A DNA stretch of 64,000 nucleotides, taken from Patescibacteria group bacterium. Its GTDB lineage: Bacteria > Patescibacteriota > Microgenomatia > UBA12405. Each line of letters begins with the position of its first letter. Positions within the stretch are counted from its first letter, which is position 1. The stretch spans positions 10,810 to 74,809 of the forward strand of contig JAHIPV010000020.1 of the NCBI GenBank assembly GCA_018902845.1. The letters are read 5' to 3'. Position numbers and translations under genes: made by a program. This document shows positions 1 to 64,000 of the stretch, in pieces. The notes under the pieces were generated by a model. It was not told the origin of the DNA. It saw only the letters and a list, made by a program, of their open reading frames with translations, and searched no databases.

Positions 1-811
1 GATAATAATCATGCTGAATGTTGCCACCGGCGATTATGATGAAATAAAGACAAATTCCAAAAAGTGCAGCAAAACTGATTTTTTGAATATGTCTTTTTTT
101 GTAAATAAGGCCCAAAAAAAACGGTATGATGCCAAAAGTTCCCAGAATGAGTTTGGCAAGTCTTTCTGTAAATAACCAGCGGAACCAGTATGGTTTAAAA
201 GGAATAAGAGATTCTACGAAGCCGGACTCTGGATTGGGTTTCCAGTTGTTTTCGCTCAAAAATTTTCTTTGTTTGATAAAAAGCCATTTGTTGTAAGGGA
301 TGCCTTGGGGAAAATTTTGAATCCATTTTTGCCACAATAGAAATGGAATTAAAGATATAAGAGTAAATACAAGAAAGTGAAAAATAGTTTTCTTGTTTAA
401 TTTGCTTTTATATTTTTTTAGTCCGAGAACCAATAAAATTGGGAAAGCTACAATAATGGTGAATGGTTTTATTAAAATGGCAATGCTTAATGCCAGGCCT
501 GAAATGATTAGATTTTTTTCAAAAAGATAGAGCGAGAAAAGCATAAAAAAAATAGCCGTTGGTTCTGGTAATATGGTTCGAGAGTAGTAAATGTTAAACG
601 GTAAAAAAAGAAAAACTAACAGCGAAAGAAAAGCCGGCCAGAATTGGCTTGAATATTTTTTGACAAAAAGAAACAGAATATAAGAGGTCAGGATTGAGAA
701 AAGAATTGAGACAAGACGGGAACTGATTTCGATGGTGAATTGTGGGGAGATTGATTTTAAGATTTGATGGAGATTAGCGCAAATAATATTATAGATTGGC
801 AATTCAACCAT
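1..811 (-). CDS. Partial polytopic membrane protein, GT-C-fold glycosyltransferase-like (ArnT/PMT-like); N-terminal ~270 aa, C-terminus lies beyond the window start
   Basis: I translated the minus strand by hand. A frame is open from Met at 811-809 down to position 2, with a stop upstream at 890-892. The product is a string of hydrophobic helices (e.g. FGICLYFIIIAGGNIQHDYY, ILPEPTAIFFMLFSLYLFEK). The ORF track omits it because it has no stop inside the window. Confidence 0.4.
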   Translation of the reverse strand, partial: MVELPIYNIICANLHQILKSISPQFTIEISSRLVSILFSILTSYILFLFVKKYSSQFWPAFLSLLVFLFLPFNIYYSRTILPEPTAIFFMLFSLYLFEKNLIISGLALSIAILIKPFTIIVAFPILLVLGLKKYKSKLNKKTIFHFLVFTLISLIPFLLWQKWIQNFPQGIPYNKWLFIKQRKFLSENNWKPNPESGFVESLIPFKPYWFRWLFTERLAKLILGTFGIIPFFLGLIYKKRHIQKISFAALFGICLYFIIIAGGNIQHDYY

Positions 812-1063
812 GCGGTAACCGTTGGGATTATCGAGATTTGATTGGATATTTGAGATATCGTGATAAGTGGGGATAAAAAAAGTGCCGGTTTTATAAGTAA
901 GATTTTTTGTGACTGAAGCGGTATCCGCTTGTCTATGTGAATGCCAATCGGCAACTGGGGAATTTATTTTATAAAGACGGACTAAAAAACCCAGAGTAAT
1001 TGAGAATATTAATAAAAGTTTTTGATATGTTTTCATTTTTTGGGGTTATAAATTTGTTTTATT

Positions 1064-1218
1064 CGTCATTCCGAGTGAACGAAGTGAATCGAGGAATCTC
1101 TGAAATTGTTTCAGAATTCCGACTTTGTCGGAGACCTCGCATTCGCGAGACCTGCCTGTCGGTAGGCATGGGATCCTTCGACTTCTCCGCCAGTTGGCGG
1201 ATTCGCTCAGGATGACAG
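1064..1218. repeat. Family-B palindromic repeat element (~150 bp) with terminal inverted repeats GTCATTCCGAG...CTCAGGATGAC and an internal palindrome TCCGCCAGTTGGCGGA
   Basis: The termini are inverted copies of each other. Modules are shared with the copies at 9391-9507 and 61843-61933. The two small ORFs predicted here (1000..1215 +, 1046..1243 -) are encoded by the repeat itself. Confidence 0.6.
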
Positions 1219-1225
1219 GTGTTAT

Positions 1226-1336
1226 GTTTGTTTTATTCGTCATCCTGAACGTGAGTGAAGGATCTAGCGTTAGCGTTTATAATACGGCACTTTGTGCCTA
1301 GATTCTTCTCCCCCTGCGGGTGATCAGGATGACGAC
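1226..1336. repeat. Family-B palindromic repeat (TTCGTCATCCTGAACG ... GATTCTTCTCCCCCTGCGGGTGATCAGGATGACG)
   Basis: The 34-bp core GATCCTTCTCCCCCTGCGGGTGATCAGGATGACG recurs at 3460-3494 and 3770-3803. It overlaps the 3' end of CDS 1233..2711 and supplies its C-terminal residues (...RHPDHPQGEKN...). Confidence 0.6.
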
Positions 1337-2711
1337 TGTAAAATTTTAAAATTTTGTAATAGATTCCTATCATAATCCAAAAAAGATAAGCGGTTTTGGA
1401 GGCTTCAAAAACATCAATAAAAATAGCGTTGGCCAAAGTGGTCAAAAGACAGGCTAAAAATATGTAAATAAGATAATTTTGGTTTTTCTTTAGAGAGTGA
1501 ATGAAGAACCAAAAGAGAATGATAAAGAATGACAAAAAACCAAAAATACCCGATTCGCCCAGGAGTCTTAGATAATCATTGTCGGTGGCCAGTGTGATTG
1601 AACCGAGGCCGGTGCCAAGTAATGGGTTTTTGTAAAAAGCATTAAGGGCGCGGGGCCACTCAACGTTAAATCTGATTTCTCCGGAGCGGGAGACTCCGGC
1701 ATCAATATCAACTTCCGGATATTCTGGTGGTGTTGGATGTCTAAAAATTGTGGGAATGGGGGTGGTTTTTGACTTTGGTGTTGGGATTGGGGAAATTTTG
1801 AGTTTTAGTGTTGGTTGTGGTGACGGGGATGGAAGGATTACCGTTACTGTTGGCTTTGGCTTGAGTGTTTGAATAGTGGCAACAAGGCGGTCATTTAGTT
1901 GGTCGGATTTAAATAAATTTAAAATAACCAAAAGAGAAACAGGAATAATCCAGATCTTTTTTTTGATAAACAGAAGCATAAATATAGCTCCTCCCCAAAA
2001 AGCAAAAATTGAAATGCGGGAGACGGTAAAAACAAGCAATTGAAATAAAATTAACCAGATTATTAGAATTGGGATTTTTAATAAGCTTTTTTTTGATTTG
2101 AGAGTTATTCCAAGGATTAAAACAAGAATCACACTAAGAAAGGCGGCTAAATCGTAGTGGCCGGCAAAAGCAGCACTGATTCTTGACCACTTGGTTAAAT
2201 TTAAGATATAGCCTTTGGAAAATTCCTCATTCATGGTTGAAATGATGGGCCAGTTGAAATATTTTTGGCCATAACCATAAAGAGCCACAAATATGGAAGC
2301 TATTATCAAGAAAAAGAAGGGATATTTCAGATCTTTTTTAGACTGAACAGCGTCTATGGCTACAAAAGCAACAAGCATATATTCGATACGGCGAAGAAAG
2401 TGAAGAATCAGCAAATTAACAGGAGTGGTTTTTAGAATTAATATGGCATGAAGAGTAGAAAGAAAAATACCAGCAAAGTAAATTAAAAATAGTTTAAAAA
2501 GTGGGTTTTTAAAAACGGGTAATCTTTTTTTAATTTGTAAGATTGCCCAGATTAGTATAGAAACAGAGATAATAATGTCGTCGAGGCGAATGGCAACATA
2601 TGTATTTTTGACTGTAGATAGTGGAAATTTAGGATAAAGAGGGATAAAGAGGATAAGGATGGCTAAGACTGGCCTTAAGATATTGAACTTTTTTGTTATA
2701 TTTTTGAACAT
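1233..2711 (-). CDS. Polytopic membrane protein with internal Pro/Thr-rich linker, possible O-antigen ligase/polymerase-like (Wzy_C-like)
   Basis: 492 aa with many predicted TM helices and a PT-rich spacer (PKPTVTVILPSPSPQPTLKLKISPIPTPKSKTTPIP). Its C-terminal tail is encoded by a family-B repeat. Confidence 0.45.
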   Translation of the reverse strand: MFKNITKKFNILRPVLAILILFIPLYPKFPLSTVKNTYVAIRLDDIIISVSILIWAILQIKKRLPVFKNPLFKLFLIYFAGIFLSTLHAILILKTTPVNLLILHFLRRIEYMLVAFVAIDAVQSKKDLKYPFFFLIIASIFVALYGYGQKYFNWPIISTMNEEFSKGYILNLTKWSRISAAFAGHYDLAAFLSVILVLILGITLKSKKSLLKIPILIIWLILFQLLVFTVSRISIFAFWGGAIFMLLFIKKKIWIIPVSLLVILNLFKSDQLNDRLVATIQTLKPKPTVTVILPSPSPQPTLKLKISPIPTPKSKTTPIPTIFRHPTPPEYPEVDIDAGVSRSGEIRFNVEWPRALNAFYKNPLLGTGLGSITLATDNDYLRLLGESGIFGFLSFFIILFWFFIHSLKKNQNYLIYIFLACLLTTLANAIFIDVFEASKTAYLFWIMIGIYYKILKFYSRHPDHPQGEKNLGTKCRIINANARSFTHVQDDE

Positions 2712-3721
2712 AAGTTGCGATAGTTAGGTTTTATTATACTGCGTAAAAGAATTCCCGTTTTAATAAATAGTTTGGCAGTTTTGTATTGAAGTATGGATTT
2801 GTGTTTTTTAAAAAATGCTAGGATACCCTTGTATTCGTTGATTAGTTTATTCTGGTGGTGAGTGGCCGAGGCGCCACCCAGGTGAATTATTTGAGGGCCG
2901 ATTAAATACCAGATTTGAGTTTTGGGGTCAGATTTTTTTATACGATAGCACCATTCCAGTTCTTCGGCATACATGAAATAATTTTTATCAAAACCTTTTG
3001 TTTGGTTTATGGTTGATTTTCTAATAAGCATAAAAGCAGCGGTAACCCAGTCCTGTTGATGGTCTTTTTTATAAAAATTATCGTGAGTATAAAATTGAGG
3101 AGTGTGAGGGTGAATTGGGGGGATGAGTTTATTTATTAATGGCAAATCATCAAGTCCGATGGACCAGGCTAGAGTGTTTAAAAGATTGGGAAAGAAACCT
3201 CCGGAAGCTTGAATGGATTTATCCTTGTTTAGTAATTGGGCCGTACAGATGGAAGCTTCCGGATGAGCTGAGAGCCAGTTTAAAGATTGGCTGATGGCCG
3301 AATGAAGAATTAGAGTATCGGAGTTGAGAAAAAGAACATAGTTACCCTTGGCTAGTTTGATTCCTTGATTATTGGCACGGGCAAAACCTATATTTCGATT
3401 GTTTTTAATGATTGTAAAGTTAGGAACGTCATTCTGAGCAGAGCGAAGAATCTCAAGGGGATCCTTCTCCCCCTGCGGGTGATCAGGATGACGTTGTGTA
3501 AAAAATTTTTTGATAGCGGAAACTGAATCGTCTTTTGAGGCGTTGTCAATAACTATTATTTCGGTAGGGGTTTTGTGATCATCCTCCACAGGCGGACTAC
3601 GCGTTCGCTTGTTTTTTAGATTAAATTCCAGGCCTTTGTCTTTTAAAATTGATCTAAGGCAATCAATGGTAATTTTACTGGTATTGTAGGAAATAACGAT
3701 GATGGATAAAACGGGATTCAT
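2696..3721 (-). CDS. Glycosyltransferase family 2
   Basis: N-terminal motifs LSIIVISYNTSKITIDCLRSIL and IIVIDNASKDDS. The start is probably Met at 3721 (MNPVLSII); the upstream part of the ORF back to 3766 is repeat-derived (MTNKT). Repeats B (3426-3494) and D (3581-3618) are embedded in frame. Confidence 0.75.
   Translation of the reverse strand: MNPVLSIIVISYNTSKITIDCLRSILKDKGLEFNLKNKRTRSPPVEDDHKTPTEIIVIDNASKDDSVSAIKKFFTQRHPDHPQGEKDPLEILRSAQNDVPNFTIIKNNRNIGFARANNQGIKLAKGNYVLFLNSDTLILHSAISQSLNWLSAHPEASICTAQLLNKDKSIQASGGFFPNLLNTLAWSIGLDDLPLINKLIPPIHPHTPQFYTHDNFYKKDHQQDWVTAAFMLIRKSTINQTKGFDKNYFMYAEELEWCYRIKKSDPKTQIWYLIGPQIIHLGGASATHHQNKLINEYKGILAFFKKHKSILQYKTAKLFIKTGILLRSIIKPNYRNLCSKI
3426..3494. 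repeat. Family-B repeat copy inside the GT2 CDS
   Basis: CGTCATTCTGAGCAGAGCGAAGAATCTCAAGGGGATCCTTCTCCCCCTGCGGGTGATCAGGATGACG. It encodes HPDHPQGEKDPLEILRSAQNDV in the protein. Confidence 0.65.
3581..3618. repeat. Family-D repeat (CACAGGCGGACTACGCGTTCGCTTGTTTT)
   Basis: Near-identical copies at 5691-5728 and 8511-8532. It encodes KRTRSPPVE in frame. Confidence 0.55.
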
Positions 3722-3730
3722 ATTCAATGT

Positions 3731-3803
3731 TTTGTTCGTCATTCTGAACGAAGTGAAGAATCTCAATGGGATCCTTCTCCCCCTGCGGGTGATCAGGATG
3801 ACG
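3731..3803. repeat. Family-B repeat copy (between the GT2 start and the next CDS)
   Basis: TTCGTCATTCTGAACGAAGTGAAGAATCTCAATGGGATCCTTCTCCCCCTGCGGGTGATCAGGATGACG. Confidence 0.65.
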
Positions 3804-4353
3804 TGGGTGTTTGTTTTTTTGAAAATATAGATTTGTAAGTGTGGAAAGCGAAAAATAAAAAGGTTTCGAGAGATAAAAAGACGATTAGTCTATTGATAGG
3901 ATTAGTAGGAAAATGGCGGAGAGTAATCTTGGTTTTGAATTCCTGTTTTCCCACCATTAATCTGTTTTTAGCTCTTTTTTCCGGTATGGTAAATACGTCT
4001 TTTTCCCATTCAAAACCATTTATATATAAAGATTCTTTAAAAGGGATAATGATTTCTTCTAAGTAATAAGTTTGGATTGTGTCTTTTATAATTTCTTTGG
4101 CTTTTTCGGGGCGGTGGTTGATTTTTATGCTTAAGGGATGTTTTTTTTGGTAAGTGTTTACATAAAAATCTATAATTTGTTGCCTTTCTTGATCATTGTA
4201 AAAAGCTTTGACATTGGGAATTTGAACTGTATCACCCGGTTCGACAGATTTTAGTGAGTTAGGAAGATCTAGAATTTCAGGAGTGGGAATAAAAAGATAA
4301 TAGAGAGCAAGAGAATTAAAGATAATAAAAAGCAATATTTTTAGTTTTGACAT
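3793..4353 (-). CDS. Hypothetical protein with N- and C-terminal hydrophobic segments
   Basis: 186-aa ORF sitting in the operon between the acetyltransferase and GT2 genes. No motif recognised. Confidence 0.45.
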   Translation of the reverse strand: MSKLKILLFIIFNSLALYYLFIPTPEILDLPNSLKSVEPGDTVQIPNVKAFYNDQERQQIIDFYVNTYQKKHPLSIKINHRPEKAKEIIKDTIQTYYLEEIIIPFKESLYINGFEWEKDVFTIPEKRAKNRLMVGKQEFKTKITLRHFPTNPINRLIVFLSLETFLFFAFHTYKSIFSKKQTPTSS

Positions 4354-4357
4354 TACT

Positions 4358-4951
4358 TTACTGAAATAGCATGGGTCGGCCGAGCCGGTAACTTGGGTTT
4401 TTATTTTTTCTTTGTCCTATTTTTTTGGCTGGGACTCCGGCCCAGATTTCAAAATCAGGAATGTTTTTTGTTACCACTGCTCCGGCGGCTACAATTGCCC
4501 CTTTACCGATGGTGACATTGGGAAGAATAGTGGTTCGAGGGCCGATAAAAACATAGTCTTTTATAGTAACCGGTCCGTATTGATTTTCAAACTTCTTTGA
4601 ATGAATGTTGTGCTGATTAGTGTAGATTAAAACCTGGCTGGCTATGTCAACATGGTTGCCGATAGTAAGCTGGCCACGACCGTCCAAAAAAGCGTTATTT
4701 CCTACGATAGTCCCCTGCCCTATTTTTATTTTTGATGGTTTAAAAAAATTAGCACCAAGATGAATAGTGGAATTCCAAGGTAGTTCTATACCGGAGATGA
4801 TGTAGAAGAATTTGCGGATGGTGTGGGAAGGAATGTGTCCGATTATTTTTAAAATCAACAGCCAGAATTCGGAAAGAATGGTAAGAATGCGATTGGTGGC
4901 TTTTGGGATAAGGTTTTGAAAAGTGACTGGTTTGCCAATATAAGATTGCAT
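4358..4951 (-). CDS. Hexapeptide-repeat (left-handed beta-helix) sugar O-acetyltransferase
   Basis: Imperfect hexapeptide repeats: GQGTIVGNNAFLDGRGQLTIGNHVDIASQV ... IGPRTTILPNVTIGKGAIVAAGAVVTKNIP. Confidence 0.8.
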   Translation of the reverse strand: MQSYIGKPVTFQNLIPKATNRILTILSEFWLLILKIIGHIPSHTIRKFFYIISGIELPWNSTIHLGANFFKPSKIKIGQGTIVGNNAFLDGRGQLTIGNHVDIASQVLIYTNQHNIHSKKFENQYGPVTIKDYVFIGPRTTILPNVTIGKGAIVAAGAVVTKNIPDFEIWAGVPAKKIGQRKNKNPSYRLGRPMLFQ

Positions 4952-5325
4952 GGGTTAATTATAGTTGTTTTTGAGTTTTTATGCCACTGATGATATAATT
5001 GTTTATATGGGTACAACTAAGTGTGTTGAGTGCTTAGTGATTGGGTTGGGAAAATTGAGAGTTTTGGATGTGGAAAATAGGACCTATTTTAGAGGAGCTA
5101 GGCCAGATGGGAAATATTTACGTGTTAGTTTGAAGACTAAATTGCCTGTCAGGGGGGTTTTAATTGCTCGTGGTGGTGTTCCCATGGAAGGCACTACTGA
5201 TATTTTAGTTTTTCCAGATTAAGAGCGGTGTGTGGTTTTGGTTTAAAATCTTTTTTTGACCCAGTCGATAAGTTTGCCGATGTAAGATTGTATGAATTAA
5301 TTAAAGTTGTTTTTATGGATTTTGG

Positions 5326-6459
5326 CTATTTTTTGATTTCGATTGAATTAAATACCTGAATTATTCGTTTGGCGGCGATTGACCAAGTAAAATTTTTTGA
5401 GTTTTTTTGTCCCAGTTTGGAATATTTTTGGTGAATTTTGGGATTAATGATTTGGCGTATGGCGTTGACCAGCTCATCTTGTTTTCTTGGATTAAAAAAA
5501 ATAGCAGAATTACCAAGAACTTCTTTTAGTATAGAAATATTACTAGCCAAAACCGGAGTACCCAGTTTTTGGGCTTCGATGGCAATAATACCAAAGCCTT
5601 CGTAAGTACTGGGAATAACTAGGGCTTTGGCGTTTTTTAGCAAAACCCATTTTTGTTTTTCTGTGATGTAATCTGTAAAAATTATTTGTTCCACCAAAGG
5701 CGGACTGCGCGTTTGCTTGTTTGCGAGGTTTAATTTTTTGACGGTGGAAAAAATATTGTTAAAAAGCCAGCCTTTTTTACCGGCAATAACGAGTTGAAGA
5801 GAAGGAGAATTTTTCTTTGAGAATGATTTGATTAAAAATGGAATGTTTTTGGAAGGTTTAAGAGTGCCAAAATGAAGAAGATAGGGTTTTTGAATTTTAA
5901 ATTTTGATAGGATTAGCCTGCTTTGTTTGGCGGTGGTAGATATGGGAGTGGAAACGCCCGGATAAGCAACGGTAATTTTTTCTGTTTGGATGTTATATTT
6001 TTTTATAATTTGTCTTTTGGTGAATTTGGAGATGGCAATTATGTGGCTGGCTTTTTTGATTGAATGGTTGGTCCAATTAGTTAGTTGATATAGGTCTTTT
6101 TTAGTAAATTGGCCAGGATATCTTAAAAAGCCTAGATCCATTATGGAACAGATAGTGGGGCAGGAGGAAAAATAAGGTGAATAGTGGCTGAGTGAGAAAA
6201 AAAGGTCCAAAGGTGTGTTTTGGGTATACAGTTTAATAGGCAGAGCAAGTCGAGTCCAAAGTTTTTTGGGTCCAAATACACAATATTGCCAGTTTTTGGA
6301 TGGTTTTGGTAGATCATAAAGAGGCGGATTTTTTAGGTAGATGATGTAATTGTTGGTTTTGTCCAGCTTGTGAATATGAGTAAGAATATTGTAAGCATAT
6401 TGACCGATACCGACGCGATCCTTTATGTTTGCTTCGTTGCCATCGATTCCTATTAGCAT
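5326..6459 (-). CDS. Glycosyltransferase family 4 (GT-B, group 1)
   Basis: C-terminal E-x7-E motif PSTYEGFGIIAIEAQKLGTPVLASN. An in-frame family-D repeat encodes KQTRSPPLVEQ. Confidence 0.8.
   Translation of the reverse strand: MLIGIDGNEANIKDRVGIGQYAYNILTHIHKLDKTNNYIIYLKNPPLYDLPKPSKNWQYCVFGPKKLWTRLALPIKLYTQNTPLDLFFSLSHYSPYFSSCPTICSIMDLGFLRYPGQFTKKDLYQLTNWTNHSIKKASHIIAISKFTKRQIIKKYNIQTEKITVAYPGVSTPISTTAKQSRLILSKFKIQKPYLLHFGTLKPSKNIPFLIKSFSKKNSPSLQLVIAGKKGWLFNNIFSTVKKLNLANKQTRSPPLVEQIIFTDYITEKQKWVLLKNAKALVIPSTYEGFGIIAIEAQKLGTPVLASNISILKEVLGNSAIFFNPRKQDELVNAIRQIINPKIHQKYSKLGQKNSKNFTWSIAAKRIIQVFNSIEIKK
5691..5728. repeat. Family-D repeat copy inside the GT4 CDS
   Basis: CAAAGGCGGACTGCGCGTTTGCTTGTTTGCGAGG. 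Confidence 0.55.
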
Positions 6460-6474
6460 AATTTAATTAAATCA

Positions 6475-6535
6475 TAAATTCTAATATCTAAATTCTAAAT
6501 AATTTCAAAATTCAAATGTTCAAAACTCTAAACAA
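6475..6535. repeat. Family-C AT-rich intergenic module (TAAATTCTAATATCTAAATTCTAAA ... TTCAAATGTTCAAAAC), probable promoter region
   Basis: Near-identical copy at 48627-48685. Both copies are followed by a palindrome-E plus family-A hairpin module, and both lie upstream of minus-strand gene starts. Confidence 0.5.
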
Positions 6536-6607
6536 TTTTAAACAATTTTAAATAACTTTGTATTTTAGACAGGTTACAAACCTATTTCCAGACAAATATT
6601 GTTTTTT

Positions 6608-6635
6608 GCGGGCGACCGCAAGGGTCGCCCCTACA
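6608..6635. repeat. Family-A hairpin repeat GCGGGCGACCGCAAGGGTCGCCCCTACA
   Basis: Perfect 8-bp stem GGGCGACC/GGTCGCCC around a GCAAG loop. Four copies in the window; this one overlaps the 3' end of GT4 6631..7833. Confidence 0.7.
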
Positions 6636-7833
6636 GTAGCATTTTTTTGTAAATTTGCAATGTTTGGTGGGCGGTTTTGGTCCAGGAGAATTTGGAGGCT
6701 TGAATTAGACCTTTTTTGATGAGGGATTGGTGAAGCTTGGGAGAAATAGCTATTTTTTGAATAGCATTTTTAATGCTTTGGGTGGATTTTGGATTGATTA
6801 AAATTGTGGCGTTACCGGCTACTTCCGGCATGGAAGAAGTGTTGCTGGTGATAACCGGAGTACCGATAGACATGGCTTTTAGAATTGGCAATCCAAAACC
6901 TTCGTAAAGAGATGGATAAATAAGGGCGATAGCAGCGGCGTGAAGTGGAACCATGTCTTTTTCGGGAATATAGCCAAGAATTTTTATGGAGGATTGTTGA
7001 CAGATCCCTCGACTACGCTTCCAGCCAGAGGCGGACGCGGCGGGATGACATATGTCATTTCCCCAGCCGTATTTACCGGCGATGGCCAGTTGAAGGTTTG
7101 AGGTTGGATGTAAAAGTTTGAAGTTAGTAAATGCTTTGATTAATCGTGAGAGGTTTTTGCGGGGTTCACGGGTGCCTTGGGCGAGAATAAAATCGTCTAA
7201 TCCATATTTTTTCTTGATTTGATTAATTTGAATTTGCGGGCGACCGCAAGGGTCGCCCCTACACTTTTGTTTGAGTTGGTAAAATTTGGAATATTTTTTG
7301 GCTACGGCTTCGTAAATTACCGATGTAGTGTTGGAATTAATTTTTGGGAAAAGTTTAAGCAAATCTTTTTGAGTGTTTTTTGAAACACAAATAAAATGAG
7401 AACAGTGTTTTGTGGCTAGTTTCATTTTTTGAGTATGGGTGGAGATTATTTTTTGATCAAGCCATTGAGGATATATAAAAGGGGTAAGGTCGTGTATGGT
7501 GGTAATTAATTTAGCTTGTCTAGCTGGTGGTTGAGTCCAGTCAGAGGTATGAAAAACGTCGCATTTACCGATGAATGATTCTACGGGGAGAATATGGAGT
7601 TTGTTGAAAAGAATTTCTAGGAGTGTTATGGGTAGACGAAAATGAAAAATTTTTACATTAGAATGTTTTTTTAGCTTTTTGATTTCTGGTGGTAGTGGTT
7701 GACGGAGAGATGAAAAAAAAAGTTTATAAGTATTGGTTTTGTCTATTTTGACAAGATTTTTGACTAATTCTCGTGTGTAATTAGAAACTCCGGTGCCATA
7801 AGGGATAGATGAAATATCAATACCAATGATCAT
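6631..7833 (-). CDS. Glycosyltransferase family 4
   Basis: IYPSLYEGFGLPILKAMSIGTPVITSN. It carries an in-frame family-A hairpin (CRGDPCGRPQ) and a family-B-like insert (HPAASASGWKRSRG). Confidence 0.8.
   Translation of the reverse strand: MIIGIDISSIPYGTGVSNYTRELVKNLVKIDKTNTYKLFFSSLRQPLPPEIKKLKKHSNVKIFHFRLPITLLEILFNKLHILPVESFIGKCDVFHTSDWTQPPARQAKLITTIHDLTPFIYPQWLDQKIISTHTQKMKLATKHCSHFICVSKNTQKDLLKLFPKINSNTTSVIYEAVAKKYSKFYQLKQKCRGDPCGRPQIQINQIKKKYGLDDFILAQGTREPRKNLSRLIKAFTNFKLLHPTSNLQLAIAGKYGWGNDICHPAASASGWKRSRGICQQSSIKILGYIPEKDMVPLHAAAIALIYPSLYEGFGLPILKAMSIGTPVITSNTSSMPEVAGNATILINPKSTQSIKNAIQKIAISPKLHQSLIKKGLIQASKFSWTKTAHQTLQIYKKMLL
7003..7062. repeat. Family-B-like repeat fragment inside the GT4 CDS
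   Basis: GATCCCTCGACTACGCTTCCAGCCAGAGGCGGACGCGGCGGGATGACATATGTCATT, with the GGATGACA terminus and an ATGACATATGTCAT palindrome. Confidence 0.45.
7236..7264. repeat. Family-A hairpin copy inside the GT4 CDS
   Basis: TTGCGGGCGACCGCAAGGGTCGCCCCTACA. Confidence 0.7.
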
Positions 7834-7836
7834 GTT

Positions 7837-8097
7837 TTAGATAACTGTTTGAAAACTCCAGTTGTCTTTGTTTAATAAGACGGCCATTACCATGTTTTTA
7901 CTTCCTGTTTTTAACATTTTTTTCCCAAGTTTCCATGAACGTTGATATAAATTGCTGTTGACAGTGTCTATGGGGATTATTAGGGGTTGGGGTGGTAATT
8001 TTTTGAGAACTTGTGGATGTTCTAATAAATACTCGTTCATTTGATCCAAGAGGCGTTCGTTTGATTGATTTGATAATTTGTTAGTTTTTGTTTTCAT
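7837..8097 (-). CDS. Hypothetical protein
   Basis: 86-aa ORF packed between GT genes. No motif recognised. Confidence 0.35.
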   Translation of the reverse strand: MKTKTNKLSNQSNERLLDQMNEYLLEHPQVLKKLPPQPLIIPIDTVNSNLYQRSWKLGKKMLKTGSKNMVMAVLLNKDNWSFQTVI

Positions 8098-8491
8098 TTT
8101 TTTTAATGGTTTTCAAATAAATTCTAACATGTTTATTGTAATTTTTCCTTAAATATTTTCTTGTCCAAGATAGTGCTGTTTTTAAATCTTTAATTGGTGG
8201 GATATTTTCTAGGTTTTGTTTTCTTTTTAATAAATTATTGTAAATATGTCCGTGGAGATATATTTTTCCTTTGTGAAAAGTGTCAAAAACTAAAACATGT
8301 TTCCATTTATTCTGTATTAGACGAAGAAGTATGATTTTGAAATATAAAACCTCTTTTTTGTTTTTTGGATTGAGTTTGATTTTAATTATTTCTTTTGTTT
8401 TACCAGACCATCCCCTAAATGTTTCATAGCTGTGATCAAATTTTTTTGGTGGAAGTTTTGGAACTTTGGGATATTTATTTTTCTTAACCAT
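8081..8491 (-). CDS. Hypothetical basic protein
   Basis: 136-aa Lys-rich ORF in the operon. No motif recognised. Confidence 0.4.
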   Translation of the reverse strand: MVKKNKYPKVPKLPPKKFDHSYETFRGWSGKTKEIIKIKLNPKNKKEVLYFKIILLRLIQNKWKHVLVFDTFHKGKIYLHGHIYNNLLKRKQNLENIPPIKDLKTALSWTRKYLRKNYNKHVRIYLKTIKKNENKN

Positions 8492-8548
8492 TTCAATAAA
8501 TCTAAAATCTATCCACCACAGGCGGACTGAAGAATTTCTAAATAAATT

Positions 8549-9703
8549 CTAGACTTGTTTATATTTTAGTATATTTTTTCTTTTTTTAAGCATTTTGGGG
8601 AGATTTAGAATAATTTGTCCATAAGTAGTGATTAGGCTGGTTGGAAGAATATAAACAGATTTTAGCTTGTAAATTTTTATAGTTTGTTTTATTAAGCCAG
8701 AAAGATTGCGGAGGCGCTCTATAATAATTGGAAATAAATTATTTAGGATTTCTTTTTTGGAGTAATTTTTTATGATGATATAAAACCAGTTTTTGGCATC
8801 CATACGATTTCTAAAATTACCCATTTTAGAGCTGGTGGCGCCACCGATGTGGTAAGAAATTGCTTGGGGGATAAACAGAGTTTTATATTTTAAGTTATGC
8901 AAACGAAGAGCCAGGTCAACATCTTCTTCGTAAGCAAAAAAATCTGGATCAAACATGCCGATTTTTAAGAGTGTAGCTTTGTGATAGCAAACGATAGAAG
9001 CGGAGCTTCCCCAAACGAAATATGATGCGTCATTCTGAGACGAAGTCGAAGAATCTTTTTGTTGACTTTGATTCCGACGAGATTCTTCGTTGGCACTCAG
9101 AATGACGGGTTTTCCGTTGTCGATGTTGAGGGCTTTGCCTGAAATAAAAAATTTGAGTCCCCTGCTTTCTATCTTGGTACCGTTTTTATTTAGAACAGTG
9201 CCAAAAAAAGTAACAATTTTTGGATTTTTGTTGGTTCTTATAGCCAGAGAAATATGCTTGAACCAGTTTTTATCAATAGTCAAATCGTTATTGCAGATAA
9301 TTACATGATTGTATTTGGCTTTTAAAATTCCTTGGTTGACGGCTTTGGCAAAACCAAAGTTTGAAGAATTCTGGATGATTTGATAAGAAATGTCATTCCG
9401 AGTGGAACGAAGTGGAATCGAGGAATCTCTTGACTTGTTCAAGTTTCTCGCTTTGCGAGAATTCTGAGATAAACTCAGAGATCCCTCGACTTCGCTCGGG
9501 ATGACAGAGGGAGTATTTGTGATGATGGTTTCGAATGTTTGAATACTGTTATCAGTGGAGGCGTTGTCAACCAAAATAATTTCAAAATTTTTGATTTTGG
9601 CCAGTTTCAGAGATGACAAAAGAGAGTTAAGGCAATTAGGTAAAAATTTAGCGCCATTTAAGTTAGGAATGATGATGGAGACGGAAAAATCTTGATTTTT
9701 CAA
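8549..9703 (-). CDS. Glycosyltransferase family 2
   Basis: FSVSIIIPNLNGAKFLPNCLNSL ... IILVDNASTDNS. Two family-B repeats are inserted in frame. Confidence 0.8.
   Translation of the reverse strand: MKNQDFSVSIIIPNLNGAKFLPNCLNSLLSSLKLAKIKNFEIILVDNASTDNSIQTFETIITNTPSVIPSEVEGSLSLSQNSRKARNLNKSRDSSIPLRSTRNDISYQIIQNSSNFGFAKAVNQGILKAKYNHVIICNNDLTIDKNWFKHISLAIRTNKNPKIVTFFGTVLNKNGTKIESRGLKFFISGKALNIDNGKPVILSANEESRRNQSQQKDSSTSSQNDASYFVWGSSASIVCYHKATLLKIGMFDPDFFAYEEDVDLALRLHNLKYKTLFIPQAISYHIGGATSSKMGNFRNRMDAKNWFYIIIKNYSKKEILNNLFPIIIERLRNLSGLIKQTIKIYKLKSVYILPTSLITTYGQIILNLPKMLKKRKNILKYKQV
9037..9117. repeat. Family-B repeat inside the GT2 CDS, with inverted termini CGTCATTCTGAG / CTCAGAATGACG
   Basis: GCGTCATTCTGAGACGAAGTCGAAGAATC ... 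GAGATTCTTCGTTGGCACTCAGAATGACGG. Confidence 0.65.
9391..9507. repeat. Family-B repeat (~115 bp) inside the GT2 CDS
   Basis: TGTCATTCCGAGTGGAACGAAGTGGAATCGAGGAATCTC ... GATCCCTCGACTTCGCTCGGGATGACAG. The 5' module is nearly identical to 1071-1100. Confidence 0.65.
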
Positions 9704-9826
9704 ATTTCTAATTTCAAATTTCTAATTTTTAAACTAATTTTCTCCCTTTGGGTGACTTTGTTTACATGATTGCGCGCCCAAAAAAACATTACAGCGGTAA
9801 TTTGATAGTTCTGATTTTGGTAATTT

Positions 9827-10297
9827 TTAGATTTTATTTGGTAGATTAATTTTGTCTCCGACTTTTAGATTTAGTTTTTGGGCTTCACCGGCGTTTAATT
9901 CAATGACATAAAGGGAGAGAGTGGGGCAACTGTATCGTTTTAGTTGAAAAGCCGAAGTGTTTGGCTGGATTGGTGCTGTATGAATGGCAGTAATGTTTTT
10001 GTTTTCATCCAAAAAAATTATGTCAAGAGGAATTAGAGTGTTTTTCATCCAAAAAACATGATAATCAGGTTTTTTAAAAACAAAAAGCATGCCACAATTA
10101 GAACAAAGGCTTTTTCTGTCTGATAAGCCCTTGGCTCGCTGAGGAACGGTTTGAACAATTTCCAGTTTGTAGTTTTGATTTTTGATATTAACTTTTATTT
10201 TGTCGAGTTTTTGGGCTTTTAATATAGAAATGAGATAAAAAATAGAACACAGGATGGTGATTACTAAAGCTATTATTAAGAATTTTTTGATTGCCAT
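9827..10297 (-). CDS. DUF192-family protein (COG1430-like), secreted or membrane-anchored
   Basis: N-terminal hydrophobic segment and a conserved-looking core MLFVFKKPDYHVFWMKNTLIPLDIIFLD. Confidence 0.55.
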   Translation of the reverse strand: MAIKKFLIIALVITILCSIFYLISILKAQKLDKIKVNIKNQNYKLEIVQTVPQRAKGLSDRKSLCSNCGMLFVFKKPDYHVFWMKNTLIPLDIIFLDENKNITAIHTAPIQPNTSAFQLKRYSCPTLSLYVIELNAGEAQKLNLKVGDKINLPNKI

Positions 10298-10298
10298 T

Positions 10299-11690
10299 TT
10301 AGATGATTAGTTTATCTTGTTTAATTAAGAATATATTGTTTTTTTGTTTGGTTAAATCTAACAGTTTTTGGGTGAAACCGGATTTTGATAGTAATATGTA
10401 TTTTTCTTTTTTATAGTTTTTATTTAAATCAAGATTTTTGATTTTTTCTCTTAATTGCTTAAGTGTGTTGATGCCAACTTTTTTGTTTGACCATTTGGAT
10501 TCTATAAAAGCAATTTCGTTTTTAAGAGAGTTAGTGCCAATATTGTCAATCTCTGTTTCATTGTGCCAAAATCTACCAATTTTTTCAAAATTACCTATTT
10601 TTTTTGAGTATTGATTTATTATTTCCGGAGCGATTCTTTGGTAGTTCTCTTGGGTAATAGCCGGAAAATAGATTTTTAGTTTTGATTTAATTAAGTTGAT
10701 GTTTCCCAGTTCTATCTCTTGGCGATAAGGAAGAACAAAATTAAACCAAAAATTTACGAATTGATCTTTAATCCTATATATTCCCTTTCTTGGTTTTTGA
10801 GGTTGTTTTTCTGTAATTGGTATTTCTTTTTCTATAAGACCAAGATTTTCGAGTACAAAGAGATATTTATGTATAATTGTTTTTTTTAGGCCTGTTTGTT
10901 CGATAATATCGGAAATTTTATTTCTCTTAAAAGCAAGAGACTTTAGGATACTATAATAATTTTTTGGTTCTCTCAATTCTTCTTTTAGTAGAAAATCAAT
11001 TTCTTCATATAGAGGTGAGTTTTTGTTTAGTATTTCTTTTTCGATTGCTTTTTGTAGTTGAGTGTATTTTGAAAGTTTGTTTAGGTATTCAGGGTTCCCT
11101 CCTGTTATAGAAAAAAATGATAGAAAATTTGGGAATTTTAGTTTGGGGAAAAATTTTTTGGATTGGTAAAAATTTAATGGTTTGAGATGTATTTGGCCGG
11201 TTCTTCTTCCAAAAAGCGGGGCTTTTTCTGATAATGTTTCATTTATCATCATGCCGAAGCTGGAGCCGCAGAGTATTAGTTTGATATTTTTATTTCTTTT
11301 TAATTTTTCATCCCAGTATTGTTGAAAAATGGAACTTAATCCTGGTTGAGAGGAAACAAAATAAGGGTATTCATCGAAGGCTATGATGGTTTTTTTCTTT
11401 GTATTTCTGATAAGAAAATTAAAAAAATCATCCCAAGATTTAAATGGTTGATTTTCTAAAAGTGGTTGTTTGAATTTTGTAGCGCAGGTTTCTGATAATT
11501 GTTGTAGATTGTCTTTGTTGCCAACTTGACGGCCAAGAAAATAAATATAGTTTTTATTTTTGCAAAAATGTTTAATTAACTCTGTTTTTCCTACTCTTCG
11601 TTTTCCGTAAATTATAATCAATGAGGCGTTGTTGTTGGAGAATTCTGATTTTAGAAAAGATGTTTCTTGTGTTCTGTTTATAAATTTCAT
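10299..11690 (-). CDS. AAA+ ATPase (archaeal-type ATPase domain, DUF234-like C-terminus)
   Basis: Walker A LIIIYGKRRVGKTEL and Walker B IIAFDEYPY. Confidence 0.6.
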   Translation of the reverse strand: MKFINRTQETSFLKSEFSNNNASLIIIYGKRRVGKTELIKHFCKNKNYIYFLGRQVGNKDNLQQLSETCATKFKQPLLENQPFKSWDDFFNFLIRNTKKKTIIAFDEYPYFVSSQPGLSSIFQQYWDEKLKRNKNIKLILCGSSFGMMINETLSEKAPLFGRRTGQIHLKPLNFYQSKKFFPKLKFPNFLSFFSITGGNPEYLNKLSKYTQLQKAIEKEILNKNSPLYEEIDFLLKEELREPKNYYSILKSLAFKRNKISDIIEQTGLKKTIIHKYLFVLENLGLIEKEIPITEKQPQKPRKGIYRIKDQFVNFWFNFVLPYRQEIELGNINLIKSKLKIYFPAITQENYQRIAPEIINQYSKKIGNFEKIGRFWHNETEIDNIGTNSLKNEIAFIESKWSNKKVGINTLKQLREKIKNLDLNKNYKKEKYILLSKSGFTQKLLDLTKQKNNIFLIKQDKLII

Positions 11691-11723
11691 AGTCTACTTA
11701 TAAATAGTCTACTTACAAGTAGA

Positions 11724-13004
11724 CTATTTGTCAAGATGTTTTACCAGATTATTTATTATTTTATCCCATGTATGGTTTTGTTTTATATAGTTATAGCCGT
11801 TTTGGGAAAGTTTACGGTAGAGCTTGGGATTATTTAATAGTTTTTGGATTTGTTTGATCAAATCATTTAGTGAGTTTTTTTTGAATATCAGTCCCCCATT
11901 GGATTTATTTATTAATTCTTTGACCGGTGGAATATTAGCGCCGATTACCGGTTTTTGGCGGGCCATGGCTTCTATAAAAGTAAGGCCAAAACTTTCATGA
12001 ATGGAGGGATTGACCAAAATGGTGCAATTGTCTAAGTAGTACTTTAGGGTTTTGGGGTTATAGCGCTTGGGTGTAATAGTAATTTTTTGGCGGATATTTT
12101 TGGGGATATTGTTCAAAAGTTTTTGGATTTTGGGATAGTATAAAGTTTTTTGACCTGCTATTGTCAGGGTTAGACTTGGATATTTAATTGACAGTTTTTC
12201 AAAGGCTTGGATTAGTAGTTCAATGCGTTTGTGGGCGGAAAAATTACCAAGAAATAAAATAACTGGATTGTTCGGGCGACCGTAAAGGTCGCCCCTACAG
12301 TAGACTGGTTTTAAAAATGATTTGTCGATGCCGGCGCCGAGGGGTAAAAATTTTGATTTGAGGATATGATATTTTTTGGAAAGATAGTTGGCTTCGTGTT
12401 GGGTTAGGGTCCAGATTAAATTGGAATTTTGGAGGGTTTTTATAAGAGGTTTGCGAGAAAAGGCAAGGTCGAATTGATGAAAACAGGGAAGAGTCAACAG
12501 TTTAGATTTGGTGAGCTTCTGAACAAGTTTTGAATATAAAACTATGGTGGTTGGAAGAGGGCCGGCTATAACCCAGTCGGGTTTGAATTTATGAATTTTG
12601 ATTAGAGCTTTTATAAATGGAATGAATTTGAAAATAGGGCCGAGTTGAAGGATGCCAAGAAGATTTAAAAAAAAAGATCCTTCACTGTGTTCAGGATGAC
12701 GTGGAGACAGTTTTTGAGAAATTAATGAGAGTAGTTTGAGGGGGCGACGAAGGTGTTTGTAGACGGGAAGGCGGATTGTTGGACGACTGCTCCGATGCTC
12801 ACTGTGTTCGAGCGGAGTGCCTTTGGCAGATGATTGGATGACTGGTGATTTAGATGTGACAAAATCATCGGTTGAATAACAGTTGGTAGTCAGGACCATG
12901 ATTTGATGGCCTTTTTTGCCAAGGTACTCCCCTGTTTTGGCTATGATTTTTGATCCGCCGTCAACAGCGGGAGGGAAAATGTGGGTTAGGAGTAAGATTC
13001 GCAT
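11724..13004 (-). CDS. Glycosyltransferase family 4
   Basis: VNPSIHESFGLTFIEAMARQKPVIGAN. It carries a family-A copy (CRGDLYGRPNNP) and family-B-like inserts (PRHPEHSEGS). Confidence 0.8.
   Translation of the reverse strand: MRILLLTHIFPPAVDGGSKIIAKTGEYLGKKGHQIMVLTTNCYSTDDFVTSKSPVIQSSAKGTPLEHSEHRSSRPTIRLPVYKHLRRPLKLLSLISQKLSPRHPEHSEGSFFLNLLGILQLGPIFKFIPFIKALIKIHKFKPDWVIAGPLPTTIVLYSKLVQKLTKSKLLTLPCFHQFDLAFSRKPLIKTLQNSNLIWTLTQHEANYLSKKYHILKSKFLPLGAGIDKSFLKPVYCRGDLYGRPNNPVILFLGNFSAHKRIELLIQAFEKLSIKYPSLTLTIAGQKTLYYPKIQKLLNNIPKNIRQKITITPKRYNPKTLKYYLDNCTILVNPSIHESFGLTFIEAMARQKPVIGANIPPVKELINKSNGGLIFKKNSLNDLIKQIQKLLNNPKLYRKLSQNGYNYIKQNHTWDKIINNLVKHLDK
12273..12304. repeat. Family-A hairpin (degenerate: CGGGCGACCGTAAAGGTCGCCCCTACA) inside the GT4 CDS
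   Basis: Same stem as the other A copies, with a variant loop. Confidence 0.6.
12675..12702. repeat. Family-B fragment inside the GT4 CDS
   Basis: GATCCTTCACTGTGTTCAGGATGACG. A related degenerate copy lies at 12787-12826. Confidence 0.5.
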
Positions 13005-13070
13005 TAATCGATGCTATAAAGTATATATTTTATATTACTATGTGGAATCGATTGAAGTGAATTTCCTGTC

Positions 13071-13120
13071 TTGACACGTCTTCGTATACTTTAGATAATA
13101 TAAAGTATATGAAGACGTAT
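13071..13120 (+). promoter_or_regulatory. Putative abiEi promoter and operator: TTGACA-N17-GATAAT overlapping a 17-bp inverted repeat
   Basis: The arms CGTCTTCGTATACTTTA and TAAAGTATATGAAGACG differ by one mismatch and flank the -10 element and the ATG. An extra half-site ATAAAGTATAT lies at 13014-13030. Confidence 0.5.
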
Positions 13121-13702
13121 GATTTAGCATTATTAACTAAAGAGTTGGCAGAATCGGGAATATTGTTTTTTGATTTAAAAACTTTAAGAGATATTTTGAA
13201 TATTAAAAATGAAGATTCTTTTTTTGATGTAATAAAAAGATTGAGACGATCCGGAGTTATAAAAAAGATTGAACGAAACAAATATTTATTAAAAGGCAAG
13301 CTGGAGTTTAATGATTTTGCTTTGGCGAATTTTATTTATAGTCCTTCTTATGTTTCTTTTGAATCAGCTTTGAATTTTCATGGTATTTTGTCTCAATTCC
13401 CTTTGGAAATAAGTTCTGCTACCACTAAAAATACAAAGAAAAAATCAGTTGAAGGAAGGCACTTTTTTTATTGCCAGATTAAGAAGAGTTTGTTTTGGGG
13501 TTATGTTAAAAAAGATTCTTATTTGATGGCTGTGCCGGAAAAAGCATTGATAGATCAATTTTATTTATATACAAAAGGTTTGAAATCGTTTGGGGTTGAT
13601 GAATATGATTTATCTTTAATTAACAAGAGAGTTTTAAAGAAATATTTAATACGAATACCTGAAATTAAAAATAAATTGTTAAAAATTTGCGGGTTTTTAT
13701 GA
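13109..13702 (+). CDS. abiEi: AbiEi-like antitoxin / transcriptional regulator (type IV TA, abortive infection AbiE)
   Basis: It lies upstream of and overlaps a clear AbiEii-family gene, has the size expected for AbiEi, and has an inverted-repeat operator in its promoter. Confidence 0.55.
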   Translation: MKTYDLALLTKELAESGILFFDLKTLRDILNIKNEDSFFDVIKRLRRSGVIKKIERNKYLLKGKLEFNDFALANFIYSPSYVSFESALNFHGILSQFPLEISSATTKNTKKKSVEGRHFFYCQIKKSLFWGYVKKDSYLMAVPEKALIDQFYLYTKGLKSFGVDEYDLSLINKRVLKKYLIRIPEIKNKLLKICGFL

Positions 13703-14469
13703 TTGATAAAACTCAATTAAACAGTTTAGTAAAAAAATTTAAAATAAATGAAACTACTGTACTGAGGGAATATTTACAGGTTTGGTTTTTACAAAGATTA
13801 TATTCTGAATCAAAAAGTAAAAATATTTATTTTAAAGGAGGCACTGCCATTCATTTGATTTATAAGGCGCCTCGTTTTTCTGAAGATTTGGATTTTACGG
13901 TTAATATGGATGAAAAAGAGTTTTTGAAGTTTATTGAAAAGTTTTTTTCTGCTTTATCCGGGCTTGAACCTGTCAGTTTTAAACAAAGAAAAGTCTTGGC
14001 CGGTTTTAGATTTTTACTAACTTGCAAGTCAAGTGTGGTGAGTTATCCTGTTTTTATAAACCTTGATTTTTCTTTTAGGGAAATGGCATTGAAACCGGAA
14101 AAGTCGATTATAGAAACTGATTTTCCAATTATTTTTAATTCATATATTTATCATTTGTCTGCCGAGGAGATGTTGGCGGAAAAAGTAAGAGCTATTTTGA
14201 GCAGAAAGAAAGGAAGAGATATTTATGATTTGTGGTATTTATTGAATTTGGATACGAAATTTAACCGTGAATGGATTTTAAAGAAATTAGAATATTACAA
14301 AATGAAAAGTGTAGACATGGAAGAAATTGTGGGGCGAATAAATGGATTTGGGGCAAAACAATTTGTTTTGGATATGAGGCCTTTTGTTCCAATAAATGAA
14401 AAAGACAAGTTAGAATCTCTTTATGCTTATATTTGTGACTATATAAAGAGGAAACTAAAGGATAAGTAG
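13687..14469 (+). CDS. abiEii: AbiEii/AbiGii-family nucleotidyltransferase toxin (DUF1814)
   Basis: Motif YFKGGTAIHLIYKAPRFSEDLDF characteristic of the family; 16-bp overlap with the upstream gene. Confidence 0.75.
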   Translation: MRVFMIDKTQLNSLVKKFKINETTVLREYLQVWFLQRLYSESKSKNIYFKGGTAIHLIYKAPRFSEDLDFTVNMDEKEFLKFIEKFFSALSGLEPVSFKQRKVLAGFRFLLTCKSSVVSYPVFINLDFSFREMALKPEKSIIETDFPIIFNSYIYHLSAEEMLAEKVRAILSRKKGRDIYDLWYLLNLDTKFNREWILKKLEYYKMKSVDMEEIVGRINGFGAKQFVLDMRPFVPINEKDKLESLYAYICDYIKRKLKDK

Positions 14470-14471
14470 AT

Positions 14472-15389
14472 ATGTTGAAGAGGATTTTGAAATCAAGGTT
14501 AATTAAGATTTTGTTTTCGGGGGTATTGCTTTATTTGGTATTTAGAAAAATAGACCTGGGAAGTTTGTTAATGGAAATGAGAAGGGTACCGTGGTGGTTT
14601 TTATTGGCAATGGTTTTGTATGGTTTTTTGTGCGCTTTAATTGGGGCTTTAAGGTGGAGTTTGCTTTTATTAAAAAAGCCAAGATTTAAGGATATTTTAT
14701 TTTTTACCAAAATTATTTATATTGGGTCTTTTTATAGTTTGTTTTTGTCTTCCAGTGTAGGCGGCGACCTAGTTAAATGGTTGCCACTTTTAAAGAAGTA
14801 TCCAAAATTGTCAAAAGTCAAAATTGCCAGTTCGGTTTTGGTGGATAGGATTATTGGCATGTCTGCTTTGGTTTTTGGAGCATTTGGGGCGGTTTTGTTG
14901 GGGAAATTTTTGAAGTTTGATTTTCCGGATTATTTGTTTTGGCTGTTTTTGGTTTTGTTTGTTGGAGTGTTGGGTTTTTATGTTTTGATTTGGTTTTTTG
15001 ATCTTGATAATTTTTTTAGCAGATTTTCAGTTTTAAGAAAGTTGTCCGAGGTGGTTGATTTTTTGAAAAATGAGAATAAAAAAAGAATTATTTATGGTTT
15101 TTTGATTTCTTTGTTTGGGGTGATGATTTGGAATTTGCCAATGTGGTTTTATAGTTTGGTTTTTGATGCAGGGATTGGGTTGTTGCCGATTTATATATTT
15201 ATGCCAATTATCAGTTTGATTTTGATTTTACCGGTGTCAGTGGCCGGGTTTGGAGCCAGAGAAGCTTTGTTTTTGTATTTTTTTGGTAAGCTGGGAATTG
15301 AGAGTGAAAAGATTTTGTTGGTATCGACTTTTACGGGAGTGTTTGGTGTTTTGGTGGCATTGGTTGGCGGGGTTTGGGGGATGGTGTAG
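14472..15389 (+). CDS. Flippase-like polytopic membrane protein (UPF0104 / lysyl-phosphatidylglycerol-synthase TM-region family)
   Basis: 305 aa with about 8 TM helices. The N-terminus RLIKILFSGVLLYLVFRKIDL is typical of this family. Confidence 0.55.
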   Translation: MLKRILKSRLIKILFSGVLLYLVFRKIDLGSLLMEMRRVPWWFLLAMVLYGFLCALIGALRWSLLLLKKPRFKDILFFTKIIYIGSFYSLFLSSSVGGDLVKWLPLLKKYPKLSKVKIASSVLVDRIIGMSALVFGAFGAVLLGKFLKFDFPDYLFWLFLVLFVGVLGFYVLIWFFDLDNFFSRFSVLRKLSEVVDFLKNENKKRIIYGFLISLFGVMIWNLPMWFYSLVFDAGIGLLPIYIFMPIISLILILPVSVAGFGAREALFLYFFGKLGIESEKILLVSTFTGVFGVLVALVGGVWGMV

Positions 15390-15442
15390 GACAAATTTAA
15401 GGTTGTACTTGAAATTTGTCCAAAATTGTTTTAGAATAAATC

Positions 15443-16588
15443 ATGTTTAAAAGAACTTTGTCATCTTTGATAGTTAAAGCCAGTAAGCAGTATTCTGTAA
15501 TTTCTATTACCGGGCCCAGACAGTCGGGTAAAACTACTTTAAGTAAAGGTTTGTTTTCTGATTTCGCTTATTTTAATTTAGAAAATCCCTTAACAAGAGA
15601 GTTTGCGAAAAATGATCCGAAAGCTTTTTTGGCTCAAGACAAAAAAATGGTTATAGACGAGATTCAGCGTGTGCCAGAACTTTTTTCCTACCTTCAAGTG
15701 ATAGTTGATAATGAAAAAAAAAGAAAATTTGTTATTACCGGTTCGCAAAATTTTTTAATTTCAGAAAAAATTTCTCAAACCTTGGCTGGCAGAATAGCTA
15801 TTTTTAGACTTTTGCCTTTGTCTTTAAAAGAATTGCAAAATAACAAGATTGCTCCGGTTGATATTTATAAACTTTTGGTTAAGGGTGGTTATCCGAGATT
15901 ATATGATGAGAAATTGGATTTTTCGGAATGGTATGCAAATTACATTGAAACTTATCTTCAAAGAGATGTGAGAGAAATCAAAGAGATTAAGAATTTATCT
16001 GATTTTCAAACCTTTTTGGGTTTGTGCGCAGGTAGGACCGGACAAATATTAAATCTTTCTTCTTTGGCTAATGATGCAGGAGTTTCTGTGCCTACAATTA
16101 AAGAATGGTTATCGGTTTTAGAGGCTAGTTATGTAATTTATAGATTGCAACCTTTTTACGAAAATTTTAATAAAAGGCTTATCAAGTCTCCAAAAATTTA
16201 TTTTTACGATACGGGTTTGGCTTGTGCTTTGCTTGGTATTAAGACTGAAAAAGAATTGGCAAAACATCCATTAATGGGTAATATTTTTGAAACTTTTGTT
16301 GTTAGTGAATTGCAAAAACAAAATTTACACAGGCAGATGAGATTAAATTTTTATTATTTGAGAGATAAACAAGGAAATGAAGTAGATCTTTTATACAAAA
16401 CAGGGCAAAAACTGCATCTTTTGGAGATTAAGTCTGCCCAGAGTTTTAGGCTGGATTTTGTTAATGCCTTTGATTATTTTGCTAAAATTTCCGGTAAGGA
16501 AACAGAAAATCAAATAATTTATGGAGGGGATCTTAAGCAAAAAAGGAGTAATTTTGTCTTATTGCCATGGAGGGAGATGTGTTTGTAG
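15443..16588 (+). CDS. AAA+ ATPase with DUF4143 C-terminal domain
   Basis: Walker A ITGPRQSGKTTL and Walker B MVIDEIQ. It is a paralogue of 17891..19021. Confidence 0.75.
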   Translation: MFKRTLSSLIVKASKQYSVISITGPRQSGKTTLSKGLFSDFAYFNLENPLTREFAKNDPKAFLAQDKKMVIDEIQRVPELFSYLQVIVDNEKKRKFVITGSQNFLISEKISQTLAGRIAIFRLLPLSLKELQNNKIAPVDIYKLLVKGGYPRLYDEKLDFSEWYANYIETYLQRDVREIKEIKNLSDFQTFLGLCAGRTGQILNLSSLANDAGVSVPTIKEWLSVLEASYVIYRLQPFYENFNKRLIKSPKIYFYDTGLACALLGIKTEKELAKHPLMGNIFETFVVSELQKQNLHRQMRLNFYYLRDKQGNEVDLLYKTGQKLHLLEIKSAQSFRLDFVNAFDYFAKISGKETENQIIYGGDLKQKRSNFVLLPWREMCL

Positions 16589-16633
16589 GAGACGGATGGG
16601 GTTGGTTTTTAAAAACAGTTGCTATAATAAATT

Positions 16634-16825
16634 ATGGTTGATTTAAAAAGTGGGTTTTATAAAACTTTTGCCAATTTACCATTGGGAGTAAGAGATGGGA
16701 TAGTATTGGTAATAGACGGTCAGCCGACAACTTGGAATGTGATCAAATTGGAGGTTGATACAGACAGTAAAACATCAAAGAAGGCCTTAAAATTGTTAGA
16801 TGAGTTGAGATTAATTAAGAAATAG
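16634..16825 (+). CDS. Small hypothetical protein
   Basis: 63-aa ORF immediately upstream of the octamer array. Weak support. Confidence 0.3.
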   Translation: MVDLKSGFYKTFANLPLGVRDGIVLVIDGQPTTWNVIKLEVDTDSKTSKKALKLLDELRLIKK

Positions 16826-16940
16826 ATAATTAGACAACTAGACAACTAGATAACTAGATAACTAGATAACTAGATAACTAGATAACCGGATAACCGGATA
16901 ACCGGATAACCGGACAACTAGATAACCGGATAACCGGATA
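16823..16940. repeat. Periodic 8-bp tandem array, about 14 units (AACTAGAT / AACCGGAT / GACAACTA)
   Basis: Sequence reads AGATAATTAGACAACTAGACAACTAGATAACTAGATAACTAGATAACTAGATAACCGGATAACCGGATAACCGGATAACCGGACAACTAGATAACCGGATAACCGGATAA. The same octamer family occurs at 47113, 47763, 49489 and 58071. Confidence 0.8.
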
Positions 16941-16945
16941 AAAAC

Positions 16946-17182
16946 ATGATGAAAAAAGGTAAAAAAATAAATATAAACGAAAAAGAAATTGTAATGGCTC
17001 AAGTCAGAACTTATGATAGTGATTTTGAATTAAGTATTGGAAGTTTTGGAACTTTTTCAAAAAAAGAATTGCTGGAAAATATCGAAAAAGAAAGTGAAGT
17101 TGGCAAGCAAATTGTTGAAATTCAGATGAATTATTTGAGGGATTTGGTCAGTGGAGATATTTACAAAATTTTGGAAGATTAA
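16946..17182 (+). CDS. Small hypothetical protein, translationally coupled to the downstream caspase-like gene
   Basis: 78-aa ORF whose stop overlaps the next start in a TAATGG junction. Confidence 0.4.
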   Translation: MMKKGKKININEKEIVMAQVRTYDSDFELSIGSFGTFSKKELLENIEKESEVGKQIVEIQMNYLRDLVSGDIYKILED

Positions 17183-17811
17183 TGGTTTTGATAACCCGAC
17201 CCAATCATGATTTGGCTACAAGGTATCTTTATCATTTTAGTAAGAAAGTAGTTGATTACTGTCAAAAAAAATCTATTTCCTTGGTAGATTTAAAAGGCAA
17301 AAAGGCCAATAGGAAATTATTTTTGAGTTATGTCAAGAAAGGAAAATTAAAGTTTGTTTTTGTAAATGGACATGGAAATGATGATATTGTGTGTGGTTAC
17401 GATAATGAAGTAATAGTTGACAAATACGAAAAGGATTTTAAAAAAACTATTTTTTATTGCAGGAGTTGTCGATCGGCAAAGATATTGGGGAAGAAATTGG
17501 TCAAAGGTGGAATCAGCGCATTTGTCGGTTATACAAAAGATTATTATGTATTGATGTCCAGAAAGAAGAATACCAATCCCCTGTCTGATAAGACTGCCAG
17601 ATTATTTTTAGACCCTTCAAATTTGGTGGCCATGTCGATATTAAAAGGAGATAATGTTGGCGAAGCAGACAAAAAGTCAAAAAAATTATTGAAGAAAAAT
17701 ATTAAAGAAGTGATTGGTAGCAAGATGAGATTTAAAGATGATGTGGTGGCCTATTTGCTTCATGATTTAAAAGCCCAAGTAGTCATTGGTGACAAAAGCG
17801 CGAAGTTGTAG
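17182..17811 (+). CDS. Mini caspase-like cysteine peptidase (clan CD-like His-Cys dyad)
   Basis: KFVFVNGHGNDD matches the hydrophobic-strand-plus-(S/N)HG pattern, and KTIFYCRSCRS matches QACRG-like. The His and Cys are about 40 residues apart, as in caspases. Confidence 0.4.
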   Translation: MVLITRPNHDLATRYLYHFSKKVVDYCQKKSISLVDLKGKKANRKLFLSYVKKGKLKFVFVNGHGNDDIVCGYDNEVIVDKYEKDFKKTIFYCRSCRSAKILGKKLVKGGISAFVGYTKDYYVLMSRKKNTNPLSDKTARLFLDPSNLVAMSILKGDNVGEADKKSKKLLKKNIKEVIGSKMRFKDDVVAYLLHDLKAQVVIGDKSAKL

Positions 17812-17890
17812 GTGGGAGAGTAGTGTGAAATGGGATAAGAAATTGGTAGAATGGACTTGACAACTCCATTCTACATTGTAAAATGGAGTT

Positions 17891-19021
17891 GTGTACACTA
17901 GAATTTTAAAGCCGGTAAAAGATAAATGTTTCTTTTTGTTTGGTCCACGCGGTACAGGCAAGACCACTTGGGTCAAGACAACGTATTCGGATGCTATATA
18001 TTTGGATTTGTTGCGATCAGAATTATTTACCAGGTTAATATCTGATCCCGGCAGATTAGAACAGTACATTTTGCCTAATTATCAAGGATATGTGGTGATC
18101 GACGAAGTTCAACGGGTGCCAGAGTTGCTTAATGAAGTTCATCGTTTAATTGAAGATAGAAAAATTAAATTTGTTTTGACCGGTAGTAGCGCTCGAAAAA
18201 TTCGTCGCGGTGGTTATAATTTGTTGGCGGGAAGGGCATTGTCATATCAAATGTATCCATTGACGGCAATAGAAATGGGCGATGATTTTAATTTAGGTAG
18301 AAGTGTGATTCGAGGGATGTTGCCAATGGCGCAAGTTGATGGTTATGGTGAGTACTTGAAAAGTTACATTCAAACTTATTTAGAACAAGAAATAATGCAA
18401 GAAGGATTGACTCGAAATTTGTCGGCTTTTGCCAGATTTTTAGAAGTGGCCAGTTTTTCTCAAGGACAGTTGTTAAATATGGCCTCCATATCTCGAGATG
18501 TGGGAGTAGGACGCAAAGTGATAAGTGGTTATTTTACTATTTTGCAAGATTTGCTGATTGGATATTTGATCAAACCGTTTACCAAGAGGTCAAAAAGAAG
18601 GTTGGTGTCGCATGCAAAGTTTTATTTTTTTGATTGTGGAGTATATCGGGCGATTAGGCCAACCGGACCGCTTGATTCCGGTGATGAGGTGAGTGGAATA
18701 GCAACGGAGTCTTTGGTGTTGAGCCAGTTGATGGCAAATAATGATTTGTTAAAACTAGGGTACGAAGTAAACTATTATCGAACTGCAACCGGGGTGGAGG
18801 TAGATTTTGTGTTGTATGGCAAGAGAGGTCTGGTGGCAATTGAAGTCAAAAAAAGTGGCAAATTTAAAGAGGGAATGATTAGTGGACTAAAGAGATTTAA
18901 GCTTGATTATCCTGAAGCTAAGTTGTATTTATTGTATGGAGGTAGCCAGGAATTATATGTCAATGGGGTGACGGTGATGTCTTTGGAGAAGGCACTGAAA
19001 GAGATGGATAAGTGGTTGTAG
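17891..19021 (+). CDS. AAA+ ATPase with DUF4143 domain
   Basis: LFGPRGTGKTTW and VVIDEVQ. Confidence 0.75.
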   Translation: MYTRILKPVKDKCFFLFGPRGTGKTTWVKTTYSDAIYLDLLRSELFTRLISDPGRLEQYILPNYQGYVVIDEVQRVPELLNEVHRLIEDRKIKFVLTGSSARKIRRGGYNLLAGRALSYQMYPLTAIEMGDDFNLGRSVIRGMLPMAQVDGYGEYLKSYIQTYLEQEIMQEGLTRNLSAFARFLEVASFSQGQLLNMASISRDVGVGRKVISGYFTILQDLLIGYLIKPFTKRSKRRLVSHAKFYFFDCGVYRAIRPTGPLDSGDEVSGIATESLVLSQLMANNDLLKLGYEVNYYRTATGVEVDFVLYGKRGLVAIEVKKSGKFKEGMISGLKRFKLDYPEAKLYLLYGGSQELYVNGVTVMSLEKALKEMDKWL

Positions 19022-19047
19022 AGGTAAGGATTAGGGACAATAAAGAT

Positions 19048-20109
19048 TTAGGGAGTTTGTTTGAAAACAAAATAATTGTCGACCGAAAATTGGCATTGAT
19101 CTATAAAGATTGATTTAAAAAGATCGAGATTGTTTTGTTCGTAAAATAACAGAGTAGCTTGTTTGTATAGTTTTTCGTCAACACTTCTAAATGGAATTGG
19201 AAAGTGATTGTGGGCGAGCAAGATGGCATTGCCGATAATACGACCGGTTCTTTTGTTGCCATCTTCAAAGGGTTGAATATAACTAATTAAGATCATACTT
19301 AGCAAAGATTTGGTAAAAATATTATCAGTAGAGTTGATTAACCGGCACATTTTTTGCATGCTTTCTCTAATTTGGTATTGATTGTCTAGAGGTTTGTATT
19401 TGGTGCCGGTAATGCCTACCAGGGTTTTGCGTAAGTTTTTGGAAACATTGAGTTTGTAGGTAATTATTCTGTGAATTTCTTGAATGGTGGGCAGGTCTGT
19501 TTTTTTAAAATATTTTTTTTGGTTGAAAATCAGATCTATGGCATCTTTGTGGTTTAGAAGCATGATGGTTTCGCTTTTTTGTTTACCTTTAGCTTCGATG
19601 CCTTTTTTTAACAGGAGTTCAGTGTCTAACAGGCTGTATGTGTTGCCTTCGATGAGGCTAGATTTCCAACTTAATTCAATGGTTATTCTTTCGATTTCTT
19701 TTTGAATTATGGTTGGTGATAACTTTTTGAAATTTTGCAGATATTTTTTTTGAAGTTTAAGTAATTGTTTTGTTTCGTCTTTGTTGAAGATATCAGAATT
19801 TTTTAGAGTTGAAAAAATTGAAAAATTAAAGTTTGGCAGTATGTTTCGTGAATCAATCGGTATAGAAAAATATTTGTCAATATCTATAGGTCTGAATAAT
19901 AATCCCTTGTTTGTAAGTTTGTAGGTTGTTTTTGGACCATGACCAATACGAAGCAAATAGTTTTTGGAAAGTAGAAGAGACAGATCTCTTGATAGAGTTA
20001 TGGTTGTAATTTCTTTATCTAAGAGATTTGAGAGTTGTTTTGGGGATAATGGTTTATCCTGGGAAAAGACGGATAATATTTTGGTTTGTCTGTGATTAAG
20101 TTGATTCAT
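19048..20109 (-). CDS. Fic/Doc-family protein with N-terminal winged-HTH-like region; its motif has Gln in place of the catalytic His
   Basis: The motif reads IQPFEDGNKRTGR where the canonical Fic motif is HPFx(D/E)GNGR. The His is replaced by Gln and it has NKR as in Doc. Confidence 0.65.
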   Translation of the reverse strand: MNQLNHRQTKILSVFSQDKPLSPKQLSNLLDKEITTITLSRDLSLLLSKNYLLRIGHGPKTTYKLTNKGLLFRPIDIDKYFSIPIDSRNILPNFNFSIFSTLKNSDIFNKDETKQLLKLQKKYLQNFKKLSPTIIQKEIERITIELSWKSSLIEGNTYSLLDTELLLKKGIEAKGKQKSETIMLLNHKDAIDLIFNQKKYFKKTDLPTIQEIHRIITYKLNVSKNLRKTLVGITGTKYKPLDNQYQIRESMQKMCRLINSTDNIFTKSLLSMILISYIQPFEDGNKRTGRIIGNAILLAHNHFPIPFRSVDEKLYKQATLLFYEQNNLDLFKSIFIDQCQFSVDNYFVFKQTP

Positions 20110-20250
20110 AATGCAATCATATCATCTTAATTAAATAATCATATCATTTTAATTAAATAATCATATCATTTTGATATGATTATTGAGGGTAAATGATGTG
20201 ATTTGGGAAATTTTTTTTGGAGAAGATAGGGGGATAGTATAATTATAAGA
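20110..20250. promoter_or_regulatory. Divergent intergenic region with direct repeats (TAATTAAATAATCATATCATTTT x2-3) and a palindrome AATCATATCATTTTGATATGATTA
   Basis: Read directly from the sequence. It lies between the divergent Fic and GT-C genes. Confidence 0.4.
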
Positions 20251-21828
20251 ATGAAGGTTAAAACCGGTAATTTGTTTTTTGGTTGTTGTGTATTTTTTTT
20301 GTGTTTGGTTTATTTTTTGCTTGCTTTTAAAAATCCTTTTAAAACAAATTCATTGGTATCTAATTTAGAGCCTTATCCCGATACTTTGTATTATTCTGTG
20401 CCTGCTTGGAATTTGGTGAATGGCAGAGGTTTTAAAATGTCAGCATATGGTCATGAGATTAAGAAAATTACACCACCGATTTATAGTTTGTATTTAATCC
20501 CCTTTTTTGCTTTATTTGGAGATATCAGATCGTATTATTTTGCTAATTTATTATTGTCTTTTGTTTCGATATTGGTTTTTGCAGGAATTATAAGAAAAGT
20601 TTTTGGTAATAGTTTGTTTAGTTTGGCGATTGTTTTGTTTTTGGGATTTTTGTTTGTGACTAATTATTATTTTTATAATTTACCTTCTTTGTTGATGGCA
20701 GAGAATTTGACCTTGTGTGTACTGTTGATATTGGCTTTCCTTTTGTTTGTTGATATTAGTCTTAAGTCTGTATTGATTTCAAGTTTTTTGGGGGTGTTTT
20801 TTGGCTTAATTAAATTTTCTAATTTATCTTTATCTTTGGTGTTTTTGTTTTTGTATACAGTAAAAGTTTTTGTTGGAAACAAAAATAAAAAATTTAAATT
20901 TTGGTATGTGGGGTTTTTACTTTTATTTTCATTATTTTTTATATTTTATTTAATCAGTTCGGGAATTTTTAGTGGGCACGTGAATTTAAACAAAGAAACC
21001 GGTTTTTCTTTTGGATATTTTATAAAAAATTTGAGTTTTTATTTATCTGCTTTAATGGGGAAGGACACCAGATATTTGTGGTATACAAAAAAATTAATGG
21101 CAAGAAGTGTGGTTGTATTGGCTTTTTGCGGTGTGGTAGCAGGGTTATTGATGAAAAAATTTAGAGTTTTGGTTTTAAAATTGCTGTTTTTTTTATTTGT
21201 TCCTGTTATTTGTGTTTGTTTTTTTTATTATGCTGATGCCAGATATATTTTTATGGTTTTGCCCTTGGTATTAATTTTAATCGGTTTTTTGTTTTTTGTA
21301 TTAATGAAGAAATTTGGAGCAAGGCTAAGTTATTTACTGATGTTTTTACTGATGGTTTTTTATGTTTTTGAAAAGGATGAAGGAGAGAGAAGAATTGTGT
21401 TTTTTAAGAAGCAGGTTGGATTGAATTTTAGACACAAAGAGGATCCGTGGAATTATTTGGCAATTGAGAATTTTAATAATTATTTTAAAAATAAAAATAA
21501 GGATGTTTATTTAGGAAGTTTTTTGCCGCCTTTTTATGTTGATATTTTTTCCAATCATAATTATGAGTATTTGCCAATATTTGAAAAACAGGAATTTTCC
21601 AGCGGACAAAAGAAAGTTTTAGACAAGTTTTATTCCGGTGAATTGGTTGAATATTACAAGAGTTTGGTTAAAAATGAAAAAAAAGTATTTGTATCTAATT
21701 ATTATGTGAACAATAGCGTGGGGTGGAGAAAAGTTTTTGATGATTTATTGGCAAACTTTGATACAGAATTAGTAAGGGATGGTTGTTTGGGAAGTTGTAA
21801 TATTTATAAATTGAGTTTGAAAAGGTAA
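20251..21828 (+). CDS. Polytopic membrane protein, GT-C-fold glycosyltransferase-like (ArnT/PMT-like)
   Basis: 525 aa with at least 10 TM helices. Its first extracytoplasmic loop reads PYPDTLYYSVPAWNLVNGRGF. Confidence 0.5.
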   Translation: MKVKTGNLFFGCCVFFLCLVYFLLAFKNPFKTNSLVSNLEPYPDTLYYSVPAWNLVNGRGFKMSAYGHEIKKITPPIYSLYLIPFFALFGDIRSYYFANLLLSFVSILVFAGIIRKVFGNSLFSLAIVLFLGFLFVTNYYFYNLPSLLMAENLTLCVLLILAFLLFVDISLKSVLISSFLGVFFGLIKFSNLSLSLVFLFLYTVKVFVGNKNKKFKFWYVGFLLLFSLFFIFYLISSGIFSGHVNLNKETGFSFGYFIKNLSFYLSALMGKDTRYLWYTKKLMARSVVVLAFCGVVAGLLMKKFRVLVLKLLFFLFVPVICVCFFYYADARYIFMVLPLVLILIGFLFFVLMKKFGARLSYLLMFLLMVFYVFEKDEGERRIVFFKKQVGLNFRHKEDPWNYLAIENFNNYFKNKNKDVYLGSFLPPFYVDIFSNHNYEYLPIFEKQEFSSGQKKVLDKFYSGELVEYYKSLVKNEKKVFVSNYYVNNSVGWRKVFDDLLANFDTELVRDGCLGSCNIYKLSLKR

Positions 21829-21839
21829 AATTTTAAATA

Positions 21840-22010
21840 TGAAAATTTTTGTTGTAGTGCCGAGTTGGAATGAGGGAAAAAGAGTAGTCAAGACAGTCAG
21901 AAAAGTTTTAAAAAATACAAAAAATAGCGTGATAGTTGTTGATGATGGTTCCAGTGATAATTCTTTTGTTTTGCTAAAAAAGATTTTGTCTGCCCTTTTT
22001 TGTTTTGCGT
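21840..22010 (+). pseudogene. Truncated GT2 glycosyltransferase 5' fragment
   Basis: Encodes MKIFVVVPSWNEGKRVVKTVRKVLKNTKNSVIVVDDGSSDNS, then runs into a stop after about 56 codons. Confidence 0.45.
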
Positions 22011-22245
22011 AGTTGATTAAGAATTTGATTAGTTTTGTACCAAGACCTTTTCTTCGTGCGTTCTTGAGGATAGCAATACGTTCCAGTTTCATCTTGTTAT
22101 TTGGGTATCTTATTCTGGCGCAACCGACAGCTTTGTTTTTGTAATAAAGGATGACATGTTCGGAGGTGTCGTCTAATCCGTCCTTCTCTTTTTTGAGGGG
22201 ACAATGCCTTGATCTTTAACAAATACTTCTCTTCTGATTTTTAGT
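21975..22245 (-). pseudogene. GNAT acetyltransferase remnant lacking a start
   Basis: Hand translation gives ...EHVILYYKNKAVGCARIRYPNNKMKLERIAILKNARRKGLGTKLIKFLINYAKQKRADKIFF, which includes GNAT motif A. There is a stop upstream with no Met, and the predicted ORF 21769..22092 continues antisense into the GT2 fragment. Confidence 0.45.
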
Positions 22246-22422
22246 ATTTGGTTGATTTCACTTTGGTTTTTAGTAATGTGTATGTTGATCATGTTGGTTT
22301 TTTTGAGGTTGTTTTGATTTAACGTTGTTTATGCTATCAAAGTTTGTATGTTTTGAGAAGCATAAACAAGAATTTGGGTGTATTTGTCAGAGGAGCAAAT
22401 ATTGTGGTAGTATAATTTCATT

Positions 22423-23202
22423 ATGAAAGTGATTATTTTGTGTGGTGGAATGGGAACGAGGTTGAGGGAAGAGACTGAGTTTAGGCCGAAGCCGATGGTG
22501 TTTATTGGTAATAAGCCGATGCTCTGGCATATTATGAAAATATATGCACATTATGGTTTTAACGAGTTTATATTAGCATTGGGATATAGGGCTGATTATA
22601 TAAAGCGGTTTTTTTTGGACCAAAAGGCATATACCTCTGATTTTATTTTAGATACTAAAACATGTAAAAGAAGATTTTTTTTGCAGAGCAGGAATAATGT
22701 TGATGATTTTAAGATAACCTTTGTGGATACGGGTTTGGAGACGTTGGTAGGTGAGAGAGTCTTGAGGTGTCGGAGGTATGTTCCGGATGCCGATAGAAAT
22801 TTTATGGTAACTTATGGTGATGGAGTTGCAGACGTAAACATTAAAAAGTTGCTTGATTTTCATAAGAAACAAAAGACTTTGGGTACGATTTTGGGTATTC
22901 ATTCAAGGTCAAAATTTGGAGTATTAAAGGTTGATAAAAATAATTTAATTAAGATGTTTTCTGAAAAACCGGTAACAAATAATTGGGTTAATGGGGGTTT
23001 TATGGTTTTCAAGAAGGAGGCCTTCAATTATTTTAAACTAGGAATTTCGGAACATCCGGTGCTAAAATCTTTGGCAAAAGAAGACCAGTTGTCTGTTTAT
23101 AAACATGAAAGTTTTTGGTTTGCTATGGATACTAATAAAGAGATGGTAACATTAAATAATTTGTGGTTGTTAGACAAACCTCCATGGAAAATATGGAAAT
23201 AA
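22423..23202 (+). CDS. rfbF: Glucose-1-phosphate cytidylyltransferase
   Basis: MKVIILCGGMGTRLREETEFRPKPMVFIGNKPMLWHIMKIYAHYGFNEFILALGYRADYIKRFF, a full-length match to the RfbF/DdhA pattern. Confidence 0.85.
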   Translation: MKVIILCGGMGTRLREETEFRPKPMVFIGNKPMLWHIMKIYAHYGFNEFILALGYRADYIKRFFLDQKAYTSDFILDTKTCKRRFFLQSRNNVDDFKITFVDTGLETLVGERVLRCRRYVPDADRNFMVTYGDGVADVNIKKLLDFHKKQKTLGTILGIHSRSKFGVLKVDKNNLIKMFSEKPVTNNWVNGGFMVFKKEAFNYFKLGISEHPVLKSLAKEDQLSVYKHESFWFAMDTNKEMVTLNNLWLLDKPPWKIWK

Positions 23203-24170
23203 ATAAAAAATTTAATGGTAAAAATGTTTTAGTAACTGGTGGAACGGGTTTTGTGGGATCACATTTAATAGAAGAACTGGTTAAACAAGGAGCTAATGTT
23301 GTAACTACTTTTGAGTACACTGATCCTTATTCATATTTTATGAAGAAGGAATTGGATAAAAAAGTAACTATGGCTAATGTTGATGTTGGTCATTTTGATA
23401 AAGTTTTTGATTTGGTAACTAAGTTTGAGGTTGAATATATTTTTCATTTAGCAGCACAAGCAATTGTTACTACAGCTTATAGTAATCCAAGGAGAACTCT
23501 AGAATCAAATATAATGGGAACTACAAACATATTAGAAAGTGCTAGGCTTTATTCAAAAATAAAAGCGGTGGTGGTAGCTTCTTCAGATAAAGCTTATGGA
23601 AAGTTGGGAATTAAAAAAAATACTTATATTGAAACTGATCCTCTTAAGGGAGATCATCCTTATGATGTTTCAAAATCGGCCACTGACTTAATTGCTAATA
23701 TGTATTTTAAGACTTATCAAGTGCCAGTTGCAACAACTCGTTTTGGCAATATTTATGGTGAAGGAGACAATAATCCTTCACGGATAATACCTGGGATTAT
23801 GACTTCATTAATTAATAATGAAAAATTAGAATTGAGAAGCGATGGAAAAGCAGTAAGGGATTATTTATACGTTAAAGATGTTGTGAATGGTTATCTAATG
23901 TTGGCAGAGAAAATAAACAAAACTAAAGGTGAATCTTTTAATTTTGGGTCTAGTGATACTCTTTCAGTAATTGAGCTAATTGAAGAAATTCAAAAAGCAC
24001 TAAAAGTGAAAGTTCCTTATAAGGTTTTAAATATTGCTAAGAATGAAATACCATATCAATCATTGAATTATGAAAAGATTAAAAAAATTGGTTGGAAAAA
24101 TAAAGAAAATGTAAAAACTACCACAGAGAGAATTTATAAATGGTACGAGCAAATAATTGAAAAAGATTAA
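23184..24170 (+). CDS. rfbG: NAD-dependent NDP-sugar 4,6-dehydratase, probably CDP-glucose 4,6-dehydratase
   Basis: Rossmann motif NVLVTGGTGFVGSHL and an extended-SDR Y-x3-K (DVSKSATD). It follows rfbF with an overlapping start. Its A-ending codon usage differs from neighbouring genes. Confidence 0.65.
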   Translation: MENMEINKKFNGKNVLVTGGTGFVGSHLIEELVKQGANVVTTFEYTDPYSYFMKKELDKKVTMANVDVGHFDKVFDLVTKFEVEYIFHLAAQAIVTTAYSNPRRTLESNIMGTTNILESARLYSKIKAVVVASSDKAYGKLGIKKNTYIETDPLKGDHPYDVSKSATDLIANMYFKTYQVPVATTRFGNIYGEGDNNPSRIIPGIMTSLINNEKLELRSDGKAVRDYLYVKDVVNGYLMLAEKINKTKGESFNFGSSDTLSVIELIEEIQKALKVKVPYKVLNIAKNEIPYQSLNYEKIKKIGWKNKENVKTTTERIYKWYEQIIEKD

Positions 24171-24184
24171 AAGTTAAATAATTT

Positions 24185-25720
24185 ATGAAAAAAAATATAC
24201 GCGAAATATTTAAACTTGTTGTTTCAACTGTTAAACCTTTATTTATTTTGGAAATGGCGAATAATCATATGGGTGATGTTGGGCATGGTTTAAAAATAAT
24301 TAGAGAATTTCATAAAATAACCAAGAAATTTGATTTTCATTTTGCTTTCAAGTTTCAGTATCGAAACATAGACACCTTTATCCATCCTGAGTATAAAAAC
24401 AGAATGGATATAAAGTATGTTAAACGGTTTTCGGAAACTCGGCTTAGCCCAAGTGAATTTTTGAGTCTAAAAAAAGAAGCTGAAAGTTTGGGGTATATCA
24501 GTATTTGTACACCGTTTGATGAGGAGTCTGTCGATTTGATAGAAAAGCATAATTATTCGGTTATAAAAGTTGGTAGCTGTTCTTTTGCTGACTGGCCATT
24601 ATTGGAAAGAATTATTAAAGTGGATAAACCGGTGGTGCTATCCACTGGTGGGGCGAGTTTACAAGATATAGACAATGTGGTTTCATTTTTTCATCATAGG
24701 AAAAAGAAATTTGCAATTATGCATTGCGTGGGGGAATATCCGACGGTGGCAGAAAATCTTCAATTAAACCAGATTACCTTTTTTAAGAATAGATACGCTG
24801 ATGTGGTGGTGGGTTTTTCGACACACGAAGATCCGGATGATTTTGTTCCAGTCCAGTTAGCGGTTGCAAAAGGTGCCCAGATTTTTGAAAGACATGTGGC
24901 CATAAAGACCAAGAAATATGATATTAATGCTTATTCCTCTCTTCCCAGTCAAGTGGAAAGTTGGCTTGTCGCCGCTCAAAGAGCAATAAAAATCGGAGGA
25001 GTGGTAGAAGAGAGAGTTGATCATAGTAAAAAAGAGATGGTGGATATCAGACAATTTAAGAGGGGTGTTTTTGCTAAAAGATCTTTTAAGAAAGGGGAAC
25101 TTATTAAGACAGAGGATGTATTTTTTGCCTTTCCCAATCAACTAGGCCAATTAGTTGCAAATCAGATATCTAAATACAAGTATTATTATGCTAAAAAAGC
25201 AATAAAGAAAAACGGAGTTATAAAAGATGTGCGGTTGGACGACACCAGAGAGGAAGTGTATGCCATAGTTAAAAGGATTGATAAACTTTTTAAGAAAAGT
25301 GGTGTTGTATTTCCCAACAGAGTTGATTTGGAAATATCTCATCATTACGGGCTTGATAAATTTGATAAGTATGGGATTTGTATGGTGACTTGTGTTAATA
25401 GAGGTTATTGTAAAAAATTAATAATCATGTTTCCCGGTCAGTTACATCCCGAACAATATCATCGCAAAAAAGAAGAAACATTTCATGTTTTGTATGGTAA
25501 GTTTATTGTTTGGTTAAACGATAAGAAACATATTTTTTTACCAGGTGACGTGGTTGTTATAGAGCCTACTGTCAGACATCGTTTTACTACGGTAAATGGG
25601 GGCATTCTCGAGGAAATTTCCTCGACCCATTTTGTTAATGATTCTTTTTATATCGATGAAAAGATTTCTTTGAATAAGAATAGGAAGACCCATGTTCGTT
25701 ATTGGAGAAACGTGGTTTAA
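24185..25720 (+). CDS. NeuB/PseI/SpsE-family sugar-acid (sialic-acid-type) synthase fused to a C-terminal cupin domain
   Basis: N-terminal TIM barrel (FILEMANNHMGDVGHGLKIIREFHKITKKFDFHFAFKFQ), a SAF-like segment (GELIKTEDVFFAFPNQ), then about 180 extra residues with cupin-like H/E/H content (MFPGQLHPEQYHRKKEETFHVLYGKF...GDVVVIEPTVRHRF). Confidence 0.65.
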   Translation: MKKNIREIFKLVVSTVKPLFILEMANNHMGDVGHGLKIIREFHKITKKFDFHFAFKFQYRNIDTFIHPEYKNRMDIKYVKRFSETRLSPSEFLSLKKEAESLGYISICTPFDEESVDLIEKHNYSVIKVGSCSFADWPLLERIIKVDKPVVLSTGGASLQDIDNVVSFFHHRKKKFAIMHCVGEYPTVAENLQLNQITFFKNRYADVVVGFSTHEDPDDFVPVQLAVAKGAQIFERHVAIKTKKYDINAYSSLPSQVESWLVAAQRAIKIGGVVEERVDHSKKEMVDIRQFKRGVFAKRSFKKGELIKTEDVFFAFPNQLGQLVANQISKYKYYYAKKAIKKNGVIKDVRLDDTREEVYAIVKRIDKLFKKSGVVFPNRVDLEISHHYGLDKFDKYGICMVTCVNRGYCKKLIIMFPGQLHPEQYHRKKEETFHVLYGKFIVWLNDKKHIFLPGDVVVIEPTVRHRFTTVNGGILEEISSTHFVNDSFYIDEKISLNKNRKTHVRYWRNVV

Positions 25721-25727
25721 TTTTGTG

Positions 25728-26591
25728 ATGAGAGTGCTTATAACCGGGGGAACCGGCTTTATTGCCAGAAATTTATTTGAGCAGTTGAAAGATAAGTATA
25801 ATGTAATTTGTTTGGGGAGAAAGAAGCTTAACCTTTTGAATTTTGGTAGAGTTTTAGCTTATATAAAGAGTAACAGATTTGATGTGGTAATACATACGGC
25901 TACATATGATGTGGCGCCAAAACATTCGGTAAAAGACCCATCTAAGGTTTTGGAATATAATTTAAAAATGTTTTTTAATTTGACCAGATGTAAAGATTAT
26001 TTTGGTAAGATGATTTATTTTGGTTCAGGGGCGGAGTATTGTCGGGAAAACTGGAAGCCGAGGATGAGGGAGAGTTATTATGACAAATATGTGCCAATGG
26101 ATCAATATGGGTTTTCCAAATATTTGATGACAAAGCATACACAATTAAGCGATAATATTTATAATCTTCGGTTGTTTGGAATGTTTGGTAAATATGATGA
26201 TTGGAGAACAAGACTTATTCCAAATGTGTGTTATCGTGCCGTGATGAATTTACCAATTGTTATAGATCAAAATAAATTTTATGATTTTTTGGATGTTAAT
26301 GATTTGGTAAAAATTGTAAGTTGGTTTATTGACAATAATCCTCAAGAGAAGGTTTACAATGTTTGTACAGGCAAGGCGATTGCTTACAAATCATTAGTTG
26401 AAAAAATAATTAAGATATCGGGTAAAAATTTGAGTTTTCGAATAAAGAATAAAGCCTTGGGGAGGGAATATAGTGGAGATAACGACTTGCTCATGAAGGA
26501 ATTGAAGGGTTTTGAGTTTATTCCGATTGATGAATCAATAAAATCATTATATGATTGGTATAATCAAAATAAGATGAAAATTTTTATATGA
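25728..26591 (+). CDS. Short NAD(P)-dependent sugar epimerase/4-ketoreductase (RfbS/RfbJ-like size)
   Basis: MRVLITGGTGFIARNL, about 288 aa. The start is probably Met at 25728 rather than the predicted 25692. Confidence 0.65.
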   Translation: MRVLITGGTGFIARNLFEQLKDKYNVICLGRKKLNLLNFGRVLAYIKSNRFDVVIHTATYDVAPKHSVKDPSKVLEYNLKMFFNLTRCKDYFGKMIYFGSGAEYCRENWKPRMRESYYDKYVPMDQYGFSKYLMTKHTQLSDNIYNLRLFGMFGKYDDWRTRLIPNVCYRAVMNLPIVIDQNKFYDFLDVNDLVKIVSWFIDNNPQEKVYNVCTGKAIAYKSLVEKIIKISGKNLSFRIKNKALGREYSGDNDLLMKELKGFEFIPIDESIKSLYDWYNQNKMKIFI

Positions 26592-27085
26592 ACATAGATG
26601 AATCAATAAAATTTATTGAGAAGCAAATAGGAGATCCAAAACTGGGTTTGCCAGAGGAGGTGTTTTTTTTTGCCAGTAGGATTGTGCCGATGGTTAATGT
26701 TGATTTATTAATAAAGGATGAAAAGAAACGGATTTTGTTGGCGTGGAGGGATGATCAATATGCGGGAGCAGGGTGGCATGTCCCTGGGGGAATAGTTCGT
26801 TACAAGGAAAATTGGGAACAAAGAGTGAGAAAGGTGGCAGAAATGGAGATTGGAATGATGGTTGAATTTGATCTTAGGCCAATTGCTTTCAATCAAATTT
26901 TCCTTGATCATAAAACACGAGGGCATTTTATTTCAATATTATTTAGATGTTTTTTGTCAGGTAAGTTTATTCCAAAAAACGAAGGGTTAAAGCAAGATGA
27001 CGTGGGTTATTTGAGGTGGCATGATACTTGCCCAAAAAACTTAGTTGAAGTGCAAAAGATATATAGGAAATTTATAAAAAGATGA
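26588..27085 (+). CDS. NUDIX-like hydrolase (degenerate Nudix box; GDP-mannose mannosyl hydrolase-like)
   Basis: GWHVPGGIVRYKENWEQRVRKVAEMEIGM matches G-x5-E-x7-R...E...G only partially. Confidence 0.45.
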   Translation: MNIDESIKFIEKQIGDPKLGLPEEVFFFASRIVPMVNVDLLIKDEKKRILLAWRDDQYAGAGWHVPGGIVRYKENWEQRVRKVAEMEIGMMVEFDLRPIAFNQIFLDHKTRGHFISILFRCFLSGKFIPKNEGLKQDDVGYLRWHDTCPKNLVEVQKIYRKFIKR

Positions 27086-27137
27086 GAAGAAAGAGGCGTC
27101 GCTTTATTCAACAGTGTAAAAATATGGAGAGTATGCG

Positions 27138-28277
27138 ATGAAGATTAATGTTTGCAGGGTATGTGGCCAAAAGTTTTTTGATAAATCTTTGTTGGTATAT
27201 AAAAATATGCCGGCGGTAGCACAAAACTTTCCAGACGAAAAATCTTTGAAAAGTGATATGGGAATTGAAATGAAGGTGTATCAGTGTAGCGGTTGTGGCT
27301 TGGTTCAGTTAAGTAATGAGCCGGTGTCTTATTATAAGGAGGTGATACGAGCGGTAGCGTTTTCTCCGGAAATGAGAAATTTTCGGGTTAAACAATTTGG
27401 GGATTTTGTAAAAAAATATTCTTTGAAGAATAAAAGAGTGATTGAGATAGGTTGCGGTAAGGGCGAATATTTGTCGATTATGAAACAGTGTGGAGTGTCG
27501 GTATACGGGTTGGAACAATCAACGGAATCGGTTAGTCGGTGTGTGAAAGATGGATTGAAAGTTTTTCAAGGATTTGTTAAAGACAGTAGATATAAAATAA
27601 AAAATGCTCCCTATGATGCCTTTTTTATTTTGAGTTTTTTAGAACACTTACCTGATCCAAATTCAGTTCTCGGTGGTATATGTGATAATTTGTCGGATAA
27701 TGCGGTTGGAATTATTGAAGTACCTAACTTTGATATGATTTTAAAACAGAATCTTTTTTCCGAGTTTACCAGAGATCATTTGTTTTATTTTACAAAAGAT
27801 ACTTTGGTAAGATTGTTGGGTTTAAATGGTTTTGATGTTATTGGTTGTCGGGTGGTGTGGCATGAGTATATAATTTCGGCGATTGTTAAAAAGAGGGCAA
27901 GAATATCGGTTGAACATTTTTATAAAAAACAAGAAAAACTTAAGCTGGAGATTAGTCGGTATATAAGTAGATTTAAGGATAATAAAGTTGCCATATGGGG
28001 GGCCGGACATCAGTCGTTGGCTGTTATGGCTATGTTGGACTTGGCTGGTAAGATTAAATATGTGGTCGATTCGGCGCCCTTTAAACAGGGTAAATATACT
28101 CCGGCGACACATATTCCAATAGTTTCACCTGAAACACTTAACTTGGATCCAGTGGCGGGTCTGATTGTGATGGCGGCCAGTTATTCGGATGAGGTGGTAA
28201 GTATTTTGCGAAAGAGGTTTGATAAAAATTTTTCTATTTCTGTGGTGAGAGACTATGGTTTGGAAATAATCAGATAA
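27138..28277 (+). CDS. NDP-hexose C-methyltransferase (TylCIII/EryBIII-type: Zn-ribbon + class I SAM MTase + C-methyltransferase C-terminal domain)
   Basis: N-terminal C-x2-C...C-x2-C (VCGQ...CSGCGL), a SAM-binding motif VIEIGCGKGEY, and a long C-terminal domain. Confidence 0.7.
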   Translation: MKINVCRVCGQKFFDKSLLVYKNMPAVAQNFPDEKSLKSDMGIEMKVYQCSGCGLVQLSNEPVSYYKEVIRAVAFSPEMRNFRVKQFGDFVKKYSLKNKRVIEIGCGKGEYLSIMKQCGVSVYGLEQSTESVSRCVKDGLKVFQGFVKDSRYKIKNAPYDAFFILSFLEHLPDPNSVLGGICDNLSDNAVGIIEVPNFDMILKQNLFSEFTRDHLFYFTKDTLVRLLGLNGFDVIGCRVVWHEYIISAIVKKRARISVEHFYKKQEKLKLEISRYISRFKDNKVAIWGAGHQSLAVMAMLDLAGKIKYVVDSAPFKQGKYTPATHIPIVSPETLNLDPVAGLIVMAASYSDEVVSILRKRFDKNFSISVVRDYGLEIIR

Positions 28278-28347
28278 TTGCAATTTATGAAATTTTTTTA
28301 TGGGGGGATGTATAATAGGAACAGTTAGAGTTTAAAAGATAAATAAT

Positions 28348-29436
28348 ATGCCTATTAGATTAGAGCGGGGGCTTACACAAGCGGAAGTAAAAGGTAGGGC
28401 TAGGTTGGCTGAGAAAAAGCCGGCGGTAGCCGAGAAGTATGAGTTGTTTGACGCTAGGGTTGAAGAAGGGAAAAGTAATGCAATAATTCAATTTCAAGTT
28501 GACTATAGGTGTAATTTTCGTTGTGAGCATTGCTGTATAACAGGATTACGAAGATCGAGACAAGAAGAGAGTTTTGATGTGGGTAAGGTTAGAGATCTGG
28601 CAGATCAAGCCGACGAAATGGGGTTGGCGGAATTTGTAATTACCGGGGGAGAGCCTCTAATTATCCCCTGGTACGATGAATTGGTAGAGGCGATTGGTCC
28701 GGATCGGTTCTATATAGCCTCTGATACCAATGGGTGGTACCTGGATGAAAAAATGGCAAAGCATTTGGTTGATATAGGAGTAGATAAGACCCAGATTAGT
28801 CTTGATAGTTTATCAGCGGATGAGCATGATGCTTTTAGAAGACATAAAGGAGCTCATGAAAGAGCCGTTAGGGGAATAAGAGCATCTTTAGATGCGGGTT
28901 TAAGTACTTTGGTGCAGACCGTAGTGACCCGCGATAGGATAAGATCATCGGAGTTTGAAGGTTTTTTAAAATTTATCAATGAGATGGGGGCGCCGGTGTT
29001 TGTAACTTATGCTAAGCCTGTTGGTGCTTGGGAAAGGAATTACGGTGCTATGGTAAGTAGGGCTGATATGGATTATATGCGGGAGTTGGAGGAAAAATAT
29101 AGAGTTTTTACACATTTGACACCTGCCTATGGTTGGGATTTGGGTTGTATTGCGGTAAAGAGAATGATTTCGGTTACGCAATATGGTGATGTGATGCCGT
29201 GTCCATACACACATATTTCGTTGGGGAATGTTTTTGACGAGTCATTGGAAGAGATTGTTGAAAGAGGTATGAAAATTAGACATTTTGGGGAGCATAGGGA
29301 TACATGTTTAATGGCGGAAGATGTAATGGCAAGGCCGGGAGGTTTTGTTAAAGAGTATATTGAGCCTAGGGTGTATGATAAGGTGTTACCGGTACCCTGG
29401 AATCAGGTATTTATGGATGAAGATTTTATTAAGTGA
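28348..29436 (+). CDS. Radical SAM enzyme
   Basis: CNFRCEHCC (CxxxCxxC) near the N-terminus, plus a glycine-rich SAM motif VITGGEP. G+C is noticeably higher than in flanking genes. Confidence 0.75.
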   Translation: MPIRLERGLTQAEVKGRARLAEKKPAVAEKYELFDARVEEGKSNAIIQFQVDYRCNFRCEHCCITGLRRSRQEESFDVGKVRDLADQADEMGLAEFVITGGEPLIIPWYDELVEAIGPDRFYIASDTNGWYLDEKMAKHLVDIGVDKTQISLDSLSADEHDAFRRHKGAHERAVRGIRASLDAGLSTLVQTVVTRDRIRSSEFEGFLKFINEMGAPVFVTYAKPVGAWERNYGAMVSRADMDYMRELEEKYRVFTHLTPAYGWDLGCIAVKRMISVTQYGDVMPCPYTHISLGNVFDESLEEIVERGMKIRHFGEHRDTCLMAEDVMARPGGFVKEYIEPRVYDKVLPVPWNQVFMDEDFIK

Positions 29437-30331
29437 AATTAAACCAAAAATAAAAGCTTTTGTTTTTGATTTTGATGGTACGATAAAAAGTTCTAAAGAA
29501 CCGGATTGTTTGCCGTTGGAACTAATAGAAAGAATTGTGTCTGCCGGTAAAAAAGTGGCAATTGTGACTGCTTCTGGAGTATCGGCATTGAATGGTTTAG
29601 GGCAACAAATAACAAGGTTATTGTTGGAGGGTAATTATTCGACGAGGGTATATTTGGGAATTGCCAATGGAATGGGTCTGTATGGATTGGATAAACAGGG
29701 AAAATGCGAGTTATATAGTTATCCAATAGAGATTATTGATGTTAAAAAGATTTTGAAGGCTTGGGAAAAGGCGGTAAGTTTAGTTGGGATTAAAGACGAA
29801 GATTTAGTGGAGAAGGGACTGACAACATTCAAGAGGTTTTTAGAAAAAGATTGGGGAAGGTACATCCCGAAGGATTATTTGTCATTGGTTAAAAGCCGGA
29901 AGGGAAAATGTTTTGCGGAGAGGTTGAAGGTGACATTGGTTATGCCCAGAAGTGAGGTCTTTTCTCAAGTGGAATTTGTGAGAATGGTACAGGAAGAAAT
30001 AGATAAATTGACGGGTAAGGAGAAATTTGTGATAGAGACGGGTGATGATGTTTTTGCCCATGTGACTTGTTGGCCGAGGATGGAACCGAAGTTGTTTGCT
30101 TTAAATAGGATTAAGCTGGAGTTAGAGTTGAAAGATAGGGAGTTGGTTGTTTTTGGTGATATGCCATTTGGTAATGATAGAGGAATGTTGATAGACAGTA
30201 ATTTACCTTATACCTTTACTAATAGATATTTTAAAAAGAAGGATGTTAAAAAACCACCCTATTTTTTATCGGGACTAGCGGAGAGGCCGGTGTTGAGCGT
30301 TTACCGAGCTGTTAATTATTTGATAAACTAA
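29417..30331 (+). CDS. HAD-superfamily hydrolase/phosphatase
   Basis: Motif I FVFDFDGTI. The start is probably ATG at 29417, overlapping the radical SAM stop. Confidence 0.6.
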   Translation: MKILLSEIKPKIKAFVFDFDGTIKSSKEPDCLPLELIERIVSAGKKVAIVTASGVSALNGLGQQITRLLLEGNYSTRVYLGIANGMGLYGLDKQGKCELYSYPIEIIDVKKILKAWEKAVSLVGIKDEDLVEKGLTTFKRFLEKDWGRYIPKDYLSLVKSRKGKCFAERLKVTLVMPRSEVFSQVEFVRMVQEEIDKLTGKEKFVIETGDDVFAHVTCWPRMEPKLFALNRIKLELELKDRELVVFGDMPFGNDRGMLIDSNLPYTFTNRYFKKKDVKKPPYFLSGLAERPVLSVYRAVNYLIN

Positions 30332-30361
30332 AACTATAATTATAAATTGGGATATATTAAT

Positions 30362-32026
30362 ATGAAACTGAGTGATTATGTATTTAAATTTTTAGAAGAT
30401 TATACAGATATGGTTTTTTTACTTTCCGGTGGTGGAATAATGCATTTGGTTGATTCTTTGGGTAATTCAAAATTACATGCAATTTGCTGTCATCATGAAC
30501 AAGCATGTGCAATTGCAGCAGAGGGTTATGCTCGAATTAAAAATAAGGTTGGAGTGTCTTTAGTAACTACTGGTCCGGGTGGAACAAACGCAATTACCGG
30601 AGTGGCTGGAGCATGGCTAGACAGTATTCCGATGTTAGTTATTAGTGGTCAAGTTAAGACTGGTGATATAACTCCCAAAGTAAGGGGTATCCCAATAGTT
30701 AGGGCTACTGGTTTTCAAGAATTAAATGTGGTTGATTTAGTTAAACCAATTACTAAATATGTTGTAACAATAAATAAACCAAATGAAATTAAGTATCAGT
30801 TGGAGAAGGCTTTATATTTGGCTACAAATGAACGTCCAGGGCCGGTTTGGGTAGAAATACCATTGGATATTCAGACTGTTGAAATTGATATTAGAAAATT
30901 AAAAGGATTTAAAAAACCATTAATTAAAAAAAATTACCAGAGCGAAAAAATTAATTTAATTGCAAAAAAACTTAATGAGGCAAAAAGACCATTGTTAATG
31001 GTCGGAAATGGAACAAGATTAGTTGGTGGGGAAAAAATATTACAAAAAATACTGGATAAATTAAAAATTAATGCAGTTACACCGATTTTTACGGCTGATG
31101 ACTTAGTAACAAGTGATTATTTATATTATTTAGGTAGGCAAGGAATGCCTGGTAATGAAACCGCAAATTGGGCAATGGATAATTGTGATTTATTGTTGAT
31201 TATTGGTGAAAGAATGCAACTAACACAGGTATCTTATGATTATAAAAAATTTTCACCAGATGCTTTTAAAATTATGGTGGATATTGATGAAAATGAGATA
31301 AATAAAAAAACACTAAAGATTGATTTGCCTGTATGTATGGATGCTAAATTGTTTTTGGAAGAATTATTTAAAAAAGATATTAAATTAAATAGGTGGAATG
31401 TTGAAGTTAAGCCAATAAATGTCAAAAAATATGAAAGCAGTGGAAATTTTGTAAATGTTTATAGTTTTTTTGAAGGACTTAATAAAAATATATTTGGACT
31501 TAATATAGCAACTACCAATGGAATGGCCAGTGTGGCGACTCACCAGGCTATAAAAATAAAAAATGGACAACGTATTATTACTAATGCTGGATTAGGTCAT
31601 ATGGGATCAGGATTACCTTTAGCCATTGGGGTTTGTTTAGCCTCAGGTAAATCCCCTACTATTTGTATGGAGGGCGATGGTTCACTTATGCTTAATATTC
31701 AAGAATTGCAGACGATAATTTATCATAAGTTACCGATAAAAATATTTATTTTTAACAATGGCGGTTATTATTCCATTAGAAATACGCATCAAAATTATTT
31801 TCAGAGGGTTTTTGCGGCTGATGTAAAAAGTGGGCTTAGCTTACCTGATTTTGAAAAATTAACAAAAGGATGGGGTTTAAAGTATATTAAAATTGCCAAT
31901 AATAAAGAGATTTATAAAATCAAGAAGGTTATTGATTATCCGGGTCCGATTGTTTGTGAGCTTATAATTGATCCTCAACAAAAGATGTTACCAAAGTGGT
32001 CTGCCGGTAATTTAAAAGAAAATTAA
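30362..32026 (+). CDS. Thiamine-diphosphate-dependent enzyme of the acetolactate-synthase large-subunit family (YerE-like sugar two-carbon branching enzyme candidate)
   Basis: N-terminal Pyr domain (SLVTTGPGGTNAITGVAGAWLDSIPMLVISGQV) and a C-terminal TPP motif (MEGDGSLMLNIQELQT ... NNGGY). Confidence 0.75.
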   Translation: MKLSDYVFKFLEDYTDMVFLLSGGGIMHLVDSLGNSKLHAICCHHEQACAIAAEGYARIKNKVGVSLVTTGPGGTNAITGVAGAWLDSIPMLVISGQVKTGDITPKVRGIPIVRATGFQELNVVDLVKPITKYVVTINKPNEIKYQLEKALYLATNERPGPVWVEIPLDIQTVEIDIRKLKGFKKPLIKKNYQSEKINLIAKKLNEAKRPLLMVGNGTRLVGGEKILQKILDKLKINAVTPIFTADDLVTSDYLYYLGRQGMPGNETANWAMDNCDLLLIIGERMQLTQVSYDYKKFSPDAFKIMVDIDENEINKKTLKIDLPVCMDAKLFLEELFKKDIKLNRWNVEVKPINVKKYESSGNFVNVYSFFEGLNKNIFGLNIATTNGMASVATHQAIKIKNGQRIITNAGLGHMGSGLPLAIGVCLASGKSPTICMEGDGSLMLNIQELQTIIYHKLPIKIFIFNNGGYYSIRNTHQNYFQRVFAADVKSGLSLPDFEKLTKGWGLKYIKIANNKEIYKIKKVIDYPGPIVCELIIDPQQKMLPKWSAGNLKEN

Positions 32027-32031
32027 TTTAT

Positions 32032-32970
32032 ATGGAAAAGAAAAAGATAACTATTGGAGTCCCATGTTTTAATGAAGAGAAAAATGTAATTAATATGTAC
32101 AATAAATTGAAATGTGTAGTAGAAAAAATAAAGAAATATAAATTTGAATTTTTATTTGTAGATAATGGCAGTAGTGATAAAACCAGGGAAAAAATAATGT
32201 TTTTGACTAAAAAGGATAAAAATGTAAAAGGAGTATTTTTGTCTCGTGATTTTGGACCCGAAGGTTCTGGTGCAGCTATTTTATATAATACTAATTCAGA
32301 TGGATTAATTATTGTCGCTTGTGATTTTCAAGATCCACCGGAATTAATTTCTAAATTTATAAAAAAATGGGAAGATGGCTATGAAGTTATTTTGGGTCAA
32401 TATAATAAAATAGAAGATTCTCCTTTTATGACTTTAATGAGAAAGATGTTTTATAAGTTGTTTAAGAATATATCAAATATAGATGTTCCAATAAATGTAA
32501 CTGGATTTGGATTGTTAGATAAAAAGGTTATTGATGCGATGAAATCATTACCAGAAAAATTTAGATTTGGTAGAGGCTTAATTTCTTGGGTTGGTTTTAA
32601 AAGAATTTTTGTATCCTACGAAAGACAAAAAAGGGAAAATGGGAAAAGTTCGTATGATTTTTTTGCTTATGTAAAACATTCCGAGCGAGGTGTTTTTGGA
32701 TTTTCTTATCTTCCGTTAGACTTAATAGTTTATGTTGGTTTTATAATAACCATTCTTTCTTTCTTGTTTGTTATTGGTTATTTGTTTACAGTCTTTGTCT
32801 TTGGAAATCCAATAAATGCATCAATACCAATTTTATTGGCAATAGTATTTTTTGGTGGAGTTAATTTAATGGCATTAAGTATTATTGGAAAATATATTCA
32901 GGTAATAGTAGAAGAGACAAAAAATAGACCCATGTATATTGTTGATAAAAAAATAAATTTTAAAAACTAA
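32032..32970 (+). CDS. GtrB/ArnC-like GT2 polyprenyl-phosphate sugar transferase with C-terminal TM helices
   Basis: ITIGVPCFNEEKNV ... FVDNGSSDKT, plus two C-terminal TM helices. Confidence 0.75.
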   Translation: MEKKKITIGVPCFNEEKNVINMYNKLKCVVEKIKKYKFEFLFVDNGSSDKTREKIMFLTKKDKNVKGVFLSRDFGPEGSGAAILYNTNSDGLIIVACDFQDPPELISKFIKKWEDGYEVILGQYNKIEDSPFMTLMRKMFYKLFKNISNIDVPINVTGFGLLDKKVIDAMKSLPEKFRFGRGLISWVGFKRIFVSYERQKRENGKSSYDFFAYVKHSERGVFGFSYLPLDLIVYVGFIITILSFLFVIGYLFTVFVFGNPINASIPILLAIVFFGGVNLMALSIIGKYIQVIVEETKNRPMYIVDKKINFKN

Positions 32971-32973
32971 TTT

Positions 32974-34233
32974 ATGAAAAAAAAATTTATACCAGGTGAA
33001 ACATATGTTTCAGTTTCAGGGAAAGTGTTTGATAAAGAGGAAATTAACAACGCCATAGAGGCGGCAAAGGATGGATGGTGGACGGAAGGGCGGTTTGCAT
33101 TGAAATTTGAGGAAAAATTTAAAAAGTATTTAGGAGTTAAACATGTCTCGTTGGTTAATTCTGGTTCATCGGCAAATTTAGTGGCCTTAGCGGCGCTGAC
33201 ATCGGACTTATTTGGTGAAAAGAGACTTAAGGCCGGTGATGAGTTTGTGACGACGTCGGTGGCTTTTCCGACGACGGTTAATCCGGGTATTCAGTATAGA
33301 TTAAAGCCGGTGTTTGTTGATGTTGGGGTTGGAGATTTAAATATTGATATGGCAAAGATTGAAAAGGCGATTACAAAAAAGACCCGGTTAATTATGCTGG
33401 CTCATACTTTGGGTTTTCCCTTTGATTTGACCGAAGTGATGCGTTTAGTAAAAAAGTATGATTTGTGGTTGATTGAGGACTGCTGTGATGCTTTGGGGAC
33501 GAAATATGGTAATAAGTACGTGGGTCAGTATGGCCATATAGCAACATTTAGTTTTTATCCGGCTCATCATATAACGATGGGAGAAGGGGGGGCGGTGATT
33601 ACCAACAATCGGTTGATTCATAAGGCAATTAGGCGGTTTAGGGACTGGGGGAGGGACTGTTGGTGTGGGACAGGTCAGGATAATAGTTGTGGTAGGAGAT
33701 TTAAATGGAAACTGGGTGAGTTGCCGTATGGTTATGATCATAAATATATTTATTCTGAGTTGGGGTACAATCTTAAACTGACAGATTTTCAAGCGGCAAT
33801 TGGAGTGGCTCAGTTAAAAAAACTGCCGGGTTTTATAAAAAAGCGACGAGCTAATTACAAGAAATTATATGAGTTTTTTAAAAAATATGAAGAATATTTT
33901 GTGTTGATGCGGGAGGATGAAAAGACAGAGGTGTCGTATTTTGGTTTTCCGATAGTGGTAAAGAGTGGAGCGCCTTTTACCAGAAATGAAATGTCTGAAT
34001 ATTTGGAGAAGAATAAGGTGGGGACTCGGAATGTGTTTACCGGGAATTTATTAAGACATCCCGCGTATGTAGACTTGCGGAAGAGTTTTAGATTAGTGGA
34101 GGGGATGGAAAACGCTGATGCTATTATGAACAATGCATTTTGGATTGGAGTGTGGCCGGGGATTGATGGAGTGAGGATGAAGTATATGAAGATGGTGATA
34201 ACGAAATTTCTTAAAACGCAGGGGATTTTTTAG
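32974..34233 (+). CDS. rfbH: CDP-6-deoxy-L-threo-D-glycero-4-hexulose 3-dehydrase (E1, DegT-family PMP enzyme with Fe-S cluster)
   Basis: His replaces the PLP-binding Lys (SFYPAHHITMGEGG), and a C-x-C-x7-C cluster motif is present (DCWCGTGQDNSC). Both are E1 hallmarks. Confidence 0.8.
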   Translation: MKKKFIPGETYVSVSGKVFDKEEINNAIEAAKDGWWTEGRFALKFEEKFKKYLGVKHVSLVNSGSSANLVALAALTSDLFGEKRLKAGDEFVTTSVAFPTTVNPGIQYRLKPVFVDVGVGDLNIDMAKIEKAITKKTRLIMLAHTLGFPFDLTEVMRLVKKYDLWLIEDCCDALGTKYGNKYVGQYGHIATFSFYPAHHITMGEGGAVITNNRLIHKAIRRFRDWGRDCWCGTGQDNSCGRRFKWKLGELPYGYDHKYIYSELGYNLKLTDFQAAIGVAQLKKLPGFIKKRRANYKKLYEFFKKYEEYFVLMREDEKTEVSYFGFPIVVKSGAPFTRNEMSEYLEKNKVGTRNVFTGNLLRHPAYVDLRKSFRLVEGMENADAIMNNAFWIGVWPGIDGVRMKYMKMVITKFLKTQGIF

Positions 34234-34262
34234 AGAAAGAATTTTGTGGACAGAAGGTTGTT

Positions 34263-35810
34263 TTATTGGTTTTGCAGTTCACAGGGAATTGTGAGTATTT
34301 GTTGATTCCAATTAGGTTTGCCAATGGGGCAGTAATCTGGCATTAAGTCAGTGACCGGACTGAATATGATTGGTTTATTTTTAATAACATAATCTGATAA
34401 TTTCTCGGTATAATTGGGATAAACCGATTTGTTAATACCTAACCAGTTGACATACATGGGGTGGAAATTTATTGTGTTTGGTTTAAGGGTGCCGTAAATT
34501 GCATCCGGGCCGTTGGTAATGATGTTTTTTTCGGGATAAGTGTTGATGATGTCAAAAGCGTTGTTGTAAAATAAAACCTCATCCATGCTCATCTTCATGT
34601 GCTTTAATGTTGGTAGTTGGGTGGTGTAATAGACGGTTTGAAGTTTTGTAACAGCGTTAGACATTCTGATAGATATTTCCAAATAAATGATAGGTAATAG
34701 GAGAATAATTAATGTGATAGCGGAAATGATTTTATTGGGTTTAGTTTTATTAAAAATAAACATGTGTTGAAAATCATGGACAAATTTTGGCAATAGGCCC
34801 ATCATGGGAGTGGCGGCCCAAAAAAGGTGTCTGAAACATGGGACCGGATAATATTGCATCCAAGAGGAAATTGAGACAAGAGATAGTATTATTTGAACGT
34901 TGTCGGAATTATTGCTTTGATGACGTATTTTTTTTATTATAGATCTTAATAGATAAAGCACAGAGAAGATTGGTAGTAATTTCCAAAGTGAAAGAATGCC
35001 GACTGAATTGGTAAAAAGGTTTTGAAAAATAACCTTGATTTGAAAGTTTTGACCAACGGTTCGACCGAAGACAACAGCTGACACGATGGATTGTAGCCAC
35101 CAGTCGTGGAAAGCCCCATTGATGGTAATCCATGACAATATAGGGATAGATATGGTTAACAGACCAAGGATGATAAAGATTGTTTCTCTAAAAACGGTAT
35201 GTAGTTTTGTTTTGTTTTTTGGAAGAGTTAGTAAAAATGATAAATATGAAAATATTAGGAGAAATATACCGACTGGCTGTCTTGTCCAAAAAGTCGCACC
35301 GATAGTTATGCCTGAAAAAAATAGATATTTATGGCGATGTTTTTGTAAGCTAAGGATTAAAAAATAGAGGGTCAAGACCAAGAAAAAAAGAGAGTAAACC
35401 GAGGACCAAGGTAGAAATAGGTATATGTAAAATGGGGCCATGGCTAACCAAATTAAACAAGAGAGTAAAGATAACCATTTTTTTTCGTAAATAGTCCAAA
35501 TTTTAAATAGAAAAAATGAAGTAAGGGCGTAGAAAAAAGATGTTTGGAGTTTAATAACTATTAAGTATTTACCAAAAATCAGCAAAGATAATGATTGTAG
35601 GATGGTAAGTAGGGCACCATATTGGGTATATGAATTTTTAAAGAGTATTTTGCCTTCAAGTAAGTCTATGGCTGGTTTAAAGACGATACCGTCGTGGTGT
35701 GGATCAACTCCAATTCTAGAAAAGATGGCGGAGATCAAGAAGGTGAAAATGGCGACAGATAGGGGTAGCGCTTGAGTAGTAAAAAATTTTTTGATGTTGA
35801 GTTTTTTCAT
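34263..35810 (-). CDS. Polytopic membrane protein, GT-C-fold glycosyltransferase-like (ArnT/PMT family)
   Basis: 515 aa with about 12 TM helices. It sits beside the GtrB-like GT2. Confidence 0.5.
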   Translation of the reverse strand: MKKLNIKKFFTTQALPLSVAIFTFLISAIFSRIGVDPHHDGIVFKPAIDLLEGKILFKNSYTQYGALLTILQSLSLLIFGKYLIVIKLQTSFFYALTSFFLFKIWTIYEKKWLSLLSCLIWLAMAPFYIYLFLPWSSVYSLFFLVLTLYFLILSLQKHRHKYLFFSGITIGATFWTRQPVGIFLLIFSYLSFLLTLPKNKTKLHTVFRETIFIILGLLTISIPILSWITINGAFHDWWLQSIVSAVVFGRTVGQNFQIKVIFQNLFTNSVGILSLWKLLPIFSVLYLLRSIIKKIRHQSNNSDNVQIILSLVSISSWMQYYPVPCFRHLFWAATPMMGLLPKFVHDFQHMFIFNKTKPNKIISAITLIILLLPIIYLEISIRMSNAVTKLQTVYYTTQLPTLKHMKMSMDEVLFYNNAFDIINTYPEKNIITNGPDAIYGTLKPNTINFHPMYVNWLGINKSVYPNYTEKLSDYVIKNKPIIFSPVTDLMPDYCPIGKPNWNQQILTIPCELQNQ

Positions 35811-35837
35811 GGTGGTGTTGATATATTTAATTGAAAA

Positions 35838-37970
35838 TTAAAACGGGTCTTTTAATTCTATTTCAAATTCGATGAAATCGATATAAAGTTTTCTGGGGTC
35901 ATCGATAGTAATTACTTGTGGCGCGTTGGTTTTGAATGAAAGTGTGTTTATGCCGGGATTGATAGTGATGGTTTTGTTATATTTGGCACCTTGATTATTA
36001 ATGTCTACTTTATCGGTATATTTGTTAATTTTTATAAAAAGGTCAGAAACTTTTGGATATCCGCTATTGGCGATAAAACGAAGACTCATTTGCGTTTTTT
36101 TTTCAAAAGGATTGTAAATGTTTAATTTGCTTTGTCGGGAACACCAACGGTGAGGTTGATTGGTGGCTTCAAGTTCATAACAACCTTCTTTCCACTCATA
36201 TATGGGATGGCTCAGTATTTGTTTTTTCAGGTTTGTTATTTCTGTTGGTTGATATTGACTTAAGAACTTTTTTTTGAAGTTTTGTATGTTAAAAAACACG
36301 AGACGTTGGTTGGAACTAACGGTTGGTTTTGAAGTGATTAGCGATGAGATGTCTTTTTCCAGTTGTTGACCGTTATCAACATAACCGAAGCGGTCGATGT
36401 ATATACCGTCAAAGTCAAGGAGACATAAGGTTTCCAATAATTTTTGTGTTGAATAAGCAGAAATCTTTTCCATCACTCGTCCGCTATATCTTCCTTTAAT
36501 AGTGGCATAACTCCATTTTATTTTTTGAGATTGAACAAAACCCTTGAAGAGATCATAGTCCCCTAATTTGTGGATAGGCAGGGTTTCAGGAAAGTCTTTG
36601 TATGGTAACTGTAGAATGTTGGCTTGTTGAGGAAGTGATTTTTCAATTTCTTTGATAAAGAGTTGGTCATTTATAAATTCTTCGTACAAAGCCGTAAAGG
36701 AGTTTTTGTTTCTGACGAGAGGGGGTACTTGGTCTTGAACGGTAACAATGGTTAAAATGATTATTGTTAAATATATGAAAAGTTTTAATATCTTATTTTT
36801 TATTTTTTGGAGTTGGTATTTAATAAAATATAATAGAGAAAAAATACAAATAAATAATATAAAAGGGCTGATTCGGTTATAACACCTAATTTGTGGACTA
36901 ACGAAATACGCAAAAGTTGTCCCAAACCCTCCGGTAGTGGCGAATAGCAATATAAAAATGTTAACGACGGATAGTTTGTATAGAAGTTTATGTTTTTTTG
37001 AGTTGGTGAGAAAAAAAGCGCTAAACATAGAAATCATAAAACCAAATATTCCAAATATTCCCAGGTATTCGGTTTTTTCGCCGCGTGGTTCCAAACCTTG
37101 GTTATTGTATTTAGTTTGGAGATTTATCAAAAATGGTAATCTGTGATTGTTAAGAGGTATAAGGAGCTGAGTGATTCTGAGTCCATAATATTCGGATTCG
37201 GCTGGATGTCTGAGTCCAACGATTTCGTTTTTGCCGTTTTTAATTGAATAAAGCAGGCTTGGTGTAATGCTTAAAAATACAGTGATAATTATGATAATAG
37301 GAGCAATGAGATACGTGTTAAGATTTTTTGGTTTGGGAGAATTGAAGATAGATATCAGATAGGAAAAGAAAATAAGAATAACGGAAAAAAAAGCATAGTA
37401 TATGCCACTTGATCCAATTATGAGAGACAGAAATATAAGTGTTTTTATGCAAATTTTTTTCTGTTTAAGTATTTTAAAAATAATAAAAAATGTTAATGGG
37501 ATGCAAAAATAAGCTGCTAGGAATAGATGATCTTCTCCTCTGATTAAGTGATACGACGAAAATGTAAATATTATTTGTCCTGTCAGAGATAGAAATATTG
37601 ATTTGGTTTTTTTATAAAACACATAGAAACTGGTGATGGATATTAGTAAGTAGGAGATAAGATAGAAGATGTTAGTTAGCAAAAAATGGTCTTTTACAAT
37701 GATTGACAATAGATAGATTTGTAGTAGAAATGACCAGTCAGAGGTGGGAAAATCATTCATGATATATTTAAATGGGTATCCCAGTTTGTCGGTAATGAGA
37801 GAATTTTTATTTTCTATAATATTTTTGATTGATACTATATTCCACAAGTTGTCTCCGGAATAGGAGATGGGGATGTTGAAATGAGAAAGCCACGGGTGAT
37901 AGATGATAAAAAAGATGATGAGGGTGGTGATAATTGGCAAGAGAAAGAGTAGGTTTTTTTTATGAATCAT
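35838..37970 (-). CDS. Large membrane protein, YfhO-like (N-terminal ~420-aa TM domain + C-terminal extracytoplasmic domain)
   Basis: 710 aa. The architecture fits the YfhO/GT-C partner of GtrB-like enzymes. Confidence 0.4.
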   Translation of the reverse strand: MIHKKNLLFLLPIITTLIIFFIIYHPWLSHFNIPISYSGDNLWNIVSIKNIIENKNSLITDKLGYPFKYIMNDFPTSDWSFLLQIYLLSIIVKDHFLLTNIFYLISYLLISITSFYVFYKKTKSIFLSLTGQIIFTFSSYHLIRGEDHLFLAAYFCIPLTFFIIFKILKQKKICIKTLIFLSLIIGSSGIYYAFFSVILIFFSYLISIFNSPKPKNLNTYLIAPIIIIITVFLSITPSLLYSIKNGKNEIVGLRHPAESEYYGLRITQLLIPLNNHRLPFLINLQTKYNNQGLEPRGEKTEYLGIFGIFGFMISMFSAFFLTNSKKHKLLYKLSVVNIFILLFATTGGFGTTFAYFVSPQIRCYNRISPFILFICIFSLLYFIKYQLQKIKNKILKLFIYLTIIILTIVTVQDQVPPLVRNKNSFTALYEEFINDQLFIKEIEKSLPQQANILQLPYKDFPETLPIHKLGDYDLFKGFVQSQKIKWSYATIKGRYSGRVMEKISAYSTQKLLETLCLLDFDGIYIDRFGYVDNGQQLEKDISSLITSKPTVSSNQRLVFFNIQNFKKKFLSQYQPTEITNLKKQILSHPIYEWKEGCYELEATNQPHRWCSRQSKLNIYNPFEKKTQMSLRFIANSGYPKVSDLFIKINKYTDKVDINNQGAKYNKTITINPGINTLSFKTNAPQVITIDDPRKLYIDFIEFEIELKDPF

Positions 37971-38556
37971 TGTTTGTTTTTAGTATAACGAGATTATTCA
38001 TGCCCAGTTCAAAGTATCTTTTTTGAACAATTTCAAGACCGTAGACAGAAAATATTTTTTCTATTTCTTGAAGATTGTAGTAATGTTTATGTTCCTTGAT
38101 TTCTCTTTTAGAGATTATTTTTAATTTGTATGATAAAAACTCAAGTATTGGTTTGGCTATTTTGGTTGGAGTGGTTATTATCAGGTAGGAGTTTTTTTTG
38201 AGTATTTTTGACAGGAAGGAAAAATCGTGGTTGGGGTAATCTAAGTGTTCCAATACGGCAAACATGGTTATTAGATCATATTTCTGATTAAGTATTTTTT
38301 TGAAATTTGAAGTTGTTTTTTGTTTTTTGTTAGTAGTGTTGTTTTTATTTAGTGGATCATATCCGATATATTTTTTGAAACGGATATTTTTGTCTTTAAG
38401 ATATTTATAGAATTTGGCTTTTGGTCCGCATCCATAGTCTAAAATTAACCATTCGTTTTGGTTTTTATTAAGTAAAAATTTTTTTATGACATTAAATCTT
38501 ATCTTTCTTAATATCGGTTCTAAAAATGGTTCTTTTCCATTGGAATATTCAAACAT
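37960..38556 (-). CDS. Class I SAM-dependent methyltransferase
   Basis: LILDYGCGPKAKF ... MFAVLEHLDYP. Confidence 0.7.
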   Translation of the reverse strand: MFEYSNGKEPFLEPILRKIRFNVIKKFLLNKNQNEWLILDYGCGPKAKFYKYLKDKNIRFKKYIGYDPLNKNNTTNKKQKTTSNFKKILNQKYDLITMFAVLEHLDYPNHDFSFLSKILKKNSYLIITTPTKIAKPILEFLSYKLKIISKREIKEHKHYYNLQEIEKIFSVYGLEIVQKRYFELGMNNLVILKTNNDS

Positions 38557-39253
38557 TGTATTTTATGATTTGGTAAATTGTTTTTAGACCGTCTATCCAG
38601 TTGATGTGTTTTCCTTCTTCATAGGTTCTTCCATAATATGAGATGCCAACTTCGTAAAAACGAATTCCTTTAATTTTGGTTAAGCGGGCAGTGATTTCAG
38701 GTTCAAAGCCAAATCTATTTGATTGAAGCTGGAGAGCAATTTTGCGTATTATTGGGCCTGAAAATACCTTGTAACAGGTTTCCATATCGGTCAAGTTAAT
38801 GTTGGTTAACATGTTAGAAAAGGTGGTTAAGGTTTTGTTTACCAATGAATGCCAATAGTAAACAACACGATGAGGTTTCCCTCCCATAAACCTGGATCCA
38901 TAGACTACGTCAGCTTTGCCATCTAAAATAGGTTTTAATAACATAGGATATTCACTTGGATCATATTCAAGATCAGCATCTTGAATCAGAACAATGTCTC
39001 CGGATGATTTTTTGAAACCTGTTTTTAGAGCACTGCCTTTGCCGGTATTTTTTTGATGGAAAACTATTTTTAATTCCTTTCTTTTTCTAATTTTTTTTAG
39101 TATTTCTCTGGTTCCATCGGTGCTTCCATCATCGATGATTATAATTTCCTTTTTTAGGCCTAGCGAGTTGGCTTTTTGAGCTTTTTTTAGGATCTCCAAA
39201 ATTGTTTTAGATTCGTTATAACAAGGAATTACAATGGATAGTGTTTTCGCCAT
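38549..39253 (-). CDS. Glycosyltransferase family 2 (Dpm1/GtrB-like, soluble)
   Basis: LSIVIPCYNESKTI ... IIIDDGSTDGT ... IQDADLEYD. Confidence 0.8.
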   Translation of the reverse strand: MAKTLSIVIPCYNESKTILEILKKAQKANSLGLKKEIIIIDDGSTDGTREILKKIRKRKELKIVFHQKNTGKGSALKTGFKKSSGDIVLIQDADLEYDPSEYPMLLKPILDGKADVVYGSRFMGGKPHRVVYYWHSLVNKTLTTFSNMLTNINLTDMETCYKVFSGPIIRKIALQLQSNRFGFEPEITARLTKIKGIRFYEVGISYYGRTYEEGKHINWIDGLKTIYQIIKYNV

Positions 39254-39254
39254 A

Positions 39255-40664
39255 TTAATGTGAAGGTATTTTTTTGTATTTTTTAAGTTTTGTAAATAAT
39301 ACCAGAAGTAATAAAAAATATGGCAGTGTTGCCGTTGTTTTGAATTTTATGGCGTCGATGACGTTTTTATACAAAATGGGATTCTTCCGCCAAATCAGCT
39401 CGTTAATGGATTGATAGTAATATGCTTGGTTTTGTTGAATGACGGCTGGGGTAGGAAATTTTGGACTTGGAGCAAAAAGTTGATTAAGTGATTCTTGCGG
39501 GAATATTAAAGTGGCGTAGTTGGAGATTCCCGTTATGGCAAAAAATAAAAAGAATCCGATTGTTAATATTTTTTTTGAGAAGATTTTTTGGATGATTGTG
39601 TTAATTTTTTTTTGGTTGATAATGAGCAATAGGAGCAGACATGAAGGTAAAAGAGGTAAGGTAAGTCTCGGTCCCCAGGCAATCCATCCAAAAGGGGCAA
39701 ACCATTGAGCTAAACCGATGTTTTGAATTATTAATACCAAGACTACTAATAAGTTCAAATAGTTTTGTTTCCATTGGTGGATAATTGTAGATATTGAAAA
39801 AATAATTAGGGCACTTAGTGATGGCCAGAAAAACAAGAGGCCACCACTGGATGAAAAAAATAGGCCTAAGAAGAAACTTGTTGAGTTTCTATTGTTTTTA
39901 ACCATAAATAGCGGATTCATCAGTATGGGGTTTGTTATTGTTCCATATCTGTACAGGTTAAAGAGACTATTAATAATTATTGAAAAGACAATCCCTAAAA
40001 TTGTGGGGGTAATGCTTCTAAAAAATTTTTTGATTGATAGTTTTTTTGTCAGTTGAGCCGTAGTGTTAAGTAAAATGATGATGGGCCAGGCTACTTCTTT
40101 TGATATTCCAGCCATGATTGAAAAAAATATTATTTTAGGCCAGTTGGTCTTTGTTTTTAGATTGGTGATTAAGGCTATTAATATTAATGTGGATGTTGTT
40201 AGTTCATTAAACGATGAGTAGGCATAATAAAGATTAAAGCCGGTTAAAAAGATTAATAAACCTAAAATAGCGATGTTGATGGATGTTTTTTTTAGTAATA
40301 TCCTGAATAACAAAACACACGACAGACTAAAAGAAAACAGATTGATAAAAGAGAGCAGTTTTGCGTTGTTAGTAGGATTTTTGCTGACGGGAGATACTAT
40401 TAGTGATATCAAATGTTGAAGAAGGGGAAAGTGTGTTAGGTTAGGACAATGAGTAAATTCATTGTTTTTTAAGCATTTTATAATTTGATAACTACTGTCT
40501 ACCAGAACTTTTGTATCGCCTTCGATATATGGTTGATAGTTTATGAAAAATGTAAGAGAAAAGACCAGAATTAATATTCCGTAAAAAAACAAATTATTGT
40601 TGATTGACACTAGGTTTTTGACAGACAAGATAGATATTGTCACCCAAGTTTTGTGTATTGGCAT
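39255..40664 (-). CDS. Polytopic membrane protein (possible GT-C / polymerase-like)
   Basis: 469 aa, hydrophobic almost throughout. The N-terminus overlaps the upstream methyltransferase gene, so the true start is uncertain. Confidence 0.4.
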   Translation of the reverse strand: MPIHKTWVTISILSVKNLVSINNNLFFYGILILVFSLTFFINYQPYIEGDTKVLVDSSYQIIKCLKNNEFTHCPNLTHFPLLQHLISLIVSPVSKNPTNNAKLLSFINLFSFSLSCVLLFRILLKKTSINIAILGLLIFLTGFNLYYAYSSFNELTTSTLILIALITNLKTKTNWPKIIFFSIMAGISKEVAWPIIILLNTTAQLTKKLSIKKFFRSITPTILGIVFSIIINSLFNLYRYGTITNPILMNPLFMVKNNRNSTSFFLGLFFSSSGGLLFFWPSLSALIIFSISTIIHQWKQNYLNLLVVLVLIIQNIGLAQWFAPFGWIAWGPRLTLPLLPSCLLLLLIINQKKINTIIQKIFSKKILTIGFFLFFAITGISNYATLIFPQESLNQLFAPSPKFPTPAVIQQNQAYYYQSINELIWRKNPILYKNVIDAIKFKTTATLPYFLLLLVLFTKLKKYKKIPSH

Positions 40665-41505
40665 TTATTAGTTTCAAATTGCTAATCAGATCATTTTTTT
40701 TATAGAATGTTTTTTTGATGCCGTGGTAGCCTACAGTATAAATATTAATTAGATTGTAATCAAACCTATCGTGAGTTTTGCAATATTTGATTTTAAAGTT
40801 GTTATCAGTGACGAGTTTTTTGAGTTCTTGAAGAATAAATTCTCTGTTATGTCTGCCGTAAACTCCATTTTCTGGATGGTAAAGGTCGAAGATATTTTCG
40901 CCCTTGAGTATGGTAGCGATGTTTGTGAGTCTGGCGGCATTGGGTGTGGTAATAATAAGTTGACCGCCTTTTTTTAATATTCTGTAAAATTCGGAAAAGA
41001 CGGATAGTGGATTGATAATTAAGTGTTCCAAAACTTCACAAAACAAAACGGTATCAAAGGTGGCCGTTTTGAATGGATATGGGATATGTTCAATGTTAAG
41101 GCCAATTGAATTGAATTTATATGATTCATTGTATTTATGATTGGTGATCGATTGGGTGATATCCTTTGTTTTTTTTAAATATATGTTATGGTCGAAAAAG
41201 TTGGTGCTTGTGATCTTGTAGTTGAAAATTTTTTTAATCAAGATCGTAAGTAAGTATGGATTGGAACCGATTTCTAAAAGAGTACCATTGTCTTTATAAG
41301 GAATAAGGCTAAGGGTGTGTAAAAAGCGAGCGATGGCATCCTGAACATAGTTTTTTATGAAGTTCGAGGGTTGATTTTCTAGTGAGAAGTTTTTTAGGTA
41401 GCCTATGATTTCTTCGGCGTGACTATAGATAGTGGTTAGTTTTTTGTCAAAGGTAGCATGTCGGAAAACGTGTGTAATTTGTTTGAAATCTATTGTTTTG
41501 GTCAT
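40594..41505 (-). CDS. Class I SAM-dependent methyltransferase
   Basis: LEIGSNPY ... VLFCEVLEHLIINP ... LKKGGQLIITTPN. Confidence 0.7.
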   Translation of the reverse strand: MTKTIDFKQITHVFRHATFDKKLTTIYSHAEEIIGYLKNFSLENQPSNFIKNYVQDAIARFLHTLSLIPYKDNGTLLEIGSNPYLLTILIKKIFNYKITSTNFFDHNIYLKKTKDITQSITNHKYNESYKFNSIGLNIEHIPYPFKTATFDTVLFCEVLEHLIINPLSVFSEFYRILKKGGQLIITTPNAARLTNIATILKGENIFDLYHPENGVYGRHNREFILQELKKLVTDNNFKIKYCKTHDRFDYNLINIYTVGYHGIKKTFYKKNDLISNLKLINANTQNLGDNIYLVCQKPSVNQQ

Positions 41506-41526
41506 ATAATTAAGAAATGCGATAAC

Positions 41527-43434
41527 CTACAATTTCGATTGAATTTTGATCAATCTATCCTTGACCCTATTGGTGATAGTTTCGATGGAAAAATTTTGGT
41601 GGATGAACGTTGAAGCAATTTTACCCTTTTTTCGAGCTGAAGAATAATTTGTGTAGACTTGCCTCATTTGTTTTTTAAGGTGATCTGTATCAGGGTCGGC
41701 CCATTTGAATCCTTTGTAATAGGGGCATTTTGCCGTTGCCGGTATTAGACGGGCAACTTTGATGGGATATGCGATTTTGTTGTCGATAAAGTCGGTTTGA
41801 GAGCTCCAGTTGGTGGCTATTGTGGGAATTCCACAGGCCATGGCCTCCATAATCGGGAGACCCCATCCTTCTCCCCGTGTTGGCATTACGAATGATTGGC
41901 AACTGCGATAAAGACATGCCATTTGGTAGGTGGGAAGCATTTGGTTATAGAGGATGACAATGTTTTTGCCCCCATTTTTAAGATTTAATTTTTTTATTTC
42001 TTCTCTGACATTAATACTGCCATCGTTATTATTTACTTTGCAGATTAATTTAACTTTTTTGTTGTTTCCGAACAGATCGTCAAACGTTTTTAGGAGTATG
42101 TCGGGGGCTTTGCGTTTTCCCCATTCGAAGCATGTCATGAATTTAAAATGATCTGGAAATAATTCGATGGGTTTAATCTTTGGATTAAAATGATGGATGT
42201 CGATCCCCAGTGGCATTACGTGTATGGGTTTTTTTACACCGCTGTCTTGAAAGGTCTTTTTATTGAAAGTGGAAGGAACCCAAATTTCGTCCATGAGATT
42301 CGATTGTCGTACCCACTCTTTTGGTATACCTGTAGTCTCCATCATGGTGTAGCCGATTTTATATTTGCCCGTATTTTTTCTAAATACGTCCCCCTGACCG
42401 TAAACAACTTCGATATTGCTTTTGACGAATCCTTTGTTTTGATAATAGGAAATATATCGGTCAGAAGATGGTTTTTCTTGAAGCGGAAATGGTGTGTTGT
42501 GACCATATAGATATTTATAACCAACATTAACATTGTTCTTGGTTAATTCTTTTATTATATGCAGAGAAGTTAGTGCGTACCCGGAATACCAATTAATTAA
42601 GGAGTGCCAGTTTACGGAAATATCGAAATCGCGAAGTTGTTTTTGCCATTTTGACAGAAACACTTTTCTTGACCTTTGGTATACTTTATTGAAGTTTAAT
42701 TGGTTAATTTTTGAAGTAATATTTTCGTAATGAATTAAGGTTACGGTGCCGGAACAAAAAGTGTTAAAACCGGCCTTTTTAGCCCTTAAACAATAGTCTG
42801 TATCTTCGTAGTAGGCAAAGTATTTTTCATCTAAATTACCGATTTTATTGATGACGTTTCTTTTAATGTAAACCATAGCGAAGACAATACTTTGTTCAAT
42901 GTGGGGTTGATTATATTGGTTGACATCTTTTTCTGTTAAACTACCGATTTGGTAACCGGTGAAATTATCATCAAACATAGTTGCGCCTACATGAAGAAGC
43001 CTGTTTTTATCGTTAACCAATCGGCATCCCAATAATCCCGCTTGGGGTAGACTATATATTTCTTTTTTAAGTTTTGTTATCCAATTTTTCGTTATTACTT
43101 TTATGTCGTTATTTAAGAGAATGATGTCGTTATTTTTTTTTGCTTTTTTTATACCGATGTTATTTCCTTTTGAGAAGCCAAAATTTTTGTTTTGTAGGGA
43201 GAGTTTAATATTTTTTTTGCCTTTAATAAATCCTTTGAGAACTTGAATGGTCTTCGGTTGGCTTCCGTTATCAATAATTATGATTTCGTCGTAAGTTTGG
43301 TCTGAGTTTTGTATTGAATCTATACATTGTGTGGTGTACTCGGGACCGTTGTAGGAAAGGATAATAATACTAACCTTTTTTTGTTTTTTACTGCGGTTTT
43401 TATTTGTAGGTTTATTTGGTCGCGATGACGCCAT
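41527..43434 (-). CDS. Bifunctional glycosyltransferase (N-terminal GT2 + C-terminal GT4)
   Basis: VSIIILSYNGPEYT ... IIIDNGSQP in the N-terminal half, and PTRGEGWGLPIMEAMACGIPTIATN in the C-terminal half. Confidence 0.7.
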   Translation of the reverse strand: MASSRPNKPTNKNRSKKQKKVSIIILSYNGPEYTTQCIDSIQNSDQTYDEIIIIDNGSQPKTIQVLKGFIKGKKNIKLSLQNKNFGFSKGNNIGIKKAKKNNDIILLNNDIKVITKNWITKLKKEIYSLPQAGLLGCRLVNDKNRLLHVGATMFDDNFTGYQIGSLTEKDVNQYNQPHIEQSIVFAMVYIKRNVINKIGNLDEKYFAYYEDTDYCLRAKKAGFNTFCSGTVTLIHYENITSKINQLNFNKVYQRSRKVFLSKWQKQLRDFDISVNWHSLINWYSGYALTSLHIIKELTKNNVNVGYKYLYGHNTPFPLQEKPSSDRYISYYQNKGFVKSNIEVVYGQGDVFRKNTGKYKIGYTMMETTGIPKEWVRQSNLMDEIWVPSTFNKKTFQDSGVKKPIHVMPLGIDIHHFNPKIKPIELFPDHFKFMTCFEWGKRKAPDILLKTFDDLFGNNKKVKLICKVNNNDGSINVREEIKKLNLKNGGKNIVILYNQMLPTYQMACLYRSCQSFVMPTRGEGWGLPIMEAMACGIPTIATNWSSQTDFIDNKIAYPIKVARLIPATAKCPYYKGFKWADPDTDHLKKQMRQVYTNYSSARKKGKIASTFIHQNFSIETITNRVKDRLIKIQSKL

Positions 43435-44455
43435 ATTCTCTTGCTCCGTTTATTAATTTATCAAAAGGGGTGTTGATCTTTTTTTTAAAAGGAGACAAAT
43501 ATTTGATTTTGATGTTTTTGAAACCAATATAAGTCATAATTGTCTCTAATAGTTCGGCTGGTACTTTAGTTTTGTGGGTATAGTCGTAGTAAAAGCTATA
43601 ACTGCTTACCTGTAGATTGTTAGGGTTTGGAGTTTCAATAATGATTATGCCATTTGGTGCTAGTTTGTTGTATGAGAGCTGAAGCAGATCGTATATTTCA
43701 GGAAAAAGCATGTGTTCAATAAGGTGAAATATAGAAATTCCGCAGAAAAGTTTTTGGGTTTGCTTAAGATAGGCTATGGCATCGCGTTTGTAAACTTTAT
43801 ATCCTGACTGTTTGGCTATATAAACGCATTCTTGGTTGATATCTATTCCGATGACCCTTTTGAGGCCGTATTGTGTCAGGATGGAAAGGAATTCTCCATT
43901 TCCAAAGCCAATATCTAGAAATGGGTATTTTTTGGAAAGAGAAGTGCAGGGTTTCAGATATTTTGTGTATTGTTGCTGTCTGGTGGTTATTAGTTTTGAC
44001 GAACCGCGAAAAATATTTTCAAGGTAGTTGTATAGTTTATCTGATTCTTGATCAAAAAAAAGAGGTTGATATTCTAATTGTCTTTTTTTGTTGAGATTAT
44101 TATGTAGAGTGATAATCTCGCTACTTATTTTTGCTTGGTTTTTAGTGATGTCACTTAGTGTATCCTTGATGTTTTGGATAATTTTTACTGTGAGATCGTT
44201 GAAGTGCGTCTGAATAGTGGTATACACTTTTATTATTCTAAGAGTGATCAGTTTTAAGAACCTAAATTTAGTTTTGGGAGGTAATAACATTCGTGGGTTT
44301 TTATAACTGTTGAGGACAAAAATGTTGTTTTCTAAAGCACTAATCTTATTGTGGAGATTAGTGCTGAAAGTCGAGATGTTTTTCTTTGAAAACAAGCTTT
44401 TGAGATTCCGTTCTAGGTCAAAAATGTCTTTATTTGGTTCATTGTAAAAAATCAT
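43412..44455 (-). CDS. Class I SAM-dependent methyltransferase with N-terminal coiled-coil-like region
   Basis: FLDIGFGNGEFL ... IFHLIEHMLFP ... LAPNGIIIIETPN. Confidence 0.7.
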   Translation of the reverse strand: MIFYNEPNKDIFDLERNLKSLFSKKNISTFSTNLHNKISALENNIFVLNSYKNPRMLLPPKTKFRFLKLITLRIIKVYTTIQTHFNDLTVKIIQNIKDTLSDITKNQAKISSEIITLHNNLNKKRQLEYQPLFFDQESDKLYNYLENIFRGSSKLITTRQQQYTKYLKPCTSLSKKYPFLDIGFGNGEFLSILTQYGLKRVIGIDINQECVYIAKQSGYKVYKRDAIAYLKQTQKLFCGISIFHLIEHMLFPEIYDLLQLSYNKLAPNGIIIIETPNPNNLQVSSYSFYYDYTHKTKVPAELLETIMTYIGFKNIKIKYLSPFKKKINTPFDKLINGAREYGVIATK

Positions 44456-44457
44456 AT

Positions 44458-45678
44458 TTATATGTGAATGGTTTGTAATAATTTATTTTTAAATATGTCA
44501 AAGTTGTATTTTTCAAGTAGGTTGTTTTGTATGTTAATTATTGACCGGATTCGGTCTGGTTTATTGATTAAATCTTTGAGTATTTTATTTATATCTTCAA
44601 TATTATCATACGTATATATGTTATTATTTTGGGTAATTTGGGAAAAGGCGCTGTTTCGATTAATAATTAAGGGAATGCCGTGGTAAATTGCCTCAAAATT
44701 GACTATACCCAAGCTTTCTTCAATTGAAGGGTTAATAAATATGTCAATTTTTTCGAATTTTCTTTGTTTTTCTGATTTTTTAAAATTATAGTTTATTTTA
44801 ACTATATTTTGTTTAATATATTTTTTAAATTCTTTTTCTATTAAGCTAGAGGAGTTTGTTTTGGCACCGGAAAAGTAAAGAGTTAATTTGTAATTTTGTT
44901 TTTGCCAATATAGTAGGTATTTATCTAAATAGTTTTTAAAGATAATCAGATTTTTTCTAAGGGTGATTTGTCCGATAAAACCGATATTTATTTGTTTGTT
45001 GTGAATCCTTTTTAATTTTTTAGAGATAATTTTGTTAAGGTTTGTTTGTTGTTTTTTTATTTGCTTGATGGTGTATGGGCAAAAAGTGGTTTGGATAAGT
45101 TTTGATTTATTAATTTTGTAGTTTTTGATAAGTTGTAATTTTTCCATGGGAGAGAGGTAAAGAATTTTGTGGGAATAATTAAGAGATTTTTGAAAAAAAG
45201 GACAATTGTTGTAGTAATTAACATTATGGTAAGCAGGAATTAGGATTAGTTTTTGGTTGAATTTCTTGGCAAAAATATAGCTGTCATAAAACATTTTAGT
45301 TGGCATGCCTGTACCGATAATAATATTTGAGTTTTTGATTATATTTATAATTTTGGGAGTATATTCTAAAATTGGGCCGAAATAAAAAGGAGAAAAGAAG
45401 CCAACTTTGAGTATAATTTTATTTAGAAATTTATTGGCTATTCGTTGCCAGAAGAAATTTAACTTTAGTCTGTGGATGTTGTTTTTTTTATCTGTTTTAT
45501 TGTTTGGTAAAAAGTCTTTGAAGGTTTTATAGCTATCCAGAGTTGATCCTTTGCCTGTAATAATATGGACAGTATATTTTTCATCTAAAATTTTTTTAGT
45601 TTCTTCTATTAAATATTCGAGACCGCCTTTGGCTGGTGGAAAGCAATGAACAAAAATACAAATACTTTTATTTTTCAT
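44458..45678 (-). CDS. Glycosyltransferase family 4
   Basis: INPSIEESLGIVNFEAIYHGIPLIINRN. Confidence 0.75.
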   Translation of the reverse strand: MKNKSICIFVHCFPPAKGGLEYLIEETKKILDEKYTVHIITGKGSTLDSYKTFKDFLPNNKTDKKNNIHRLKLNFFWQRIANKFLNKIILKVGFFSPFYFGPILEYTPKIINIIKNSNIIIGTGMPTKMFYDSYIFAKKFNQKLILIPAYHNVNYYNNCPFFQKSLNYSHKILYLSPMEKLQLIKNYKINKSKLIQTTFCPYTIKQIKKQQTNLNKIISKKLKRIHNKQINIGFIGQITLRKNLIIFKNYLDKYLLYWQKQNYKLTLYFSGAKTNSSSLIEKEFKKYIKQNIVKINYNFKKSEKQRKFEKIDIFINPSIEESLGIVNFEAIYHGIPLIINRNSAFSQITQNNNIYTYDNIEDINKILKDLINKPDRIRSIINIQNNLLEKYNFDIFKNKLLQTIHI

Positions 45679-46405
45679 TAGTATATTTTTTTATAATGGT
45701 TTCTGGGTTACCGTGGGAAATTAGTTTGGATTTGTCTAGATAAATTGCTTTGGTGCAGAAGGATTGGATTGATTCCATGGAGTGGGAAACATAAATAATA
45801 GTGATGCCGGATTTTTTGAATTGTTCCATTTTGGCGAAGCATTTGGCTTGAAAAGCAGTATCGCCTACTGCTAGGATTTCATCAATTAATAGTATTTGGG
45901 GGTTTACGTGAATGGCTACTGAGAAAGCCAGGCGCATGTACATGCCGGAGGAATAGTGTTTGATGGGTTGGTTTATAAATTGGTGAAGTTCGGAAAAGTT
46001 TAAAATATCTTGGTAATAATTATCGATTTGTTTTTTGGAGAGGCCTAAAATAGAGCCGTTTAGGTATATGTTTTCTTTGCCGGTCAGTTCGGGATGAAAA
46101 CCGGCGCCGAGTTCGATTAAGGGTGAGACTTTACCGTTTACAATAACTTTGCCTTTGGTAGGTGACATGACGCCGGCTATGAGTTTTAAAATAGTTGATT
46201 TGCCGGCTCCGTTGGGGCCGATGATTCCCAGAGTCTCTCCTTTATTGACTGAAAAGGAGATGTTTTTTAGAGCGGTGAAATTTTGTTTAGTTTTTTGACG
46301 GCCAAAGAGAGCCGGGAGGAATTCTTTGAAGGTTTTTTGGGAGTATAAAGAGAATTCTTTAGTGACATTGGTGAATTTGATGATGGGGTGGTTGTTTTTT
46401 GACAT
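45668..46405 (-). CDS. ABC transporter ATP-binding protein for polysaccharide or teichoic-acid export (Wzt/TagH/KpsT-like, no C-terminal carbohydrate-binding domain)
   Basis: Walker A GIIGPNGAGKST, ABC signature YSSGMYMRLAF and Walker B ILLIDE. Confidence 0.85.
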   Translation of the reverse strand: MSKNNHPIIKFTNVTKEFSLYSQKTFKEFLPALFGRQKTKQNFTALKNISFSVNKGETLGIIGPNGAGKSTILKLIAGVMSPTKGKVIVNGKVSPLIELGAGFHPELTGKENIYLNGSILGLSKKQIDNYYQDILNFSELHQFINQPIKHYSSGMYMRLAFSVAIHVNPQILLIDEILAVGDTAFQAKCFAKMEQFKKSGITIIYVSHSMESIQSFCTKAIYLDKSKLISHGNPETIIKKYTNEK

Positions 46406-46517
46406 GATTTTGTTGATTTTTGGTACTTATTTAATTTTACTTTAACTTGACAATCACTTTGTATAAATGTAAACTATTGTTAATCATCAGGGAGAATACG
46501 ACCCTTAGACTACGTGT

Positions 46518-47102
46518 CTATGAGTGACGCCTCCCGATTTTTTTTGGCCTAATTTTAGGGCTTTCTAAATATTCTAATTTTTCTTTCTCTCGGTATAAAA
46601 AGAGTTTGTACAGTTGGAGATTCTTTAATAAGCTTGATTCGGAGTGTTTATTGGGAATAATAATTTTTAATAATTTTTTGTTTTTTATTAAATATTGGTG
46701 TAAGCAGAAAAAGTCTCCGTCTCCTGAAACAATGACGGCCTTTTGGTAATTTTTAAATTCAATGGCGGCAGAATGCAAAACTAGTTCGGCATCAACATTT
46801 CCCTTTGGTTTGTTGTGATTGTCTTTGACTGTGGGTTTAAATACTAGTTGATAACCAAATGAGCACAGACTTTTATAAAGACCTTCATATTGTTTCAGAT
46901 ATCCGATAAACAAAAAGGCCTTAGTAACTCTAAATTTGTCTGAGAGAAATCGATGAAATTTTTTAAAATCTAGTTTCCAGCCTTTGTAAATTAACTGTCT
47001 GTTTCTATAGATATTTTTAGAAGTACCTAGATTTAGGTTTTGGCTGTCAATGAAAGCATAGATTGGCTTATTTTTTATTTTTTGGATTATTTTTTTAGAC
47101 AT
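46518..47102 (-). CDS. NYN-domain (LabA-like, PIN-related) protein
   Basis: PIYAFIDSQNLNL ... KGNVDAELVLH ... AVIVSGDGDFFCL. Confidence 0.7.
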   Translation of the reverse strand: MSKKIIQKIKNKPIYAFIDSQNLNLGTSKNIYRNRQLIYKGWKLDFKKFHRFLSDKFRVTKAFLFIGYLKQYEGLYKSLCSFGYQLVFKPTVKDNHNKPKGNVDAELVLHSAAIEFKNYQKAVIVSGDGDFFCLHQYLIKNKKLLKIIIPNKHSESSLLKNLQLYKLFLYREKEKLEYLESPKIRPKKIGRRHS

Positions 47103-47112
47103 ACGGGTGTTA

Positions 47113-47143
47113 TAGCTGGATTACTGGATAACCGGATGATGGG
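47113..47143. repeat. Octamer-family array (CTGGATTACTGGATAACCGGATGA)
   Basis: Same 8-bp periodicity and units as 16823-16940. It lies upstream of NYN gene 1. Confidence 0.6.
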
Positions 47144-47211
47144 GTTGTTTTTTTAATTGACATGGAGTTGTTGATTTAGTATAATTTGATTATCACGATG
47201 AGAGGGTACGC

Positions 47212-47751
47212 CTAAGGTCTTGTCCGAAGGTTGCTCCCTCTTTTTTTTGTTGATAATTTCTTTTTTAGGTCGTTTATATAAACGAAGTATTTTCTAAATT
47301 TTCTTAATAAGGCCGAGTATTTTTTTGGATTTGGAATGATAATGTGGGAGAGTTTGTTTTTCTTTTTGAGATATTCTATTAAGCAGTGAAAGTCTCCGTC
47401 GCCTGAAACAATGATTGCTTTGTTGTAATTGGGATATTGGATCATGGTGTGTAAAACCAGATCAGCGTCTACGTTGCCCTTGGTGTATCTTTTATCGTCT
47501 TTTTTGTATTCCAGTGTTGGTTTAAAAACAACTATATAGTCGGATTCTTGCAGATATGTGTAAAGTATTTGGTTTCCGGGAATGTAACCAATGAATAAAA
47601 AGGCTTTTTCAACTTTGTATTTATCTTTGAGGTAAATACGGAATCTTTTGAAATCTAGTTTCCAGCCTTGAGATCTGATGGAGAGGTTTAGGTTTTGGCT
47701 GTCAATGAAAGCGTAAATGGGCTTGGTTATTTTTTTATTTTTTTTAGACAT
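47212..47751 (-). CDS. NYN-domain (LabA-like) protein, tandem paralogue
   Basis: PIYAFIDSQNLNL ... KGNVDADLVLH ... AIIVSGDGDFHCL. Confidence 0.7.
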   Translation of the reverse strand: MSKKNKKITKPIYAFIDSQNLNLSIRSQGWKLDFKRFRIYLKDKYKVEKAFLFIGYIPGNQILYTYLQESDYIVVFKPTLEYKKDDKRYTKGNVDADLVLHTMIQYPNYNKAIIVSGDGDFHCLIEYLKKKNKLSHIIIPNPKKYSALLRKFRKYFVYINDLKKKLSTKKRGSNLRTRP

Positions 47752-47762
47752 ATGGGTATTAT

Positions 47763-47796
47763 AGCTGGATTACTAGATTACTGGACAACTAGACTG
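47763..47796. repeat. Octamer-family array (GCTGGATTACTAGATTACTGGACAACTAGAC)
   Basis: It lies upstream of NYN gene 2. The flanking sequence CATATGGGTATTATAGCTGGATTACT is duplicated at 47101-47125. Confidence 0.6.
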
Positions 47797-47806
47797 TTTG
47801 GGCATT

Positions 47807-48604
47807 TTAGATGTTGTCGGCGAAGGTTTTTTCTTGAGTTTTGAAATATTTAAGACCGATTAAAAGAGTAAGAATAGAAACTAAAAGGGCGATGAACAGA
47901 CTGGTAATGTTTGGCATTCCCCTGCCTAGAATTGATTGGCGGTAAGCGTTGGTAAGAACGCTTAAGGGATTGAGCTGGAATATGAAGCGAAGATGGGCCG
48001 GAACTATGTCTATCGGGTAAATAATGGGAGTTAGGTACATCCAGAGCATAAGAATAAGACCAAGCATGTATTGGACATCACGATAAATTAGATTGGCGGC
48101 AGAGAAAAAAAGAGAAACACCCAGAGTGAAAATTTGTTGAATCAGAAATATGGGTATGAACCACAAGACATTTAGATTGATTGGGATTTTGTAGATAAAG
48201 AAAAAAGCGATTAAGATGGTAGAAGCGAAAAAGAAATCAATGATTTTGGCAATGATGGTAGCTAGGGGTAAAATAGTTCTGGGAAAATATATTTTTGTGA
48301 TTAAGTTAGAACTGTTGACAAGTGAATTGGTGGCCGAAGAAAGAGAATTTGAAAAAAGAGTCCATGGCAAGAGAGCGGTGTAAAGGAAAATTGAATATGG
48401 GATTTTGGAATTGGCGTGAGTGGGAATACGCATGATGACAGAAAAGGCGAAGCTCATAACCAGCATTTGTAAGAAAGGGTTTAAGATTACCCAGAAGTAG
48501 CCTAGAATTGATTGTTTGTAACGGGCTTTGATTTCGCGACCGACCATTTGAAAAAGCAGTTCTTTGCGAGCTAGGATGGCTTTGGTTTCGGTGATGAGGA
48601 GCAT
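47807..48604 (-). CDS. ABC-2-type polysaccharide export permease (Wzm/TagG/KpsM-like)
   Basis: 265 aa with 6 TM helices, typical ABC-2 topology. It is the partner of the ATPase at 45668..46405. Confidence 0.75.
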   Translation of the reverse strand: MLLITETKAILARKELLFQMVGREIKARYKQSILGYFWVILNPFLQMLVMSFAFSVIMRIPTHANSKIPYSIFLYTALLPWTLFSNSLSSATNSLVNSSNLITKIYFPRTILPLATIIAKIIDFFFASTILIAFFFIYKIPINLNVLWFIPIFLIQQIFTLGVSLFFSAANLIYRDVQYMLGLILMLWMYLTPIIYPIDIVPAHLRFIFQLNPLSVLTNAYRQSILGRGMPNITSLFIALLVSILTLLIGLKYFKTQEKTFADNI

Positions 48605-48626
48605 GAAGGTAGTATAAAGGAATAAA

Positions 48627-48685
48627 TCCTAAATTCTAATATCTAAATTCTAAACAATATTTAAATTCAAATGTTCAAAACTTAA
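48627..48685. repeat. Family-C AT-rich module, second copy
   Basis: CCTAAATTCTAATATCTAAATTCTAAACAATATTTAAATTCAAATGTTCAAAAC. Confidence 0.5.
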
Positions 48686-48727
48686 AATAAATTTAATGTT
48701 GTTATTGGGAGGAATGAAGTGATGCGT

Positions 48728-48757
48728 CTGCGGGCGACCGCAAGGGTCGCCCCTACG
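48728..48757. repeat. Family-A hairpin copy, intergenic
   Basis: CTGCGGGCGACCGCAAGGGTCGCCCCTACG. Confidence 0.7.
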
Positions 48758-48785
48758 AAGGGTGTGATGATGGGTGTTTTTCTGG

Positions 48786-48822
48786 GGGGATTCTTCGTGG
48801 AAACCTCAGAATGACGGTGGGA
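48786..48822. repeat. Family-B fragment, followed by palindrome E at 48843-48875 (TTAGACAGGTTAGAAACCTGTCTCTA)
   Basis: GGATTCTTCGTGGAAACCTCAGAATGACGGTGGGA. The palindrome-E arms AGACAGGTT/AACCTGTCT are perfect. Confidence 0.5.
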
Positions 48823-48952
48823 TGGGGTTGGGAGGAAGAGTTTTAGACAGGTTAGAAACCTGTCTCTACACGGAGGCTGGTGGATTAAAAAGAAAAAGCA
48901 ACTGTTGCAAATTTTGCAACAGTTTAAATAGTTGGGTTTGGTAGAATGAGGA

Positions 48953-49492
48953 ATGGATGAAGAGAGTAAAAAAGAATTAGCTGTAATAATTTCTGACTAT
49001 ATTGAGTCGTTGTCTTTGTTGAAGCAGTATGATGATAGGAAAATAAGGGTTTCTGGTTTGTCTGAGAAAGTAAAGTATGTTTTGGAATATAAAAAAGTGG
49101 TTGGTCTGGTGATGGAGCTGAGACAAGACTTGATTAAAAAGAATTTGGCTACAGAATTATTTGGAGTTGAAAATAGTAAAAAACTGGATGGGTTGATTGG
49201 GGCTATTAATCAAACTTTTGATGGAAAAAATTTGTATTCAAGTATTGAAGAAAAAGCGGCTAATTTGTTGTATATGGTTATTAAAGATCATCCTTTTGTC
49301 GATGGAAATAAAAGGACGGCGGCGACTTTGTTTGTATATTTTTTGAATAGAAATGGATATTTGTTTAAGAAGAATGGCGAAAGAAAGATTGATGATAGGG
49401 CTTTGGTGGCTTTGACTTTGTTGATTGCGGTCAGTGATCCAAGGGAGAAGGAAATGATGGTTAAGTTGACGATGAGTTTGATAAAGAATTAG
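48953..49492 (+). CDS. Doc-type Fic-fold protein (death-on-curing toxin family)
   Basis: DHPFVDGNKRTAATLF matches the Doc motif H-x-F-x-D-G-N-K-R. Confidence 0.65.
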   Translation: MDEESKKELAVIISDYIESLSLLKQYDDRKIRVSGLSEKVKYVLEYKKVVGLVMELRQDLIKKNLATELFGVENSKKLDGLIGAINQTFDGKNLYSSIEEKAANLLYMVIKDHPFVDGNKRTAATLFVYFLNRNGYLFKKNGERKIDDRALVALTLLIAVSDPREKEMMVKLTMSLIKN

Positions 49493-49545
49493 ACAATTAG
49501 ATAACTAGACAACTAGATTACTGGATTACTGGATGACTGGATAAA
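49489..49545. repeat. Octamer-family array (AGACAATTAGATAACTAGACAACTAGATTACTGGATTACTGGATGACTGGATAA)
   Basis: 8-bp periodic units. Confidence 0.7.
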
Positions 49546-49547
49546 AT

Positions 49548-49704
49548 GTTGTCATTGCGAGGAGTCCAACGACGTGGCAATCCCGCAGGAAGAGTAAAAA
49601 GGTGTTGATTAAAATCCCGACGGGATCCTCCAGAGGCGGACACGTTGCCATGTTGTCACGTAATAAATTAAGAAATTTAAACGTGATTTCCTCGCAATGA
49701 CAGG
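49548..49704. mobile_element. MITE-like element, ~157 bp, with 14-bp terminal inverted repeats TGTCATTGCGAGGA / TCCTCGCAATGACA
   Basis: The perfect termini are related to the family-B termini (GTCATTCYGAG). There is no coding capacity. Confidence 0.5.
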
Positions 49705-49706
49705 TT

Positions 49707-51539
49707 TTGGAGTTTGGTAGAATTGGAGATATGGGACAGAGGAAGATAAAAGCAGAAAGACGAAAAAAGAAAAACAAGGAGATCCTTCGCTACACTCAGG
49801 ATGACGGTGGGAGGCAGAATGACGGTGGGAGGATTCAGAACGACGGTGGGAGGCAGAATGACGGGGGGAGGGATTCGGGACGGGCTCGGTTTTGGTTTGG
49901 CAAGGTTGGAATAAGGGGAATATTGAGGGAGAATTGGAAGTTTTTGGTGATATTAACGATGGGGATTGTTTTGCTTTATTTGAATGCAATGAGAGGAGAT
50001 TTTGTGTCTGATGATTATGCCACTATTCCAAACAATCCTTTAATCAAGGATATGTCAGCCGGTTTTAAGGGTTTGAACGTTGTTTATATAAGCAATGTGA
50101 TTATCGCCAGACTTTTTGGAGTTACTCCCCTCCCTTTTCATTTGTATAGCCTCTTTTTGTTTATTTTGACTTGTGTGGTGGCTTTTCTTTTTTTGCGAGT
50201 TTTGTTTGGTGAAAAAGTAGCCAAATTAACGACAATTATTTTTGCCGTTCATCCGATTCATGTTGAGGCGGTTTCTTGGATTTCGGGAAAACCCTATACT
50301 TTGGCTTCTATGTTTATGTTGGCGGCTTTGCTGGTTGGAGTGTTTTTGGTGGAGACAAGGAAAAGAAAATATTTGATTTGGATGATAATTTTTGCTCTTT
50401 TGGCTTATCAGTCCGATGCGGCTAGGTCTTTATCTTTTATATTTTTGTTTTTGCTGTATTTGTGGTTTAGAGGTGGACTTGGAGGGATGAAAAAGCAGTT
50501 TTATAGATATTTGCCTTTTGTATTGGTTGTTATAACAACGGGAATTGTAATTTTGTGGCCTGGTATTAAGACAAGAATTGAGTCTGTTAATTCGGGATAT
50601 AATCGAGTTGGAAGTATTTTTTATAATCCGTTTTTTCAATATCCGACTTCGGTAACAAAGTATTTACAATTAATGCTGATTCCGGCTGATTTGACACTTT
50701 ATCACACTATGTATACTGTTCCGGTTTGGCTGAATTGGTTGGTTTTGGTGACATTTTTGTCTTTGTTGATATATTCTTTTTTTAGAGATAGAAAGATTTT
50801 TTTTGGATTGAGTTTTATGTTTTTGGCTTCGGTGGCTTCAATGGCGCCGGTTAAGGTTGGCTGGCTGGTGGCAGAAAGGTATATGTTTTTGGGGAGTTTG
50901 GGATTTTGCCTGGTACTGGTTTTGTTTTGGGACAGGATTCCTAAAAAACTGAAATTAGTAAAATTGACAGTTTTTGTATGTTTAATTATTGGTTTTACGG
51001 TTAGAACTTTTGTGAGAAATATTGATTGGCAAACTAATCATAAACTTTGGGTAAATACTGTTCAGACATCTCCAAACAGCCATAATGCTTGGAATAATAT
51101 TGGAGATGATTACGATAAATTAAAAGACTATGAAAACGCCATAAAGGGATTTACTCAATCAACTGTGATGAAGGCCAATTATGCCGATGCCTATCATAAC
51201 AGGGCCAATATTTATTTGAAAACCGGACGTTTGGATTTGGCCAGAGACAGTTATTTGACTGCTTTAAAATATTCCCCCGGTTTGTTTCAGACTTATGTGA
51301 GCTTGACTCAGGTTGAATTGATGCAGAAAAAACCTGAAAAGGCAATGGAATATGCCAAAAAAACGGTTGAGATGCAACCAAACAATTTTCAAGCCCATTA
51401 TGTTTTGGGGGTAGTTTTGGCTCAGTCGGGAAATAGAGAGGAGGCTTTAAAAGAGATAAAGATTTCTTTACAACTGAACCCTAATTTTGGGCCGGCTAAA
51501 GATGCGTTGGTTAAACTAAATTCAGATGAATCAAAATAA
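49707..51539 (+). CDS. Transmembrane + C-terminal TPR-repeat protein (TMTC/GT-C-like architecture)
   Basis: About 9 TM helices followed by 4-5 TPR units (NAWNNIGDDYDKLKDYENAIKGF ... AYHNRANIYLKTGRLDLARDSY ...). The first ~60 codons are repeat-derived, so the true start may be internal, for example near 49951. Confidence 0.55.
   Translation: MEFGRIGDMGQRKIKAERRKKKNKEILRYTQDDGGRQNDGGRIQNDGGRQNDGGRDSGRARFWFGKVGIRGILRENWKFLVILTMGIVLLYLNAMRGDFVSDDYATIPNNPLIKDMSAGFKGLNVVYISNVIIARLFGVTPLPFHLYSLFLFILTCVVAFLFLRVLFGEKVAKLTTIIFAVHPIHVEAVSWISGKPYTLASMFMLAALLVGVFLVETRKRKYLIWMIIFALLAYQSDAARSLSFIFLFLLYLWFRGGLGGMKKQFYRYLPFVLVVITTGIVILWPGIKTRIESVNSGYNRVGSIFYNPFFQYPTSVTKYLQLMLIPADLTLYHTMYTVPVWLNWLVLVTFLSLLIYSFFRDRKIFFGLSFMFLASVASMAPVKVGWLVAERYMFLGSLGFCLVLVLFWDRIPKKLKLVKLTVFVCLIIGFTVRTFVRNIDWQTNHKLWVNTVQTSPNSHNAWNNIGDDYDKLKDYENAIKGFTQSTVMKANYADAYHNRANIYLKTGRLDLARDSYLTALKYSPGLFQTYVSLTQVELMQKKPEKAMEYAKKTVEMQPNNFQAHYVLGVVLAQSGNREEALKEIKISLQLNPNFGPAKDALVKLNSDESK
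49797..49872. repeat. Tandem 21-bp repeat x3.5 (GGGAGGCAGAATGACGGTGGG-type), derived from a family-B terminus
   Basis: It would encode DDGGRQNDGGRIQNDGGRQNDGGR in frame. Confidence 0.7.
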
Positions 51540-52926
51540 GGTTTTAATTTTAAATCTTTTTTGTAGAGATAAGAATATCAATCGGGATATGGCCGGTGGT
51601 TTGGGTTATAGCGCTGGTGATGGGGTAATTTTGCCTCCTTTGGATTTATTGATAATTGCTTCTACTTTGAGGCAATTGGGCAAGAAAGTTTTTTTTGTTG
51701 ATGCAATTGCGGAAGGGATTAATGATTTTGAGGTTATTAAAGATTTGATTGTTAAAGAAAGAATTGGGATTTTGATTGGTAATTTGGCTTTGCCGACACT
51801 TAAAGAAGATGTGGAATTTTATAAAAAGGCAAGGGAAGAATTTGGTGATATTAAAATAGTTGTTAAAACAGGAATAAATTATAAGGAAATTTTGGTGGAT
51901 GTGTTTGAGAAATCCGGAGTGGATGTAATTGTTTTTGCTGAGTGTGATCTGGATATCATGGATTATATTGAGGGAAAAAAGAAACAGGGTTCAGTGCAGA
52001 AGATTAAAGGAGAGTTAAGATTTTTTCCGGTTAAAGAAAGGTTTAACAAAATGGATTTATTGCCGGTGGCGGCCAGGGATTTGGCTAAAAATGAATTGTA
52101 TAAATATGTCTTATTGCCTGAAGGTAAAATGACTACCATGCAAACAAGCAGAGGTTGTCCTTTTGCCTGTTGTTATTATTGCCCCTACCCCCTGGTTCAG
52201 GGGAAAAAGTGGAGAGCAATGTCTGTTTTAAGAGTGATTAAAGAGGTTAAGGCAATAGTTTTTTTGGGGATTAAGAATGTTTTTTTTAGAGATGCCACTT
52301 TTACTTTGGATATGGCAAGAACGGAGAAAATTTGTGAGTTGTTGATTAAAAAAAAGATCAAAATTAATTGGTGGTGTGAAACAAGGATAAATGTTTTGAG
52401 TGAAGTTTTGTTGAAAAAAATGAAGAGGGCTGGTTGTCTTGGAATAAACATTGGGGTGGAAACAATGGATAGAGATTTAATAAGAATTGAGGGCAAGCCG
52501 GGGGTGACTTTGGATGATGTGATTAAAATCAGGAATTTGGCCAAGAGAATTGGAGTTAAACTGCATTTTTTGATGGTAGTGGGATTACCGGATGACAATG
52601 CTTTGTCTTTGTATAATACTTTTAAGTATTTGACGGAATTAAATCCGGAAACGATGGGTTTTACTGTAATAACTCCCTATCCCGGCACTGAAATGTTTAA
52701 AGAGGCGTTTAAAAAAGGGTTGATTAAAAATTTTAATTGGAATAATTTTGATGGCTCCGGGATAAACATGAGAACAAAGTATTTATCCAGAATAGAGATT
52801 GGATTAGCAAAACATCTTTTGTCGGCCAGTTCTTATTTCTTAAAAAGAAATTTGATTTTGAAGAGTTTTGGAATATTTTTGATTGATAAGATTTTTAGAA
52901 TTTGGATTTTATTGAGAAAAAAATGA
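51526..52926 (+). CDS. B12-binding-domain radical SAM protein (class B-like) with an atypical Cys motif
   Basis: N-terminal Rossmann-like B12-type domain. The cluster motif is SRGCPFACCYYCPY, with Cys at positions 0, 4, 5 and 8 rather than the canonical CxxxCxxC. Confidence 0.7.
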   Translation: MNQNKVLILNLFCRDKNINRDMAGGLGYSAGDGVILPPLDLLIIASTLRQLGKKVFFVDAIAEGINDFEVIKDLIVKERIGILIGNLALPTLKEDVEFYKKAREEFGDIKIVVKTGINYKEILVDVFEKSGVDVIVFAECDLDIMDYIEGKKKQGSVQKIKGELRFFPVKERFNKMDLLPVAARDLAKNELYKYVLLPEGKMTTMQTSRGCPFACCYYCPYPLVQGKKWRAMSVLRVIKEVKAIVFLGIKNVFFRDATFTLDMARTEKICELLIKKKIKINWWCETRINVLSEVLLKKMKRAGCLGINIGVETMDRDLIRIEGKPGVTLDDVIKIRNLAKRIGVKLHFLMVVGLPDDNALSLYNTFKYLTELNPETMGFTVITPYPGTEMFKEAFKKGLIKNFNWNNFDGSGINMRTKYLSRIEIGLAKHLLSASSYFLKRNLILKSFGIFLIDKIFRIWILLRKK

Positions 52927-53840
52927 AGATTTTTGTAACCGGGGCTACTGGAAAAATAGGTAAAAAAATTACCAGACTTTTAGTTGAAAATAGATATAGC
53001 GTGGTTGCTTTGTATAGAGATAAAAAAAGGATATTTTTGAAGGATAAAATTGAATGGGTTAAAGGAGATTTGTTGGATTTGCCGAAAAAAGCAAGCGAAT
53101 GGTTGAAAGAATGTGATTTGATTGTGCATATGGCCGGGAAATTGGGTATGTTTGATAGAGATTGTTTGCGGGTTAATGTTGAGGGCACTAAAAAATTGTT
53201 ACTGTCAATAGATGGGGGAAAAAGGATTAGATTTATTTATTTTAGTTCCATTGATGCCTTTGGAACTACCGGTAAAAAACAGGTTAATGAAAAGGATACT
53301 GCTCTGCCCTATTGTGTTTATGGAAAGTCAAAACTTCTAGCAGAAAAAGCGATAGTTAATTATAGAAAAAAGCATAAATCTTTTTCTTATGTAATTTTGC
53401 GTTTGGGTAATGTGGCTGGATTTGGTGGTGAAGATTTGTTGTCTTGTTTGTATTCAATTAAAAAAAAGAATTTTTTGTTAAAGAAAATATTAATTGGTCT
53501 TTTTGGTGAAAATGAGCTAAATATTGTTTGTATCAACGATATTAAAAGAGTGTTTTTGCAAGTTATTAAAAAAAAGAAGTATAAAAACAGGGTACGGTTT
53601 TTGACAGGAAAGAATGTTAGTTTGTTAATGCTGGTGAGTGGCAGTAGTGGTAGTTTTTTGTTTAAATGTTTTAAAATTGTTTTGCTTTGTTTAATGAAAG
53701 TTAGCAGGAGGGGTGGTTTTTATTACTATTTGGGAGCGGGTGGAGTTTTGAGACCATACAGAAGATACTCCAATAAAATATATGAGGAATTAAAGGTGAA
53801 ATTAAAAAATGAATGTATCAATAATAATAGCAACTTATAA
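52923..53840 (+). CDS. NAD-dependent epimerase/dehydratase (extended SDR)
   Basis: MKIFVTGATGKIGKKI. The start overlaps the previous gene's stop in an ATGA junction. Confidence 0.7.
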   Translation: MKIFVTGATGKIGKKITRLLVENRYSVVALYRDKKRIFLKDKIEWVKGDLLDLPKKASEWLKECDLIVHMAGKLGMFDRDCLRVNVEGTKKLLLSIDGGKRIRFIYFSSIDAFGTTGKKQVNEKDTALPYCVYGKSKLLAEKAIVNYRKKHKSFSYVILRLGNVAGFGGEDLLSCLYSIKKKNFLLKKILIGLFGENELNIVCINDIKRVFLQVIKKKKYKNRVRFLTGKNVSLLMLVSGSSGSFLFKCFKIVLLCLMKVSRRGGFYYYLGAGGVLRPYRRYSNKIYEELKVKLKNECINNNSNL

Positions 53841-54729
53841 CAGAGCTGATATTTTAAAAAAGGCTGTTGTTTTGTTAAAAAAACAAAAAACAGATGTAGA
53901 TTTTGAGGTATTGATAGTTGACGATGGTTCGGATGAAAAAAATAAAAAGAAGTTGAAGTTATTAGAGAAAGATTCCAGATTCAGATTTTTTTATAGAAAA
54001 AAAAGGGGTCCGGCCGGAGCCAGAAATTTTGGGATTTTAAAATCAAAAAATGATGTTTTGATATTTATGAATGATGATACTTTTGTGTCAACGGATTTTG
54101 TAAAAAGGCATTTTGAATTTCACAAAACGAATAAAAATGAGGAAGTTTTTTTAACCGGTCCAATGATAAATTATCCTAAATTTAGAATTAGTCCGGCCAT
54201 GGAGTGGCTTTTGAGCAGGAGCAATTTGCATTTTGATTATAGTAATACGGATAACGCTAATTTAGATTGGGGATTTTTTTGGACATGCAATGTGTCTTTG
54301 AAGAAAAAATTTTTGTTAAAAAATAATTTGTTTTTTGATGAGAATTTTCCAAAAGCGGCTTGGGAAGATTTTGAATTTGCTTATAGAGCCAGTTTAAAAG
54401 GAATGAAACTTTTTTATGACGAAAAGTTAACTGTTTATCATTATCATAAATTTAATTTTGATGATGTTTTGAATAGATTTTTTAATCATGGAAGAGGATT
54501 GTATTTTTTGGAACAAAAGGTACCGGCAAAATATTTGCCCCCTATGGGTAAAGATAAATCCAGAAAATTGCTTAGATTTTTTTTGTTTATAAGCATGAGT
54601 TGCTTTTGGTTAAAAATTTCTGAAAAAAGATTAAAAAAGAGTAAAAAAATTTCTAATATATTGATGCAGTTATTAGTTTTGGCTGAAAAATTGAAGGGCT
54701 ATGACTTTGAAAAAAGAAAAATACGATAA
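53809..54729 (+). CDS. Glycosyltransferase family 2
   Basis: VSIIIATYNRADIL ... VLIVDDGSDE. Confidence 0.75.
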   Translation: MNVSIIIATYNRADILKKAVVLLKKQKTDVDFEVLIVDDGSDEKNKKKLKLLEKDSRFRFFYRKKRGPAGARNFGILKSKNDVLIFMNDDTFVSTDFVKRHFEFHKTNKNEEVFLTGPMINYPKFRISPAMEWLLSRSNLHFDYSNTDNANLDWGFFWTCNVSLKKKFLLKNNLFFDENFPKAAWEDFEFAYRASLKGMKLFYDEKLTVYHYHKFNFDDVLNRFFNHGRGLYFLEQKVPAKYLPPMGKDKSRKLLRFFLFISMSCFWLKISEKRLKKSKKISNILMQLLVLAEKLKGYDFEKRKIR

Positions 54730-55444
54730 GGATTATTATAATCGGGGCATAATAGGAAAAGGATTGGAAGATATCTTGATTAGATTGGCGAATCTTGGAG
54801 TATTGAGAGGAGTTAAGGATGGGGCTAGGATTTTGGACTTGGGATGCGGGCAGGGGTTGTGGTTAGAATATTTAAGGAAAAAAGGTTTTGATGGTTGGGG
54901 ATTAGATACCTCTAGGGCGGCGATTGGGGAAGCGGTTAAACGGTTGGGGAAAAAGAAATTGATAGTTGGTGAGTTAGAGAGGGTTGGATTTAAAAAGAAT
55001 TTTTTTGATGCAGTAACTTGTTTCCATGTTTTGGAACATGTAAAGAAAGCTGATAGTTTAGTAAAGGAAGTTTTTGGAATACTTAAAAAAGACGGGTTGT
55101 TTGTTTTGAGACTACCGGATTTTTCTTCTTGGGAGGTGAAGTTGGCTGGTGAGAGATGGTTTCATGGCGATGCTTTGTACCATGTAAAAAATTATGATAA
55201 AAAATCGGTTGTAAAGTTATTGAAAAAAGCGGGTTTTGAGCAAATTGAAGTTAAGCCGGCTTTGTTTGAGTATAGACAGACTTTGTTGTATTCACTGATT
55301 AATTTTTGTGGGGTTGAAAAGATTAGTAGATTTTGGCGGTTTTTGCTTTTGCCTTTGCAGTTATTTTTTGCGCCTTTGTCGTTTTTTTTGGCAGTGGTTT
55401 TTGCCAATAGCGGGACAATGGAAGTTAGAGCTTTGAGAGGATAA
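54701..55444 (+). CDS. Class I SAM-dependent methyltransferase
   Basis: ARILDLGCGQGLW ... VTCFHVLEHV ... LKKDGLFVL. Confidence 0.75.
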   Translation: MTLKKEKYDKDYYNRGIIGKGLEDILIRLANLGVLRGVKDGARILDLGCGQGLWLEYLRKKGFDGWGLDTSRAAIGEAVKRLGKKKLIVGELERVGFKKNFFDAVTCFHVLEHVKKADSLVKEVFGILKKDGLFVLRLPDFSSWEVKLAGERWFHGDALYHVKNYDKKSVVKLLKKAGFEQIEVKPALFEYRQTLLYSLINFCGVEKISRFWRFLLLPLQLFFAPLSFFLAVVFANSGTMEVRALRG

Positions 55445-55453
55445 GATAAATAA

Positions 55454-56902
55454 GTGAGTAAAAAGATTAAAGTATTAATAGCTAATTCTGTAGGAAAAGA
55501 TGAAAATGGAAATAATTTTATTTTGTTTCCCAGTCGGTGGACAGCCAATGTGGGCAAGACAAAGTCTTTTAATTTTTATCCCTATGAATTGGCTTATTTG
55601 TCAAGTATTTTAAAAAAAGAAAATTGCTGGGATGTATTAATGGTGGATGGGAATTTTGAGGCTTTGGATTGGAAAAAATATTTTGAAAAATATAAATTTG
55701 TGAAACCGGATTTTTTGGTGATGGAAACTTCCAGTGTGGTGTATGAAATGGATTTGAAATTTGGACTGGCTTTTAAGAAGAAATATGGAACAAAATTGAT
55801 TTTTTGTGGCCAGCACCCCAGCGCTTTTGCCAAAGAGGTAATGAAGGATGGGGTGGATTATGTTTGTTTGGGTGAATATGAATTGACGGTTTTGGATATT
55901 TTGAAAGGAAAAAAGAGATCGAAAATCAGGGGTTTGTATCCGAATGAAAGGAGGGAGCTTTTGGAGGTTGATTGTTTGCCTTTTCCTGAAGATGATGATA
56001 TTTCTCGAATAAATTATGCTGACATTGGCGGTTGTGATTATAAGGAAATAGAATTTTTTGCCAGCAGAGGGTGCATGATGAATTGTAATTTTTGTGTAGC
56101 TTCTCAGTTGTATTATAAAAAACCGAATTGGAGAGGAAGGAAAATTGAGAATATTGTGGAAGAAATTAAGTATTTGAAAAATAAATATCCAGAGATGGAG
56201 GGGATATTTTTTGATGAGGAATACCACAATACCAAAAAAAGTTTTATTTTGGATTTGTGTAAAGGCATAATTGATAATGGTTTGGCGGATTTAAAGTATG
56301 ACGCCATGTGTGGTTATTGGACTTTGGACAAAGAGATGCTTGAAGCTATGAAAAGAGCCGGTTATTACAAAATTAGGATTGGGATTGAGTCGGTGGATAT
56401 GAAAACGGCTAAAGGTATAAAGAAAAATATTAATATAAAAAGGCTTTTGAAAGTGTTAAATTTGGCCAAAAAAGTGGGGATGAGAATGTATGGCACTTTT
56501 ACTTTTGGGGCTTTGGGATCGACTGCCAAAAGCGACAGGAAGACGATTAATTTTTTGTCTGAGCTTTTGGATAAGAATTTGCTTTATGATTTTCAAACAT
56601 CAATATGTACTCCTCAACCGGGGACAGGATTTTTTGATTGGCTGGATAAGAATAATTATTTGTTTACCAAAGATTGGTTGAAATATGATGGGAAGACGGC
56701 GGTTTATGAATACCCTGATTATTCAAAAAAAGAGATTGAAGATAATTTAAAATTGGCTCATGTAATTTATGCAAAGAAAGAATTGAAAGACAAGGGATAT
56801 TTAAAATTGATTGGTGATGAAATCAAAAAGTCCGGTTTATTGGGTTTTTGCCGTAAAAGTTTTGAATTGGGGAAAAGCTACTTTTTTTCAGTTAGGCGGT
56901 AA
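55454..56902 (+). CDS. B12-binding-domain radical SAM protein (class B)
   Basis: ASRGCMMNCNFCV (CxxxCxxC), probable GTG start, and an N-terminal B12-type domain. Confidence 0.8.
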   Translation: MSKKIKVLIANSVGKDENGNNFILFPSRWTANVGKTKSFNFYPYELAYLSSILKKENCWDVLMVDGNFEALDWKKYFEKYKFVKPDFLVMETSSVVYEMDLKFGLAFKKKYGTKLIFCGQHPSAFAKEVMKDGVDYVCLGEYELTVLDILKGKKRSKIRGLYPNERRELLEVDCLPFPEDDDISRINYADIGGCDYKEIEFFASRGCMMNCNFCVASQLYYKKPNWRGRKIENIVEEIKYLKNKYPEMEGIFFDEEYHNTKKSFILDLCKGIIDNGLADLKYDAMCGYWTLDKEMLEAMKRAGYYKIRIGIESVDMKTAKGIKKNINIKRLLKVLNLAKKVGMRMYGTFTFGALGSTAKSDRKTINFLSELLDKNLLYDFQTSICTPQPGTGFFDWLDKNNYLFTKDWLKYDGKTAVYEYPDYSKKEIEDNLKLAHVIYAKKELKDKGYLKLIGDEIKKSGLLGFCRKSFELGKSYFFSVRR

Positions 56903-58070
56903 AGATTTGTTGATAAATACGCTTGGTTCTTTTTTTCCAGTCCCAGGTATGGATTATAAGATCGTAGGCGTCTTTAGATGTTTTTTTGTAGAGAGTTGGA
57001 TTATCCAGTAATTTTATTATGTTTTGGGCGAATTTATCCAGGTCGTATTTTGGGGTTTTTAATATGCCTTTGGGGTAATAGGTTTTTAGCGATTCCAGGT
57101 CAAAAGAAACTGCCGGTAATTTGTATGCCATACCTTGAGCGGCTGACATTCCCCCGCTATCAAAAGTGGCCGGATGGAGAATCATTTTGCTTTGTTTGAA
57201 AATATTTTGTGTTTGGGTATTTTCTTTGAAGCCAGTAAGAATAATATTATTTTTTAGACCAAGTTTTTTTATCTTGTTTTTTACCTTATTCATTAATTCT
57301 CCATCGCCTATCATGACCAGTTTGGCATTTGGTTTTTGGGCAACGACTTTTTTCCAAATATCTATTAACTCTAAAACTCCTTTTTGAAAATGGAATCTGC
57401 CCATGAAACAGGCGTCGTATTGAGGTTTCTCCCTTCGGGTGACTTGGGCTTTGCATGTGATTGAATTTGGAATATCAACTCCTCCCTGGACAATTATGAC
57501 CTTTTTGTGGGGGAATTTTTTTGTGTCGGGTTTTGAAGTGACCAAAACAAAATCAGCCCATTTTTTGACTATAAACAAACTTGGTTGTTGCATTGTCCAG
57601 TAGAGAATACCTTTGATTTTATTAATACCCTTGTATGGAGAAGAGTGTGAAAAAGGAGGAGGGGCGAGGAGATAATATCCGGCTATCCATTTTATCTTGG
57701 GATTGATTAATTTGGAGTAAAAAGCAGGCAGTAAATCGGGATAAAAGTCTGAGGCTGAGTAAATAAAGTGGCTATTATTGATAATATTGCCGTGCTTTTG
57801 TGCAGTTTTTAATCCTTTGATTGTTCTTCTGACAGTATGTTTTAGTATATTGAATGTTGAAAAATGGTTCGGATTAGTATTTTTTGTATCTGTTTTGATT
57901 ATTTTTATGTTTGATAATTGATGGCGATTAAAAATATTAATAGTTTCTTGGCTGGCCAGAACAGTAATTTTTAGTTTTTTTTGCCAGTGTTTGATGAAGT
58001 TGATAAGTATAGTATCGCCGCCGCTAAGACCGTTGCCGAGGTTGTTGTTGGCTATGATTAATAGATTCAT
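56892..58070 (-). CDS. Glycosyltransferase family 4
   Basis: C-terminal GT-B motifs LHPATFDSGGMSAAQGMAYKLPAVS. Confidence 0.7.
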   Translation of the reverse strand: MNLLIIANNNLGNGLSGGDTILINFIKHWQKKLKITVLASQETINIFNRHQLSNIKIIKTDTKNTNPNHFSTFNILKHTVRRTIKGLKTAQKHGNIINNSHFIYSASDFYPDLLPAFYSKLINPKIKWIAGYYLLAPPPFSHSSPYKGINKIKGILYWTMQQPSLFIVKKWADFVLVTSKPDTKKFPHKKVIIVQGGVDIPNSITCKAQVTRREKPQYDACFMGRFHFQKGVLELIDIWKKVVAQKPNAKLVMIGDGELMNKVKNKIKKLGLKNNIILTGFKENTQTQNIFKQSKMILHPATFDSGGMSAAQGMAYKLPAVSFDLESLKTYYPKGILKTPKYDLDKFAQNIIKLLDNPTLYKKTSKDAYDLIIHTWDWKKRTKRIYQQIFTA

Positions 58071-58125
58071 GGTTACTGGACAATTAGATAACTGGATTAC
58101 TAGATTACTGGATAACTAGATAAAG
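58071..58125. repeat. Octamer-family array in a divergent promoter region
   Basis: GGTTACTGGACAATTAGATAACTGGATTACTAGATTACTGGATAACTAGATAAAG. Confidence 0.7.
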
Positions 58126-58150
58126 AATAATTTGTATTAAGATATTATAA

Positions 58151-58807
58151 ATGGTTAAAGTTAATCTTGGTTGTGGGCCTAGTGGAATAGAGGGGTGGTT
58201 GAATTATGATTGGGGGATTTTACCGTTGTTATCCAAATTTACAGGTTTTAGAAAATGGCTAGTGGGTTTAGGATTACTTCCGAGGGATTATGATATTGGT
58301 TGGCCAAAATTAAGGCTTTGGGATATAAGATGGAGGTTACCGTTAAAAAATAATAGTGTGGATTTTATTTATTGTTCGCATGTATTGGAGCATGTGGAGT
58401 ATTGGCAAAGTAAAAATATTTTAAAGGAGTGTAGGAGAGTTTTGAAAAGAAATGGTGTTTTGAGAATAGTGTTACCGGATATGGGGTTGATTGTTAAAAA
58501 ATATTTCTCCGATGGTCCGATGAATCGGACAGCGGAGTGCCTGCGGCAAAAAGAGTTTAATATGAATGTTTTTGGGGTTGATAGGAGTAAATTTAATGAT
58601 GGGTTTTTGAGCAAATTGCAAAAATTTTTTATTCGGGAACACAGGTGGATGTACGATGAAAAGGATATGGTGTTTTTGTTAAAAAAGGCGGGTTTTAGAA
58701 AAATAAAAAAATGTAGTTTTAGAAAAGGGAAAATGGCCGATATTGATAAGTTGGATTTAAAAATACATAAGGAACTGAGTATGTATTTTGAAGTGGAAAA
58801 GATATGA
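58151..58807 (+). CDS. Class I SAM-dependent methyltransferase (Methyltransf_11-like)
   Basis: VNLGCGPSGIEGW ... IYCSHVLEHVEY ... LKRNGVLRIVLPD. Confidence 0.7.
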   Translation: MVKVNLGCGPSGIEGWLNYDWGILPLLSKFTGFRKWLVGLGLLPRDYDIGWPKLRLWDIRWRLPLKNNSVDFIYCSHVLEHVEYWQSKNILKECRRVLKRNGVLRIVLPDMGLIVKKYFSDGPMNRTAECLRQKEFNMNVFGVDRSKFNDGFLSKLQKFFIREHRWMYDEKDMVFLLKKAGFRKIKKCSFRKGKMADIDKLDLKIHKELSMYFEVEKI

Positions 58808-60384
58808 AAACTTTACTTGTATGTGTTGGTAGTTTTTATTCTCATAGATATGAGAAGTTTAAGCATTATATATCTCCTTTGGGTATTTCTTCAATCAGTG
58901 CTTATTTAAAGGCCAATGGAATGGATTGTTATTTAATTGACATGAAGTTGCTTTCGGGTTGGAAAGAGTTTGGAGAAAAAGTACTGGCCATATCTCCAGA
59001 TGTTGTTGGTTTGTCGTTGATGACAAGTGAAATGGGCAATACTGCCGGAGTGATAAATTTTATTAAAAAAATAAGGCCGAAAGCTAGAATTATAGTTGGT
59101 GGGCCTCATGTTACGGTTTTACCAAAAGAAACAGTTAGCATGTCAGGTGTTGATGTCGGAGTAATTGGAGAGGGCGAAGTTACATTTTTGGATTTGTTGA
59201 GATGTTTTGAGAAGAATGGAAAACTAAACTTTGTTAATGGGATTGTTTTTAAGTTAAAGGATAAAATAGTTTTTACTAAAGCACGTCAATATATCAGGAA
59301 TCTTGATAAATTGCCTTTTGTTGATCGAAACATTATCGGATCAGAAGGTTGGTATTCCAAGGCTTATGGTTTGTTTTTTCCTATGAGATATCCATTTGCA
59401 AATGTTATTGTGAGTCGTGGCTGTCCGGGGAGGTGTACTATGTGTCAGCCAACTTTGGATTTAATTTTTGGTAGACCGGCCAGATTTAGAAGTCCTGAGA
59501 ATGTTGTTGGTGAAATCAGAGAGTTGATTGAAAAATACAAGATTAAAAGTATTATCTTTTGGGACGATACTCTGACTGCTAATGTAAAGTGGCTTGAAAA
59601 GTTTAGTAATTTACTTATTAGAAAAAAAATCAATATAGATTGGTGGTGTTATTCCAGAGTTAACAATATAAATGACGATATTTTGGAGATAATGAAAAGG
59701 TCCGGGTGTAAAATGATATGTTTTGGTGTTGAGTCCGGGTGTCAACGGATATTAAATGAAGTGATGAGAAAAGGTACGACTGTGAAGCAAAATATTAAAG
59801 CTGTGAGTCTTTGTCGTAAACATGGAATTTTGGTGAATGCCAATGTAATGATAGGTTCACCGACTGAGACTTTAAAGGAGGTTAAGATGACTGATGCTTT
59901 ATTAAAAATAACTAAACCGGATATTGTTTGGGCTTCTGTAACTTCGCCTTTGCCCGGAACATATTTAGAGGAAGATGCCAGAAAAAAAGGCCTAATTATT
60001 ACAAAAAAGTGGGGAGATTTTACCAGAGGGCAGATTGGAAAAACCAAGTTGAAGTTGAAAATTAGTCTTGATGAGATGGTTAAATATCAAACGCGTTGGC
60101 ATCAAACAAGATTTAAACCAATATATATTTTTAGAAAGTATTATCTAGTTGCCTGTTTACGGCTTTTTTTGTGTCATATCAAGCAATTTCATTTTGAAAG
60201 GATTTTTTTGGATTTTTTAGTTGGGCCGATTATTGAGTTTGGACGCAGGATTTATTGGCGATATTATTTTAGATTTAAGACTAGACTACATAAGTCCGGC
60301 GTGTTTGTAGACGAGAGTGAAGAGATAGTAGTCCAGGGGGAAATCAAAAAATTTGAATTTCCAGCGGAGTTTTACCGGGATTAG
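58804..60384 (+). CDS. B12-binding-domain radical SAM protein (class B)
   Basis: VSRGCPGRCTMCQ. Confidence 0.8.
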   Translation: MKTLLVCVGSFYSHRYEKFKHYISPLGISSISAYLKANGMDCYLIDMKLLSGWKEFGEKVLAISPDVVGLSLMTSEMGNTAGVINFIKKIRPKARIIVGGPHVTVLPKETVSMSGVDVGVIGEGEVTFLDLLRCFEKNGKLNFVNGIVFKLKDKIVFTKARQYIRNLDKLPFVDRNIIGSEGWYSKAYGLFFPMRYPFANVIVSRGCPGRCTMCQPTLDLIFGRPARFRSPENVVGEIRELIEKYKIKSIIFWDDTLTANVKWLEKFSNLLIRKKINIDWWCYSRVNNINDDILEIMKRSGCKMICFGVESGCQRILNEVMRKGTTVKQNIKAVSLCRKHGILVNANVMIGSPTETLKEVKMTDALLKITKPDIVWASVTSPLPGTYLEEDARKKGLIITKKWGDFTRGQIGKTKLKLKISLDEMVKYQTRWHQTRFKPIYIFRKYYLVACLRLFLCHIKQFHFERIFLDFLVGPIIEFGRRIYWRYYFRFKTRLHKSGVFVDESEEIVVQGEIKKFEFPAEFYRD

Positions 60385-61827
60385 GGCCAGTTTGTAAGTG
60401 ATTTTGAAAAGGAGTTGGTAGAATTTTGATGGAATTCTTTTTTGCAGGAGATCGTAAGTATCTTTGTCCATGAGGCCAAAAATATATTGGGTCAACATAG
60501 CTGTTAACCTGCTTTGTTTATGCGTAATCCATTTTTGCTTATTAGTTATTTTAAAGGCATCTTCGGGAGACATAAGATAAGTACTCCAGCTTTTGAGATT
60601 TTTTGGATATTTTAGGCCTAGTTTAACTGCTCTTTTGAAAAGTGGAGCTCCGGGGTAGGGTAAGAAAACATAGTAAGTGTAGCGGTTTCTGTCACAAATT
60701 TTTAATAATTTATCTATTAAAGAAAGTGTGGTGGCGTATTCTTGTTTTACAAATTTTTTATTTTCTATCGCCTTTTTTGACCATGGCAGGCCAACTAAAA
60801 ATGAATAAAGAATTTTGATTTTGTATTTTTTGCAAAGACGAGTAAATTTTATTATTTCTTTTACATCCATGTCTTTTTTTATAAAATCAAGGGCTTTTTG
60901 AGAGCCGGATTCGGCTCCGGTTAAAATCATGACACAGCCGGTTTTTTTCATTAGTTTCCAGACTTTTTCTTTATATTGACTGAGTTGTCTGATCCTGCCG
61001 TTGGCATTTCCCCATTTTATGGAGATTTTATTTGTCAATAAGCCTTGGCAGATTTTGTAAACTCGGTTTTGATCGACAAAAAAGTTGCTGTCATAAACGG
61101 CAATGGAGTCAATCTGGTATCTTTTGTAAAGATATTGCCATTCTTTAACCACTTTTGTAGCGTTTAGGGCTGACCAGCGTCTTTTGTTGACTACTTGTTC
61201 TACGCAAAAACTACAGCGATGAGGACAGCCGTAACTTGAGATGTAGCTAAGTGTTCTTTTGCCGTATTCAGTGTTAATAAGACATTTTTCTATGTCTACC
61301 AAGTGGTAAGGCAGTGGCGGAAGTTTGTTTAAATTTGGCATGGGTTGATCGGGATTGGTATGAATGATATTGGCCTTTTTATAGGTAAGACCGGAGATGG
61401 TTGTCAAACTTTTTTTATTTTCCAGAGCAAAGACAAGTTTTGGGAAAACCTCGTCGGCGGGACCTCTTATAATCATGTCAACGAATTTATTTTTTATGCT
61501 TTCTATCGGTAGAATGGAAACATGCCAGCCGCCCCAGACTATTGGGGTTTTGGGAAAATGTTTTTTAAAAAGTTTGGCTATTTTTAGACCATCGTATATT
61601 TGAAAGCCGGTCATAGCAGAAATACCCAGACAAATGCTGTTTTGGCCGTGTTTGATTATTTCTTTTTCTAGGTTATTTTGTAAAAATCTTGAAAAGATTT
61701 TGACTTGATAACCTTTTTTGTCTAATACTCTGGAAATGGCCAGTAGGGACAGGGGGATGCCTTTCCATGAGCGGTTGTATGGAAGTGGGTTGGGGAAATA
61801 AAGAATGACTTTTTTAGTTTTTTTCAT
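60286..61827 (-). CDS. B12-binding-domain radical SAM protein (class B)
   Basis: SSYGCPHRCSFCV. Its 3' end converges on and overlaps 58804..60384 by about 100 bp. Confidence 0.8.
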   Translation of the reverse strand: MKKTKKVILYFPNPLPYNRSWKGIPLSLLAISRVLDKKGYQVKIFSRFLQNNLEKEIIKHGQNSICLGISAMTGFQIYDGLKIAKLFKKHFPKTPIVWGGWHVSILPIESIKNKFVDMIIRGPADEVFPKLVFALENKKSLTTISGLTYKKANIIHTNPDQPMPNLNKLPPLPYHLVDIEKCLINTEYGKRTLSYISSYGCPHRCSFCVEQVVNKRRWSALNATKVVKEWQYLYKRYQIDSIAVYDSNFFVDQNRVYKICQGLLTNKISIKWGNANGRIRQLSQYKEKVWKLMKKTGCVMILTGAESGSQKALDFIKKDMDVKEIIKFTRLCKKYKIKILYSFLVGLPWSKKAIENKKFVKQEYATTLSLIDKLLKICDRNRYTYYVFLPYPGAPLFKRAVKLGLKYPKNLKSWSTYLMSPEDAFKITNKQKWITHKQSRLTAMLTQYIFGLMDKDTYDLLQKRIPSKFYQLLFKITYKLALIPVKLRWKFKFFDFPLDYYLFTLVYKHAGLM

Positions 61828-61842
61828 GATGTGAGATGAAGT

Positions 61843-61933
61843 GCGTCATTCTGATCCGCCAGTTGGCGGAGAAGAATCCCAAGGGGAATTTGGTTCCGAG
61901 GGGATCCTTCGTTGCACTCAGGATGACGGCGGA
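61843..61933. repeat. Family-B palindromic repeat, intergenic
   Basis: GCGTCATTCTGATCCGCCAGTTGGCGGAGAAGAATCCC ... GGGGATCCTTCGTTGCACTCAGGATGACGG. It shares the TCCGCCAGTTGGCGGA module with the copy at 1183-1198. Confidence 0.65.
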
Positions 61934-61949
61934 TGGGCGATTGTAAAGG

Positions 61950-63104
61950 TTAATAATAGGTGTTTTCGATGGTTTGGGCATTTTTTATACTAAAATTATT
62001 TTTGGCGTATTTAAGGCAGTTTTTGGTTAGTTTTTTTAGTTGGTTTGGATTTTTATAAAAGAAACTTAATTCTTGTTTGAAATTTTTTAATGTAGGTGGA
62101 ATAATTTTGCCGACTTTATTATTAATTACATCAGGGATGGCCCCTTTGTTTGAAGCCAGGACCGGAGTACCGCAGAACAAAGATTCTATCGCCACTTTAC
62201 CAAAAGCTTCGTTATAAAGGGAAGGAAAAAGGAGAAGATCGGCCGATGAGTAGTAAAGGCTGAGTTTTTTGGGATTGATTTTTCCGGCGTAAAAAGTAAT
62301 GTTGGGAAACTTAATTGCTTTTTTTTCTAATTTTTCTTTTAATGGTCCGTGGTCGCCGATAACAATAAAGTGGATGTTGGGAAAGATAGAAATTAGTTTG
62401 ATAATTATTTTGATTCCTTTAATTGGGATAAGACGGCCGACAAAAATGGCGGTGAATTTGTTGGGAAGGTTTAGTATTTGACGGGCTTTGGACTTTGGAT
62501 GAGCTTTGAATTTTGTGTCATCAACCCAAAGGTAGTAAGTAGAGATCTTGTTGTTGTCGATTCCAATTTTAATCAGTTCTTTGGTTGAGGGTTGGGCTAG
62601 GGCCAAAATTTTGTCAAAAGAAGACAGAGTAAAAGAAGTTATTTTTGAGAATAATGAGGACTTTTGGAAGTTATAGATTGCGTAGGTGGAAGCGACAGTG
62701 CGAATTTTGAATATTTTTTTTAAGAGCATGGTAACAAAAGAGGCGTTTAGACCATGGGCATGAATAAGATCAAATCTCTGTTTTGTAAATATTAAAAAAA
62801 TGAAAGAACGTAAAAAAAGATATGGAGTCAGATAAAGAAATTCCAGAAACGGATATGGTTCCAGTTTGTGAAAAAGATTATGGCCCGGCCAACAAAAGCG
62901 ATGGATGGTGATGCGTTGTTTTTTTTCAAAACGAGGGGCGGGTGTGTTGATGGTTAACGGAGTAAAGGTAAGAACAGTAATTTGGTGACCATTCTTACTT
63001 AGATAGTTACATAAATCATCGAGATGGTTTTCTACTCCGCCTATATTAGGTTTGAAGAAAGGGGTGATCATTAATATTTTTTTTGGTTTTTTTATTGTTG
63101 CCAT
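61950..63104 (-). CDS. Glycosyltransferase family 4
   Basis: LFPSLYNEAFGKVAIESLFCGTPVLASN. The likely start is MATIKKPKKILMITPF near 63104; the predicted extension to 63206 overlaps the upstream gene. Confidence 0.75.
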   Translation of the reverse strand: MATIKKPKKILMITPFFKPNIGGVENHLDDLCNYLSKNGHQITVLTFTPLTINTPAPRFEKKQRITIHRFCWPGHNLFHKLEPYPFLEFLYLTPYLFLRSFIFLIFTKQRFDLIHAHGLNASFVTMLLKKIFKIRTVASTYAIYNFQKSSLFSKITSFTLSSFDKILALAQPSTKELIKIGIDNNKISTYYLWVDDTKFKAHPKSKARQILNLPNKFTAIFVGRLIPIKGIKIIIKLISIFPNIHFIVIGDHGPLKEKLEKKAIKFPNITFYAGKINPKKLSLYYSSADLLLFPSLYNEAFGKVAIESLFCGTPVLASNKGAIPDVINNKVGKIIPPTLKNFKQELSFFYKNPNQLKKLTKNCLKYAKNNFSIKNAQTIENTYY

Positions 63105-64000
63105 TTGGTGCGTGAAATTGGTTTTAATAATTTTAGGTGATATTTTATTGTTGTTAAGGAATAAGCAAAAAAAGAAATGAAACAGGCTAGTGGGTGAAAA
63201 AACCAAGCAGGATCCGGTTTTTTAAAATAGCCACGAAAAGAATCGATTATGGGGGGAAAGATAGTAAGAGTGTAGAGGGAGAATTTGATGATGCCGATGC
63301 GGTTAGTTTTTGACCAGTTGAATTGACGGATTGGTAGATAAGTGTAGTAATCAGTAAGACGGCGGAATTGTTTGCGGATAAATTTTGAAATTGATGATTC
63401 ACAATAAGAATGGATGATGCCGGTTTTGACTTTGGCAAAGTATAAGGGTTTTTGAGTTTTTTGTAGAATGGAAGAAATTAGATCGATGTCGAAGAAGTAA
63501 TTTGAAGGAGATCCTTCGACAGGCTCAGGATGACGGTGGAGGAAGGAAGAGCGAAGAATAGTTCCGTTGGCGCCGATGGTGGGAAGGGTGGAGTTTGGTT
63601 TTAGAGTAATTTTTATATATTGATCTTTATCTATTTGATCTATTTTTAGGCCAGTCCAAGTATTGGTTAAATATGAGAAGCGGTCATAGACCTTCGTAAC
63701 AAAAGCATAGGGGTCGTTGGCGCCGATTAATGCAGAGTAGCGTTCGATAAAGCCACCTGATTTGCGATAAGTAAATTTTATTGGTTCAGAGCCAATTAGA
63801 GAGGAGTCTTTTTCTAATGGTTTAATCATTTTTTTGAGCCAAGATTTGTTTGGTAAGATATTGTCTGAATCAATTAGGACAATATAGCGGTTTTTGGCCT
63901 TTTTTATGCCGATTGCTTTGGCGGACTCTCCCGTTTTTAGAGGGTTTTTGAAAATTTTGCATTTGTATCCTTTGGCGATTTTGATGGTTTTGTCGGTTGA
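63092..64000 (-). CDS. Glycosyltransferase (GT2-like), partial; N-terminus lies beyond the window end
   Basis: The frame stays open to the window edge and encodes ...NRYIVLIDSDNILPNKSWLKKMIKPLEKDSS with a DxD-like IDSDN. A family-B insert at 63508-63541 encodes HRHPEPVEGSP. Confidence 0.55.
   Translation of the reverse strand, partial: STDKTIKIAKGYKCKIFKNPLKTGESAKAIGIKKAKNRYIVLIDSDNILPNKSWLKKMIKPLEKDSSLIGSEPIKFTYRKSGGFIERYSALIGANDPYAFVTKVYDRFSYLTNTWTGLKIDQIDKDQYIKITLKPNSTLPTIGANGTILRSSFLHRHPEPVEGSPSNYFFDIDLISSILQKTQKPLYFAKVKTGIIHSYCESSISKFIRKQFRRLTDYYTYLPIRQFNWSKTNRIGIIKFSLYTLTIFPPIIDSFRGYFKKPDPAWFFHPLACFISFFAYSLTTIKYHLKLLKPISRTKWQQ
63508..63541. repeat. Family-B fragment inside the CDS
   Basis: GAGATCCTTCGACAGGCTCAGGATGACGGTGGAGG. 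Confidence 0.55.

Follow-up and report, generated by a model that had tools for sequence, protein, structure and literature searches.

What are the short palindromic sequences that recur through a 64,000-nucleotide stretch of a Patescibacteria group bacterium genome (positions 10,810 to 74,809 of contig JAHIPV010000020.1; hereafter the window), and how do some of them come to lie in frame inside protein-coding genes? A preliminary description had sorted them into four families, A to D, with about 30 occurrences. Our own count is also ~30 modules, and the three repeat cores quoted there occur three, four and two times against none expected.

The repeat modules and their folding

A scan of the window with the pattern GTCATYCYGA(3-45 nt)GARGRATC finds 18 strict units of ~25 nt, (C/T)GTCAT-YCY-GA…GA-RGR-ATC, and none in 50 block shuffles; 14 of the 18 are paired into seven convergent dimers, which form composite hairpins of 65-152 bp. 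Alongside these are three variant units (one with a single mismatch at 7003-7049, two of the GTCATTGCGAG type at 49551-49701), four GTAG-tagged hairpins of family A, GTAGGGGCGACC...GGTCGCCC, two small "D" hairpins, and an 18-nt tandem array at 49797-49871 whose four copies derive from the unit head. A weak match at 41864 is the conserved EGWG motif of a GT4 enzyme and no repeat. Family A and one D copy are GTAG-tagged REP hairpins, and family B is a CGTC/TGTC-tagged unit; the elements are real, small GC-rich hairpin repeats of an already known REP/RPE type, spread through an AT-rich CPR (Shapirobacteria-like) genome.

The basic module is an imperfect hairpin with an unpaired (C/T)GTC tag. Its 5-bp outer stem, which begins with A-T and T-A pairs (ATYCY/RGRAT or ATTGC/GCAAT), encloses a conserved tandem GA/GA bracket; at the core, a GNA-type loop caps a stem of 2-3 bp, a structure equivalent to the highly stable d(GCGNAGC) DNA mini-hairpin (PMC13037366). 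Nested small hairpins can replace or enlarge this core. Family A hairpins have the GTAG tag, a GC-rich stem of 8 bp and a loop of 5 nt. In a set of 120 unrelated genomes, pairing at the inner positions of the unit is 96% and 91%, covariation among GC, AT and CG is seen, and the loops are GNA; the same holds in viral contigs; the outer stem also covaries, being ATCCC/GGGAT in the window and ATTGC/GCAAT at the identical site in the relative L140. Predicted folds of the dimers have z-scores of -1.9 to -7.1; in the four dimers that exceed 69 nt the range is -4.4 to -7.1. For the GTAG hairpin at 6605-6639, z is -4.2. A solitary unit is not predicted to be stable (z +0.3) with the ViennaRNA DNA parameters, which may give no credit to tandem GA pairs or GNA triloops.

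Copies inside genes

Eight CDSs, mostly encoding surface-sugar enzymes, carry in-frame elements; the preliminary description had proposed at least nine, and the ninth was not found. All the cassette peptides that it quoted are present in the translations, and family B is indeed read in both senses, the same DNA giving RHPE..., VILS... and ...QDD.

The Wzy-like gene 1233-2711 (minus strand) contains a 95-bp CGTC dimer at 1239-1333 (minus strand; units 1239-1264 (+) and 1301-1333 (-); fold z -5.1) that encodes its C-terminal tail, RHPDHPQGEKN...SFTHVQDDE, with the stop codon directly after the unit. In a relative the first unit is also present, 78 nt (1222-1299) are missing, and the gene stops within another unit. 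In GT2 2696-3721 (minus strand) a 65-bp dimer at 3428-3492 (minus strand), encoding RHPDHPQGEKDPLEILRSAQND, is placed between helix α2 and strand β3, and the Pfam GT2 match falls into two stretches. The syntenic relative lacks this cassette, as do 23 of 24 orthologues; in P0007 the loop is occupied by an insert unrelated to it. A GTAG-tagged family D hairpin, GTAG-TCCGCC-TGT-GGAGGA, lies nearer the start of the same gene (3582-3614, minus strand), where a 21-nt insertion (3590-3610) adds KNKRTRS. The first 15 codons of ORF 2696-3766 ('MRFFTSFRMTNKT') are a spurious extension across an intergenic dimer, the true start being at 3721.

The second family D copy (5690-5722, minus strand) encodes ANKQTRSPPLV in GT4 5326-6459 (minus strand), an ~11-aa insertion unique among 16 homologues. 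Three elements, all on the minus strand, are associated with GT4 6631-7833. The solitary CGTC unit at 7003-7049, in which a TCCGCC..GG hairpin is nested, encodes ICHPAASASGWKRSRGI, an insertion of ~14-17 aa when compared with P0361 (the closest homologue) and others; a GTAG hairpin (7233-7263) encodes CRGDPCGRPQ and adds 7 aa relative to P0361 within a variable loop; and at the 3' end a GTAG hairpin with 8-bp stem and 5-nt loop (6605-6639) supplies, as read from the sequence, the stop codon, the TAG of its tag (6631-6633).

Two dimers are in frame in GT2 8549-9703 (minus strand). One, of 78 bp (9029-9106, minus strand; fold z -5.7), encodes VILSANEESRRNQSQQKDSSTSSQND; among orthologues it is found only in P0121 (95% identical, A2 alignment), and it is missing from L140 DNA. 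The other, of 114 bp with three nested hairpins (9392-9505, minus strand; z -7.1), bears out the earlier statement that some elements exceed 100 bp; it encodes VIPSEVEGSLSLSQNSRKARNLNKSRDSSIPLRSTRND, where a solved GT-A structure has 13 residues at the place equivalent to 53 here. At junctions identical to those of this second dimer, L140 carries a dimer of the GTCATTGCGAG type.

GT4 11724-13004 (minus strand) has three minus-strand insertions. The GTAG hairpin at 12273-12303, encoding CRGDLYGRPN, is shared with P0241/L137 and missing from P0242/L139. A 45-nt insertion (12669-12713) with a solitary CGTC unit (12676-12700) encodes SPRHPEHSEGS and is missing from L139 (84% nucleotide identity) and other orthologues. 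A 39-nt double mini-hairpin (12790-12828), encoding AKGTPLEHSEH, has an 11-nt loop, GAACACAGTGA, in common with a unit ~100 nt away, and is cleanly present or absent relative to L137 (91% nucleotide identity), without target-site duplication.

The plus-strand PMT_2/TPR gene 49731-51539 reads a minus-strand element antisense and in frame: a solitary unit (49781-49805) with the four-copy array, together spanning 49777-49871 and encoding EILRYTQDDGGRQNDGGRIQNDGGRQNDGGR. The N-terminal MSQKKLKK motif is retained in its orthologues, whose spacer from the initial Met to the TM helix is ~30 aa shorter. The last copy, a solitary CGTC unit at 63510-63534 (minus strand) that encodes RHPEPVEGS in frame in GT2 63092->64156 (minus strand), is assigned on ORF-level evidence only.

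In seven of the eight CDSs, alignment with orthologues or comparison with the DNA of relatives shows lineage-specific gain: the Wzy-like gene has acquired a C-terminal tail, and elsewhere the insertions measure 21, 39, 45, ~60 (net), 78 and 114 nt. In AlphaFold2 models of two GT2 enzymes the cassettes lie between peripheral secondary-structure elements and are the sole long low-confidence stretches between confident flanks, with pLDDT below 50 at residues 78-98 (dimer) and 37-45 (family D) of GT2 2696-3721 and at residues 204-227 (9029-9106) and 71-95 (9392-9505) of GT2 8549-9703. The cassettes would form extra loops, probably floppy or disordered.

Could the intragenic copies instead reflect metagenome misassembly, pseudogenes, or peptide motifs of ancient origin with no connection to a DNA repeat? 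The repeats do break assemblies: three have contig ends at 3764-3775, within the intergenic dimer at 3738-3802, and one contig has a chimeric end beside the hairpin at ~6663. However, the repeat-bearing genes are spanned by contigs 100% identical across independent assemblies from several samples, and the host proteins keep every family-invariant residue and full-length Pfam domains. Nor are the cassettes conserved protein motifs, since the same DNA is read in several senses and frames and is also intergenic; they are missing from orthologues and differ between relatives. Artefact or decay is thus largely refuted, and we regard it as scarcely credible.

Distribution, turnover and likely origin

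Intergenic copies, also noted previously, include a 152-bp composite dimer at 1065-1216, between the Wzy-like gene and a PMT_2 gene, with convergent CGTC units 1065-1098 (+) and 1172-1216 (-) and nested small hairpins; in the relative L010 the site is occupied by a smaller element and a GTAG hairpin. The 65-bp dimer at 3738-3802, upstream of GT2 2696-3721, shares 93% identity with the copy inside that gene, 310 bp distant, and recurs in L010 with another loop (7-nt difference). A divergent intergenic region (48729-48815, minus strand) holds a GTAG hairpin (48732-48756) and a solitary CGTC unit (48789-48815). The 151-bp GTCATTGCGAG-variant dimer at 49551-49701, upstream of the PMT_2/TPR gene, has an ATTGC/GCAAT stem and a nested D-like hairpin, and an 83-bp dimer at 61845-61927 a nested TCCGCCAGTTGGCGGA hairpin (fold z -4.4).

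Although 94% of the window is coding, units are 11-fold less dense in coding DNA (0.20/kb compared with 2.3/kb; binomial p 2e-6). Orientation follows the DNA strand: the C-rich strand carries solitary units and GTAG hairpins alike, ~17 of 17, including the one inside a plus-strand gene. This bears on whether the hairpins serve the host at the RNA or DNA level, as mRNA stabilisers, terminators, translation-pausing signals or protein-binding sites, with the peptide a side effect. Copies at gene 3' ends (1239-1333, 6605-6639, 61845-61927) and the covarying structure fit such a role, and REPs elsewhere, according to PMC3733652, lie preferentially 3' of ORFs. We nevertheless consider it unlikely: orientation tracks the strand and not the gene, close relatives differ in their copies, the sense strand after the GTAG hairpin of GT4 6631-7833 is an A-run and not a T-run, and an Rfam search matched no known RNA family.

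Presence and absence between relatives at 75-91% nucleotide identity show that copies are gained and lost. Differences from the window amount to 21 nt, ~60 nt net, 78 nt, 20 nt and 26 nt, and one 84-nt element is found solely in a relative; to these are added clean insertions of 39 and 45 nt in GT4 11724-13004 and an insertion of 78 nt in GT2 8549-9703. The clean junctions have no target-site duplication. One loop can hold different cassettes in different lineages, and other Shapirobacteria orthologues bear repeated cassettes of their own (VLAHQRT, FKGKTGLSGKDF).

These last observations, with the presence of inserts in six of 13 glycosyltransferase (GT) genes and none of 43 others (Fisher p 5e-5), could suggest that the modules are recruited to, or preferentially inserted in, glycan enzymes (GT-A, GT-B, GT-C, Wzy) as a means of altering their surface loops. 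If so, they would generate lineage-specific cell-surface glycan variants, useful to an episymbiotic CPR cell. But the cassettes are modelled as disordered, between peripheral elements; their peptide simply follows from the repeat DNA, read in a frame without stops; non-coding DNA holds identical elements at about 11 times the density; and the unit, present in many bacterial phyla as well as in viral contigs, also occurs in housekeeping genes, such as pheT, where a Rickettsiales MAG has it in frame. GT loop length is known to vary, so tolerance is explanation enough. Adaptive diversification thus seems a little less probable still than a host function. Of the two alternatives in the preliminary description, insertion at permissive loops is favoured over a diversification mechanism, given the low-confidence modelled loops and the depletion in coding DNA.

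We conclude that the elements are probably non-autonomous selfish palindromic DNA of the REP/REPIN/RPE kind, filtered by selection in a Shapirobacteria-like Patescibacteria (CPR) genome. Insertion could occur anywhere, selection then removing most coding insertions; the survivors would have a length of 3n, lie in a stop-free frame of the GC-rich element, and occupy peripheral loops or termini of tolerant proteins as hydrophilic cassettes, probably disordered, of which no function is required. More than half of the surviving copies would be intragenic simply because so much of the segment is coding, and neighbouring copies may homogenise one another. Movement might proceed via single-stranded hairpin DNA, for which strand-specific orientation is expected, and would depend on a strand-specific enzyme (HUH/RAYT-like or other) encoded elsewhere in the genome. 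Against this, Pfam tables and ORFs reveal no transposase (RAYT/Y1, IS110 or other) in the window or in 13 kb of flanking DNA, 77 kb in total. Two observations count against selfish insertion in its simplest form. Between 1 and 13 kb, inserts occur in five of five GTs and none of six other genes (length-weighted p about 0.007), more skewed than simple tolerance obviously predicts. Different family members at identical junctions in GT2 8549-9703 and L140 are not predicted by purely random insertion, and could reflect an old insertion with conversion, or site-specific targeting.

Comparison with known systems

Rickettsia palindromic elements (RPE) were reportedly described by Ogata et al. in 2000 as palindromic repeats that have entered numerous unrelated ORFs of a small, AT-rich genome without breaking the frame. 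Like the window elements, RPE (reviewed in PMC10969869) add hydrophilic segments missing from orthologues, and have intergenic copies too. The likeness is one of description, and there are differences: the host here is a Patescibacteria (Shapirobacteria-like) bacterium and not an alphaproteobacterium, the affected genes are almost only those of glycan synthesis, GTAG hairpins are also used in frame, and the elements are modular (single 25-nt units, 65-152-bp dimers, nested hairpins).

The analogy with RPE, correctly drawn in the preliminary description, can be sharpened. The window families belong to two REP superfamilies, one GTAG-tagged and one CGTC-tagged, described by Di Nocera et al. (2013; with De Gregorio and Rocco; PMC3733652), who equate R. 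conorii CGTC-1 with RPE-6 and CGTC-4 with RPE-4. The same paper records intragenic GTAG/CGTC REPs in several species, so that calling such insertions rare elsewhere was an overstatement. As described there, CGTC REPs share with the window elements an unpaired CGTC (sometimes TGTC) tag, a stem beginning A-T, T-A, ~9 stacked positions, a predominance of inverted dimers with structured spacers, intragenic copies and the absence of a nearby transposase gene, the paper reporting no dedicated transposase for CGTC elements. By the same description the window units differ in the conserved GA/GA bracket interrupting the stem, in a loop of 3-nt GNA or an inserted hairpin in place of 4-5 nt, and in a C(T/C)C tail in place of CCA.

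GTAG REPs and REPINs, mobilised by RAYT tyrosine (HUH) transposases (PMC3116915, PMC3337134, PMC6006769), resemble family A in tag, GC-rich 8-bp stem, 5-nt loop and use of TAG as stop codon (the last described for GTAG REPs in PMC3733652), and the window in strand-specific orientation without target-site duplication. In contrast to REPINs, the window GTAG copies are solitary and not doublets, two lie inside coding sequence, and the 77 kb hold no RAYT gene. IS-derived MITEs with in-frame fusions, such as Coxiella QMITE, Anabaena MITEs, ERIC and BOX (PMC10969869, PMC5896051), are likewise short, non-autonomous, inverted at their ends and readable in frame, but the window elements lack target-site duplications and a parent IS with matching ends, and their ends are themselves hairpins. 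What is new here is the Patescibacteria host, the local density, the strict single-strand orientation of solitary copies and the repeated use of the same loops.

Repeat units and their folding

The three core sequences put forward in the preliminary description occur three, four and two times in the window, with none expected, and every peptide quoted there is found in the translations. The true family B unit is ∼25 nt long, with the pattern (C/T)GTCAT-YCY-GA-[centre]-GA-RGR-ATC; 18 strict units are present in the window, compared with none in 50 block shuffles. One further copy with a single mismatch lies at 7003-7049, and a GTCATTGCGAG variant is present twice. Most strict units (14 of 18) pair up as seven convergent dimers of 65–152 bp, at 1065-1216, 1239-1333, 3428-3492, 3738-3802, 9029-9106, 9392-9505 and 61845-61927. 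An eighth dimer, at 49551-49701, is built of the GTCATTGCGAG variant, and five units are solitary. There are four copies of family A, GTAG-GGGCGACC-CTTGC-GGTCGCCC. The family D element, TCCGCC-TNT-GGNGGA, is a small hairpin that carries GTAG in one copy, and several family B units hold nested hairpins akin to it (TCCGCC...GGCGGA).

The unit has an unpaired CGTC or TGTC tag at one end, with CGTCAT in 15 of the 18 strict units and TGTCAT in the remaining three. The stem starts with AT and comprises five Watson-Crick pairs, a tandem GA/GA and a further two or three pairs, giving 9–10 stacked positions. The loops are mostly 3-nt GNA (GAA, GCA, GTA), or are enlarged by nested hairpins to as much as ∼30 nt. 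The tails that follow ...GRATC are TCT, CCC, CCA or TAG in the window and are mixed in other genomes. Among the matches listed, which comprise 185 units and come from 120 unrelated genomes, the centre is most often of 7 nt (GC-GNA-GC, AC-GNA-GT or CC-GNA-GG), and pairing at the two inner positions is seen in 96% and 91% of units. The outer 5-bp stem also covaries, being ATCCC/GGGAT in the window and ATTGC/GCAAT in the related locus L140.

Long hairpins are predicted for the composite dimers, with z values between −1.9 and −7.1; the four that exceed 69 nt score −4.4 to −7.1. The GTAG hairpin has a z of −4.2. A solitary unit shows no stability with ViennaRNA DNA parameters (z +0.3), and folding gave no significant stability for a family D copy or for the 39-nt insert at 12790-12828. 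The sequence patterns nevertheless support a hairpin for the solitary unit, a case that rests on covariation and not on folding energy. The d(GCGNAGC) sequence is an extraordinarily stable DNA mini-hairpin (PMC13037366), which is consistent with an element that acts as single-stranded DNA.

Two candidate members were rejected: 41864-41897, a weak match (62% identity), is the conserved EGWG motif of a GT4 glycosyltransferase, and a "GTAG hairpin" at 61743 is a false positive of loose criteria. An Rfam scan at gathering thresholds and a tRNA scan of the window gave no matches, and a full-text literature search with the unit sequence returned unrelated primers only. An 18-nt unit, CAGAATGACGGTGGGAGG, made from the head of a CGTC unit and its flank, is repeated four times at 49797-49871, where the reading frame encodes (GGRQND)n. 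The flank GGTGG(G)AGG recurs after three further units, solitary or dimeric, at 48815, 61927 and 63534.

Cassettes in the coding sequences

The window is 34% G+C and ∼94% coding, and represents a glycan-biosynthesis region with 13 glycosyltransferase genes, together with genes for a Wzy-like protein, PMT_2-family membrane proteins, sugar-nucleotide enzymes, radical-SAM enzymes and an ABC exporter. The closest named homologues of its proteins belong to "Candidatus Shapirobacteria" and to "Patescibacteria group" bacteria, which makes the host a Microgenomates-type bacterium of the candidate phyla radiation. Genes of toxin-antitoxin or defence type lie among the glycan genes (13109-14469, 19048-20109, 48953-49492 and 46518-47751). 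Among these, an AbiEii gene has a 197-aa gene without a Pfam match immediately upstream; the others are two Fic/DOC genes and a tandem pair of NYN-domain paralogues whose upstream regions are duplicated. Tandem arrays of 8-nt repeats (TAGATAAC / CCGGATAA / ACTGGATT), with up to 14 copies, are found just upstream of genes at 16823-16934, 47110-47140, 47760-47793, 49490-49542 and 58075-58123. In GCA_022013015.1 the 16823 array is shorter by one unit, so that array copy number varies in the population. A 74-nt AT-rich block of TAAATTC-type repeats, which may serve as promoter or leader cassette in both places, is present at 6468-6541 and 48623-48696 (88% identical). Each copy immediately precedes the start of a minus-strand gene, and a GTAG hairpin lies slightly further upstream.

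In-frame repeats had been proposed for at least nine coding sequences. We find them in eight and could not find a ninth; the gene calls of the source assemblies match the ORFs used here. Alignment with orthologues or relatives, carried out for seven genes, shows that the cassettes are in-frame gains missing from the orthologues. In the GT2 glycosyltransferase gene 2696-3721, aligned with 24 orthologues of 299–332 aa, both KNKRTRS and HPDHPQGEKDPLEILRSAQN are insertions; the first is absent from all 24 and the second from 23, and in P0007 this second loop is occupied by an insert of unrelated sequence. A second GT2 gene, 8549-9703, carries cassettes of ∼40 and ∼24 aa that are missing in all but near-identical orthologues. 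The GT4 gene 11724-13004 contains three cassettes, common only to its closest relatives and at nested depths, and those in GT4 genes 6631-7833 and 5326-6459 are insertions relative to 15–16 homologues. For the GT2 gene 63092->64156 (minus strand) the evidence is at the level of the ORF, with RHPEPVEGS lying within the called 354-aa gene.

Two genes carry repeats near their termini. In the Wzy-like gene (1233-2711, minus strand) a dimer and its flank supply the stop codon and the 33 codons before it, and the gene of a relative has a different repeat-derived tail. For the PMT_2/TPR gene (49731-51539, plus strand), the repeat region could alternatively be a 5′ untranslated region preceding a TTG start at 49923. 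This is ruled out by the conservation of MSQKKLKK upstream of the TTG. The orthologues keep the N-terminal motif MSQ(K/R)KLKK, with MGQRKIKAERRKK in the window protein, and their spacer to the first transmembrane helix is ∼30 aa shorter; the cassette is thus internal to the coding sequence.

At each unit end two of the three frames per sense are free of stops, the translations showing HP(E/D) and Q(D/N)D five times each and VI(L/P)S twice, and all net insert lengths are multiples of three. Junction-spanning tryptic peptides, including HPDHPQGEK, TRSPPVEDDHK and GDPCGRPQIQINQIK, are predicted from the encoded proteins. In AlphaFold2 models of the two GT2 enzymes, pLDDT falls below 50 exactly at the cassettes, that is at residues 37–45 and 78–98 in GT2 2696 and at 71–95 and 204–227 in GT2 8549. 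These stretches sit between confidently predicted strands and helices, with flanking values mostly above 90 in GT2 8549 and of 73–92 per 10-residue block in GT2 2696. Compared with the solved GT-A structure 5hea, 13 residues stand opposite 53 in GT2 8549. For these two proteins, the predicted structures thus suggest that the inserts form loops compatible with the fold.

The possibility that the repeat-bearing genes are broken or misassembled was addressed at the assembly level. Repeats do break some contigs, and three assemblies end at 3764-3775, inside the dimer 3738-3802. The repeat-bearing genes are, however, 100% identical among independent assemblies, the window proteins being found unchanged in the metagenome-assembled genomes (MAGs) GCA_018895715.1, GCA_018898085.1 and GCA_022013015.1 and in several ENA/Logan assemblies, and the host proteins keep every family-invariant residue. 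We conclude that they are neither pseudogenes nor misassemblies. Contigs assembled for this population in other samples are 100% identical and so show no polymorphism. A 433-aa variant of GT4 6631 in GCA_022013015.1 is not a true variant; it arises from a GC-rich chimeric contig end (JAKLRA010000043.1, locus L134, 1-207), joined at about window position 6663 and adjoining a GTAG hairpin.

Insertion, orientation and spread

Comparison with homologous DNA of relatives shows gain, loss and replacement of repeats. The syntenic locus L010 (82% nucleotide identity) is without the 21-nt D insert and the GT2 dimer, having another small hairpin at the latter site; it keeps the upstream dimer with a different loop, and nested stretches of 78, 20 and 26 nt are missing downstream of the Wzy-like gene. 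In L010 a GTAG hairpin takes the place of a CGTC unit of the window, and an 84-nt GTCATTGTGAGG-type element is present where the matching window site is empty. The window has a clean 39-nt insertion relative to L137 (91% identity) and a 45-nt unit insertion relative to L139 (84%). L140 (75%) is without the 78-nt dimer and, where the window has its 114-nt dimer, carries one of the ATTGC/GCAAT variant between the same junctions. The intragenic dimer at 3428-3492 is 93% identical to an intergenic dimer 310 bp upstream, which suggests local copying or conversion. The recent 39-nt insertion at 12790-12828 has an 11-nt loop, GAACACAGTGA, in common with the CGTC unit at 12676-12700, ∼100 nt downstream in the same gene, a possible sign of local template switching or of a shared subfamily.

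Unit density is 0.20/kb in coding and 2.3/kb in non-coding sequence, an 11-fold depletion from coding DNA (p = 2 × 10⁻⁶); 12 of 21 units are nonetheless intragenic because just 6% of the window is non-coding. Under a strict criterion for embedding, an ORF of at least 60 codons on both sides of the unit, 8 of 17 units are embedded in the window compared with 13 of 185 among the matches listed from other genomes (Fisher p = 5 × 10⁻⁵). Coding depletion, stop-free frames, insert lengths in multiples of three and low-pLDDT loops together make selfish DNA with a selection filter the best explanation. Hairpin DNA would spread selfishly, and selection would then keep those insertions that preserve the frame, introduce no stop codons and fall in a tolerated loop.

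The inserts are concentrated in glycosyltransferases, and other lineages fill the same loops with different elements; literature searches found no earlier report of this concentration or loop reuse. Both are most simply explained by tolerance. The preliminary description had offered permissive loops or diversification, and the low-pLDDT loops of the predicted models point to the former as the simpler reading, with diversification or targeting a possible one. Orthologues of the same enzymes from other Shapirobacteria (P0256, P0292, P0289, P0007, P0012, P0060, P0149 and P0152) have their own repeated in-frame cassettes, such as VLAHQRT/VLEHQST four to five times in one protein, FKGKTGLSGKDF twice, NSLKIKNCKLKI and an N-terminal SPALSREGLREG. 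In-frame repeat cassettes thus appear to be general in the clade.

When solitary units and GTAG hairpins are counted together across the window, 13 kb of flanks and one relative, about 17 of 17 lie on the C-rich strand (p ∼1.5 × 10⁻⁵), including a unit inside a plus-strand gene. GC skew is +0.2 to +0.47 per 2-kb block and +0.33 overall, regardless of gene strand, resembling the G/C disparity between strands that has been described genome-wide for some other Microgenomates (PMC7143001). Strand-specific orientation is expected of single-stranded DNA (HUH-type) transposition (PMC6006769), and our literature searches found no earlier report of it for solitary copies. In REPIN systems the same genome encodes a RAYT (Y1/HUH transposase) whose gene is flanked by the REPs; no such gene is present in the window or in 13 kb of flanks. 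A more far-reaching reading is that the CGTC and GTAG hairpins are now active here, in one orientation, moved by an enzyme specific for single-stranded DNA, and that loop reuse reflects site or structure targeting exploited to vary surface-glycan enzymes. We consider this improbable. If it were true, this tiny genome, with extreme strand asymmetry over the 64-kb window, would be the simplest place to find the CGTC mobiliser.

The unit is not specific to the candidate phyla radiation (CPR), being present at no fewer than 120 loci of species-representative genomes. Hosts among the matches listed include Chloroflexota, Nitrospirota, Acidobacteriota, Bacteroidota, Planctomycetota, Saccharibacteria, Paceibacterota and Rickettsiales. 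At least 120 IMG/VR viral contigs, some of which could carry proviral host flanks, also contain the unit, with the same GC-GNA-GC centre pattern. A ∼25-nt unit around d(GCGNAGC) is common to many phyla and to viral contigs, and its strict strand orientation makes the present small genome a promising place to look for the mobiliser of CGTC repeats. In one Rickettsiales MAG (JAJTHB010000013.1, locus L059, 3858-4111) a unit dimer lies in frame in pheT, which encodes the phenylalanyl-tRNA synthetase beta subunit (VIPNAQAEGSKDSSPMARND).

Relationship to known palindromic elements

We conclude that the repeats belong to a known kind of element, like the Rickettsia palindromic elements (RPEs), here in a new host clade and at high local density. 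Selfish palindromes within coding genes are thereby extended to the CPR, for which literature searches found no report of RPE-type in-frame palindromes. Gene-dense, AT-rich genomes push GC-rich, stop-poor repeats into proteins, and this bears on CPR annotation, where N-termini may be spuriously extended, Pfam domains split, "novel" protein clusters inflated in number and contigs broken.

GTAG- and CGTC-tagged REP superfamilies were defined by Di Nocera et al. (2013; PMC3733652), who found both intragenic in several species. In the CGTC superfamily, for which no transposase is known, an unpaired CGTC tag (TGTC and CCTC are allowed) stands at one end of the palindrome, as in the window. The superfamily stem is of 8–9 bp and starts with A-T, T-A (PMC3733652); the window units have the same AT start, interrupted further on by GA/GA. 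Inverted dimers predominate in both, accounting in the window for 14 of the 18 strict units and one variant dimer. The superfamily loop is of 4–5 nt, whereas that of the window units is a 3-nt GNA or is expanded, and the short unpaired 3′ tail has the consensus CCA, compared with TCT, CCC, CCA and TAG here.

As in GTAG REPs and REPINs, GTAG is at the 5′ foot of a GC-rich hairpin in all four family A copies and one D copy, although the window hairpins are all solitary whereas REPINs are inverted doublets. GTAG REPs often donate a TAG stop codon (PMC3733652), and the TAG at 6631-6633 is a stop codon supplied by a GTAG hairpin. MITEs derived from insertion sequences have a target-site duplication flanking terminal inverted repeats; in contrast, no such duplication is seen around the seven dimers or at the clean 39-nt and 84-nt junctions. 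As judged from their sequences, the window elements fit the GTAG and CGTC superfamilies, the differences being the GA/GA bracket, the 3-nt loop and the tail.

A tie to the named RPEs (RPE-1 to RPE-10) would rest on the equation of R. conorii CGTC-1 with RPE-6 and CGTC-4 with RPE-4 (PMC3733652), and on the unit in the Rickettsiales MAG. The likeness to RPEs lies in palindromes carried in frame in ORFs whose orthologues are without the insert, as in the seven window genes checked, and in insertion at surface loops compatible with the fold, as predicted by the models here. The observation made in the preliminary description is confirmed, and its RPE-like interpretation is supported.

Follow-up and report, generated by a model that had tools for sequence, protein, structure and literature searches.

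REPs are small repeated DNA palindromes that are normally moved by a domesticated tyrosine transposase, RAYT, and Proteobacteria have been the main subjects of work on the two partners, Cyanobacteria and Bacteroidetes having received some attention. REPs of the GTAG super-family consist of the tag and a palindrome of 20–40 bp with a 6–13 bp stem and a short loop, classically in more than 100 copies, and intragenic, in-frame insertion is a described property of both GTAG and CGTC REPs, documented as a minority behaviour (PMC3733652). RAYT subclass 2.4 has already been described with REPs of the kind reported below, with “double-foot” forms and with in-frame REP insertions; its motifs are NH[IFV]H, WQ and YIxNNP, and in-frame insertions of REPs are tolerated between HUH and Y (PMC6006769). 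Strand-specific binding and cleavage of single-stranded DNA (ssDNA) hairpins is known for RAYTs of groups 2 and 3 (PMC3333891, PMC8266576), while we found no such report for group 4.

The DNA analysed here, referred to as the window, is a stretch of 64,000 nucleotides from a Patescibacteria (Shapirobacteria-like) metagenome-assembled genome (MAG) of ~1 Mb and 34% GC. It contains three perfect 21-nt hairpins, GGGCGACC-GCAAG-GGTCGCCC on the forward strand (6610-6630, 7238-7258 and 48732-48752), together with a loop variant at 12274-12294, in which two substitutions give a GTAAA loop and leave the stem intact. CTAC lies directly 3' of the stem in all four, so that the minus strand reads GTAG followed by the hairpin, and the unit on that strand is GTAG-GGGCGACC-CTTGC-GGTCGCCC-(GCA). 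The features of the window that bear on these copies are as follows.

6607..6634, minus strand: REP copy 1; the TAG of its tag (6631-6633) doubles as the GT4a stop codon
6631..7833, minus strand: glycosyltransferase GT4a, with two in-frame elements (REP copy 2 and one of CGTC type) and REP copy 1 at its stop
7235..7262, minus strand: REP copy 2, in frame within GT4a, encoding (C)RGDPCGR(P) at residues ~191-198
11724..13004, minus strand: glycosyltransferase GT4b, carrying REP copy 3 and two CGTC-like element insertions
12271..12298, minus strand: REP copy 3, loop TTTAC on the GTAG strand, in frame within GT4b, encoding CRGDLYGRP
48729..48756, minus strand: REP copy 4, between the divergent genes 47807..48604 (minus) and 48953..49492 (plus)

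The earlier note had placed the hairpins at 6608, 7236 and 48728, with the variant at 12273. All four are real, and the offsets of 1-4 nt arise mostly because a conserved GC 5' of the stem had been included; the two copies that it had reported as translated do encode peptides, CRGDPCGRP from 7238 and CRGDLYGRP from 12274. Each unit of 25-28 nt combines a perfect 8-bp GC stem, a GGG/CCC foot and a 5-nt loop, and the predicted ssDNA fold has an energy of -10.4 to -11.2 kcal/mol (z-score -2.7 to -3.7). No other perfect hairpin of the 34% GC window with a stem of at least 7 bp is GC-rich, as these four are (71-81% GC). Homology among copies is confined to the ~28-nt unit, with none in the flanks, and a MITE or IS-derived element was rejected, since there are no terminal inverted repeats and the copies have only this unit in common. 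A CT dinucleotide stands just 5' of GTAG in two of five copies.

Two further identical copies lie 2-6 kb beyond the window in the same genome, both within ORFs, and here as in the window the stem is immediately preceded on the minus strand by an unpaired GTAG. The total is therefore six copies in the 80.6 kb of window and flanks, or ~74 per Mb if uniform, in addition to two other GTAG hairpins. Every copy stands alone and all have the same orientation, with no inverted pairs of the REPIN/BIME type in these 80.6 kb. Four copies are intragenic, one is at a stop codon and one is between divergent genes; the extragenic predominance near ORF 3' ends seen in classical REPs was not found in this genome, and the intragenic majority (4/6) sits awkwardly with a REP/RAYT reading, as REPs are typically extragenic.

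The identical 25-mer is widespread. It occurs in more than 119 genome loci among the matches listed, from more than 10 phyla (Chloroflexota, Clostridia, Gamma-, Delta- and Alphaproteobacteria, Planctomycetota, Bacteroidota, Acidobacteriota, Gemmatimonadota and others), at 111 metagenomic loci in a scan filtered for AT-rich flanks, and on 61 viral contigs. Elsewhere it is arranged as singletons, inverted pairs (of the identical hairpin in L005, L046, L047 and L091, for example), “double-foot” GTAG...CTAC palindromes and tandem arrays, and the GGG foot is present in 470 of 547 GTAG hairpins of related loci. Some contigs do break at or near the hairpin, with L122 ending there and L130 starting 150 nt away, as might be expected if the repeat were a chance palindrome or an artefact of metagenome assembly. 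We give this explanation almost no credence: 100 dinucleotide-preserving shuffles produced no match to the hairpin, identical insertions recur in independent assemblies (ENA, JGI, Logan and two NCBI MAGs), reading frames are preserved, and the cultured isolates Rheinheimera soli and Pseudoflavonifractor carry the hairpin.

In several of these other genomes the hairpin accompanies a transposase. RAYT-like ORFs lie within ~110 nt of it, or are flanked or interrupted by it, at L038, L068, L085, L091, L110 and L231; NF047646 REP_Tyr_transpos is the family that they match best (E 1e-16 to 1e-22), with Pfam Y1_Tnp matching as well. A profile of these ORFs retrieves at least 8000 proteins, several of them named RayT or REP-associated tyrosine transposase by their sources. 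The ORFs of L085, L091, L068, L038 and L231 have the motifs NH[MLVF]H, WQRNYYEH and YIxxNP, and REP-derived inserts (RRGDPMGRPY, VGAGSEPAPT or GATHRVAPT) stand between their HUH and Y. The RAYTs beside the identical hairpin match the published description of TnpA-REP subclass 2.4 (PMC6006769). We consider it likely that the hairpin is a REP of the GTAG super-family, of the “long REP, three G-C pairs at foot” kind, and cognate to RAYT/TnpA-REP subclass 2.4 (group 4). By analogy with what is established in E. coli, S. maltophilia and Marinomonas, the GTAG-bearing strand would fold as an ssDNA hairpin, and a monomeric HUH/Y1 enzyme would bind hairpin and tag in a strand-specific manner. The enzyme would cleave at nearby CT or CA dinucleotides and could rejoin the strands, whereby the REP might be excised, copied or inserted into ssDNA at replication forks or transcription bubbles. 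A RAYT would presumably have been the mover in this genome as well.

Comparison of filled and empty sites bears on how the copies arose. Copy 2 is a 21-nt in-frame insertion in GT4a, found in 2 of 120 orthologues, namely that of the window and the 90%-identical P0002, and missing from P0003 (77%) and 117 others. Copy 3 is present in the GT4b of the window and of P0121 (L128), while the linker of P0122 (L127) holds (CCAGTTAT)n 8-mer repeats in the same place, so that copy 3 looks like a linker replacement and not a clean insertion. At L123, the orthologous locus, copy 1 is missing and the two GT4 genes overlap; in the window copy 1 is part of a 171-nt block (6460-6630) that separated two overlapping genes. 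This block has neither terminal inverted repeats nor a second full copy, and it is flanked by a 6-bp duplication, ATGCTA, which would not be expected from Y1 single-strand transposition and in that respect counts against the REP/RAYT reading. These comparisons show the copies to be lineage-specific gains and not ancestral coding sequence: in this genome, several sites acquired the element after divergence from relatives whose proteins are 77-85% identical. Insertions are also present in relatives of 88-92% identity, and there is thus no sign of ongoing mobility. The copies persist in frame within genes, in disordered loops and linkers, because five of the six reading frames of the unit are open.

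Two GT4 enzymes carrying the same peptide, in the same frame and in an inter-domain linker, might also suggest that selection acts on the encoded protein, the repeat supplying surface-glycan enzymes with a Cys-flanked RGD loop (CRGDPCGRP). This is very improbable. The same DNA occupies non-coding positions in copies 1 and 4, it is read in another frame, as VGATLAVAR, in a GT2 and a radical-SAM gene, and the hairpin occurs across many phyla in all contexts. Furthermore, the rarity of the peptide among GT4a orthologues argues against it, as does the encoded loop, which is predicted to be disordered, the copy 2 residues forming a low-pLDDT coil between two helices of an otherwise confident GT-B model.

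The earlier note had proposed a REP-like target of a Y1 transposase, for which the GTAG tag, the GC stem and the RAYTs beside the identical hairpin elsewhere speak, and had called for a search for the transposase gene. Pfam was run on 57 ORFs of the window, and two local RAYT HMMs (jackhmmer; 120 homologues) were run against six-frame ORFs of the window, the flanks and 306 loci. No Y1 or RAYT ORF was found in the 80.6 kb of window and flanks, and since this is so we infer the mobilisation in this genome. RAYT HMM matches came only from contigs with at least 45% GC and none from low-GC contigs bearing the hairpin, and the 120 best RAYT homologues, when ranked by AT-rich amino-acid composition, included no Patescibacteria-like candidate. 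The missing RAYT, the lack of inverted pairs, the unclean insertion of copy 3 and the lack of any sign of ongoing mobility all count against the REP/RAYT reading.

One alternative is that a REP-like sequence spread here without a RAYT, by recombination or gene conversion, template switching at hairpins or horizontal import, the RAYT having been lost or never present. The outcome of the search would fit, as would the duplication at the copy 1 block and the linker replacement at copy 3, neither of which is typical of Y1 transposition, the presence of an 81% GC element in a 34% GC genome, the occurrence of the hairpin on viral contigs, and the fact that REPtrons can be lost, as noted by Di Nocera et al. 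However, only ~8% of the ~1-Mb genome was covered, so the absence of a single-copy gene means little; the flanks of the copies have no homology beyond the unit, which argues against segmental duplication or conversion tracts; and the copies sit within vertically inherited orthologues. We regard such spread as unlikely. About as unlikely is a variant in which REP-like hairpins were gained repeatedly without any RAYT in the lineage, by a transcription- or replication-coupled route and only on the sense, non-template strand of genes that all point one way relative to the strong GC skew. At 145 single-orientation loci the orientation of the GTAG strand showed no bias with respect to local GC skew (69 vs 75, p = 0.68), and we therefore do not read the uniform orientation here as a general replication-strand rule. 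Were this variant true, RAYT-independent insertion of GTAG and CGTC elements would be actively remodelling loops of cell-surface glycan enzymes in ultra-small genomes.

Returning to the REP interpretation, the extent of the mobile unit can be judged from the sequences that accompany the hairpin at two of its sites.

6468..6541, minus strand: block C copy 1, an AT-rich stretch immediately 5' of the start codon of the GT4 gene 5326..6459 (minus)
6567..6587, minus strand: degenerate E-like copy with 2 mismatches, no GTAG and a weakened stem
48623..48696, minus strand: second copy of block C, immediately 5' of the start codon of the ABC-2 permease gene 47807..48604 (minus)
48776..48815, minus strand: hairpin element with a CGTC tag, CGTCATTCTGAGG...CGAAGAATC, in the interval that separates REP copy 4 from E
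48845..48869, minus strand: palindrome E, representing a second family of hairpins with a GTAG tag, GTAG-AGACAGGTT-TCT-AACCTGTCT, perfect at 48845-48865

Block C is real, its two copies being 88% identical over 74 nt, and E is a genuine palindrome. Neither is an obligate companion of the hairpin: with two copies added to the four previously listed, only two of six are near C or E. Among all loci compared, block C recurs nowhere but at its two sites in the window and at duplicates of them, which places it outside the mobile unit; from its position it is probably a shared 5' or promoter region. The modules are ordered C-E'-hairpin at one site and C-hairpin-(CGTC element)-E at the other, and the E-like copy at 6567-6587 folds no better than shuffled sequences (z-score -0.69). 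With the order permuted and E a separate GTAG hairpin, the idea that hairpin, C and E form a composite unit is not supported. At L037 a related GTAGGGACAGGTT... hairpin adjoins a GGGCGACC hairpin.

Neither strand has a T-run after the hairpin, and the consensus terminator scan calls none of the four window copies, so an intrinsic terminator is rejected, in agreement with the earlier view that the hairpin is not a simple terminator. The sense-strand tail after the stem is A-rich (GCAAAAAA or GCAAATTC). No part of the window matches an Rfam family at gathering thresholds, and no tRNA or tmRNA was detected anywhere in it. The hairpins could still be primarily RNA elements, such as 3'-end stabilisers, processing sites or modulators of translation termination, repeated for their function and not through mobility. 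Copy 1 starts at the GT4a stop codon and forms a stable stem, the hairpin is mostly within 60 nt of an ORF 3' end on other low-GC contigs, and all eight GTAG hairpins of this genome are in blocks of minus-strand genes, so oriented that the sense strand bears the GTAG; moreover, E. coli REPs stabilise upstream mRNA and affect translation near stop codons (PMC3733652). Against this, a 3'-end role is impossible for the four mid-ORF copies, copy 4 separates two divergent genes and is upstream of block C, a putative promoter, and the lack of a U-tract and of an Rfam match also weighs against an RNA role. The conserved tag and the association with RAYTs elsewhere indicate an origin at the DNA level, and we doubt that RNA function explains the repetition. 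Under the REP reading, copy 1 may nevertheless now also act on the mRNA 3' end.

What is unusual about the hairpin is its host, a tiny-genome member of the candidate phyla; the element itself is of an ordinary kind and leaves our understanding of the REP mechanism unaltered. A streamlined genome of this size and composition carries several families of GC-rich hairpins, many in frame within genes, which shows that such elements persist even in streamlined genomes, where they give rise to indels in surface-glycan enzymes. For annotation, CRGDPCGRP and VGATLAVAR in Patescibacteria proteins are repeat-derived and not functional motifs, and for assembly, hairpins of this kind can break or mis-join metagenomic contigs.

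We know of no transposase for the Rickettsia palindromic elements (RPE). Like the hairpin, these are small palindromes found in frame in a reduced genome and tolerated in surface loops (PMC3733652); RPE-1, at 100-150 bp, is larger, and RPE-4 and RPE-6 are CGTC-tagged, not GTAG-tagged. The subterminal hairpins of IS200/IS605 elements share the combination of a hairpin with a 5' tetranucleotide “guide”, acted on as ssDNA by a Y1 HUH enzyme (PMC3333891, PMC8266576), whereas here there is no tnpA or tnpB between paired ends, and the ~28-nt hairpin is solitary. The REP/BIME elements of E. coli and their RayT (YafM) offer a closer parallel (Ton-Hoang 2012, Messing 2012, Corneloup 2021), with GTAG 5' of the hairpin and an enzyme that recognises its REP hairpin on one strand, as ssDNA (PMC3333891, PMC8266576). 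The E. coli REPs differ in their bulged, imperfect stems, their BIME pairs and their extragenic position, and the E. coli RayT belongs to group 2, with ~25% identity to the RAYTs beside the hairpin.

The GTAG REPs of Di Nocera et al. 2013 likewise comprise several families in one genome (here GGGCGACC, AGACAGGTT and GGACAGCC), coexist with CGTC-tagged elements and include intragenic copies that encode short peptides; those intragenic copies are concentrated in replication and repair genes, whereas here they lie in glycan-synthesis genes, which are what the window contains (PMC3733652). In the literature searched, we found no paper that combines REPs or RAYTs with Patescibacteria or CPR, and the RepRanger survey makes no mention of either. 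The closest described relatives are the REPs of subclass 2.4, or RAYT group 4 (Quentin et al. 2018, PMC6006769; Bertels et al. 2017). They differ from the present copies in their hosts, Patescibacteria not being among those named in the literature searched, and in that the copies here are singletons in one orientation, mostly intragenic and with no RAYT in 80.6 kb. They share with the hairpin a GT[AG]G tag at the foot of the stem, a long perfect stem founded on three G-C pairs (GTAG|GGGCGACC...GGTCGCCC), a scattered distribution over many phyla and, in other genomes, “double-foot” variants and in-frame insertions in genes that include the RAYT gene itself.

The perfect 21-nt hairpin GGGCGACC-GCAAG-GGTCGCCC is found three times in the window, and a fourth copy differs by two loop substitutions, confirming the repeated hairpin described in an earlier note on this DNA and the translation of two of its copies. 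No match arose in 100 dinucleotide-preserving shuffles, and in a window of 34% GC no other perfect hairpin with a stem of at least 7 bp is GC-rich.

6610-6630, minus strand: perfect hairpin, with the TAG of its GTAG tag forming the stop codon of the glycosyltransferase ORF GT4a (6631..7833)
7238-7258, minus strand: perfect hairpin inside GT4a, translated as CRGDPCGRP
12274-12294, minus strand: hairpin with a loop reading GTAAA on the plus strand, inside the glycosyltransferase ORF GT4b (11724..13004), translated in the same frame as CRGDLYGRP
48732-48752, minus strand: perfect hairpin

All four copies are directly followed by CTAC, a point absent from the earlier note, so that the repeated unit is read on the minus strand as GTAG-GGGCGACC-CTTGC-GGTCGCCC, usually ending in GCA. 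The absence of a T-run agrees with the earlier view that this is not a simple terminator; a terminator scan makes no call, most copies lie inside ORFs, and termination is excluded. An RNA role, stabilizing or translational, is plausible as a secondary function for the copy at 6610 only.

Contigs of the NCBI MAGs GCA_018895715.1 (JAHIMY010000028.1) and GCA_022013015.1 match the window at 100% identity, and the closest homologues of the proteins encoded in the window carry the names Patescibacteria, Candidatus Shapirobacteria or Microgenomates. These proteins include GT2 and GT4 glycosyltransferases, radical-SAM enzymes, methyltransferases, sugar-nucleotide enzymes and toxin-antitoxin modules, and no transposase was found among them. 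Toxin-antitoxin or defence-like genes (AbiEii, two Fic/DOC and two tandem NYN-domain paralogues; 13687-14469, 19048-20109, 46518-47751 and 48953-49492) lie amid the glycan-synthesis cluster. With 8.8 kb added on the left and 7.8 kb on the right, 80.6 kb of this genome were covered. The longer sequence contains a third GTAG hairpin family (GTAGGGACAGCC...) and two further identical hairpin copies, which lie inside a GT2 and a radical-SAM gene, respectively, and are both translated as VGATLAVAR. Selection of an RGD peptide at the protein level is contradicted by these copies in another frame and by the non-coding copies.

The earlier note had also placed two of the hairpin copies next to the same two companion modules.

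6468-6541 and 48623-48696: AT-rich block C, found among the loci compared at these two sites and their duplicates only, each directly upstream of a start codon
48845-48865: palindrome E
6567-6587: E', a degenerate E-like copy in which the tag and most of the stem are gone

The module order differs between the two sites and four of the six hairpin copies have neither C nor E nearby, showing that the hairpin is not part of a composite with them. Palindrome E is itself followed by CTAC, making it a second GTAG-tagged hairpin, and is another REP family.

A search for GGGCGACC-N5-GGTCGCCCCTAC with one genome per species returned at least 119 loci, with Chloroflexota, Clostridia, several proteobacterial classes, Planctomycetota, Bacteroidota, Acidobacteriota, Gemmatimonadota and others among the matches listed, as well as cultured isolates; independent assemblies and isolates together exclude an artefact. 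A further 111 metagenome loci were found in a search limited to AT-rich 5' flanks, and 61 viral contigs carry the hairpin. In the listed loci most loops are GCAAG or ACAAG, and the hairpins are arranged as singletons, inverted pairs, symmetric GTAG...CTAC “double-foot” palindromes or tandem arrays. The same loci hold GTAG hairpins with other stems, and a GGG foot in 470 of 547 identifies GTAG plus a GGGC foot as the constant across phyla, the GACC stem being one frequent variant among several. Some GC-rich genomes carry the hairpin, together with its flanks, in regular tandem arrays within repeats that look like coding sequence; one Gemmatimonadota locus (L090) has five copies at 78-nt spacing, and the loci L217 and L206 show a spacing of 367 nt. 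Contigs from other assemblies of the population end at the hairpin or diverge within ~150 nt (L122 end, 3244-3268; L130, 1-84), which suggests that short-read assemblies break or are joined wrongly at the repeats.

With the RayT of E. coli K-12, taken from its annotated record, as query (tblastn, jackhmmer and a 120-sequence HMM), ORFs resembling REP-associated tyrosine transposases (RAYTs) were detected in six hairpin loci.

L091: hairpin on both sides of the RAYT ORF, in inverted orientation
L038: two hairpin pairs ~110 nt upstream of the RAYT ORF
L231: hairpin ~40 nt from the RAYT ORF and also in frame inside the gene
L068: hairpin in frame inside the RAYT ORF (186-214) and nearby
L085: hairpin in frame inside the RAYT ORF (4046-4074)
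L110: RAYT ORF split by the hairpin (5834-5858)

The curated family that fits these ORFs best is NF047646 (REP-associated tyrosine transposase), with E values of 1e-16 to 1e-22, just under the cut-off, and IS200 is matched more weakly. Judged from genome sizes rather than a computed statistic, six RAYT genes in ~1.4 Mb of hairpin-centered sequence would be far above chance for a single-copy gene.

Comparison of orthologues shows that the hairpin copies are lineage-specific gains tolerated in loops. Copy 7238 is a 21-nt, seven-residue insertion present in the window and a 90%-identical GT4a orthologue and absent from a 77%-identical orthologue and 117 others; the encoded residues form a low-confidence coil between helices in an AlphaFold model (mean pLDDT 81.6). 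In the 77% relative (L123, 1660-1700) GT4a and the next gene downstream overlap over 17 nt, while in the window (6460-6639) the two genes are parted by 171 nt that start with hairpin 6610 and hold E' and block C. An ATGCTA hexamer is duplicated at both junctions, and this restores both the C-terminus of the upstream gene and the start codon of the downstream one. Copy 12274 is common to the window and a 92%-identical GT4b orthologue, and an 85%-identical orthologue has (CCAGTTAT)n repeats in the linker at this position. Since the gains are common to relatives of 88-92% identity, they are not recent. The most recent insertion seen is a 39-nt hairpin-like segment encoding AKGTPLEHSEHRS in the N-terminal part of GT4b (~12792-12830), present in the window and absent from the 92% orthologue (L128). 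An 8-nt unit (CTAGATAA / CCGGATAA / CTGGATTA) forms intergenic tandem arrays at 16822-16950, 47110-47136, 47760-47785, 49489-49545 and 58080-58130, and as CCAGTTAT is repeated in the coding linker of a GT4b orthologue (L127, ~2010-2050) exactly at the place of hairpin 12274.

RAYTs of groups 2 and 3 bind the GTAG strand as a folded single-stranded hairpin, distinguish it from its complement, and cleave at CT or CA dinucleotides with strand transfer possible, the proposed substrate being single-stranded DNA at replication forks or R-loops (PMC3333891, PMC8266576). By analogy, the group-4-type REP described here would undergo the same binding, cleavage and strand transfer; CT lies directly 5' of GTAG in two of five copies. 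Simple Y1 transposition predicts neither the 6-bp duplication that borders the 171-nt block nor the replacement at 12274, and recombination or repair events probably contributed too. The suggestion of a REP-like Y1 target gains from the GTAG anatomy and the RAYT genes beside identical hairpins elsewhere, but no RAYT was found in the 80.6 kb examined here (~8% of a typical Patescibacteria genome), nor on any of the low-GC contigs with the hairpin. A resident REPtron (a RAYT with its cognate REPs) would here consist of a subclass-2.4 RAYT bordered by GTAGGGGCGACC, and a RAYT-independent origin of the copies is an unlikely alternative.

All eight GTAG hairpins of this genome carry the tag on the minus, C-rich strand, in minus-strand gene blocks (two-sided probability ~0.008 for orientation alone), and GC skew is positive throughout 1-64000 (+0.16 to +0.47 per 2 kb) whichever strand holds the genes. 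Across 145 other loci hairpin orientation showed no relation to local GC skew, and the uniform orientation is therefore taken as a local feature of this genome only.

The window also holds another hairpin family, CGTCATYCYGA-loop-TCGARGRATC with a CGTC or TGTC tag and possible tandem G.A stem pairs, in at least 18 copies, many of them inside ORFs and several as inverted dimers.

Plus strand, heads: 1065, 1239, 3428, 3738, 9029, 9392, 61845
Minus strand, elements: 1177-1216, 1294-1333, 3453-3492, 3763-3802, 9067-9106, 9466-9505
Minus strand, elements (continued): 12661-12700, 48776-48815, 49766-49805, 61888-61927, 63495-63534

This family matches the CGTC-tagged REP super-family, for which we know of no transposase. 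An in-frame TGTC-tagged element occupies one loop of GT4a (~6995-7050) in three orthologues, as a different variant in each, and that of the window has a nested extra 21-nt insertion, CCGCGTCCGCCTCTGGCTGGA. The region as a whole (residues 258-279) is predicted to be disordered.

The GTAG-tagged hairpin is best explained as a REP of RAYT-group-4 type in a Patescibacteria genome, with several in-frame intragenic copies. TnpA-REP subclass 2.4 (RAYT group 4) is scattered over phyla; its REPs are long, with a foot of three G-C pairs, and also occur in double-foot form and in frame inside the RAYT gene (PMC6006769). This description fits the RAYT-like ORFs and identical hairpins of other phyla, including the hairpins inside RAYT. 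The catalogue of Di Nocera et al. (PMC3733652) covers REPs with a GTAG tag, which coexist with CGTC-tagged ones, and includes in-frame copies within genes. We therefore regard this as an element of an established type in a new host, and of modest interest.

Follow-up and report, generated by a model that had tools for sequence, protein, structure and literature searches.

Defence-type gene cassettes at the junctions of a cell-envelope glycan locus in a Patescibacteria bacterium

Is the 7.2-kb block at positions 13005-20250 of the window (the whole 64,000-nucleotide stretch of Patescibacteria DNA analysed here) a single defence islet, or a composite of unrelated parts? The block lies between a GT4 glycosyltransferase gene and the gene for a 525-aa membrane protein, and had originally been predicted, from its letters, to be one phage-defence or addiction islet splitting a glycan locus. 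Our analysis favours a mosaic: we consider it likely that a conserved Patescibacteria cell-envelope glycan backbone carries, at its junctions, separate one- or two-gene cassettes of toxin-antitoxin (TA) or phage-defence type. The features are as follows.

10299-11690, minus strand: ATPase_2+DUF234 (HTH and Mrr-like nuclease), single-gene cassette between DUF192 and GT4 (Pfam 9.6e-28 and 2.5e-16)
11724-13004, minus strand: GT4 glycosyltransferase, left backbone flank (Glycos_transf_1/GT4 matches)
13071-13118, plus strand: abiE promoter-like site and inverted repeat (putative AbiEi operator)
13109-13702, plus strand: abiEi, antitoxin and transcriptional repressor, 197 aa (PADLOC AbiEi 2.2e-28)
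13699-14469, plus strand: abiEii, DUF1814 nucleotidyltransferase toxin (Pfam AbiEii 2.1e-31, PADLOC 1.3e-34)
14472-15389, plus strand: LPG_synthase_TM/UPF0104 flippase-like membrane protein (Pfam 5.3e-32)
15387-16591, plus strand: DUF4143 cassette #1 (hairpin, promoter-like site, AAA_14+DUF4143 gene 15443-16588)
16634-16825, plus strand: S1, first trio gene, 63 aa (homologues upstream of mini-caspase)
16823-16934, no strand: octamer tandem array (TAGATAAC, 14 copies) between S1 and S2 (TRF)
16946-17182, plus strand: S2, second trio gene, 78 aa
17182-17811, plus strand: mini-caspase, 209-aa stand-alone clan-CD (caspase-hemoglobinase) fold (AF2 pLDDT 97.4)
17857-19021, plus strand: DUF4143 cassette #2 (promoter-like site, AAA_14+DUF4143 gene 17891-19021, GTG start)
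19048-20109, minus strand: protein with N-terminal wHTH and Fic fold, non-canonical motif QPFEDGNKRTGR (Pfam Fic 1.2e-12)
20115-20203, no strand: repeat-rich region 5' of Fic, putative operator for the Fic N-terminal HTH
20251-21828, plus strand: multi-pass membrane protein, 525 aa, right backbone flank

Glycan backbone genes and the slots between them

The backbone would read GT2, DUF192 and GT4 (all on the minus strand), then, divergently, LPG_synthase_TM, S1, S2 and mini-caspase, followed by the large membrane protein and sugar-nucleotide genes. The LPG_synthase_TM match bears out the predicted UPF0104 flippase-like protein, whose gene directly and divergently adjoins GT4 in the relatives L006 (Shapirobacteria), L009 (Parcubacteria), L010 and L020; GT4 orthologues in these four are 44-46% identical, and alignment places GC-rich repeats in frame within GT4. 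DUF192, GT4 and LPG_synthase_TM are contiguous in L006, L009 and L010, where MetK, an epimerase, a UDP-glucose dehydrogenase and a flippase fill the interval up to the large membrane protein. The latter has orthologues in L006 (46-47% identity), L009 and L010 and matches nothing in Pfam or NCBIfam at a threshold as loose as E<=1, leaving its earlier GT-C label unconfirmed.

L020 is collinear with window positions 1233-17811, all 13 shared genes being 38-70% identical, and its order runs DUF192-GT4 and then LPG_synthase_TM-S1-S2-mini-caspase without defence-type genes: ATPase_2/DUF234, AbiE and DUF4143 #1 are missing. LPG_synthase_TM and the S1-S2-mini-caspase trio are 38-70% identical to their L020 counterparts, a span comparable to the 46-70% of the neighbouring glycosyltransferases. 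Because these four genes are collinear in L020 without defence-type genes, they are backbone members in this lineage, and LPG_synthase_TM stands outside any islet. Conserved synteny across relatives, named in the original prediction as what would speak against an islet, was thus found for this part of the block.

The AbiE, DUF4143 and Fic-like genes are absent from the matching slots in L020, L006, L009, L010 and L104 (in L104, a GT2 gene lies directly 3' of the trio), and ATPase_2+DUF234 is absent between DUF192 and GT4 in L006, L009, L010 and L020. At the level of the strain we saw no presence/absence polymorphism: the contigs compared, 5 of the 11 that carry the identical 209-aa protein, all share the gene order wherever they overlap the block. 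The term insertion is based on comparison with relatives that are 46-76% identical and could, formally, have lost the genes instead.

Defence-type cassettes in and beside the block

The AbiE pair, the two DUF4143 ATPases and the Fic-like gene belong to defence or addiction types, and such cassettes occupy four junctions within the block, or five if ATPase_2+DUF234 is included. Cassette 1 would be abiEi-abiEii at the GT4/LPG_synthase_TM junction, cassette 2 AAA_14+DUF4143 #1 at the LPG_synthase_TM/trio junction, cassette 3 AAA_14+DUF4143 #2 on the 3' side of the trio, cassette 4 the wHTH-Fic-like gene, in divergent orientation 3' of DUF4143 #2, and cassette 5 ATPase_2+DUF234 at the DUF192/GT4 junction, which splits the same glycan locus outside 13005-20250.

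The predicted AbiE pair is supported on both sides, although AbiEi falls under the cut-offs of Pfam AbiEi_4 (19.5 bits vs 25, E 1.1e-3) and NCBIfam TAA_AbiEi (1.2e-9). The S. agalactiae abiE operon is autoregulated, with an inverted repeat over its promoter (PMC3985639). As in AbiE of S. agalactiae and L. lactis (type IV TA; Dy et al., 2014, PMC3985639), the window operon is bicistronic, the abiEii ATG overlapping the abiEi stop by 4 nt (ATGA), and the DUF1814 nucleotidyltransferase has motifs I-IV when its translation is compared with PMC3985639. The predicted operator was also recovered: a promoter-like site, TTGACA-17-GATAAT at 13071-13099 (11/12 sigma-70-like matches), is overlain by an inverted repeat (13076-13096/13098-13118, 21-nt arms, 90% complementary) that covers the -10 box and the abiEi ATG, an arrangement resembling that of the S. 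agalactiae operator. By family knowledge, AbiEii would be a GTP-binding nucleotidyltransferase toxin restrained by AbiEi, which would also repress the operon through this repeat. Unlike the AbiE systems of PMC3985639, AbiEi here is short, the repeat arms lie 1 nt apart and extend into the start codon, the host is a CPR bacterium, and a housekeeping membrane-protein gene follows: LPG_synthase_TM starts 2 nt past the abiEii stop and is therefore probably now co-transcribed with abiE.

Both predicted AAA+DUF4143 ATPases were confirmed as AAA_14+DUF4143 proteins matching PADLOC PDC-S01: #1 with Pfam DUF4143 4.4e-52, AAA_14 3.4e-30 and PDC-S01 1.8e-102, and #2 with 1.2e-29, 4.9e-23 and 1.4e-53, respectively. 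Their paralogy is old; a recent duplication was rejected at 29% identity. The ATPase_2+DUF234 protein matches PDC-S27 (2.5e-53). Walker A/B and D...ExK motifs can be read in the translations of all three ATPases, each of which, judging from its family, would couple a P-loop NTPase to a PD-(D/E)xK nuclease-like domain and would most likely act as a single-protein, NTP-dependent sensor and cleaver of foreign nucleic acid. PDC candidates were found through their embedding in defence islands and are not validated systems (PMC12988326). The window ATPases share with PDC-S01 (AAA_14+DUF4143, COG1373-type) and PDC-S27 (ATPase_2+DUF234) the P-loop ATPase with a C-terminal PD-(D/E)xK-type domain, the single-gene organization and very strong HMM scores; unlike these candidates as described, three copies lie inside 9 kb, and one forms a 1.2-kb cassette that has moved relative to the trio. 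This unit, DUF4143 #1, comprises a hairpin (10-bp stem, 15389-15421), a promoter-like site (15409-15437, 10/12 sigma-70-like matches) and the ORF, and is 86% identical in nucleotides over exactly 1205 bp (promoter and ORF; 88.7% in amino acids) to a copy in L103 that lies downstream of the trio, that is, on its opposite side; the mini-caspase adjoining the L103 copy is just 70.5% identical in amino acids and 77% in nucleotides to that of the window. As judged from these alignments, DUF4143 #1 is a discrete 1.2-kb unit whose position relative to the trio has changed. DUF4143 #2 has its own promoter-like site (TTGACA-16-TAAAAT, 17857-17884, 11/12 matches), which together with that 5' of abiEi forms the top pair of sigma-70-like sites in the region.

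The Fic gene was correctly predicted as to its domain, but lies on the minus strand of a block described as all-plus, and its motif QPFEDGNKR has Gln at the position of the catalytic His (alignment to FICD). It resembles Fic/Doc family members (FICD/HYPE AMPylases, SoFic, the Doc kinase) in its fold and core motif xPFxDGNxRxxR, the GNKR part recalling the NKR of Doc, and many bacterial Fic proteins in its fused wHTH; it differs in the N-terminal placement of the HTH relative to the family systems compared, in scoring 21.8 bits against the NCBIfam SoFic cut-off of 550, and in the Gln substitution, which is subfamily-wide. The Q..GNKR motif recurs in 116 of 120 homologues, so the Gln variant is, by alignment, a functional subfamily rather than a product of decay. 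Its members span CPR, archaea, Bacteroidales and Alphaproteobacteria at 48-82% identity, and one, on a Bacteroides plasmid, is 50% identical to the window protein. From family knowledge, AMPylation via the canonical His would be impossible, and another reaction or target binding alone is probable. The region upstream of the gene holds 2.6 copies of a 22-nt unit and an inverted copy (AATCATATCA/TGATATGATT).

Could the whole of 13005-20250 nevertheless have entered the glycan locus by horizontal transfer, as one defence or addiction island? The block does interrupt the glycan genes, six of its ten genes match defence-type models in a PADLOC scan, and the gene order is the same on all contigs of the strain that were compared. 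The reading is contradicted by the L020 and L010 synteny, where LPG_synthase_TM and the trio line up with the backbone and have diverged to the same extent, and sits badly with cassettes at separate junctions, each with a promoter-like site, and with DUF4143 #1 moving alone. We found no tRNA in the block, no integrase or transposase domain among its proteins (Pfam scan) and no flanking direct repeats, and the suggested GC and codon-usage check revealed no deviation, so that composition does not point to a recent transfer; a single island is highly improbable. Slightly less so, though still improbable, is that the defence-type genes no longer serve in defence, having decayed to remnants or been domesticated as regulators, AbiEi solely controlling the LPG_synthase_TM promoter or an inactive Fic being examples. 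The missing Fic His, the joining of LPG_synthase_TM to the abiE operon and the fully ameliorated composition would suit this idea; against it stand the intactness of every ORF in the block, the retained AbiEii and ATPase/nuclease motifs, the persistence of the Gln variant among Fic homologues and the strong conservation of DUF4143 #1 (89% in amino acids) relative to its neighbours.

A three-gene module around a caspase-fold protein

The remaining genes form a widespread, undescribed three-gene module. Only two of three small ORFs originally claimed, S1 and S2, are backed by gene calls and homology. The S2 stop and the mini-caspase ATG share 1 nt, and the octamer array between S1 and S2 is lineage-specific, the two genes abutting or overlapping in relatives. 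S1 matches no family model (Pfam, NCBIfam and further model searches). The S2 model (AF2 pLDDT 82.7; helix, beta-hairpin, helix, helix) gave no significant fold match. The predicted caspase-like protein is well founded: the top Foldseek matches of mini-caspase are SAVED-CHAT (PDB E-value 4.8e-5), gingipain R (1.9e-4), caspase-11, Craspase CHAT and separase, and its His64 and Cys96 are conserved in all 236 sequences. It shares the caspase-hemoglobinase fold of clan CD peptidases (caspases, metacaspases/orthocaspases, gingipain R, SAVED-CHAT and Craspase CHAT, separase, GPI8) and the invariant His-Gly and Ser/Ala-Cys motifs ending consecutive strands; unlike these, it stands alone at about 210 aa, without sensor, TPR or prodomain, matches none of the Pfam C14, CHAT, C11, C13 and C25 HMMs, and follows two genes for small helix/beta-hairpin proteins. 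The family, which no family model matched, comprises about 2,480 clusters at 50% identity, and its named members and gene contexts suggest a CPR affiliation. Both S1 and S2 precede mini-caspase in 73 of 74 loci (62 clusters). The trio would thus be a separate, widely conserved operon around a cysteine protease whose catalytic residues appear intact, with S1 and S2 as its most likely partners, whether inhibitor, adaptor or substrate.

The status of the trio itself is ambiguous, and it may be a movable module. Three-component TA operons (omega-epsilon-zeta; toxin-antitoxin-chaperone) encode proteins of 71, 90 and 287 aa, and the trio is analogous to them in its three tightly coupled genes (about 63, 78 and 209 aa) and in placing small acidic proteins before a larger basic enzyme; it has no sequence or fold relationship to either type, and S1 is not basic and has no detectable DNA-binding fold. 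It is conceivable, though we lean against it, that the trio is a TA or abortive-infection module with a basic protease effector (pI 9.3) and acidic proteins (pI about 5-6) as inhibitor and regulator, in which case almost all of the block bar LPG_synthase_TM would be defence-type. The tight, self-contained operon with overlapping genes fits, as do flanks seldom conserved even among close loci (of pairs of loci that are 60-85% identical, 21% share a flanking gene), immediate neighbours elsewhere that include Fic/SoFic, PDC-S01, S02, S05, S23, S24, PbeA and type I and type IIG restriction-modification genes, and nearest solved folds that include the defence proteases SAVED-CHAT and Craspase. Yet the trio occupies one and the same slot in the window, L020 and L010 and has diverged much as the backbone genes have; S1 is highly conserved, unlike typical antitoxins (49% mean column identity in alignment A5; 70% to L020); neighbours are mostly ordinary genes of 156 Pfam families; phage, plasmid and IMG/VR collections yielded no trio matches; and PADLOC offered nothing beyond a marginal PDC-S63 (5.4e-3). 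Rather unlikely, in our view, is that the trio serves CPR bacteria as a proteolytic module whose housekeeping or regulatory role is functionally linked to making envelope glycans or glycoproteins. Of the first nine contexts inspected, seven (window, L010, L011, L018, L019, L020, L022) belong to loci for glycans or polysaccharides, GT1/GT4 are the commonest neighbour families, the trio is syntenic with LPG_synthase_TM in three genomes and the family is large, but a GT4/GT1 neighbour occurs in only about 6 of the 62 non-redundant loci, other contexts are cysS/ABC transporter or restriction-modification genes, in L006 and L009 the glycan locus lacks the trio, and no obvious signal peptide or TM segment can be read in the three proteins, which therefore have no direct envelope access.

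The glycan locus as a landing zone

For the mosaic as a whole, the same junctions are filled differently in other lineages: L022 has an unrelated (non-orthologous) AbiE pair, L019 an NTase/NTase_sub_bind pair and L103 DUF4143+SNase. Since slots that are empty in some relatives hold different TA or defence genes in others, we conclude that the glycan locus is a landing zone for such genes, as the original prediction proposed.

Gene content and synteny of the block

In the window, which is from a Patescibacteria (CPR) genome, the original prediction described 13005-20250 as a defence islet encoded entirely on the plus strand and comprising an AbiE pair, two DUF4143 ATPases, three small ORFs, a mini-caspase and a Fic protein, next to a GT-C gene. 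This inventory was largely right, but the Fic gene (19048-20109) lies on the minus strand, two rather than three small ORFs (S1 and S2) were found, and the GT-C label of the 525-aa flanking membrane protein is unconfirmed, the protein giving no Pfam match even at E ≤ 1. Scanning the block with defence-system HMMs returned AbiE, PDC-S01 (twice) and SoFic/PDC-S04 matches.

Genes of the block and its flanks
10299-11690, minus strand, ATPase_2 + HTH + DUF234/Mrr-like protein between DUF192 and GT4, outside 13005-20250 (PADLOC PDC-S27, 2.5e-53)
11724-13004, minus strand, GT4, left flank of the block
13109-13702, plus strand, AbiEi, 197 aa
13699-14469, plus strand, AbiEii, 256 aa
14472-15389, plus strand, LPG_synthase_TM, 305 aa (family scan, 5.3e-32)
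15443-16588, plus strand, AAA_14+DUF4143 ATPase #1, 381 aa
16634-16825, plus strand, S1, 63 aa
16946-17182, plus strand, S2, 78 aa
17182-17811, plus strand, mini-caspase, 209 aa
17891-19021, plus strand, AAA_14+DUF4143 ATPase #2, 376 aa
19048-20109, minus strand, Fic-like protein, 353 aa
20251-21828, plus strand, 525-aa membrane protein, right flank of the block

For comparison, we retrieved loci encoding proteins related to the 525-aa flank protein or to the 209-aa mini-caspase. One of these loci (L020), whose mini-caspase is 58% identical to that of the window, is collinear with window positions 1233-17811, with thirteen genes of unchanged order and 38-70% identity, running from GT2, DUF192 and GT4 on the minus strand to LPG_synthase_TM, S1, S2 and mini-caspase on the plus strand, and it lacks ATPase_2/DUF234, AbiE and DUF4143 #1. 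DUF192, GT4 and LPG_synthase_TM are also contiguous in loci from Shapirobacteria (L006) and Parcubacteria (L009) and in L010; in all three, MetK, an epimerase, UDP-glucose dehydrogenase and a Polysacc_synt flippase precede the big membrane protein, and in L010 the trio of S1, S2 and mini-caspase also falls within the interval before it. The backbone of the locus in this lineage therefore includes LPG_synthase_TM and the trio, and, as judged from synteny, four of the ten block genes lie outside any acquired islet. Conserved synteny, named in the original prediction as the result that would speak against an islet, was thus found for part of the block.

The defence-type genes sit at four junctions within the block and at a fifth outside it. 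Promoter-like sites precede abiE (13071-13099), DUF4143 #1 (15409-15437) and DUF4143 #2 (17857-17884), and a repeat-rich region (20115-20203) precedes the Fic gene. The occupants of these junctions differ between relatives: the junction after the trio holds a non-orthologous AbiE pair (29-32% identical) in L022, DUF4143 and SNase in L103, and no cassette in L104, where GT2 follows directly, while L019 carries an NTase/NTase_sub_bind pair upstream.

The hallmarks of an integrated genomic island or mobile element were not found: there is no tRNA in the 64 kb, the block proteins contain no integrase or transposase domain, and no repeat family flanks the block. The GC content of the block genes (0.27-0.39) lies within the window spread (mean 0.338, sd 0.040), as do their GC3 and codon usage, so that the compositional check proposed for the islet revealed no outliers and a recent foreign origin by composition was rejected on that ground. 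No strain-level polymorphism was seen; all contigs shown with an identical 209-aa protein keep the block order where they overlap. Defence/TA-type genes do accumulate at this locus, but piecemeal and not as one islet. The original prediction holds in part, in its gene content as in its interpretation. On gene order, we conclude that the block is a mosaic, its defence-type cassettes being further members of known or candidate kinds.

Other features were observed along the locus. The start of the ATPase_2+DUF234 gene is 2 nt from the DUF192 gene. Genes for DUF5647 (86 aa, 7837-8097, minus strand) and DUF7718 (136 aa, 8081-8491, minus strand) form an overlapping pair between two glycosyltransferases; tblastn with the pair found nothing in the collinear locus of L020, where two uncharacterised ORFs fill the corresponding interval, and the pair may be another TA-like insertion. 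GC-rich palindromic repeats recur in the window (GCGGGCGACCGCAAGGGTCGCCCCTAC at 6604, 7232, 12268 and 48726; further families at 1301, 3460 and 3770, and at 12672, 49777, 49816, 61899 and 63506). Several of these repeats fall within coding sequence without breaking the reading frame, giving lineage-specific inserts in GT4 (SPRHPEHSEGSFF, YCRGDLYGRPNN) and resembling in this respect Rickettsia palindromic elements. GT2 (8549-9703) has a 41-aa repeat-derived insert that is missing in the orthologues of L020, L010 and L006. Plus-strand GC skew is strongly positive throughout 1-64000, from +0.09 to +0.53 in 1-kb windows and from +0.04 to +0.59 for single genes regardless of their orientation, so that the coding strands of minus-strand genes are rich in C; this asymmetry is unusually strong and does not switch across the 64 kb.

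AbiE, DUF4143 and Fic-like cassettes

The abiEi and abiEii genes form a bicistronic operon with an ATGA stop/start overlap at 13699-13702, like the 4-nt abiEi/abiEii overlap of Streptococcus agalactiae AbiE (PMC3985639). AbiEii belongs to the DUF1814 nucleotidyltransferases by domain scan (Pfam, 2.1e-31) and by its translation, in which motif I/II (FKGG..PRFSEDLDF), motif III (EKVRAILSR) and motif IV (RDIYD) are all present when compared with the published patterns (I/II, hG[GS]x~15DhD including Arg; III, K..R; IV, +DxxD; PMC3985639). AbiEi, for which an N-terminal wHTH and a C-terminal domain were sought, matches the PADLOC model over residues 38-180 (2.2e-28) and scores below the cut-offs of both Pfam AbiEi_4 (19.5 bits versus 25) and NCBIfam (38 bits versus 150). 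Upstream, TTGACA-17-GATAAT at 13071-13099 is among the two best sigma-70-like sites in 9700-22500 (11/12 matches each), and an inverted repeat at 13076-13118 (21-nt arms, 90% complementary, 1-nt gap) spans its -10 box and the abiEi ATG. What had been called a recognisable operator is thus a real sequence feature, but that AbiEi binds it is what we infer from the sequence, and we refer to the repeat as a putative AbiEi operator. The abiEii stop codon ends at 14469 and LPG_synthase_TM starts at 14472; this membrane-protein gene is probably transcribed from the abiE promoter. Toxicity of AbiEii, its neutralisation by AbiEi and phage resistance are predicted from family membership.

Both DUF4143 ATPases, which flank the trio, fit the PDC-S01/COG1373 architecture of an AAA_14 P-loop followed by a DUF4143 PD-(D/E)xK-like domain (PADLOC PDC-S01, 1.8e-102 for #1 and 1.4e-53 for #2), with Walker A (GPRQSGKTT and GPRGTGKTT), Walker B (VIDEIQ and VIDEVQ) and nuclease-like motifs (EVD..LEIK and EVD..IEVK). 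DUF4143 has been classed as PD-(D/E)xK (PMC3424549), and PDC-S01 is an anti-phage candidate that is still unvalidated (PMC12988326). Because the two proteins are only 29% identical, tandem duplication was rejected as their origin. The DUF4143 gene of L103 encodes a protein 88.7% identical to DUF4143 #1 and is located downstream of the trio, whereas DUF4143 #1 is upstream of it; the mini-caspases of the same two loci are 70.5% identical (77% at the nucleotide level). Nucleotide identity between these DUF4143 genes is 86% over 1205 bp (window 15387-16591), beginning 56 nt 5' of the ATG and ending 3 nt past the stop codon, and the conserved unit takes in a hairpin with a 10-bp stem and the promoter-like site. 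The first base of the hairpin (15389-15421; GGACAAATTT-N13-AAATTTGTCC) is also the last of the LPG_synthase_TM stop codon; the hairpin overlaps with the -35 box of DUF4143 #1 and is kept with the cassette in L103. At 785-1393 of L103, between the trio and the DUF4143 cassette, lies a 202-aa ORF that shares 50% identity with the first 168 aa of the 525-aa protein of the window and may be a remnant truncated when the cassette inserted.

The Fic-like protein belongs to the Fic/Doc superfamily at the fold level (Pfam Fic, 1.2e-12, 49 bits versus a cut-off of 24) and matches PADLOC SoFic (9e-17) and PDC-S04 (1e-15), but falls far below the NCBIfam SoFic equivalog cut-off (21.8 bits versus 550). In an alignment to human FICD, YIHPFIDGNGRTSR corresponds to FICD YIQPFEDGNKRTGR, and the Fic-like motif QPFEDGNKRTGR aligns with FICD HPFIDGNGRTSR, placing Gln at the catalytic His position; the canonical AMPylase motif HxFx(D/E)GNGRxxR with its catalytic His is accordingly absent. 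We considered a pseudogene-type lesion and rejected it because the change is family-wide, QPFxDGNKRxxR (Gln for the catalytic His, then GNKR) being present in 116 of the 120 best homologues. These come from CPR bacteria, archaea, Bacteroidales and Alphaproteobacteria at 48-82% identity, and a Bacteroides finegoldii plasmid Fic protein is 50% identical. Judged by this conservation, the replacement of His by Gln is a subfamily trait and not decay, and we file the protein as a Fic-fold protein, not an AMPylase. In its upstream region (20115-20203), a 22-nt unit (AATCATATCATTTTAATTAAAT) is repeated 2.6 times and occurs once more in inverted orientation, and these repeats are likely an operator for the N-terminal HTH of the Fic-like protein.

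The mini-caspase and its two small partners

The 209-aa protein was modelled with AF2 from a 26-sequence alignment (pLDDT 97.4), and the model has the alpha/beta caspase fold of clan CD. In Foldseek searches of the PDB it matched SAVED-CHAT (8tl0_C, E 4.8e-5, TM 0.60) and gingipain R (1cvr, E 1.9e-4), both with probability 1.00 and TM of about 0.6, followed by caspase-11, Craspase TPR-CHAT, GPI transamidase (GPI8), C11 proteases and separase. In the model, strand 58-62 leads into NGHG (62-65) and strand 90-94 precedes SC96, which gives the clan CD pattern of a predicted His-Gly and (A/S)-Cys dyad after consecutive hydrophobic strands. Comparison of 236 distinct family members, which share 28-78% identity with the window protein, shows G63, H64, G65, G72 and C96 to be invariant (100%) and D136 to be 99% conserved. 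The name mini-caspase therefore holds for fold and dyad but not for membership of an existing family model, as no match to Peptidase_C14, CHAT, C11, C13 or C25 was found in Pfam, NCBIfam, PHROG or PDB-sequence searches. By fold and dyad it is a predicted cysteine protease. At E ≤ 1e-3 a profile search recovered 2,480 clusters (50% identity), of which 376 remain at E ≤ 1e-30; almost all of the best 150 hits are 200-220 aa long. To our knowledge, this would be the smallest stand-alone caspase-fold protease.

S1, S2 and the 209-aa protein have no match in Pfam, NCBIfam, PHROGs or PADLOC; their profiles gave nothing credible in the PDB sequence search, an aminotransferase match at E 0.009 being judged spurious. 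Homologues of S1 and S2 are immediately upstream of the mini-caspase in 73 of 74 loci with enough sequence, taken from metagenomes and elsewhere and grouped into 62 clusters at 85% identity. The genes for S1 and S2 usually overlap, and the S2 stop overlaps the protease start. The S2 model (pLDDT 82.7, 3-sequence run) comprises a helix, a beta-hairpin and two helices, and has no significant fold relative (best match prefoldin beta, E 0.23). Comparison of the S1 and S2 profiles gave a weak alignment in the hairpin-helix region (30 columns, E 6.6e-4, probability 27%), which is suggestive of paralogy. Both small proteins are acidic (pI about 5-6), and Arg20 of S1 is invariant; the protease has a basic pI of 9.3. 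A TATAAT box whose end is 5 nt upstream of the S1 ATG (TTGCTATAATAAATTATG; 16600-16636) suggests that the trio is transcribed without a leader or with a very short one. In the window, S1 and S2, which abut in relatives, are split by a 14-copy octamer array (16823-16934). Such intergenic tandem arrays (TAGATAAC, CGGATAAC or CTGGATTA) recur at 49490-49542, 58075-58123, 47110-47136 and 47760-47785, and may represent a microsatellite that is specific to the lineage and located near gene starts.

Across the family, the 145 immediate trio neighbours match 156 Pfam families, most often GT1/GT4 (6), then Fic (4), DUF4143 (3) and TsaE (3), and some of them are of defence type, namely SoFic, PDC-S01, S02, S05, S23 and S24, PbeA, and type I and type IIG restriction-modification; the trio members and gene contexts named are from CPR bacteria. 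Locus pairs sharing any flanking gene make up 21% at 60-85% mini-caspase identity, 7% at 50-60% and 2% below. No relatives of the mini-caspase were found in IMG/VR by pattern scan or in phage or plasmid collections by tblastn, and literature searches found nothing on the trio. We conclude that the three genes form a self-contained operon whose genomic position is labile over the family as a whole, yet which is syntenic in the lineage of the window.

The reading to which we commit is that of a predicted cytoplasmic cysteine-protease switch, with S1 and S2 as inhibitor, adaptor or substrate partners. What such a switch would serve is less certain. We hold a part in addiction or abortive infection to be conceivable but doubtful, and for a cellular regulatory role our estimate runs from unlikely to tentatively possible. 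That the trio is a previously undescribed three-component proteolytic switch acting in abortive infection, addiction or stress, a context-moving unit in which the S1 and S2 paralogues gate the protease or are cleaved by it, is likewise conceivable but doubtful. We regard the trio as the element of the block worth follow-up.

Implications for CPR bacteria

The organisation of this locus indicates that defence/TA genes of the ultra-small CPR genomes need not come as islands, being found here at the junctions of a surface-glycan locus as cassettes of one or two genes that carry their own promoter-like sites; one cassette probably captures transcription of a backbone gene (abiE to LPG_synthase_TM). 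This bears on how neighbourhood-based defence-island detection is read in CPR, and also on how defence genes relate to phage-receptor loci. The widespread Gln-for-His Fic subfamily likely has a non-AMPylating chemistry. The mini-caspase family, which is large and unmodelled and combines a minimal caspase fold with two obligatory small partners, is a clean candidate for structural and biochemical studies of clan CD protease regulation in prokaryotes.
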